Assembly: GCA_013115145.1 (NCBI GenBank)
Contig: JAAPAO010000334.1
Span: 1-38,398, forward strand
Reading direction: 5' to 3'
Origin: Perkinsus chesapeaki ATCC PRA-425
Lineage: Eukaryota > Protista > Perkinsozoa
DNA length: 38,398 nt
The position numbers and the translations under genes were made by a program. This document shows positions 1 to 38,398 of the stretch, piece after piece. The notes beneath the pieces were generated by a model. The model saw only the letters and a program-made list of their open reading frames with translations, was not told the DNA's origin and made no database searches. The stretch's first letter is position 1; each line of letters starts with the position of its first letter.

Positions 1-300
1 TAGTAGTAATAATAAGTAGTTTATTAGTAGTAATAATAAGTAGTTTATTAGTAGTAATAATAAGTAGTTTATTGGTAGTAATAATAAGTAGTTTATTAGT
101 AGTAATAATAAGTAGTTTATTAGTAGTAATAATAAGTAGTTTATCAGTAGTAATAATAAGTAGTTTATTAGTAGTAATAATAGTATCTTTGTAGTAATTA
201 TAAGTAGTTTATTAGTAGTAATAATAAGTAGTTTATTAGGAGTAATAATAGTATCTTTGTAGTAATTATAAGTAGTTTATTAGTAGTAATAATAAGTAGT
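1..300. repeat. AT-rich minisatellite, 24-nt unit TAGTAGTAATAATAAGTAGTTTAT, about 12 copies with variants
   Basis: Tandem repeat read directly from the sequence; probably inside an intron of the CCDC146-like gene. Confidence 0.95.
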
Positions 301-660
301 TGAATACGTATTTAACGTCACAGGTGGTTCAGTAATATCTCATTAGTACTGATTTTTGACGACGCCAGTGCTGCTCCCTCGGGTTGTCTGATTGTGTTCA
401 AAGAGAATAATACCATACGGAGTAGTGAGGCAAGTTGAGGCCACTATATAGTGACAATCGGAGTAATGCTACGGCAAAGACGTAATTGTTAAACCGAGTA
501 ACTACACCATTTGAAGATCTAATTAGTAAAAGCTGATGTCAAATTAATGTAGCCCAGAACAAATTAGTAATCGAGTGTGCAAAGACGTGATAGTTGAAGT
601 GCTTCAATAGTGCTTGGTACAAATGACTTGCAGATGATTGTATTCACTGAGTTGTTCAGG

Positions 661-3600
661 CAGAAGCGAATATACTTAAGAAGGAAGGTAGGATAGCAGA
701 TTTGAGGAATGAGGCACAACCGTTGAAGATGAGACTTCAAATGATAAATGATTCGGTAAGATTAGGAATGACAGTGGAGGGGAGGATCTTTGGTGTTAGA
801 TTGATGTGATGAATCAAGGAATAACTCAGACGAAGTTAAAATTGGCAAATGAAAGAGAAAGGTAAAAATACTGGAACCGAGAATCGAACTCGGGACCTAT
901 CGCGTGTGAGGCGATCGTCATAACCAACTAGACCATTCCAGCTCTGTTTTTCAATTGATATGGAACGCCTGGATCTGCGACCATTGTGGCCTTCCAGATA
1001 CATGGAGGAAGTGTCTCGTAAAGTCGGATTGGATATTCAACTTCGGCAATGCAAGGATAACTTTTTACACGCCCAGGTGAGCGATGCTGTAAGGTGTCGT
1101 TAGTAATGACAGTATTAGAACGAAGCAGTTCGGAAGGATAAGGAATTGTATAGAGCTAAAAGGGATACTAAAAAGGCTATGATTAAGTATGATAGAGCAG
1201 AGGCGGCAATGGAAGCTGTGAAGGTAGTATAATATAATAGAGTATTGTTATAAATCGGAAAAGAAGCCTTTTTGAATATACCTTTTCTTTGATAGACATT
1301 TATATAGAGAAGTACGAAGTTATCTATGTCCTTTTTGATTGAACTTTCATTTGCTAATGCCAGAGATTCCGCTAGGTGGGAGTTGCTAGGGCGGATGGCG
1401 CGTGACTTTTGATTGTGCAGTAGTATGTTACTACTAGACCTTATTGAAGAAGGGGGCGGAGATCAGAATGTGGATTGAGATTTGACGCCTCGCATGCTCA
1501 GGATGAGATGGAAATTGAGCTGAAGGAGAGCGCCAGGTTGGCTGAGGAGGATAAAAAACAGGAATCTTTAATTGAAGAAGTTCAAGCAGAAGTTGATATA
1601 TTCATGGGAGCATTTATGAAACAGGAAAATATGGATCATCATAAAAGTAGATATCCTGGTAAAGATGGATGCTATGTATGCCTGTCAGAGCTTGATTATG
1701 AAGGATTAGTGGCGAGGAGCGGGGACCAACAAAGGGAGCTTCAAGTAGACTATACAGGGGGTTCATGCTCTTCCGAAACTATATTTGTAAAATCGTTGGG
1801 AATTTGGGGGAATATTGACAATATTATATTGTCGAGGTAGTCCGTGCTGATATGTAGTCTAATAACGTCAAGTGGACCGGGTTCCGAAAATAGACATTCC
1901 GTGGGATCGGGAAGAGGGATTGAAATTATGGTGTTAAATGTCCCTTGAATCTCCTCTGGGTTGTAATGTCGATTATATAGGCCCTTGGAAAAGCTGAGGC
2001 GGCTGCCGAGCAAAGAGTACGGTTCTTAGTGAGTCAAAGGGAGAAATTAAATAGAGATACGATGATGGTTGCCAAACTATGCAAACAAACGCTAGGAGAG
2101 GTATGAAAGGTAGATTACGATGGCGAGCGATGATGTAGACGGAGTAGATACAGATGAAGATGTCACAGGAGGCAGACCAGAGGAGAAAACTCGAAGGGTG
2201 TGGGGTGCGACAAAAGGAGTGCCGCTCGGCTTATGAGATAATCAAGAACGAACGCAATAAGTATGGATCTTGAAATCTTAGGGACACTTGCGTTTCCTCA
2301 ACGCAGATATTTGAATTTGATACAAGCTGCTTCGCAAAGGGTGAGTGAGATGCAGGAGAAGTACCGGATATTGAATAGTGAAGCGGATGTGTTACGGGGG
2401 GAGAGCTACTCCAAGGATAAGGCATTGACGAAGACAAAGGCGGCAGCATTAAAGTAGATGCTGTGTTATGCGGTTAATGTTGATGCGGGGTTGGCAGGCA
2501 AAGGGGGATTAGAGACCGGCTGCTGGGAGAGTATAACGAGATGTCGAGTACGGGACATGAATTGAATAATGCGGTGATCCGACGAGACGAATATATTGGA
2601 TCCAATGGGATGATCGATCGTTTAGGTTGAACAAAATGTCGTTGGTATTGATAATCTAAATTATATGATCAACACTCTGGAGAAAAAGTTGGAGGATATT
2701 GGGGAGAGGTGAGTGTGTTGAGAGGTGACGCCAGGGTGGATATCGGAAAGGAAATGTTGATTTAAGGCGTATCATGCTGTTTGCTCGGAGTCAGCAACGG
2801 AGTCATGGAAACTCGGGAACGGAAGTTATTGCGAAAAAATCAATCTAAAAATCCATATCTAGGAAGAGTTGGACGTTGATTTTCTAATCAGATATGAGAA
2901 AGCTTTGGAAGTGCGTAACTTCACGGGAGTACAACTGATAGATAGAAATGATGAGCTATGTGTTCTGTGGGAGAAACATAATATCCTGGAAGGGATGACA
3001 GCTAAGGTAGTAGAAAGGGTTGCTAGTACAGAGACAGAAAAGTATGGGAACTGCTATAGGGGGTAAATCTGTCCATAGATACAGTCCATGGGAACTGCTA
3101 TAGGGGGTAAATCTGTCCATGCATACAGTCCATGGGAACTGCTATAGGGGGTTAATCTGTCCATAGATACAGTCCATGGGAACTGCTATAGGGGGTAAAT
3201 CTGTCCATAGATACAGTCCTTGGGAACTGTTAGTGTCAATCGATTCGACATCACCAGAAACTTAACTTTCGACTGTGAACATCTAGGAGATGTCATGTGA
3301 ACTTGTTTCAGCCCATTTCAGACTCGCTGGGATTCTGGGGTTGGCTAGGGAGCGTGATATGTATATATTTGGACTATACCAGACTCTGCTAACCAGAGTA
3401 ACATGCGTCGTGTTTGATATTTATTGTTTTTTCTGCAGTTGCAAGGCATCCATCGAACGATATCGATTTTGGCGGTAGACTGTTCGTTCCTCTCAGGGGT
3501 CCGTTTCTATGCTCAAGTTATCGGAAGAAATAAAACAAAAATCGCTTGCAGCAAATCAACTTCGGGGAGATGTAGTAGCTAGAGGTGTCAGAAAAAGGGA

Positions 3601-6600
3601 TGACCGTGGGGACTCTTCAGCTCGATGTCATTAAAAACCAGCTACACGCAGCGACACTGCGAGATGGTATAGATCGTGAAGGCGAGCGAGCTTTGCAGTC
3701 TGGTAATAATAAGAAATGCTACGAAGGCACGTTTTATAAATTTAATGTTATTACGGCGCGAAATATTCCGGACAATCGTATCATTGTTGGATTTCATATG
3801 AAGATATTTTTTTCTTACTAACTTGGCCTCTCCAGTGAAATTTGTGAATGGTCATTGCCAGCGCGCAGAGCCTATATTAATACAGAGATGGATCCTGTCG
3901 CATTTTAATCGGCGGATTTCAGTTGGAATTCACCCGTCGAGTGTCGGCTCGGGGCCCCTATCGATAGGCGAGAGAGACGCAGCATCTGTAGTTGATAGGA
4001 TGAAGGTGATGACGAATTTTATGGCGCGCGGTAATTGGCGTCAATAGGAGCAATTGGCCGCGTTGACAGAGAAGTCTGGGACGTTGTCGAAGGAATTGGA
4101 GGATCCGAATAGTCGATTTAGGAAATGGAGGGAGCTCGAGGGAAAGGTGGGGAAAAGATCCAGCGGACCTTCAACACCAGATGCTCATCTAACACCCTTA
4201 TAGAAATGAGCTCCGTGAGGAGAAAAAAGTGTTGCTGAAGCGGAGATATAATAGAAGCTCTTTAACAACTGTTTTTGGGGAACATCAAATAGTCCTTCGG
4301 ATGTTCTTCTATAGCTCTGTTCAACTCCTTCCGATTACCAGGGAGCATTTTATTTTTACTGCACCTTTGCCGCGGTGCAGTTGGGAAGATTGTATTTTCA
4401 GGATCTTGACTTTGAGATTTTAGCCGCTAAAATACGTTTATTGGAGGAGCGACTGAATGATAAGAAGGAAGCTCTACTGGAGAAGGTGCTAATATGAGGG
4501 AAACAAACCAACATTGAAAATGCAGTATACTTCATCTTGGTATTGAGAATGAAATTAATTGAAATTTGTGGAGAGCAAAGCAGTAGGGTGAGAAGGTGTT
4601 TATAAGATCCACCAATTGGAAAAAAGTCCGATGGAATTTTGGTATTGTAATTTAACTCTAATTAGTCGATGCTGTTAAGTGCGTGAGAAATTAGTGTGGT
4701 TCTGTTGACTAGTTCATTAGTGTGGTCTATTAGTGTGGTTCTGTTGACTAGTTCATTAGTGTGGTCTATTAGTGTGGTATTGNNNNNNNNNNNNNNNNNN
4801 NNNNNNNNNNNNNNNNNNNNNNNNNNNNNNNNNNNNNNNNNNNNNNNNNNNNNNNNNNNNNNNNNNNNNNNNNNNNNNNNNGTTGACTAGTTCATTAGTG
4901 TGGTCTATTAGTGTGGTATTGTTGACTAGTTTATTAGTGTGGTCTATTAGTGTGATTCTGTTGACTAGTTTATTAGTGTGGTCTATTAGTGTGGTTCTGT
5001 TGACTAGTTCATTAGTGTGGTCTATTAGTGTGGTTCTGTTGACTAGTTCATTAGTGTGGTCTATTAGTGTGGTATTGTTGACTAGTTCATTAGTGTGGTC
5101 TATTAGTGTGGTATTGTTGACTAGTTTATTAGTGTGGTCTATTAGTGTGGTTCTGTTGACTAGTTGATTAGTGTGGTTGGAAAAAACTCAGGTTCTTGAA
5201 TATTAGTTGTATTATAAAGGAAGAGCAATGGGGCAATACCATCATTTTTAGTTATTAATTTATATACTATATATTTTGTTTTAGGACTTGGTGCTGGAAG
5301 AGTTGGAGCCGCTGTGCATGAAGCTTAAAGCACAAGTTGAAAGTGGCAAAGAGGAGAAACTGGCGTTGATGCAGAAGGTAGTGGTTAATTATGTGGCGCG
5401 TGAGAATGCGCGATGTAGGTTAACTCTCTACAGCAGAATCTTCGTGATTTGACCAAGAGGTTGATGTCGACCGTATCTGAGTTGTCGATGTATCAAGCCA
5501 CGGCGATCGAGGGAGAGGGGGAGAATAGTAGATTACAGGATGTGATTAATGAAGCCTTGGAGAGGCTTAGACAGGGAGAAGTAGTAATCGGGAAGGCACC
5601 GAGCATCACGGCTCGATGGGCTGGGTGCGTGATTCGCTAGATTATGTTGCCGGCGGGGTCGGGAAAGGGTTCCTTGCATGGATGTAGGATTAAGATTTTT
5701 GAAAGCTCAATGGGAAGGTTTAATTTTGCGGATAGGTTTGTAAATAGAATGCATTCCCTCTAAGAATGTTGACACTGACCTTCTGGTGGTCAGGACATCG
5801 CTGTTTCGCTGTTACTTGGTTAAGTTCCGTTGGCTTGCATCAAACAAAGCGGATTTTGGGGGAGATTTTTTGTAAAGTTACTTTCCTCGCCAAAACACTT
5901 GCCAAAGGGAGATTTTAGGCAACGAGCCCGAATGGCTTGCTACTAGGTATTATAAGTCTATGAGATAGTACAGAGCAATATTATATAGAGTATCTATTAT
6001 AATAAGTATTAGTAATCATAATAATAGCACCAATCGTGTAATAGCAATCAATATAATGAGTATTATAATCATTATGATTATAATATAATAATGATGTATC
6101 AGTTTTATATAATATATTCAGCGAATAGGTATCAATAAATGGGGTGTAAGTTATTCCTAGTGCGACCATACAGCGCCAAAATTTTCAATAGAAGATATTT
6201 TTTCCGAAAGGTGTCAGAATAATAGTATTATGATTATTGAACTGTAGTCGCCTTATATTAATGAGGTTATTACTAGCAATAGTCAATCACTCTATCGCAG
6301 CTTCGGGCGAATCAATAACTCTTTAGGATGAAGCGTCTGAAGGTGGTGGCGCCATAGCCCCGTTCCCGGGGGTGTCGGAGGCATTGCTGGATAAAGCGAT
6401 GAGAGCAGAAGGATTGGCGATTGAACAACAGGAAGAGAGGGAAAGAATGAAAAAGGAGAGAGACGAGGCAAATGATCCTAATTTTGTCCGGTGAGAATTT
6501 TGTGGCGCGCGGTCTTTTTGATGAGGTTGGGAATTTGAATATTCCCGGGAAGGGTTTTAAAACTCGGAAAAAACTATTGCAAAAATGATCGTCAGTTTCT

Positions 6601-6911
6601 GGTTGCGATTGTTCATAGCTATTTGGGTGGTTCCCGGATAAGGTAAGTTATTGCTTACTGGTGGCCTCGTGGTGACTCTGGAAAATCGGTGTATGATATT
6701 ATTATCGTGACACTCAATAGATTAGCAGTCGTATTGGGAGTATCTTAGGTCGACGGCTGCTCGTCGGTTACAGCAGTACATTCCGGATGATGGAAGTATT
6801 GGACTGCCGAGAGCCTATGGAGCTCATGCGCCATTTCTGCCATCACAACCGGGAGCAAACATGAGACATATTAGAAAGCCTGTTGAAAAGAAATCAATAA
6901 TCGATTTCTGA
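661..6911 (+). CDS. CCDC146: CCDC146/MBO2-like coiled-coil flagellar protein, multi-exon; 5' end uncertain and probably outside the window
   Basis: Spliced exons give family-typical segments: RNFTGVQLIDRNDELCVLWEK (about 2910-2975), LEDPNSRFRKWRELEGK/DLDFEILAAKIRLLEERLNDKKEALLEK, TKRLMSTVSELSMYQATA, and the C-terminus YIPDDGSIGLPRAYGAHAPFLPSQPGANMRHIRKP...IDF* (TGA 6909-6911). Not every exon was resolved. Confidence 0.8.
869..942 (-). tRNA. tRNA-Val(CAC), antisense within intron 862-997 of the CCDC146-like gene
   Basis: Full cloverleaf: acceptor GCTGGAA/TTCCAGT, anticodon arm ATCGC-CTCACAC-GCGAT, T-arm CCGAG-TTCGATT-CTCGG, discriminator A, then a TTTTT terminator. Confidence 0.95.
3044..3229. 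repeat. Intronic minisatellite, 44-nt unit ATGGGAACTGCTATAGGGGGTAAATCTGTCCATAGATACAGTCC, 4 copies plus a partial
   Basis: Read directly from the sequence. Confidence 0.95.
4690..5178. repeat. Intronic minisatellite, 39-nt unit ATTAGTGTGGTTCTGTTGACTAGTTCATTAGTGTGGTCT, spanning N gap 4783-4881
   Basis: Read directly; it produces the spurious SVVLLTSSLVWSI repeat ORFs. Confidence 0.95.
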
Positions 6912-6946
6912 GTCGTGATGATGATTTAGTGTTGAGTTGATGTGAT

Positions 6947-6971
6947 GCTGGTTCAATTCTTGGCAGGGGCA
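6947..6971 (+). pseudogene. Degenerate tRNA 3' fragment (T-arm plus acceptor 3' strand), intergenic
   Basis: GCTGG-TTCAATT-CTTGG-CAGGGGC-A then CTTT. The register is correct (5+7+1 nt after the T-loop), the B-box is intact and the T-stem is mispaired. Confidence 0.45.
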
Positions 6972-7132
6972 CTTTAATTTATATCTTTTCAATAATTCTT
7001 GGCGACCCTATAGGCTTTGCTCTTTGGAAGGGTGAATATTTCGGCGGTCTACTGTTATGAAAAAATACACACTTTCTGGGTCACCAACAAGTGGTTTTAA
7101 TTAAGGATGGTTTATTCATATTTATTCGAAAA

Positions 7133-7171
7133 GGGAGGTACCTAGGTTCGAACCTGCGTGGTCATTTGCAG
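7133..7171 (-). pseudogene. tRNA-Cys(GCA)-like 3'-half relic, antisense, just upstream of the MYST start codon
   Basis: Reverse complement CTGCAAA-TGACCAC-GCAGG-TTCGAAC-CTAGG-TACCTCC-C has a GCA anticodon loop and resembles eukaryotic tRNA-Cys 3' ends (AGGTGCCCCCT). Confidence 0.55.
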
Positions 7172-7181
7172 TGATTCGGTT

Positions 7182-9981
7182 ATGTCATCTCATCACCCAA
7201 GTTCAGGAGGTCCCATTAGTTCGTCCAGTAGTGCGACACCGCCGACAACAGATCCAGAGTCCAATGACCCAAATAATGCAAATATGCGGTGAGCCGGGAT
7301 CGAACCTGTGCCCTTCAGAATGAAAGTTGAACGTTTTATCTCTGTTCAGGAAACGTCATCGGCATTATCAACTCACACCGGCCGCTGTAGCTGGGCAGGC
7401 GGAGGCTTTGGCGAAGGAGTTTGAACATGCGTTACCGGTAGGAAGGTTTGAAGGGAAAGTTCATCGGAAATTTCATAATTTCCGTAGAAGGGATGACCAT
7501 ATAGTGACTTTGGCACGTTACAATCGATTTATCACTTAGTAGCGCCGGCCATTCTTTTATTACATTCAAGAGTCCAGTAGTTCTTTAGTGGATTATTGAA
7601 CGGATGAAAGATAAGGAAGTTCGAGGAACTTTAGAAAGATATTCTCCGATTTGACCTGTGAGAATTCCGCCTGGGGGGGGAGGAAATAAACTGGTGCGAT
7701 CAAAAGTTGTGTGGGCACGCTTCGCGCGCGTGGGGGTGGAACTGGTGTTTCGTTCAGCGATCATAAAAATGTATTTTAATAATTTCTTTTAGGTTGGTAC
7801 CACTATTAAGTGTCGAATGGTCGAGTTGGACCAATGGCGTCGAGGTACAATAGTGAGCATACGGAGAAGGGAAACCCTACCCGAAGATCATCCATTATTG
7901 AGTGTAAGGGGGTGTAGGTCGCAGGTTCGATTCCCAGTCGGGGTATTTTAACTAGGCGGAAGATCACGATTATTACGTACATTTTCAACGAATGAATCGA
8001 CGACACGATCGGTGGATTAAATGGGAAGATATTAAAGTCGGTGATGGATCAGAGAATGTCAGCGAATCTAATGGAGTTAGCGCTCCAGGTAAATCTTGCT
8101 CATCTTGCTCGTTCTTGCAATTCCTCAACGTGTTCCTTTCAGCATCGGTGTCCTTGCCGGTTGATGATGATTATAGTGATGAATCTGATCATGAGGGAAT
8201 GGGAAATGAGGAGCTTGTCAGCTGGGAGAAGGCCACCCGGGTTAAGCGGATTCAAAAGATATTTTTTCACAAGTTGGTTGCAGCGGCGGAAGTGTGCAAT
8301 TTTGTGGAATATGTTGATTTAGGTACATCTTCGACGCGTGGTATTGGGCACCTTTTCCGGAAGAATATCAAGATTTAGATATTTTATATTTTTGCGAGTT
8401 CTGTCTGAAGTTTTTCGAGTAAGTGAGTTGCTCCTAGTCGGACGAAACTGCTGGCGAATCATCCATGGTTGTGGAAGGGGCTGAGCTTCTTAAGCCTCTT
8501 TAAGGGAGCTGGTGCTACGCGCTTTCCTAGTGGGAGTGGAATCGTATCTCTTCGCCAGCTTTGGGAAGTTTGATAGCTTCGAGGTAAATTTCCTTGGAGT
8601 GTTATAATCCAGAAGTGTCTATCGGTGTGATTGAGGTGCACGCCTAGAGGTGAAAACTTATCACGCTGACTGTCATGAAAGTCTGACTCCCAGTATAGCT
8701 CCATTCGGCTTGGAATGGAGCGACGTACGGAATGTCATCTCACATTTCAGGGATTTACTTTTATGTGTAAAACTTCGAGATTGTTCGATTCTTCTCAGAA
8801 TGTCGTCTAGCCTCACAGGAATGTGTGGGGGGAGGCAGAGAGTGATCCTAATGCAAAATCCTTTTGCTAGAAAATACGTTTCTCGGCCGGAAGGAAGCGG
8901 CCTTCTGGGAGAATCGATTCCTTCGCATTTTTGTTTCTCACTTTAGCACTCGTGAAGGTCTAGTGTGTCACATGAATCGATGCATCCATCGGAGACCTCC
9001 AGGCGATGAGATCTACAAGGACCCAATTCAGCGAATATCTGTCTTCGAAGTTGATGGTTACTTTCAACGAGTTTATTGCGAAAATATATGTTATCTCTCT
9101 AAGTTGTTTTTGGACCATAAAAGATTCGATCGGTTTACTGTCAACGAGTTTTTCTTCTACGTACTGTGCGACTGGGGTCAGAACGGCGAGTATCATTTCC
9201 GAGGATATTTCTCCAAAGACAAAATAGTGACCCATCGTAACCTGTCCTGTATTATGTCCTTACCATGCTTCCAACGAAGAGGCATCGGCAGTTTCCTGAT
9301 TGATTTTTCTTACGAACTTTCGAGGAGAAGCAAGCAAATTGGGTCACCGGAGCGACCTCTGTCGGATCTCGGCAAGCGGACGTATCTTCGTTATTGGCTG
9401 AGCAAGATTCTTGATTTGTTGATGTGCCGCACTGTAAAGGATCCTATTAGTGTCCAAATGCTGTCCGAAATGACGTATATTAAGGAAGATGATATTATAA
9501 TGTAAGTATTGTGTGCTGGCTGTCCCCTTTTTGCTAGCGGCGCTTGTATTTGTGAAAATTATTTTGTCGGGAAGTTTGAACCACTTTTTAAACTAAATCT
9601 GCAGGTTGAGCTCATCTAAAGTGTATTACTCGACATGAGCCTATCATGAGTTGCTAAATCACATTGAAAGTTTTCTTCTTTCCGGGCCAAGGGTTGAATT
9701 TCGTGGCGCAGTGACGGTGATGTATGTCAGGACGTTGACAGAATATAATCTTCTAGTGTATTATAAAGGTAATCATCATATAGCAATCCCTCCATGGAAG
9801 ATAAAGAAGCTTTATAAGCCTCCATCAGAAAACCATTTAAAGTAAGTAGAGATGCAGTCCGTGGGATTCGAACCAGGGACCTTTCGATTACTAGCTGCTA
9901 GTACAGTGCTTCAGGATCCATCCCGAGTTCCTACATTGGGTGCCCTTGCGACTGCCGGCTGCTGAGATGATTTCATCCTGA
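7182..9981 (+). CDS. MYST-family histone acetyltransferase (MOF/Tip60/HAM-like) with N-terminal chromo (Tudor-knot) domain and C2HC zinc finger; about 9 exons
   Basis: Introns 7289-7349, 7438-7792, 7904-7955, about 8089-8142, about 8273-8322, 8419-8946, 9502-9730 and 9842-9914 splice in frame. The product reads VGTTIKCR..., [21 protein letters not shown]...[23 protein letters not shown]...[48 protein letters not shown] and [12 protein letters not shown]. Confidence 0.93.
7285..7340 (-). pseudogene. tRNA-Phe-like 3'-half relic, antisense, filling MYST intron 1
   Basis: Reverse complement ...TTCAA-CTTTCAT-TCTGAAGGGC-ACAGG-TTCGATC-CCGGC-TCACCGC-A. TCTGAAGG, TTCGATCC and GCTCACCGCA match the plant/protist-type tRNA-Phe 3' half as I recall it; the anticodon loop has diverged. 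Confidence 0.65.
7914..7949 (+). pseudogene. tRNA 3' fragment in sense orientation inside the 52-nt MYST intron 7904-7955
   Basis: AGGTC-GCAGG-TTCGATT-CCCAG-TCGGGGT-A followed immediately by a TTTT terminator; T-stem mispaired. Confidence 0.6.
9853..9894 (-). pseudogene. tRNA-Thr(AGT)-like 3'-half relic, antisense, in the last MYST intron (9842-9914)
   Basis: Reverse complement CTAGTAA-TCGAA-AGGTC-CCTGG-TTCGAAT-CCCAC-GGACTGC-A. Anticodon loop, stem, variable loop, T-arm and acceptor strand have canonical lengths; the 5' half is absent. Confidence 0.65.
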
Positions 9982-10249
9982 CTATTATGTACACTTTTAC
10001 ACGTTGAATTCTGTATATTTTCTGGCGCGTGACTGTTGGGTCAATTTGGTGCTTTAGAAGCACTATAGAAGGCATATATTATCACATAGTAGAGCTCACG
10101 GACTTCGGATAGGGCTTGTAAAATTAATAATGAATTATTTTGATAATAGTATTTGCCATATTGGTAATGATAATGTAACTTGTTCGTACTCACCAAAAAA
10201 TAGGCTTCACTCTAGCTGCTGTGAACCAAGCCGAACGATACATCTCGCT

Positions 10250-10612
10250 GTTGTTCCTTATAGAGTGTTATATTCACTCTTTAATGGCTGGTTTAGTTGT
10301 TCCTTATAGAGTGTTATATTCACTCTTTAATGGCTGGTTTAGTTGTTCCTTATAGAGTGTTATATCCACTCTTTAATGGCTGGTTTAGTTGTTCCTTATA
10401 GAGTGTTATATTCACTCTTTAATGGCTGGTTTAGTTGTTCNNNNNNNNNNNNNNNNNNNNNNNNNNNNNNNNNNNNNNNNNNNNNNNNNNNNNNNNNNNN
10501 NNNNNNNNNNNNNNNNNNNNNNNNNNNNNNNNNNNNNTGTTATATCCACTCTTTAATGGCTGGTTTAGTTGTTCCTTATAGAGTGTTATATTCACTCTTT
10601 AATGGCTGGTTT
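10250..10612. repeat. Minisatellite, 46-nt unit GTTGTTCCTTATAGAGTGTTATATTCACTCTTTAATGGCTGGTTTA, spanning N gap 10441-10537
   Basis: Read directly; each unit contains an internal inverted repeat AGAGTG-N7-CACTCT; there are no spacers. Confidence 0.95.
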
Positions 10613-11021
10613 TTTCTCCTCAACGGCTTTAAGAAGCCTCAGTTCAGCAGCACTTGGCGCCTTAGCGACTGGAGGTGAGCTATACCGCTCAATAATATTT
10701 TATTAATCCTTACTTCTATATTATGTGCCGCTCGATTCGTCGTCTTTTTGGCTGCTCTTTGATCAATTCTCGATTACCAGTTCTGAAATAGTTACTGTGT
10801 GAAACAATCTCATCAACCCCATAAAGGCCTTTGCTTGTTTAATCGCTCTCCTCCATCGGCGGAGATTTACGTGGTGAACTGCGGGACATTTTCGCCCCAA
10901 TCCGTGCTTGCCTGGATGATCCATAAAAACTCTTTACCCAACCGATTTCATTCGATAATTCATCTTTCTGACTTCTCCTTACCTCGAACCTTCCCTTTAT
11001 TGTTTGCAACTCTTCCCATAG

Positions 11022-14000
11022 GCGTTGCTACTACTTGCTACAAGAAGCGTCGTACTGTGTACTGCCAAGAACCGTCTAAATCCAAGCAAAGGATGTTTGC
11101 TTGGGGCTATGGTCTGATGGGTCAGCTCGGCCATGGTGACGGCAAGAACGTGACCATGCCAGTGTAAGAAGCTGGAGAGGATAGATAACTTTTCCGGAGA
11201 TCGGTAGCGCACTCTCATTTCTTAGTGTTAAATTAAAAATATATTAATGCGTAAGATAATATTTATATCACCAACGGTGTATCTAAAAGTCGTTCGGTGG
11301 CTTCCTTAAAACCTTATCGAGGTTCACTGGTCTTGAAAAATTGTATGTGTTCTAGAGCCACTTTAGATTTTGCCTGCTGAGGCTGAAGCACACTCTGCAG
11401 AAAATGAGTAATGACTGAGCCGGAGAATACACATGGTTGAGTATAATGTTGCTTTGACATTGTTTATTTTTCTTCAGACCGGTAGCCGGGATAGATGGGG
11501 ATCCGTGGCGTGTTGGGTGCGGATTGGCAAGCACCGCCGTTATTACAACTGATGGAAAGGTAAGAACGGTGGTGAAATTCTGTAGGGTTTAATTACTTGG
11601 GATCATTCCACGTATTTGACTACTTACAGAATTACTGAACGACCGATAGTTGATAAAATGATTTGTTATAATTGTTTAGTAAGGCTCTGAATTGTAAAAT
11701 AATTTGGTGAAATCTCTATGTAGAAGTGACGGCTTGTTAATTCTTTCAACTTGCCTTTTATTTATTATGCAGTTGTTTGCTCAGCTCTATACGTGGGGGT
11801 GCGGTCAAGATGGTCAGCTGGCCCATGGTACCGATAGCAGGTTTAATGCCTTGGTGCCAGCAAAAGCTGAAGGCCTTCCTGATAATAAAAAGGTTATGTA
11901 CGGACGGGCATGCAGTGAACTTATTAGCCTGACTGATCGCTCCGTGGAACCAAGGTTGAATCCTTTCCGATGATTCACACTCTATAAGCCTTCTTGTTAG
12001 AGCGTTTTAAGGACTTCACGCTTACCGAAACTCCACTCAGTTTTTACGGCTTATTTGCAGCTTAATTGTTCAGAGGCCGAATGTTAATGGTTTATTTGTT
12101 TCAGAGGCATCTCAATGGGAGAGTCTCATTCAGTAGCAGTTATGGAGGATGGTACGGTATGGGCGTGGGGTAAGAATAACTTAGGTCAATGTGGATGTGG
12201 AGTTCATCATAGGTAATAAGAGAAGAGCATTATAACATTACAGTGTATTGTATATCTTTCCTTTAGCATCTTTTCAAATTGATCATTGTGGGGGACCCAC
12301 GAAATTCGATTCGGTTTTGAAAATTATGTTGATTTTCGATTCTGCCACCCCGCCACCTTGACTATGTTGATCTATTTTCAGGTCGAATGATAACCTATTC
12401 ACAACTGGTAGAGAACTACCGAAGCCTTATCCGCCTGGTGAAGTAACTTTACCATCTGGGAAGGTAATAGCGACCATTGAAGTGGAATAGGAATAATAAA
12501 TCTTCAATATGTGCATACAAAAGGAACGCTTCCTATATTTCCTTCGTTCAATAGTTTTCGCAGAAGTTTGATGGAAAAATTTCCGGGTAAATTTGACAGA
12601 ATTTTTCCCAGGAAATTTTTCAATGTATTTTTATGGATGTTTAGGCATGCAATGTGCTTTGTAGTAGAGGTCTTTTGCTAGCGCATTTTTGTTGTAATTC
12701 GGTTTTTCTATCAGAAAGTCTTGAGTACAGCTTCAGGCAGTAACCATACAGTAGCTGTATGTTCTGACGGCTCCCTACTAGTATGGGGTTCTGGTTGGGA
12801 TGGTCAGCTTGGTACTGGCAACAGAAGAGATGTATTCGTACCAATTCAACCGGACCAAGGGGAAATGACCGATGAAAATAATGTAATAAGAACGGATCGG
12901 TTAATAGTGATGAGCGCTGGTCAATGATGTAGGGAGAGGAATGGTTGATAGAGATAAGCATGTCGTATAGTAACCATTAGTTTCGGGCTCAAAGTCCGAA
13001 CAGTGCCATCGAAAATCAGGCGGCGATTTGTCAGGGTTGGTGAAGGATTACCTCTCGGTGGCTAAACGACTGGTTCGTCTATCGCCGAAAAAAATCAGTT
13101 TTATGAGCTTCGCTGGGTTTGTAGCTACTTGTGTCAGGCCATCGGTGTCTCATGCGGACAGGACTTCTCAGCAGTGGTGACGTCAGACGGAGCATTATAC
13201 ACATTTGGATCGAATCAATATGGCCAATTGGGAGTTGGTGATGGATGTAGTATGAAAGGGAAATTGTTGGATGTATAGTCAGTTCTTGGGCAATTTGCTG
13301 AGTCGTCAAATTGGAGGGTTGGCTATTTGTGAAGTGAAATGAATTTCGTGACGAAAAGTGCTAACGCATTGTAGACTGTTATATACACTATTTATTAACG
13401 TACAGTACATATTGTGTGGGACTTCCACGCGCCGGTTTTTTGTCAATAATTATGAAACGGTTGATCGATTCACATGCACTTTTACACCCTGTGTTTTAGT
13501 ACTGTACTTTTCAACCTTGTATTATATAGATTGGTAATAGACACTGACAGTTTAATATATAGGATTGGATATATAAAATGAACCTACTGTGAATTACAGC
13601 TCGTCTCGTTTCTTCAAACACGTTTAATATAAAAGTGCTGAGAGGGGAATAAGCAGTTCGTTTTCTGGTTCCTAAGTTACAGGGATCCTCCCAGTGAAGT
13701 TAGATAATTCATGTGGGATAGGAGATTAGTGACATCTCCTCTGTTTTATTATAGTGACATCTCCTCTGTTTTATTATAGTGACATCTCCTCTGTTTTATT
13801 ATAGTGACATCTCCTCTGTTTTATTATAGTGACATCTCCTCTGTTTTATTATAGTGACATCTCCTCTGTTTTATTATAGTGACATCNNNNNNNNNNNNNN
13901 NNNNNNNNNNNNNNNNNNNNNNNNNNNNNNNNNNNNNNNNNNNNNNNNNNNNNNNNNNNNNNNNNNNNNNNNNNNNNNNNNCCTCTGTTTTATTATAGTG

Positions 14001-16377
14001 ACATCTCCTCTGTTTTATTATAGTGACATCTCCTCTGTTTTATTATAGTGATATTGTTCATTGCTTTATATTAGTCTTTGCAGGTTTACGGTCGTCGACC
14101 CCATTGCGCGTGCGTGGCCCTTTGGAGGAGAGAAAGATCGTTAAAGCTGCGTGTGGTGGATCACATATGGCAGCAATAACTGATGAGGGCGAGCTTTATA
14201 CTTGGGGGTAATACGGTGGAAATCATTTAGTATATCATCGATTGATTTATAGTCACCGATTTAGAAGTTGTTAATTGTTATTTGCCAAATATGATTGGAT
14301 TTAGAATGTTCTCCTGTTACAGGAGTCCTGTACATGCTTTGGTGTTGTTTGACCTTTTATTATATAAACTGACTTTTCGAATGGTTTCAACAAATCACCA
14401 CAGACTTATTGGCGTCGTCAGCTCAGGGACTCAGACCACTGATCTGAATTGCACCAATGCCCAATAGTTAGCAATGAACCATTCGATTAAAATTTTTTTA
14501 CATCGAAACTTCGTCCGGTTTGCTTTCCCTGATTTATTGGAAAATGATTCTCAGAATTTAACGTGGTATTTCACGCTCTCCGTTTCGGAGACAAGTCTTT
14601 GTATTTCCTGTCGTTGTACTGGATAATATAACCAAGCATATAATATAAAGATGTCGGTCAGTGATTTCGGTATTGCTGCTGGCAGGTTGACAGGGAGGAT
14701 TTTCCTATCGAAAGTGTTAGGTATGAATTTGAGTAGTGCTGTCTCCTTTTGTGTCGCACTGTGTACTTCGGTGATTATATACCATCGCTTCCTCCATTAT
14801 GGAGACTTCTTCCCCACGGCAGGTATGGTCGTGATGGCAACCTGGGCCACGGTGACAAAGCTGACGTTGGTGTACCTAAATTGGTTGAGACCCTAGCAGG
14901 CAAGAAGATAGTTGACGTTGCTGCCGGCGGTGGGCATACCATGGCCCTGGATGATAAGGGAGTCCTGTAATGATAAGGAGGATGCTGTGTTGTGGAGGAG
15001 AATTTCTATTAGTGTCTCTTTGGAAAATCGTTTTCTGCGTGGAAAACGTTACGTAGTAATTGCCACTGATATTATTTTTATCCCTAATTATTTCACTACT
15101 GAATCTTGTAGCTTGAATTCGACTGTTGTTTGAAGGTTACGTTGTATTTTACATATTATGTGCTGTGAGCTGCGGGGCTCCCTCACCACTATACGCTACG
15201 TAGGGCCGAAGAGCGTGTTTTTGGCCGTTTGGTATTTCCCGTATTTTCCTGAGCGGCTGTAGATGCAGCCAGCGACGTGAAAAGTTTCCCACACTTGACC
15301 TGATATGTCTAAGTACACTACGTCTGACTTGGTCTTCTCCAACACTAAATAATAGTTACCACAAATTTCCAATATATATTACGTTATTGGTATTTATTTT
15401 AATGTTTTCATCCGGATTGGTATGGCCAGCTGAACCGTATCGCTGTGGTTGAGAAAAACAGTCCTACAACGCTCAAGACAATCTTTGATCCCTGTACGTT
15501 ATAATAAGGAATGGTTTTTAGAATCAATTCATTTTAATCAACGTTGTGCAATTGGTTTTCAGTTATTCAGCAGTAGTAGTTTAACAATAAGATGTATGTG
15601 CTCACTTTTTAACTAGTAACTATTAAACATAGTGATATAGTTGGCTGAATGATATTAGTAAAAACACCTTCACAGGGATAATCCCTGAGGGATTAGGTGG
15701 ATGCTCGGCTGAGATAATTTCTGATACGCTGTCCCCTTATTGGCACTGAAATGAAGCACCTTTGTGTCATTTCAGTTATGTATTTGGCAGAGGAAGGGAC
15801 GGACAATTAGGCCGAGGAGATAATATAGAGTCGGTTGCAGCCTACCGAACGTTACCAGTTGTTGTTGATTACTTCGGCGCTAATAAACTGAGAGTCACGG
15901 TAATATAAAGGGAACTACGTAGGGCGAGATGGTATGATAGAAAAAAATATCATGTATATGTCTTGTATGTCCTTTGTATAAGTCTTTATCTTTTTTATGA
16001 AAAGTCATAAAGCGTATCTTTGAAGACACTGTGATTTTCTAGAGGATTAGTGTGAGGTACGGAGGAGAATAGTCACCATCTTCAACAGTCTTTGGTGTCA
16101 TTTCATTTAACTCATCTCATCCATATGTGACTACACGTTGACCGAAAACCGCAATCAATCCAATAGGACCTCGCTTTTGCCAGCACACAGAGGTAGTTTG
16201 CCAACTGAGTTAGAAATGTACCGACTCTGTTTCGAGATTTACCTTTTTCAATTTGTGGTATTTGTAACTGTAGGGTTGTTTTTGGTGTTCATTAAATCCA
16301 TTGATTTATTACATATTTTCCCATTTCAGGCCATTGCGTGCGGTAATGACTATTCAGTTGCTCTAGCAACAGCCTAG
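11022..16377 (+). CDS. RCC1-repeat beta-propeller protein, about 11 exons; start uncertain (ATG at 11093 or an upstream exon)
   Basis: Spliced exons give repeated RCC1 motifs: FAWGYGLMGQLGHG, LYTWGCGQDGQLAHG, SMGESHS...VWAWGKNNLGQCG, ASGSNHT...LVWGSGWDGQLGTG, SCGQDFS...YTFGSNQYGQLG, ACGGSHM...LYTWGYGRDGNLGHG, AAGGGHT...YVFGRGRDGQLGRG and IACGNDYSVAL*. Confidence 0.9.
13727..14052. repeat. Intronic minisatellite, 25-nt unit AGTGACATCTCCTCTGTTTTATTAT, spanning N gap 13887-13981
   Basis: Read directly from the sequence. Confidence 0.95.
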
Positions 16378-16813
16378 GTTTAAGAGTGTTATGACCAGTA
16401 GGTCATGTTACACAGTTTCAGTGATAGTGGCTATAAAGCACCAGTAGTAGTTACTTCAATAATAATAGTTTCATTAACAAATAAACTGGTCTTCTGTTTT
16501 CAATGTGTACTTGTCAGAGTCGCGACATAGTCGATCGAACTGTACAGCATGATTTGGTTGATTTAATAGGAATAATAAATATATAATTATATTTTATCTA
16601 CGTACTGTGATGAAGATATTATTGAATTGTAATAAGATAGAAATGATATATTCTATAATTAATATTACTGCTCTCTTCTTGATAAGAATCTTACGTGACA
16701 AAGGATCAGCTCCTCCAAAGCAAAGATATGCATATAACTGTTTGAATACTTAACGTCTGGCGGTGTGATATGATCTACTATAACCCTAAGAGGGCTCGTT
16801 TTGTTGTTTTGTT

Positions 16814-17572
16814 ATGCCGGCAGATTCCCCTCAGAAAAGCAAGTCGTCAGAGGGCATGGGTGATGTTCCCTATAGGGTGCCCATGTCGAGGGATTTGGAG
16901 GGTTCGGTGTACTCCGATCCACCGGTCATCTGGACAAGAATTATGCCAATCAAAGATGATACTTTTACGTGGGGTAAGAAAAGAATATTGAGGGTGCGCT
17001 CTTCTTCTTAAGCATTGAGTGAAAATGGTGATGGTCGTAGTTATTTGATCGACTTACAAATAATTTGTCGGATGGTTTGTAGCTGGTAACGATTCTGTAA
17101 GGCTCGCTAAGCGACCAGACATATATCGTCCAGCTATGCAACTCACAAGTGTCACTTGCTGAATCGAATCACCGTCAGACCTGGTAGAAAGGTGATAGCA
17201 GAGTATAGAGAAGTGCAAACTGCCTACCCGTTACTACGGGTATCTTGCTTCATCGCACTGTGTAGATTTCCGACTATCAATATCTTTGTCAGCAAGATAT
17301 TTATATTTTTCTATTCAGAGCAAATATATAAAGGTGAAGCCTCGCCGCCGGTATCTGAGCAGCTTCCACAAGATCTGGATGGTCATCCCTTCCAAGGCTC
17401 AACCTACATTCCCCTCGAGCCGGGTTGTATGGTGTATCTTCATCCACGAGGGGACAGAGGACTCCGATTTGGTGGTCGATACAGACCGTGGGCACTGATG
17501 GTGAAGCCAAGTACGGCACCGAGTCCAATGGGAAACAGTTATGAGCATTCTTATCACGATGGTTTCAATTGA
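16814..17572 (+). CDS. Hypothetical protein, about 137 aa, two exons (16814-16973 and 17319-17572)
   Basis: The phase-1 donor TGGG|gtaag joins the acceptor ttcag|AG in frame, giving ...KDDTFTWEQIYKGE...HDGFN*. No family recognised. Confidence 0.55.
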
Positions 17573-17706
17573 TTTATCAAATTCATTGAGTTGTAATGTC
17601 CAAAGATTTCCAAAGTAACTGTGACGGTTGTTGCGGCTGCAAAAACATTTTAAAGTGGGGGCATCCAGAGTGTTTGGAAAAGCAACTGTTTCTGGTTGTA
17701 TTTGAG

Positions 17707-18454
17707 ATGTTATTCAATAAAGCTATGGGTTTGATAGCAGCAGCGGCCACTGTGGCATCCTTCGCTTACTGGTTCAATTTCCTCCTCAACGATCCTTTCC
17801 ATCTTGGTTGGAAGACCATGGATTCACGTCACGTCACATTTGGTCATTGCCAACAGTTCGGCTTATCGGTCGCGTTGAGCGACGTTCTGGCGTTGCTGCC
17901 CTTCTTTGCTAGTCACAGTTTGCTGGCACGGAGGAGTGTTAAGAAGGCTATTGGGGTGTTTGATGAACCTTATGAACAATCGGTTTACTTTGGCGTCAGC
18001 TCACTAACATTGGCGATGTCGGTTTACTTGTGGTGTCCTGTAAGCGACTGTTCTTCCTTTAACATGACTGATGTGAGCCTATTAAAAGGCGTTCTGTGGT
18101 TTGGGTTATCTATAATAGGCATGGTCCTCACTACCGCATCCAGCGCGACAGTCATTTCCTTACTGGGAAAGAAACGACAGAAGAAGCTTGTGAAGACGTT
18201 CCCGTACAGTATCGTGAGGCATCCAGGTCAACTTGGATTTCTGCTACTATTCTGGTCAATCCCAGCATACACTCCGAACCACTTGTTCCTGGGGCTGTTA
18301 TGAACTGTATTCCCTATCGGCGGTCGTGTTGCTCGAGGAGGCTGATCTTCGAGATCCTATTGTTGGTTTCGGCAAGGAGTACGATAAATACGCTGAAGAA
18401 GTGAATGCATTCATTCCAAGTCGCCGTGCATTAGGGTGTGTTTTCTGCCGTTAG
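17707..18454 (+). pseudogene. Nurim/MddA-like (ICMT-superfamily) membrane methyltransferase, intronless, disrupted by TGA at 18301 and a frameshift near 18313
   Basis: Motifs FFASHSLLARRSVKK, YEQSVY, WCPV and FPYSIVRHP, with the C-terminal LLEEADL...GKEYDKYAEEVNAFIP in another frame; colinear with the intact neighbour. Confidence 0.75.
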
Positions 18455-18973
18455 TTCTCTTGTACGTACATTTGCCTCTCAAACCCTCCTATTGTGTTAT
18501 GAAGTGCCAATACGATTGTCTCTTGGTGATGCATTTATACCTTGGCATTTGATGCCTGGCATCGAGTTGTCTGCGAAATGGCCGAGTTCGGGTCTTGTTT
18601 CTCTTCACTGACCCATATTCCTTTCCTGAGGAGGTAAGAATGATCTTGCCACTTTGATCTCCGAAGATGATATCTTTCTCACTGTCTTCCGTAATCCGAG
18701 CTCTCCCTCCCAATTGGCCTATATCTAAAAAGGTAATTATTCGTACGATATATGAATATATATATTTTGATAGATCAATAATACCAATATCAGTAGATTC
18801 ACACTAATGCCTAATTTACAATATACAGTAGATACTTGTTATTATAATTGGTTCCTGGTTGCGATTTGAATTCAGCGCTGATGCTGGGCACATTTCCAAT
18901 TTCGACGACCGGCCTTCTATGATGAGCTGATATTGTTTTTCGCTTGCCATTTTACAACTAGTGTTTTTCAGTA

Positions 18974-19768
18974 ATGGCTTTCAACTTTACAGCGTATCTC
19001 CTGTCTCGTGTTGCCTTCGCTGGTACCATATTGGTATTCCCCTACTGGCTTAACTTCATGCTTAACGATCCCCTTCAATTGGGCTGGAACACTATAGACT
19101 CTGGCGATGTGTTGCCTGAAGGAACATGTGTTATTTTCGATCCTCATTCTCTGTACAACAATCTGCTAGCCTTCTTCATATTCGCTGTGCCTCATAGTGT
19201 TCTTGCAAGGCAAAGTGTGAAGAAGATTTTGCGCATCGCCGACAAGCCGTATGAAAGGCCGCTCTTTGCCTTCATCAGCCCTGTAACATTCTTCCTAACA
19301 TTTTACTATTGGCAACCGATAAGCAACTGTAGCAGATTTGATATCAGCACCTTATCATGTGGTGCCATCATGGTATCAACTACGATAAGTTTGATAGCAG
19401 TTATATACATCCTGGGCGTAATGTTTACACTACCTGACCACATATTTGGGACTGAGCGCTACAAGCTTAAAAGTGGGGAAACGCAGAAGGGAAAGTTGAT
19501 AACTACCTTTCCGTACAACCTGGTGCGCCATCCAGCCGGCGCTGGATTCCTTTGGCTGTTCTGGAGTTTTCCTTCTTATAATGTGAATCACATTATAATT
19601 AGTAGTATGTGGACACTCTATGTTGTTCCTGCTACGCTGTTACTTGAAGAAAACAGTCTGCGAGGCCCCAATGGTGAATTTGGGCCCGCTTATGATCGAT
19701 ACGCTGAAGATGTGGCTGCTTTTTTACCTGGTAAATGTGTTTTTAGAGCTTTTTTTGGAAAGAAGTGA
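18974..19768 (+). CDS. Nurim/MddA-like membrane methyltransferase, intronless, 264 aa
   Basis: FAVPHSVLARQSVKK, YERPLF, YWQPI, FPYNLVRHP and LEE...G..YDRYAEDVAAFLP match the nurim/methanethiol S-methyltransferase pattern; multiple transmembrane segments. Confidence 0.8.
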   Translation: MAFNFTAYLLSRVAFAGTILVFPYWLNFMLNDPLQLGWNTIDSGDVLPEGTCVIFDPHSLYNNLLAFFIFAVPHSVLARQSVKKILRIADKPYERPLFAFISPVTFFLTFYYWQPISNCSRFDISTLSCGAIMVSTTISLIAVIYILGVMFTLPDHIFGTERYKLKSGETQKGKLITTFPYNLVRHPAGAGFLWLFWSFPSYNVNHIIISSMWTLYVVPATLLLEENSLRGPNGEFGPAYDRYAEDVAAFLPGKCVFRAFFGKK

Positions 19769-20548
19769 CGTTGTGCGGTTGGTTGTTCAGGAAGCATCCT
19801 CATAAGTATGTCGGTTAATTTGTTTCGAGGTAGCCAGCATGAATCTTCCGTATATGATCCAGCCTGCTTTTTCATTGTCATTCTGCACTCTCCTTTCGTT
19901 ATCAATTTCTCCATTATGAGTAAACTTGTGTTGCCTAATTTATCGCTAGTTCGAGAATGGCGAATCGGAACAAGAAAGGCCCCAGAGCTCTCGCCAGCAT
20001 CCGGATTACGGACGGGGCAGCACACATTAGAGGCAAATAAGATTGGCGTAGTGATGGCATTGTTTGATATTCCACAAAACCTGTCCCCTAGTGATTGTTG
20101 CTTCGGTTCATTAGTTTTATTATTCCAATTGACAGTACATATTTTTGTGTTACAAGTAACCAGTTGGTTAGTGTGGGATAGGTTATTCCTGAAATGGTCG
20201 GGTTTGACACGTATTGTACTGTTGCGATTGGCCTGACGTAATGACGTCTACTTGGAAGATAATAACAACCTGAGTATTACCACTCATGAACACGACGAGC
20301 AATAGAATGAAGATAAGAAAGTATGGGGAGTGTGTGAGCGACGGTATACATACCAACACCGCAATAATCACTTCCCTCGGTATAATAAATAGAGAATAAG
20401 TGAACAATCTACATAGTGATAATTCATCTGCATCTGCCTCTGACTAGCGGTAATGAACAGAAGGATTATGAACCCTTCAACAGTTCCTGGAACTGAGTTA
20501 CACTTGACAGATGAGGAGTCAACGTATTTGACGCCATGACATTCTTTC

Positions 20549-21216
20549 TTAACGTATGCCCATATTATAAAGACATATATCACCATGCATCGTACTATGG
20601 CAATTTACATTACCCCAGCAATGTTTGACATAACTCTGAAACAACATGAACGCTTGGTGGTCAAGAGCCTCACCATATCGCATTTGAGAACACAACGTCC
20701 ACGGTCACACTTCGTATATTTTCCAGGCCACTCAGTGTTGGTAGGGCAGTCTTTGTTTTCATTACATTGAGGGAGGCACATGCCACCGTCAATTCTTCCC
20801 TCATACTGAACAGCATGCCATCAAGCAACATAGTGATTCATTACAAGAGACATGAATGGTTTTTCATCATTCCTCATGCAATGACAGTCAGAAAACTGTT
20901 GCCCATCCTAAGTACAACTTCCAGCGGGCTCGTCATATGGACCTGAACCAGGCGCTCAGTCAATTTAGGCAAATTGATGTATAAACAGCCCTCGAGTTCG
21001 AATAGCGATAAGATAACCCTTGGTAATGGTTAGTACGCATCGTTACCAGTGTCAAGCCTCCTGCTGTTGTTGCTGGTACTTCCAGCTCTGATGAAACTGA
21101 GCAGACAGGTTCACACTTTACATAACTACTGATGGAGGTGCTTACTTCTGGGCAAATACCGAACCATCCTTGGAGAAAGCCGACAAGGTGAAGAGAATGA
21201 CTTCGATAGATCTCAT
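20549..21216 (-). pseudogene. 5-exon secreted Cys-rich protein gene (about 145 codons) with a single in-frame TAG at 20908-20910
   Basis: Four GT-AG introns splice in frame to MRSIEVILFTLSAFSKDGSVFAQNFIRAG...GPYDEPAGSCT*DGQQFSDCHC...GGMCLPQCNENKDCP...KCDRGRCVLKCDMSYVKHCWGNVNCH...DICLYNMGIR*. Confidence 0.7.
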
Positions 21217-22581
21217 TGATGGCAAGTTCGAGAGCTACCTTGGCAGAGTTACTGACCACCCTCCAATTTCTTACACTAGCGGTGAGACTCATAACATATT
21301 ATGGGGGGCACCGAGCTACCCTCGACTGAGCGAAACATGGAGAGTTGCGACACGCCGTTGGATCACTACGACCTTGGGGGTTGTCGTCGAAGCTTTCTGC
21401 TTCTACCTCCATTAGCGATCCGTCGGTCCTCGCAACTCGCCCATTGTTTCTAGCGGTTCTGGCGGATACGTTGAGGAGATTTTACAGTACGATACACGCA
21501 GTGTGTCGAAGTAAATTCGGGGAGTATCCGGGCGGGCCCTAGTGGCCCGGTAGCTGTACGCCATATCGATGTGACGCGACGGGAGGCTGTACGCAACCTA
21601 CTCTAGGAGGCTTGCCAGCCAGGCTGCTCTGCTGGGTCGCTCCAGGGTCGCCTCGCGACAGTTTTTCTTGGCATCAAAAGGCTGAAACACGTATTCCAAT
21701 TTGGAATTCGCAGTTCAACGTTCCGTACCCAGTCGGTAATAAATACGTACACTCAGCGCGTCGCGACTCTTGCTTCAACATGCCATCCTTACGGATTCGT
21801 CGTTGGATGACCTAAGGAGCGATGTGCACACAGGGGCGAGTAGAGACTAGCTCTAAAGCTGATGTTGATGGGGAATGTACTCAATGGCAGGAGTTGTTGG
21901 GCGATACCAAAATCGCTCATTTATTGGAATTAACGGCCGCTAAGATGCACTAAGAACTATAGGCCTTGCTGAATTTGGCTTCATGATGGAGTGGCTCGTC
22001 CTCATCACTGTCGCAGGCAGTCTTATCTCATATGCTAAGCATGTTATGCTTCAACTTTTGTTCCGTTGTTAGTTGTTCCCTCGTTCAGTACAATATGTAC
22101 TTGAAGTACGTATTGTACAGTACGTACATCAGATGTACAGTACATCTGAATGCCAGAGAGGTGACGCCGAGTTGTACGCGTGCCACAAAGTAGCGAGCTT
22201 CGACGCATAACCTTTACTGTATTTACTGTAGACCTGTAATGGGGGTCGTAACTGTTCATTACCAAGAGCTTGTGGATAGCTCCCGGTGGGTTGCCACCGC
22301 TCATATCGGCTTCATGGCTTATCATGTATTAGAGCACGTAGTAGGGATGAGTACCCGATTGGGGTTCTCGCACAGCACGTGTACCTTCCTGATCACTTAA
22401 GCGTGGGGCCCCTCCATAAGCTGTGTGGAGCTGGTGGAGCCTGATCAATTGTGCTTGATAGTCGAGCCCTGGCTTCCATTCTGGGCTGAGGGTTTTGACG
22501 ATCATGAGGTTTCTTCTTATCCTTAGTTTAACCAAATCTAACATTGAATTCTGTCGCCGTGGCAACAACACATCTTAGACA

Positions 22582-23328
22582 ATGCTGATGTCGAACAACC
22601 TTATTGGTACCGCCCTTCTCGTTGCCACTCTGTCCGTGGTCGCTACAATGAGTGAGTCTATGCCTAAATGGTGGCAAGACATTTATAGCTCTCTGGATTA
22701 CTTTCCTGTGGTGACCGAAGCTGACGGTTGTGAACTCAGTAAGAAGCTTAGTTCATGTCTCTATACCACTGAGACTCTCTTTGGTTCGGTCAACATGACG
22801 TTGACGAATCTGAGGATACACTCCTCAGACGGCAGCCGACCGGTTGTATCGGCCGGTTCTGTTTATAGGAAGGATGGGACGCATGATGTGTCAGCAATTA
22901 CAGGAAGGCTCTTCCTTACTGAAACATTCACTTCAAGTGGTGGAGAAAGATTCAATGTTACCTGGGAAGTGGATGCTACAGAACATCTGCTCTCTCCTGT
23001 TAAGGTCGGTGAGTTTTTAACATACTCGACCATTACAATCGATTCCTCTTTTGGCAAACATGTTGTCCAGTCTAAGCAGAGCACCATAATGGCTGGTCCA
23101 GCGTCTGCACTTTCAGTGCACGAGGCTCCACACTTTAGGAGCGCAAAGGATCCCGATGAGCAGATCGAGTACGTGCTAGAGTTATCCTTATATGTTTCTC
23201 ACGGTTATTTCTATTTTGGTGTAGCCGGGATAAACTTTGAAGCCTCGTGGAATAGCCCAAATGGACTTCGACGTGAAATGGCTTCCGGGAGTAAGGATAT
23301 CGCTCGCCTGTGGTATATTCGATCATGA
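22582..23328 (+). CDS. Hypothetical secreted protein, 248 aa, intronless
   Basis: Long open ORF with an N-terminal hydrophobic signal-like segment (LIGTALLVATLSVVA); no family recognised. Confidence 0.6.
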   Translation: MLMSNNLIGTALLVATLSVVATMSESMPKWWQDIYSSLDYFPVVTEADGCELSKKLSSCLYTTETLFGSVNMTLTNLRIHSSDGSRPVVSAGSVYRKDGTHDVSAITGRLFLTETFTSSGGERFNVTWEVDATEHLLSPVKVGEFLTYSTITIDSSFGKHVVQSKQSTIMAGPASALSVHEAPHFRSAKDPDEQIEYVLELSLYVSHGYFYFGVAGINFEASWNSPNGLRREMASGSKDIARLWYIRS

Positions 23329-23560
23329 GGCAGCCATACCTAGATCCAGAATATCCTATCATGCCATCAATCTCTGCATCAAGCAAAAGTTTACAGTTTC
23401 TTATGCAGGGCTCCTCCACGGAAGGTTCAAATTTTGTAGTTTTTGCTGCCCAGGCAAATCGGCGGCTGTCATACCAGCGCCAGGTCCAAATATCTCTATA
23501 TTATCTTTCAGTATTGCGTTCAGTTTCATCTCTCACTGCAAGTCTCGCCGCTGTCGAACA
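23320..23560 (-). mobile_element. Possible highly decayed Ty3/gypsy pol fragment (protease-RT linker)
   Basis: The minus frame AILKDNIEIFGPG...LNLPWRSPA*ETVNF...LMA**DIL loosely resembles the pol linker pattern; it has several stops and no RT core is visible. Confidence 0.2.
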
Positions 23561-25600
23561 GCGGCTGTCTAAAGTTAGGCCAGATCGAAAAGTTTCGAGT
23601 CACTGTTAATGACTCATTAATAATGAGCCACTAGACCGACAATGTAACCTTGCTTTGGTGAACTCAAAAGCAACAGGGTTTTACAGATGGAAACACTGCG
23701 AGTCAAGTCTTATGACTCAACTCAGCAACGGTCAACGATCAAGAGTTGTATTAGCGCAACAGGTTGAACACCATGCGCCGCGGGCCGCGGCCCGCGGCTG
23801 TAGCTGCGTCCAAAGGGTGGATTGCTGGCGAACAAATGTATGGTAAACGGTACAATACGAACGCGACAAGCCACAAACTACGAAGTGCACAGCCGTGGCC
23901 ACAGTTGCAGGATATACAAACTGCTTCTTGGATGAAGAATCCCGCCTCTACAGAACTGTCATTCCAGTGTTTTAGTGTCAACTGCAATTACCAACGGGCC
24001 ATCCTGTAACCTCTTAAACTTTTAAGAACTTTTTCTGTGCCCGTCGTTCTTTAAGTACTTCGGAAGACCATCATGGACCTCGATGCTGTGGGAAGTCCGG
24101 CCTCACCACTATGTATTGCTTTGTCACATCTTTCACGACATCCTCGGACTTCTGACCTTCACCTGCAGCGGCTATCATGCCATATTTTGCTATATAGTCG
24201 AATGTCCTGGCTCGGCTCCCTCCCCAACAGCCGCTGAAGACCGGGTCCAAGCGTGTGTTCCTTTGGAGAGGCGCTCACTAATTGCCCTGCTGTGAACCTG
24301 AACTTCAGGTCTAATACCAGTTTTAGTCCCGCATGCAACTTCCATGGCACCTCGAGAAGGACACACACGCTGGCGCAGTTGCACCCAGTTATCAAATGAT
24401 CTTAGTTGGCTAGTGGACGATGTGTACAGAATGGTAATCGGGTAGCACCTCTGGCATCGACCCTGGTCAACGGGCGGATCAACGGCGCCCCTTGTAGACG
24501 AGTTAAGATCTGATCCGTAATCGCCTGGAGAGTCGTTTGCCGTGTAATTTCCACTCTTTTCTGGGATGCTGATTGACATGGGCAGTTAGCAGGCTATAGG
24601 TGGAACTGACTAGGACGTGCCGGAAGCGGTGGAGACAGCTTTCTGGTAAACCCTTCTTGCGTTAAGGCTGCGAGCTCATCAACTTTCAGCGCGTATTATA
24701 CTCATGAGTCATAGGCTATGAAGATAAGAGCAGTCGCAACATTCTGCAGTATTCTTCTAGCGAGGTGAGGCGGTCTTAAGACTGTGAATCCATCAAGAGC
24801 TCGTTATTCGAAGCGGCCTTGTGACCCCATTTCAGTGAGTTTCTGCCCTAGTGCGTTGTACACTAGCATCATGGCCTGGTAACACAGGTATATAATGTGG
24901 TGGAGACGTGAGTGTCTATGCCACGAAAAGTTAGACATCGTCAAAGTATAGCATCGTCAATAAAAGTAACAATATTCTCATCAACATCCTCGAGCTCAAT
25001 CGAAACAACTGAGCTGCCGTTTGCAGTGCCGCAGCTGCCTTGCTTCAGCGAAGAGTCCGTCAAGCACCAAGCCGTCGCCTGTCCATATTTGCTCTCTTCC
25101 AGTGCCTGATGGTGAGAATTACTCTATTCGTGTTTTGTAACTTACAAAAAGTGTGGTATGTCCTTTACAATCCTGGATTCTCTGCAGAATCAAATTTCCA
25201 GAGTCATCCAAACATAAGGGGACAGCTGCCGACACAATCTCAGGATCCACCGAATTCCGCAAAACTCGGAGAGAATTTTCCTCGGGACAATTCTCATCTC
25301 GGGGAGGCGCGCGAAAGCTGAAAAGTAAATCACTTATGGTAGTGTCAGGCAGCAATGAGGGAAAACACTCCACAATAAAATCTAACTTAGTTCGCCTCAA
25401 ACAACGCCTGAACAGTCACAGCATTTCCGCTACTAGAGGACCCTAACGGCTCTCAGGCTGGACCCTGTTACGCCGCGACATGTTAGTATTTACAAACATT
25501 TTTTTACGCTGACGCCTAAAATGTATAAACTCTATTATCTTGATGTCTACTCAAGTACTGTGCACGAAACTACTACTGCCAGTTACTCTTAACGCACTTT

Positions 25601-25760
25601 TATCGACACTGTTCACTCTGTGTTACCCTTGACACACTGTTATCGACACTGTTCACTCTGTGTTACCCTTGACACACTGTTACCGACACTGTTTACTCTG
25701 TGTTACCCTTGACACACTGTTATCGACACTGTTCGCTCTGTGTTACCCTTAACACACTAT
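25601..25760. repeat. Minisatellite, 40-nt unit TATCGACACTGTTCACTCTGTGTTACCCTTGACACACTGT, 4 copies
   Basis: Read directly from the sequence. Confidence 0.95.
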
Positions 25761-27836
25761 TACTGCTCCCTGTGTGCGACTCTACTTTGTTTACTGCCAG
25801 CGTTTAAAACAGTAAGCAGTGATTTTTTTAACGAAAGACAAAGTGCCTAAATCCTTTCAAGGAGTTCCCTTACCGATCGCCAACAGATTTGATACATAGC
25901 TCCTGTAGTGGAGGTATATATGTCTCTGTCACTGAATTGAATGTGAACTCGTGAACATATCCTTCTTGATCGCAACTTCCAGATCTACCGACTGCTGCTG
26001 CCATCCATCTGAGAGCGTTCAATAGGATGTAATTATCTCTAACTTACTTAAATCTTCTCAAACCGCGAGACAAACTTTGGATAATTCTCGAACGAATTAA
26101 CGTATGGCTACGCACCTCGAATGTCCACCGCTGCTGAGGAACCCCACACAGATCGGTTCTCCTCTTGATGATTTCCTCACATACATTATTTTTTCGTCAT
26201 TCCACGTCTTCCGGCTGCGCTCGTCATAACCACTGGGACATTGCACCCGAGTGGCCTACAGTTAAAGTCGAAGTTCGTCATCTTTAGTGAGAACTCTACC
26301 TCCTTTATTTCTATAAAGCGATAAACCCATCCTTGTGGTGACACGGATATGCAGATAGCTGTGAGATCTTCACTTGGGACATATTTAACATCATCAAGAT
26401 GCAATACTTTGAATCCGAGTAGGTGGGTCCAACCCTGACGATCAGTGCTGTATAACTAGTACACGATGTGCCGTAGGTGGCCCTAGCCAGATGAGCGCCG
26501 TATTATATCGACCTGCTTATATGTTTGGAGTATTACGACATGCGATTCGTATGTCATATTGTATCTTCTCTTGGCTCAAGAATTCCGTTGCCCGCCTCAG
26601 TGGGGAGAAAATTTTTCGTCTGGTTCTGTACATAATGGGAAGGCGCGAACGTCTATTATTGATTTTCGAGCTACTGTGGATATACTGTATCTTTCCGTAC
26701 ATTTCATACGAAAAATGTGCCCCCGGTATGTCAGAGCCACCCGTCACCGACTCGAAGGGCCCCACCTGATCACCGCACCAATCTGTTCCAACATTGATCC
26801 TATGCTTCATCCCAGATCCTGAAGCATCATTGGCTTGGCCGATGCAAGCCGGGAAGTCTCTGATGTATCGCCTGTTCTTGCCTGTGGGTTGATGCATGTT
26901 AACTTCTCTAAGCATCACACTTGCCTTTCTCCAATGCTTGGGCGAGGACGTCCCTCGACAGGGCATGAATGCTTCCTTTGTGTAGTGATGGGAGAGTTCT
27001 GATGAACCTTTGTAGTCTCCACTGATGGTCGATAACAGTGCCGAGCTGTCTGTTGAAGTCTATCGCTAGAAACCTTGATGGAATCGTCCTCGATGTTGCT
27101 CCTCATCGATAAGTGCTAACCTTATGTCTTCTCGCCGTTTGCACTGTTCTGGTAGAAGCTCCCGAAGTTCGTCCAAGTCACTTGGGACTTTCTTAATACC
27201 GATGCGCAGATCAGTTTGGGAGCCACATAGCTCTGTGTGAGTGCCAATTTAACTGTCATAAACGCTACTGGCCGACCTCGTCGCACGATGAGATATATTC
27301 GCTCTTCTGTCGTCTCAACTGCGGTCTTCTTCGATGCCACAGATTTCCAGTGCAGTGTGAATCCTCTAGCCGTGCTATTCACAGAAGTATCTTGCAGTTG
27401 ACGTCCTATCGGGACTAATCAACCTGGTTGGTGCTGCATTCGCAGCGAGCTTGCTATGTCTGCCGAGATATTATAGATTTTCTCTACAGATTGTCTGCTA
27501 GTCACCTTCACACCGAAATATGCAGTAGTATAGTCTATACTACTTGTCATAGCAGCGAAATCCAATAATGTAGAACTTAGTCACTACAGAAAAGGTTCGA
27601 ACTAAGTCGTTCGAATGCCCACTCTCCATCTGCGCCAACCTGTGCGTCCAGGGCGCGCCGTCAGTCGGGTTTTCGGGTCAGAGCGTGTACCAAAACACAC
27701 TTTAGGCCCTAAAGCTTATGTAAAGCCTTGTCCGGACAGGTTAGCCTGGTGCTCATCACAAATTAAGCTCTCAGAGAGGATTCCATGGATAACATGTTTT
27801 AAAGAAAAGCGTCGAGCTATCTCGAATTTTTGTAGT

Positions 27837-30554
27837 CTATCCTTTTCTATAGAGCTTGGAAGGATACATAATTGAGAAAGTACTTAGGATTGGGGTTAAA
27901 TTGACTAGGGCATCATCACTGCTAGTGACAGAGTTGATCTTGATTCCCTACCTGCAAAGATGATAGAATCGTTTGACTTAACAAATTCATTCCTCAGAAC
28001 ATACTCAACATTATTGATACCATCGCTCCGCCATATCATATCGCCTGACCTAACCTGCTGATCGAATTCGAACACTACAAACTGAGCTCATCATATACCC
28101 GTTGTAGCCTCTCCCACATAGGCTTGTCATCAGCTGGCCTTCTACGGGGTGTATGGTCACTATCATGCAGACACAAGAACTTGCCATGGCCCTTTGGCGG
28201 CCGGAGTATCTTTAAAGGACTTTGCAATCACAACTAATTTATCCGACTCTATACCCTTGGAGAGGTATTCTGAGATCTCTATGAAGAGCACTCGACATAG
28301 ACTGACAATTTAATAGTTCTCCCTCTATAAGGAGATTGACGTTACAACGATTCAGCTGGATGAGCCAAGGATTAGTTACGGGCAATGCGCGGTTCGATTA
28401 CTTCCACGCTGCCGGGTTGAGTGAGGCAAAAAGGTTCACAGCCGCCCGCAAGTAATTGATTATGGCGGAGCCTCCAGTATCTGATTTGCTCGATACGCAG
28501 GTTCGACCCTCGCTTCTGTCATTTTACAAATCGTCGTCCTCTCCTCCCCAACCCCAATATTCATTGGAGAAACCATTTATCTTTTCCCAGTGTTCGGGTG
28601 TCATTGCAACTGTGCCACCCACGTTTCCAGGATATGGTACACTCCAACCCCAGCACTCAATTTCACTGCTAAGCTGGGTCGGTGTTGTACAGGAACCGAA
28701 ATCAACTCCTGAGAAATGAAGATTCCTCGACGGTAGGCTTCCATGCGACGAGGCTAGAACTTGGAAGTAGTCTTTTTGCCATTGCGGTTGGGTGGGACTT
28801 GACAATACTTGGTTATGAACCACACTAAGCTACAAACTTTTCAAGGAGAATGCTCTATGAATATCAAGAGTTATTGGTTCATACTGTATCAGTTGGAGTG
28901 ACGTGTTGTTAGTGCTCGCGTTGGATGGATCGATTCAACTCACCGGACATAGGTAAATTGTCGACATCTTGCATGACTATGCAGTCGGGTGGGCCATCGC
29001 CCATACTACGCATGACTTCTCGGAATCTGAGCTACAGTCCTCAAAAAATATCAAACATATTTATGCAAGCTGGAATGGTCTAGTTGGTTATGACGATCGC
29101 CTCACACGCGATAGGTCCCGAGTTCGATTCTCGGTTCCAGTATTTGTATCCATCGTAGCCTTGCCTCACCCGACATTAAACAGCCATCCTCGGTTAAATA
29201 ACTGATTATCAAACTGTTCAATGAGGAATACGTGGAACTCTTGATTCCGCTTGTTCTCAACATTCAATTCTCTGACGAAGTCGGCTAGGTGCCGCTCGAA
29301 CTTCTGGTAATGACTTTCCCGGTCTCGATATCTACAGCAAACAGGCGAGTCGGTGAATAGGTGAAGCTTTATTGAGAATTAGAATAAAGCGACGCACGCT
29401 GTACTCATGATTTTTAACTCCGTATTATGGACCGATTAAAGCGATTGCTAGAAGCCTAAGAACTGCCGATGCCTTGCACGTCACTAAAAAATTGTAACAG
29501 CACGCATGCGTTGCCGCGTCAGCTGGTAATACCAGTCAGGGACTTTGTTTAGATCGAAAAGTGCAAGAAGCAACTCACGGGATAACAATGGCAATCCGTT
29601 TGTCTCGAGTGGCGGGCACTGTGACTTCGGTGGAATGAATTTGCCGATAGTCGATGCAGCCAGCACATTCACAGTGCAATCTCGAGATACCGCACCACCT
29701 TCACAGAGAGAAGCGGTATCCTAATTTGGATTGATAATAGCTGTCCAACCCGCTAGCGCTGCAGCAGGGAAACTGGCCATCAGGATTGCACTCAGCCTTC
29801 TGCTGGGACCCGTCATCTGATGGCCAGCCGACGCCACATCTGCCAGCAAGAGTTAGCACAGTGCATTTCTTTATGGTTTTACTGGAAATCATCTCTCCAA
29901 GGTTTAGAGGATGCTTTCACCGATGTTGGTTCGACATGCGCCTTTGTAAGCTCGTTAGACTTCGTAACAGCGGTAAGCTTGGTCGTAGGTTTGTCTGCTC
30001 AATCGCTATCCATTTACGGGTTTTACCGTCTTACCTATGACATAATGTTTTCGGTTATCAACCAAGTTCTGTATTCGTTTCAGCTCCTTCATCAGTCCAT
30101 CAAGCCTTTGCTCGAGTTTTTCAACTTCTTCACTCTGGAAACGAAATCTATCATCTGAATTGCCATTTCGCTCCACCTTATAAGATGCCATCCGTATCCC
30201 TTCATCCTTCACAAGCAGTTCCATAACCATATTCCGTATCATTGCTTTGTCACTGTCGGATGCTATCAGTAGGCCTGATCACCGCAAGCATCCCGAAACG
30301 ACGTGTTTTTCAAGTACCAGAGTTGTGGCGTGCTCCGTTTGATATCTGGCCGAATATTTCGCTCAGGATGTATATGGATTTCTCGTGGCGTTCAAGTTGC
30401 CTCAATTTCGGTATGTAGAGAGCCTACTAGCAGGTTCGTATTTCTGTTTCCTTTAGTGTCCGACCTCGAATAGGTAAAGTCCAGCAATGCACGAAAATGC
30501 GAGCAAACCAATAAGAAAGACCAGCAGATATGATGGTGGCCGCGAAACTGCCAT
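27837..30554 (-). CDS. GT7 family beta-1,4-galactosyltransferase-like type II membrane protein with coiled-coil stem and hevein/CBM18-like Cys module; multi-exon, 3' end uncertain
   Basis: ATG at 30554 and a signal anchor (YLLVFLIGLLAFSCIAGLYLF). Spliced exons give RIAIVIPYRDRE, IEQFDNQLFNRGWLFNVG, CIVMQDVDNLP (DxD), NVGGTVAM...INGFSNEYWGWGGEDDDLY, ILRPPKGHGKF and WRSDGINNVEY. Confidence 0.9.
28481..28525 (+). pseudogene. tRNA-Leu/Ser-like (long variable arm) 3'-half relic with terminator, forming essentially the whole 47-nt GT7 intron in antisense
   Basis: CTGATTTGCTCGATAC-GCAGG-TTCGACC-CTCGC-TTCTGTC-A-TTTT; the 3' end TTCTGTCA resembles tRNA-Leu ends. Confidence 0.7.
29069..29142 (+). tRNA. 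tRNA-Val(CAC), antisense within an intron of the GT7 gene; identical to the copy at 869-942
   Basis: Full cloverleaf, 74/74 nt identical to the first copy by eye; weaker terminator (TTTGT). Confidence 0.95.
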
Positions 30555-31684
30555 TGTGGGAAGTTTCAAAAATAAAGTTGGGGCTTTATCTGATTGCAAT
30601 CATGGAGTTAAGATTCTCGATGACGATCTACTGAAGTCGGATAATCCGACTCGGATTCAGAGAGCAGACTGTGCTCAGAAAGGATACCTCACAAATCACG
30701 ATGATTTGAACAACTTGATTCAATACGCTACTTCAAGCTGATGATGCAGGTAATGGTCCATTTCTGCAGCACTAGCTTGAAGTGATTCAATTTCCATTGC
30801 TGGTGCGTGAATCATTCAAAAATATGAGTTTGAGTGGATGTTAGCCAGCTCATTCAGGGAGGGTGTGAAGGTAGGCGGACCGAGTGCCCCTATTGGACAG
30901 CGGCGATAGAGTGAGCGCGTCCTATACACGAATAAACTTTGTTGTGCTCCTAGTACGCCGACGGCTAACTGAACTACTATCATCGATTATCAAATCATTC
31001 AAGTGTCATGATGACACTGTCATCCTTCCACAGGGCCCAGTGCTTTATCATGGCGTGGGGGTTACTGGATGGTGCATTCGATGCGCGATTCTGTGTGCGC
31101 TCCAGCGTAGTGCACGGAGACCTGTGAACGATTATGCGGTTTTCCAGTGTTTCAATTTGATGGTAGACTCTGTTTAACAGAGTCTGTTATTACCGTTATT
31201 GTATTGTGCGCTGTGACCGCCGTGGCGTCAGTGACGCCGCGTCACATATTTGTGCATGCGTTCCGAGGCCCTTGCGCGGGCACTTTCCTAGTGAACTTTA
31301 GGTTGGATTAAGGACAGGAGTGAGTTGAGCTTCTGATCCTCACTAACCTGATATGCAGAGTACGTTTTTATACATATCTCTTTGGAAACGGATGCTCCAT
31401 TATTGAAACTTCAACATGTTACGTAAAACACTTACATAAATATTATAGGTTTTTGTCAGGACCGTTTCGTCGCACCTGATAGAATTGATGGCGAGCGAAA
31501 TTCTCACGTGCGCGCAAGCTGTGAATTTTCGATATGCAACTCAATGACTTCTGAGTAAAAAAGCTAACCGGGAACCAAAAAACATGTTATCAGGACCCAA
31601 CATGTCCTCCATGCCTCTGTAGGATCCTCTGTACGCGGCCATTAATCGATTCTGTCAGTTTCTGGATAGTTGAGGAAGCAACCG

Positions 31685-31863
31685 ACTTTGGGCGAGCGAG
31701 ATTTACTATAAAGACATTGGGCGAGCGAAGTTTGTTACCTTTCTTATTAGATTTGGAAAAGCACAACCCGCTACGGGAACTGCCTTCTGTGTAACCGCCT
31801 CTTTATCGCACTACGTAGAAATTATCACACAATAGCCACTTTGGGCGAGCGAGATTTACTATA
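31685..31863. repeat. 26-nt direct repeat ACTTTGGGCGAGCGAGATTTACTATA (31685-31710 and 31838-31863) plus a partial copy at about 31717-31728
   Basis: Read directly; lies downstream of the MULE/Ulp1 relic. Confidence 0.85.
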
Positions 31864-32074
31864 GTATCCCAGTCGCCCACTACCAGTGGTATAGTCCCAC
31901 TATCCGATAGTGACTATCGCCCGGCAGACGAAGTACGCACCTACGGTAATATCACTGTTATAGTGAGTCGATTTTACTCAATGTATAAAATACGTACTTT
32001 AGAGATCGATAACAATCTAGGAACCTAATGAAGTAAGCAAGCCCTGCTTAGCAAGGGTATTTGGAGAATCTCCA

Positions 32075-32141
32075 TTGTCGATTTCGCTAACGATTTTAGT
32101 TGTAATCTGATTACAACTAAAATCGTTAGCGAAATCGACAA
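32075..32141. repeat. Perfect inverted repeat, 33-bp arms with a 1-nt spacer
   Basis: TTGTCGATTTCGCTAACGATTTTAGTTGTAATC-T-GATTACAACTAAAATCGTTAGCGAAATCGACAA. Confidence 0.97.
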
Positions 32142-32173
32142 GGAACAAGAAACTGTCTGAAGCGGCAGGCGAT

Positions 32174-33066
32174 CTATTCGATCTCTAGACTGGTAGGGAA
32201 ATGCTCAGGTGCTACAGCAGCATGCTGTAGCAGAAGCAGGTGCTCGATCGGCAGCCGTGGAAACCGATCGATCTGCTTGCTTTGAAGGCAATCGAATACA
32301 TGGTCCCTCATTCTGGATTCATCAAAATTGGTTGCTGCCACTTCTGCCGGACTCTTGTCAGACAGTGGCAGCTTCGTGAAATGCGCCAGGACATGCAAGC
32401 CACAAAGGTTGCCGGCGCTACTTTGCCGTTGAACTCCCAGGCAGATGAACAAGTTGTTACTGCCGAATGGATCGACACAACTACGCTGAACCCGGTCATG
32501 GAGGAGCATGCTCATACTATCCACATGAAGCAGCTGGCCACCCATACGAGCAATACCCACGGAATGACCACCGCCATTGTTGATCGGCTGGAGAACTGTC
32601 AATGTGCCGATGACGGTGGACTGAAACGCATCGGTGTACCGTCTTTCAGCTGCCACGTTGGAATACTTGCATCCTCTGACCTTCGCATGGTGCTGCCGAC
32701 CGTTTCGTACAATAGGAGCATCCATGAATCAATCATCCCAACATTGATGGGCTCACCCCGAGTAGTCAGGCTCCTCCTGTCGAAATTAGTGACTTCAGCA
32801 CCACCAATAGGCAGCCAAATGCTGTCGTCACCGTTATTCACATCTACAGACCTGTCGGTAGCAACAGATTGACTAGGTCCTGCTACCGATGATCCTGGCA
32901 CTGCTCCAAGAACTTCCTGGCTGAACAAACTGCTAGCCGACAGATTCTCGAGAAACTCCGCCTGCGACAACGGTGGGCTAGTATTGTTCACACGTTCATC
33001 CGGACGCCTTGAGTCAGGGCTTCCGGAGGTTGAGGAAGACTCGGAGTTTGGAATGGTACCTACCAA
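32174..33066 (-). pseudogene. Ulp1/C48-like cysteine protease relic, frameshifted near 32600, probably transposon cargo
   Basis: One frame gives DRRSL...INVGMIDSWMLLL; the next gives VLQPINNGGGHSV...VDSM...VQRQSSAGNLCGLHV...FDESRMRDHVFDCL...FP, the His-Asp-Gln-Cys order of the Ulp1 clan. Confidence 0.7.
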
Positions 33067-33748
33067 TACGAAGTTCCCAATAACGAATACGTGCAGATGA
33101 TCTCACCGGTGGTAGGCTCCTGCGTACGTCGCCTACGAGAATGCTCGGGATAAACCCCATTCTCCGTCAGCTGGCGCGTTTATTTTGCGTGCTTCACGAA
33201 ACCAAGTTGGCCTTCAACTTCACGTCCTTCATAGTATGAAGGACGGACCATAATAAGCGTATGGAGTTCATACGGTGACCGTATTACGGTCGTATGGTCG
33301 CCGTTTCCGCCGATCATCACGGTTAGCAAGGACCAGGTCACTTCGAACTTCCCTCATTATGAGGGCCTCATATGCTTCAGGACCACGTCGATCCACGTCC
33401 AAATAATAGGGCGGACGTCAGCAGAGAAAAGGGTATTCCATTTATGATGGAAACCCTCCTGGGAGTTGTTAGTCCGCGGGAAACCGTTGAGCGCACGCTC
33501 ACGCATGGTCTACCCACCTACTATCACTTACCATATTCTATATCCTACATATACAATCATATTTTACCCTGTAAACCTGGTGAGTTACCAACACAAACAT
33601 GAAGGTGAGACGCTGAAACAGTACAGTTAGTACAGCTAGTAAACTCTGAATTGAAAACCACCATCATATTTTAAGCAGGTCTTAAACAACAACCGGTGAG
33701 CAATCATTATTGTCGTCACAATATATGACGTCCTAAGAAAACCTTTGG

Positions 33749-34400
33749 CTAAGAATGAAACTGTTTGTTACTTCGGGATGTCGGACTGAGATTTCCGCCA
33801 AGCCGTTGAACCTCTGTCTGATATGCAGTCTCACAAAACAAGGGTGTGAGATTCTTCTGCATTCCACCATATGTGCGCCTCCGGGAAAACTTCCTGGACC
33901 GCTGGGACTCAAAATCCATTACGACACTGGCTACGGTCGTGAAGTCTGGCAACACAGAGCGAATATGCGTTAGCAACCTGATGTAGGCTACATCATGTAG
34001 CCCTCCTTCGTGTGATCCGACAGCAAGGCATCAAAAGCTGGGTAGAAGGTCCCACCAGGATGCATGCATAATATAGTGTATTGTTGCACCCAATACCTGG
34101 GGCATACTTTGTAAGTACCGTCCATGGGAAGTTGGGCTCTACCCGGCCTGATATAAATATGCTCCATAGCCCAACGATTGTAGTAGCAGATGATACGATG
34201 TCCATCATCCGAGCCACTATCCCACAGAAAAGCCATGTACTTGTCGCCTGTATCCGAGTCACCAAAAGCAACGTATTGAGAATCTTCAGGAATATCGAAG
34301 CCGGTTCGCTGCTCCTGAGAGGACTGGCAGCTAAATTTTCTGTAAAGGTATAGGCCCTAATGGGGAATCCCAATTTTTCTGTGTCTTACTCAAACATGTG
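33749..34400 (-). mobile_element. Degenerate Mutator-like (MULE) DDE transposase fragment
   Basis: MDGTYKVCPRYWVQQYTILC...FYPAFDALLSDHTKEGY, then VVMDFE and, in a shifted frame, VQEVFPEAHI and EVQRLG. These are MULE domain motifs broken by frameshifts. Confidence 0.8.
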
Positions 34401-35857
34401 ATTTGCCGGTGCTTTCCGTGACGTCGCTCCTGTTCATTTGAGGTCCTACGAAGGACCAGCTCTATTCGGGAATATCGTGTATATTAGGGGAAAATCAGGG
34501 AGGCCCTGGTATACACTTCAGACACGTCGCAGGCAAGGATTTATCGAGCTTCATGGAACAGTGTTCCTCTATTGCTGAATTTCGAAATATAATATAAATT
34601 TTTGATTAAATATGTGTTCAAGGAGCAAGAACAAACATGAAATACAATTCCCCCGGGAATATTTGGCGTTCCCCCATGAATTACGGGCCATAATTGATCC
34701 CCGAGTTGGCCCGAAACCCTACGAAACACTTAGAAAGTCCCCTCACTGTCTTTACTATCTGACATACTTTACTATCGCTTCTTGGCTAGCGGGTCCACTC
34801 CGGGTCAATAGGTATGATAATATAAGAACATGAAATTAATTATATAAATCTAACTATTGCTGTTTATGTGTAATACTGGCAATGTAGTTATGTATGATGA
34901 TAGGATATCATACATTATTAGTTATATTATGGTTTAGATTGATACTAAGATATATAGATAATTTAGAATATATTCTATCTTACATTATTAAGTATTAAAG
35001 CGTTGAAATATATTCATTTGTTATGATGGTACAGTAGCTAGTTTTCATATTATTTATACTAAAGTCTATCTCAGCTTGGGTCGATACATATTAGTTCACT
35101 ATATAGGATTGTTTTATTTACTATAAAATATTAGTTGATTTGAGTAAATATAATAAATCACATTACAAATTATCAATATTAGGTCTAGAATATTTATATA
35201 GGACACTATAGCGCACTATATCACTATAGTATATATATAGGCTACATCATATTATATGCTTAAAGTACTATACTAAATATACAGTATATAACTTTATATG
35301 ATGTACCAAGTATCTTTCAGATGTCTAAGGGATGTATTCGTAATATTAATGAACAATAATATTAATGTATAACATAGATTAAATATGTTGGAACTAGATG
35401 TAAAATCGATACAAATATATTAAGTATATAGTTATTATGAAGTATAGATAAACTGGAATGGAGCCTCCATTATGGAGGTACTTATAATTTGTATTCATAA
35501 CTATAGGAAATAGCAAAATTTTCTCAGCCATCGCTCCATCATCCACGGAACCTATGGCACTGATCTCACATATTAAATTTAGTTTGGTAATAACAATCTG
35601 GTATTACCACTGGTAATTTACCAGATCGGTAATATCCACCAGAGTTTGCCAGCCAGCCCCCCTTTCGTTTTTGACCATACCACATTCAGATCCGTCCAAA
35701 CTTTTTATCGGAGAAGCATTGCCAGTCACGGCAGCGTCATCGGTGATTTAGTAATGGCCGAACATTAAAACGGCAAAACTACAGTGAACCCTGAGGAAGG
35801 ATATCATATTTCAGACCACAAATCGACAATTTCAAATAAAGTTTCGCAACAGCCAAG

Positions 35858-37479
35858 CTATTTTGTGACAGTTGAGCTGTGTACCTCAACTCGTAAACGA
35901 AAACGTTTCCCCTTCTCCATCAACATTATGATAACAAACTCAAAAAGGCTTGAGTATGATTTTATAACTCGATCAATCAGCTCAGATATATCTTTTATAA
36001 CGTGAGTTGCTCCTGCAGCCCACAGCTCCTCAGGCGAGCTCAGACCAGTGCCATACACACCAACACGCCAGCCAAAACCAGCTCCAACCTAATCGGAGAT
36101 CTCCAAGGAGCTCGATTTCACTTTCCGGGCTCACTTGCATGTCCATCGGGTGATCTCCGACCATCATGGCTTCTTCGGCATTCTCACACTTCCATTTTTT
36201 CAGCAAAAAATTGCTTCCATCATTGCTCGGCTTTGGTCGTAAATTCATGTCACCTCCAACAACCCCGTCAACATCTGATTCTGATACTCCTTCCTCTTCC
36301 AGAAAATGCATAACCGCCGACACCTGACCAGCGTTCGCTCAGAGTTCAGCTTAGTAATGCGGCTTCCGCAGTGGAGGTGTGCGATTGCTTGGCCCGAAAA
36401 TACACGGGAAATTTGTCAAACTTTTCCTCCGAATTTTCATGTTTCTCTTAACGCCTGTGCGCTTATCAGAGCTTCAGGTAGGTTATAGAATATATACCGT
36501 TACCGAAGCCCTGAGAGGTATCTCTATACGGGGCTATTTCGGACGACATCTCGGCAAAACTGGCTCGTTTGTGTGCCTTTAAGGCCACTGGAGAGTCAAT
36601 GGCCCTGGGCCATGCAGAAACGGCGCACATTTCCGGTGTATTGGATTTCTCCTCTCGTGGGAGACAGTCTCAATCAAAATTAAGAAGACATAAATCTCGA
36701 GAGACAGTCTCTTGATGGCATTTATTTTCTACCCTAGCATCCCACACAGATCACTTACATCATCCAGCGACAGCACGCCGATTTTTTCAACTCCCAACCG
36801 GCGCAGATTTGAAAATAAAACTGATAAGTCGCAGGGAGTTACGAACGTCGGCTTGTAGCCCCTCAAATGGTCCATCACAGGCTCCGAAGGAATCCCAACT
36901 TCGCGGAGCTTTTTCTCGATATCGGAGTTGGTCGCTGAAGAAAGCCGTCACCACCGACTTTTCAGTTGCCTACCTGTCATGCACAGAGCATCTTCATTAA
37001 AGCGATTTGTGACAGGGTTGTATCCAAGGGCACCTTCGAGCTCACTTCTCGCCAAGCCATACCGACTTTGCATTCCATTTGCCAGCTCTTCCACGGACGG
37101 CCCATATGTTTTATTCAAGTCAAGTAGAGTGCCGTCCTTGTCGAAAATTGCGTATCGAGGTACTTTTGAAATTCTCTTCAAGGGAACTGAAGGCGGCATT
37201 GATATACAATATGGACTGAATGATACCAATTGTATAGAAGAATTGGAATGTACACTAAATAAATGAGTTCACAGTTGAATTAAATGGACAGTAAATACAT
37301 ACAAAATTAATGAGTTCACAGTTGAATTAAATGGACAGTAAATACATACAAAATTAATGACAGTTAAACATTTGCTAACAGTTAAAGTGAAGCTCTATGA
37401 TGTCAAGGGATGTCGCGAAACTCGTAAAACTCCTAGTCGATCTACGGAGTGCCTGCGTGAGTTTCCTGGCTTTGATCAT
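35858..37479 (-). CDS. HAD-superfamily hydrolase (phosphoglycolate phosphatase-like), multi-exon; termini approximate
   Basis: Motif I YAIFDKDGTLLD, motif II GVLSLDD, motif III RPKP, motif IV MMVGDHPMDM and C-terminal TGLSSPEELWAAGATHVIKDISEL; candidate ATG at 37479 after an AG acceptor. Confidence 0.85.
37262..37359. repeat. 47-nt tandem duplication in a HAD intron
   Basis: AATGAGTTCACAGTTGAATTAAATGGACAGTAAATACATACAAAATT twice. Confidence 0.9.
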
Positions 37480-38065
37480 GGTCCTAAACTTGACGGAAGT
37501 AGGTGAGCATGTATCCTTTATTACTGGTGTGAAGTCAGGTGTGAGTTGATATGGAGCAGTAAGAGCTGATCAGGCCTAGTCGGGTTTACTTTAATTAAGT
37601 TAATTCCTCCATCGCGACTGGATAGTGCATCCGTCGGGACCCCTCCGCCTATATCTCGCAAGCCAGTTGATATGTTTTGGTAGTTTTACAAATGGGTTTA
37701 TTGATCTAATCCTGGAACAGAGTCACTAGGAACACAACCGCCTTTGTAATTGATACTTAGAGACATATTGCCATGTTTGCTACACCGTTTCGGTAGATTC
37801 AAGTCTATTAATTCCATATCGTATTCCCTAGTGTTTCGAGATTGAATTTTCCAAGGTGAAGTTCCTAAACGAGACTTCTCCAGTCCAAATTAAAATAACT
37901 ATTTTTCCAACTACTAGGCGCTGAAAAGGTGTTGTAGAATGTGCAAAAGGCATACTTGCCATTTGATCCATTTAATGGACTCGTGCTCATGGGAGAGAAT
38001 ACACCAATTCAAATGAGCTATATTATGCAGGCAACATAGAACGGTTGTCAGAGGCTTACCTCACT

Positions 38066-38285
38066 TGGAGGTGAGCTATCTCTAGCAATAACAGCGCGTT
38101 CAATAAACTAGTTCGGAAACTCAGAGCTCGTTGGAATGCAATGGAGCTGGTTCCCGAAAAAGAAGGAAGTTCTGAAATAAGATCTATAAGAACTGTAGAC
38201 CTGATCGATCCACGATTAACCAGTTGCGCGTTTCGGAAGGGTGATTCTTGGATATCTTGGATATCTTGCATTTTCCTAACGCAAC
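38066..38285 (-). CDS. Probable internal exon of an unidentified gene extending beyond the window
   Basis: Open frame flanked by an acceptor (cgcag|) and donors (|gtgag, |gtaag); no family recognised. Confidence 0.35.
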
Positions 38286-38398
38286 CTGCGCAAGAATTGT
38301 GTACGGCGGCGATGTATTGGCTATAACTAGTGGAACCCGTCGCTCCGCTCCAGTGTTATATTCCCATTTGATGTAGTAGAATAATGTGTATATAGATG

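Follow-up and report, generated by a model that had tools for sequence, protein, structure and literature searches.

Isolated B boxes without a working tRNA gene are found as extra-TFIIIC (ETC) sites in budding yeast, as 'chromosome-organising clamp' sites in fission yeast and as TFIIIC-only sites in mammals. Such sites are conserved between species, which implies that a protein binds to the DNA; they are few, lie mostly between genes and show no visible tRNA ancestry. Pseudogenes of tRNA genes are widespread in eukaryotes. Intact tRNA genes nested in introns are known, e.g., from Caenorhabditis (PMC3342880), and a Pol III SINE of the MIR type, antisense within intron 1 of mammalian Polr3e, is reported to be conserved and to affect its host gene via the Pol III machinery (PMC5358760). 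Introners and introner-like elements, also present in dinoflagellates and Amoebophrya (reviewed in PMC11282704; PMC7789003), form a further group. No published description of tRNA relics in introns of the kind presented here was found in the literature.

The window analysed is a whole contig (38,398 nt) of Perkinsus chesapeaki, a parasite of shellfish. The tRNA-derived elements in it number exactly eight, namely a pair of intact tRNA-Val(CAC) genes plus six relics of 3' ends. This inventory, given by the original prediction, is confirmed by ARAGORN and Rfam for the intact genes and by a relic profile for the whole set. The Val genes (869–942, minus strand; 29069–29142, plus strand) are identical in their tRNA sequence and score 64.7 bits each (ARAGORN and Rfam). 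The motif GGTTCRANNC occurs at six sites versus 1.9 expected, a count reached in none of 100 shuffles. A sequence profile trained on the 3' parts of the relics, with the two Val genes kept out of the training set, recovered in the window all six relics (G53 at 6951+, 7153−, 7305−, 7925+, 9873− and 28501+) together with both Val genes, and no other site. Both Val genes and four relics are located inside introns of 47–143 nt belonging to a CFAP58/CCDC146-like, a MYST and a GT7 gene, and two relics lie in the 270-nt spacer separating the CFAP58/CCDC146-like and MYST genes. None of the elements is touched by the three assembly gaps, which all fall within tandem-repeat arrays in non-coding DNA; the repeat unit is identical on both flanks of gaps 1 and 3, and the exons on either side of gap 1 are also consecutive in P. 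olseni.

The first Val gene is antisense to the CFAP58/CCDC146-like gene, in a 136-nt intron (862–997, plus strand) supported by threading of the GenBank model KAF4662851.1, by the reading frames and by its conserved position in P. olseni. On its own strand the tRNA is followed by TTTTT, and the donor GTAAAAA is the complement of this terminator. An ortholog of the tRNA gene is present at the matching spot in both P. olseni loci, where the donor is GTAGTA and not the terminator complement. The second Val gene, with only TTT downstream, is antisense to GT7 (beta-1,4-galactosyltransferase-like, minus strand). Its putative 143-nt intron (29027–29169) was delimited by hand from the frames, the junction between NVG and F, and the Glyco_transf_7N match, which terminates at the end of the upstream exon. 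Another GT7 intron (28481–28527, minus strand, 47 nt) consists almost wholly of an antisense relic (28492–28525, plus strand), and it has a donor, GTAAAA, complementary to the TTTT of the relic plus AC. This intron is placed by the frames, by a stop inside GTAAAA and by the Glyco_transf_7C and B4GALT1 matches, which stop exactly at GWGGEDDDL, the exon end.

The MYST histone acetyltransferase gene (7182–9978, plus strand; 464 aa, nine exons) was reconstructed from Pfam matches (Tudor-knot, zf-MYST and MOZ_SAS), threading, in-frame manual completion and RNA contigs. Its eight introns are 7289–7349, 7438–7792, 7904–7955, 8089–8142, 8273–8322, 8419–8946, 9502–9730 and 9842–9914. The RNA contigs support just two of these, of 54 and 229 nt, both relic-free. 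Intron 1 (61 nt), placed by KAF4662851.1 threading, carries an antisense relic (7281–7314, minus strand); as predicted, its donor GTGAGC falls in the acceptor-strand register of the relic, and the nominal 3' end of the tRNA reaches 4 nt into the exon. This relic recurs, B box intact, in the orthologous intron of P. olseni. Intron 3 (52 nt) carries a relic in sense orientation (7916–7949) with the order AGGTC, B box, 5+7+1 bases, and TTTT 6 nt ahead of the acceptor; it rests on the same threading and on a Tudor-knot domain that continues across the junction. In P. olseni this relic is conserved and its T-stem fully paired, while in P. chesapeaki the stem has decayed via CpG-to-CpA changes and the B box is unchanged. 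Intron 8 (73 nt), with an antisense relic (9849–9882, minus strand), is supported by a homolog spanning the junction (P0002) and by P. olseni models; the 34-nt core of the relic is about 91–94% identical to P. olseni (counted by eye). In a third relative (L001) the copy in the last MYST intron is decayed, with two of nine specified B-box bases changed.

The two relics outside introns follow the CFAP58-like stop codon (6909–6911). One (6942–6975, plus strand), found by motif scan, register and profile, has a weak B box (GGTTCAATTC), lies about 30 nt beyond the stop in intergenic DNA or the 3' UTR, and could not be aligned with P. olseni. The other (7129–7162, minus strand), recognised by its minus-strand 5+7+1+TTTT register, the motif scan and the profile, has a palindromic B-box core and lies about 20–30 nt upstream of the MYST ATG (7182); its B box has no conserved counterpart in P. 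olseni. Neither of these two relics is thus conserved, and constraint on the B box is not universal, as the changed intron 8 copy of the third relative shows. The stretch 7133–7171 of the original prediction is not supported as an intron: it is placed 29 nt upstream of the MYST ATG, within the spacer beyond the true CFAP58-like stop, and the intron that GenBank gives at this place is a gene-fusion artefact.

The relics have one layout, a B box followed by 5+7+1 bases and usually by a T-run, in line with the register predicted after the T-loop. Read in this register, position 73 is A in five of six relics (p = 0.008), the next four bases include at least three T in five of six (p = 1e-5), and CCA is absent from all. 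An exact TTTT terminator is present in three relics, not in two as first counted. The T-stems are decayed (2–4 of 5 pairs left), no relic has an A box, and none scores in an Rfam tRNA search even at E<=10. No two of the six acceptor 3' strands are identical, and the relics share a pairwise identity of only 0.46 beyond the B box, which argues for different source genes and against one repeat family. The suggestion of different isotypes reduces to these six distinct strands. A common body or tail was not seen among the relics, which end like tRNA genes in a discriminator and then a T-run.

Introns with intact genes measure 136 and 143 nt (114 nt in P. olseni), those with relics 47–73 nt, and ordinary short introns mostly 41–54 nt. 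The distance from the donor to the tRNA 3' end is, as claimed, 7 nt in intron 862–997, −4 nt (an overlap) in MYST intron 1, 11 nt in MYST intron 8 and 6 nt in intron 28481–28527; it is 27 nt for the GT7 Val gene. The prediction that the donors at 862 and 28527 (GTAAAA) are terminator complements is likewise correct, and this donor is restricted to these two overlaps among the ~32 introns modelled in the window (26 from the GenBank model, the rest by hand). A specifically antisense system was not supported. Antisense elements in intronic hosts are real, but six of eight antisense is not a significant bias (p = 0.29), one intronic relic is sense, and two relics are outside introns.

Like ETC-type sites, the relics present an isolated conserved B box, and they are putative sites recognised from sequence; unlike them, they are intronic and their tRNA ancestry is explicit. 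They resemble tRNA pseudogenes and tRNA-derived SINEs as decayed tRNA-like sequences with the internal promoter kept, but they lack a common body or tail, retain only the 3' third in register with the terminator, and are confined to non-coding DNA, largely introns (four of six). As with the nested tRNA genes of PMC3342880, Pol III genes reside within Pol II introns; the two Val genes are ordinary examples, and that of intron 862–997 stays in place across species. Most nested elements here differ from these in being 3' tails that fill minimal introns and overlap splice signals, with an apparently selected B box. The likeness to the Polr3e MIR (PMC5358760) is a conserved, antisense intronic element of Pol III type; that element is a single SINE locus occupied by Pol III, whereas the relics here are many, stem from tRNA genes and are putative sites. 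As in introners (PMC11282704; PMC7789003), a recognisable non-intron sequence forms whole spliceosomal introns and supplies splice sites. However, introners form families of nearly identical mobile copies that carry target-site duplications and have inserted recently, in a polymorphic pattern; the relics are old, heterogeneous sequences of cellular tRNA-gene origin at conserved positions.

The Val gene of intron 862–997 and the relics of MYST introns 1, 3 and 8 occupy orthologous positions in two P. olseni loci, at an exon DNA identity of about 73–77% between the species. These shared positions indicate that the four elements are old and predate the split of P. chesapeaki and P. olseni, with no recent gain among them. 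Across the three orthologous relic pairs, all from the MYST gene, the specified B-box bases are identical at 27 of 27 sites, with a chance of 9e-6 at 65% per-site identity; the relics were ascertained in P. chesapeaki only, and each P. olseni ortholog keeps nine of nine. Unspecified (N) positions of the B box changed in two of six cases, and identity is 43–74% in relic flanks and 48–62% in ordinary short introns. Conservation extends to the sense relic (intron 3) as well as to the antisense ones (introns 1 and 8). A pattern resembling B-box selection could also arise by gene conversion from intact tRNA genes.

We think it probable that tRNA genes nested in introns decayed in place and that their B boxes were retained, most likely as docking sites of the TFIIIC type. 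tRNA genes would reside in the non-coding DNA of a compact genome, short introns included. With the tRNA 3' end and T-run abutting a splice site and 40–55 nt of 5' flank filling the rest, such packing would yield introns of ~114–143 nt, as found for both Val genes of the window and for the ortholog in P. olseni. After death of the gene, deletions would shrink the intron towards the 41–54 nt of most short introns, with loss of the 5' half and of T-stem pairing. The last 30–35 nt (variable loop, B box, acceptor 3' strand, discriminator and T-run) may survive for two reasons: the terminal bases would now be a splice signal, read as GTAAAA where the relic is antisense to the host and as a T-rich tract ahead of the acceptor where it is sense, and the B box would be under purifying selection. 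Since the B box is kept in both orientations and invariance is limited to its specified bases, the constraint most likely acts on double-stranded DNA, consistent with a putative site within Pol II genes at which TFIIIC, a Pol III factor, or a similar B-box binder would dock. The sequences themselves show the anatomy of the elements, their placement in introns, their age and the base-specific conservation; from these we infer the decay series, and likewise TFIIIC binding with any regulatory consequence it may have.

It is unlikely, in our opinion, that the relics are functionless, decaying tRNA pseudogenes whose B boxes look intact because of slow decay, gene conversion or ascertainment. Turnover does occur, as seen in the third relative, in the unconserved intergenic relics and in one element confined to P. 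olseni. Against this stand the complete retention of specified bases in all three P. olseni intronic orthologs, next to changed N positions and flanks, and the scrambled neighbouring introns of the same gene. Conversion tracts are also expected to homogenise flanks, and the flanks differ.

Somewhat more doubtful is the original proposal of a route of intron gain, in which tRNA genes, or copies of their 3' parts in the form of DNA or cDNA, were inserted mostly antisense into exons, supplied splice sites and made introns of the Perkinsus lineage. Relics do occupy whole minimal introns, with two donors complementary to the terminator, and MYST introns 3 and 8 and intron 862–997 are without counterpart in Cardiosporidium, Pylaiella, Ectocarpus and Gonium. 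The relic-free MYST intron 6, by comparison, is common to Cardiosporidium in position and phase, two introns of CFAP58 seem to fall in the same alignment columns as in Ectocarpus (read by eye), and the closest MYST homologs outside Perkinsus are intronless. However, this outgroup comparison is small and not significant, and the proposed search for intron positions absent from a sister species went the other way: all positions compared are shared with P. olseni, without a presence/absence difference, and every tested element is older than the split. Intron 756–799 (44 nt) is relic-free here, while its P. olseni counterpart of 410 nt contains a pseudo-tRNA that P. chesapeaki lacks. Intron and element are therefore separable, a pattern that the original prediction itself had named as refuting, although the direction of change is not polarised. 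Occurrence in intergenic DNA and in sense orientation, the different donor of the P. olseni Val intron, and boundaries that, where inspected by eye, had neither target-site duplications nor termini in common also speak against intron gain. The introns host intact antisense tRNA genes and 3' relics, as proposed, but a route of intron gain is not supported; tRNA genes may still have created introns at an early point, deep within the Perkinsus lineage.

We regard a function at the RNA level as improbable, either of the motif as a pre-mRNA splicing signal for minimal introns or of relics as still active sources of small tRNA-like transcripts. Introns are filled by the relics, which also provide bases of the splice sites, and in intron 3 the T-run and then AAC come immediately ahead of the acceptor, at the place expected for a branch or pyrimidine signal. 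But the motif is conserved both sense and antisense to the host transcript, the majority of short introns in these genes do without it, and the unpaired T-stems, missing A box and absent Rfam score make a structured RNA unlikely. A tRNA-derived SINE or other intron-targeting mobile family, suggested by B-box heads resembling SINE promoters and by 19 nt shared around the B box of the P. olseni relics of introns 1 and 8, is very improbable, since these 19 nt are generic tRNA consensus (AGGTC plus T-arm), the acceptor strands and the sequence outside the B box diverge, the ends are those of tRNA genes, and the positions are ancient and orthologous.

Only two elements in the window qualify as functional tRNA genes, for which either a cloverleaf above the gathering threshold of Rfam RF00005 or an ARAGORN call with anticodon was required. 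Both are intact tRNA-Val(CAC) genes with one and the same tRNA sequence, located at 869-942 (minus strand) and 29069-29142 (plus strand), and both were identified by ARAGORN and by Rfam (64.7 bits each). Six further elements are decayed tRNA 3′ ends, here called relics and named by strand and by the position of G53 in their B box (6951+, 7153-, 7305-, 7925+, 9873-, 28501+). Their 5′ halves are absent, 2-4 of the 5 T-stem pairs are left, and a search against RF00005 gave zero matches for all six even at E<=10. Since Rfam does not recognize the relics as tRNA, we relied on an analysis of the tRNA register and on a profile of our own. Six places in the window match the B-box pattern GGTTCRANNC, compared with 1.9 expected, and no shuffled sequence attained the observed count. 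Each of these places was read in the tRNA register, that is, a 7-nt T-loop followed by 5 + 7 bases and the discriminator (position 73). The discriminator is A in five of the six relics, and at least three of the four bases following it are T, again in five of six (p=1e-5); CCA does not follow the discriminator in any of them. The relics thus present B box, T-stem strand (5), acceptor strand (7), discriminator (1) and Pol III T-run without CCA, as expected for pseudogenes derived from tRNA genes. The original prediction had described the 5+7+1 register and the lack of CCA correctly; it was also right about the terminator, but exact TTTT is found in three relics and not in two. A sequence profile built from 14 relic 3′ parts from the window and from Perkinsus olseni, and searched without filters, recovered the six relics and both Val genes, which were outside the training set, and no other element in the window. 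As the profile returned exactly these elements, the predicted number of eight tRNA-derived sequences, two intact Val genes and six relics, is exact. Weak motif matches at 4319, 8783, 27602 and 30711 were backed by neither the register nor the profile and were rejected.

In order to place these elements relative to introns, the GenBank protein KAF4662851.1 (P0267, 1090 aa, 26 annotated introns) was threaded on the window DNA. Pfam matches reveal that this model, which spans 660-9502, wrongly joins a CFAP58/CCDC146-like flagellar coiled-coil gene to a MYST acetyltransferase gene by an artefactual 681-nt "intron" (6491-7171). The last exon of the CFAP58-like gene is left out, and the model ends at 9502, without the last two MYST exons; such merging of two genes is a warning for annotation. 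The P. olseni gene models are fused likewise. The missing CFAP58-like exon has its stop codon at 6909-6911 and, judged by eye, is similar to the conserved C terminus of the homologs from Ectocarpus and Gonium. Completed by hand and in frame, the MYST gene starts with the ATG at 7182, has nine exons encoding 464 aa, and stops at 9978.

The first Val gene lies antisense in a 136-nt intron (862-997) of the CFAP58-like gene. Three of the eight MYST introns contain relics: an antisense relic in intron 1 (7289-7349, 61 nt), a sense relic in intron 3 (7904-7955, 52 nt) and an antisense relic in intron 8 (9842-9914, 73 nt). In the beta-1,4-galactosyltransferase-like gene on the minus strand (GT7), an antisense relic makes up almost the whole of a 47-nt intron (28527 to 28481), and the second Val gene, also antisense, lies in a 143-nt intron (29169 to 29027) whose boundaries were set by hand. 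Relics 6951 and 7153 are located in the 270-nt spacer between the CFAP58-like and MYST genes, outside any demonstrated intron; the interval 7133-7171 of the original prediction falls into this spacer.

For the relic-bearing intervals, removal from GT to AG restores a conserved frame or domain, as expected for spliceosomal introns, and the threaded GenBank model is among the supports. Domains, Tudor-knot and zf-MYST among them, run unbroken across MYST introns 3, 5 and 6, and the alignment with a homolog crosses the intron 8 junction. For the 47-nt GT7 intron, the match to B4GALT1 stops exactly at GWGGEDDDL, where the frame meets a stop codon inside GTAAAA. A search for GT7 orthologs with the 99-aa exon resulted in zero matches, and short GT7 exon pieces had zero Pfam or PDB matches. 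At the RNA level, two tiny runs were listed; contigs from the one with data confirm two relic-free MYST introns, of 54 nt and 229 nt, and extend over none of the relic introns, and the GT7 region is present in neither run.

As predicted, the tRNA 3′ end is at or near the 5′ splice site in four introns, with distances of 7, -4, 11 and 6 nt for the donors at 862, 7289, 9842 and 28527, respectively. The donors at 862 and 28527, GTAAAA(A), are indeed complementary to the tRNA T-run, and GTAAAA is not used as donor in any further case among the ~32 introns modelled in the window. A general rule that the donor equals the complement of the terminator had to be rejected, as the P. olseni Val intron uses GTAGTA.

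Searches for Perkinsus orthologs with MYST exon queries and representatives yielded one ORF only, on a Logan contig of a third relative (L001). The cluster look-up for this ORF led to the fused protein KAF4662851.1, and a search with that protein led to two P. olseni models; P. marinus was not among the sequences retrieved. Gene order is conserved between the window and both P. olseni loci (L002 and L003), namely CFAP58-like, MYST, RCC1, PEMT, and the exons of the two species show ~73-77% DNA identity. A tRNA-Val(CAC) gene is present in the orthologous intron of both loci, likewise antisense, and the relics of MYST introns 1, 3 and 8 are present in both with unchanged orientation. Every intron position compared is common to P. 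chesapeaki and P. olseni. One P. olseni intron of 410 nt contains an antisense pseudo-tRNA (L002 15950-16030, L003 15720-15800) with an acceptor stem that still pairs (GCCGGGC with GCCCGGC) and a scrambled middle part, while the P. chesapeaki counterpart (756-799) is 44 nt long and has no trace of a tRNA. The window shows one conserved sense relic, intergenic relics that are not conserved, and an intron and a tRNA element that are separable between species.

Further relics with B box, A73 and T-run were seen in P. olseni (L002 3101, 4531, 5631 and 29099; L003 3616, 6042 and 28416). They are located in an unnamed minus-strand gene and in the RCC1-like gene; the P. chesapeaki position corresponding to the RCC1 relic is near an assembly gap. 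Intron lengths vary in the third relative: MYST intron 7 has ~43 nt in L001 (1563-1605) versus 229 nt in the window (9502-9730), and intron 8, which in L001 is packed with short GAAATTTCC-like repeats, has >330 nt versus 73 nt.

These data bear on the idea, put forward in the original prediction, that antisense copies of tRNA genes are a route of intron gain. Creation of introns by tRNA insertion would be compatible with the data as an ancient, lineage-specific gain, and this reading is far from significant. Cardiosporidium, Pylaiella, Ectocarpus and Gonium lack a counterpart of the relic introns 3 and 8 of MYST and of the Val intron 862-997, while the relic-free MYST intron 6 (8419-8946) is found at the same position and phase in the apicomplexan Cardiosporidium, and two CFAP58 introns are apparently common to Ectocarpus in an alignment read by eye. 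This outgroup mapping, covering four taxa and a weak coiled-coil alignment, is suggestive only. The nearest non-Perkinsus MYST homologs are intronless and therefore uninformative. Several observations speak against intron creation. The tRNA elements compared are older than the split of P. chesapeaki and P. olseni, and nothing shows a gain; the ortholog comparison proposed with the prediction revealed no difference in intron presence between the two species. One and the same intron exists with a pseudo-tRNA in P. olseni and without it in P. chesapeaki, relics also occur in sense orientation and outside introns, and the donor of the P. olseni Val intron does not equal the complement of the terminator. 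The predicted antisense arrangement holds as a count (6 of 8 elements, or 5 of 6 intronic ones) but not as a significant bias, and the excess stayed non-significant in a hand count including the elements found only in P. olseni. The recent insertion typical of introners is not seen, as intron positions and relics are common to P. olseni, and no target-site duplication was visible by eye at the boundaries inspected.

Neutral decay with gene conversion would be a less likely explanation; if the relics are neutral junk, they represent ordinary tRNA pseudogene decay in a compact genome. We compared the B boxes between species, counting as extra-TFIIIC-type site any place that fits the B-box consensus GGTTCGANNCC and has no functional Pol III gene. 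The match is exact in the relics of introns 1, 3 and 8. The GT7 relic and relic 7153 have T instead of C as last B-box base, and relic 6951 deviates at two bases. At the three orthologous intronic relics, P. chesapeaki and P. olseni agree in all specified B-box bases (27/27), while 2 of the 6 N positions have changed. Identity is 43-74% in the relic flanks and 48-62% in ordinary short introns of the host gene, the latter being effectively scrambled. At 65% identity per site, the chance of 27/27 is ~9e-6. Conservation specific for the motif is thus found at the three intronic relics. For the intergenic relics 6951 and 7153, no B-box conservation in P. olseni was found, and intron 8 of the more divergent L001 begins with a recognisably homologous relic in which two B-box bases have changed. 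The constraint on the B box is not universal.

A role at the RNA level is a rather unlikely alternative. The T-stem of the intron 3 relic is fully paired in P. olseni; in P. chesapeaki this pairing was lost by CpG-to-CpA changes and the B box was kept. Since invariance is limited to the specified bases, and the motif is conserved whether it lies sense or antisense to the host transcript, the constraint would most simply act on the DNA. The 5′ strand of the T-stem reads CCGG in P. olseni (L002 22351 and 22749) and CAGG in the window (7305 and 7925), and these CpG-to-CpA changes at two relics may hint at methylation-driven decay. A SINE or other repeat family was rejected on account of sequence heterogeneity: the six acceptor strands all differ and, B box excluded, mean pairwise identity is 0.46, which argues for different source genes and is unlike the many near-identical copies of introners.

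In the most far-reaching reading, which we rate as somewhat less likely than not, fossil intronic tRNA genes would be kept throughout the Perkinsus genome because their B boxes still serve TFIIIC or a similar DNA binder as docking sites. This would link the Pol III machinery with the bodies of Pol II genes (by insulation, pausing or chromatin organisation); tRNA terminators would have been reused as splice signals, and tRNA-gene insertion may have seeded part of the lineage-specific introns. As most likely mechanism behind the elements we see a decay of intron-nested tRNA genes. An intact nested gene needs a splice site, the T-run, the tRNA itself (74 nt) and a 5′ flank of 40-55 nt, giving an intron of 114-143 nt in which the tRNA 3′ end is pushed against the splice site. 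Dead genes would then shrink towards the 41-54 nt of most short introns of the host gene, losing the 5′ half and keeping the last 30-35 nt. The size series from intact gene to minimal relic is complete within this one contig. Two causes probably account for the remnant: its end has been co-opted as splice signal, either GTAAAA (antisense) or, for the sense case, a T-rich stretch preceding the acceptor, and the B box is under selection. As putative TFIIIC-type docking sites, the relic B boxes would resemble the extra-TFIIIC sites of yeasts.

Should the intronic B boxes prove to be bound, they would form a large natural set of TFIIIC-type sites that still reveal their descent from tRNA genes and that lie within protein-coding genes of a protist with dinoflagellates and apicomplexans among its relatives. 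One could then test directly how extra TFIIIC sites arise and how Pol III factors interact with transcription by Pol II and with splicing. For intron evolution, the elements illustrate how foreign functional sequence can be compacted into a minimal intron, with a Pol III terminator doubling as 5′ splice site, and B box, 5+7+1 register and T-run together provide a simple marker for cataloguing relic introns. The original prediction knew of no earlier description, and our full-text literature search likewise found none, neither of tRNA-gene relics in Perkinsus introns nor of tRNA genes as intron source. Neither of the two is mentioned in a 2024 review of introns that derive from transposons (PMC11282704).

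The assembly gaps in the window touch none of the eight tRNA elements. They are located in a CFAP58-like intron (4783-4881), in the MYST-RCC1 spacer (10441-10537) and in a non-coding part of the RCC1-like gene that separates conserved blocks (13887-13981). The first and third have a matching tandem-repeat unit on both flanks (39 nt and 25 nt, respectively), the second is preceded by an array of 46-nt units, and the two exons adjoining the first gap directly follow each other in P. olseni, too. Introns and spacers often contain minisatellites (unit length 24-47 nt), and all three gaps lie inside such arrays (4690-5177, 10250-10440 and 13727-14051); further arrays are found at 1-301, 3044-3229, 25582-25762 and 37257-37360. 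Both strands of a hairpin or palindrome at 32060-32161 match the model of plant MIR837 with 36 bits, far short of the gathering score of 117; it probably represents an inverted repeat rather than a microRNA. Positions 1-8000, across the CFAP58-like gene, show a strong positive GC skew of 0.2-0.35 on the plus strand, consistent with the purine-rich coding strand of a coiled-coil protein. Two adjoining plus-strand ORFs at 17596-19768, each with a weak match to PEMT/ICMT-type methyltransferases, may represent a tandem pair.
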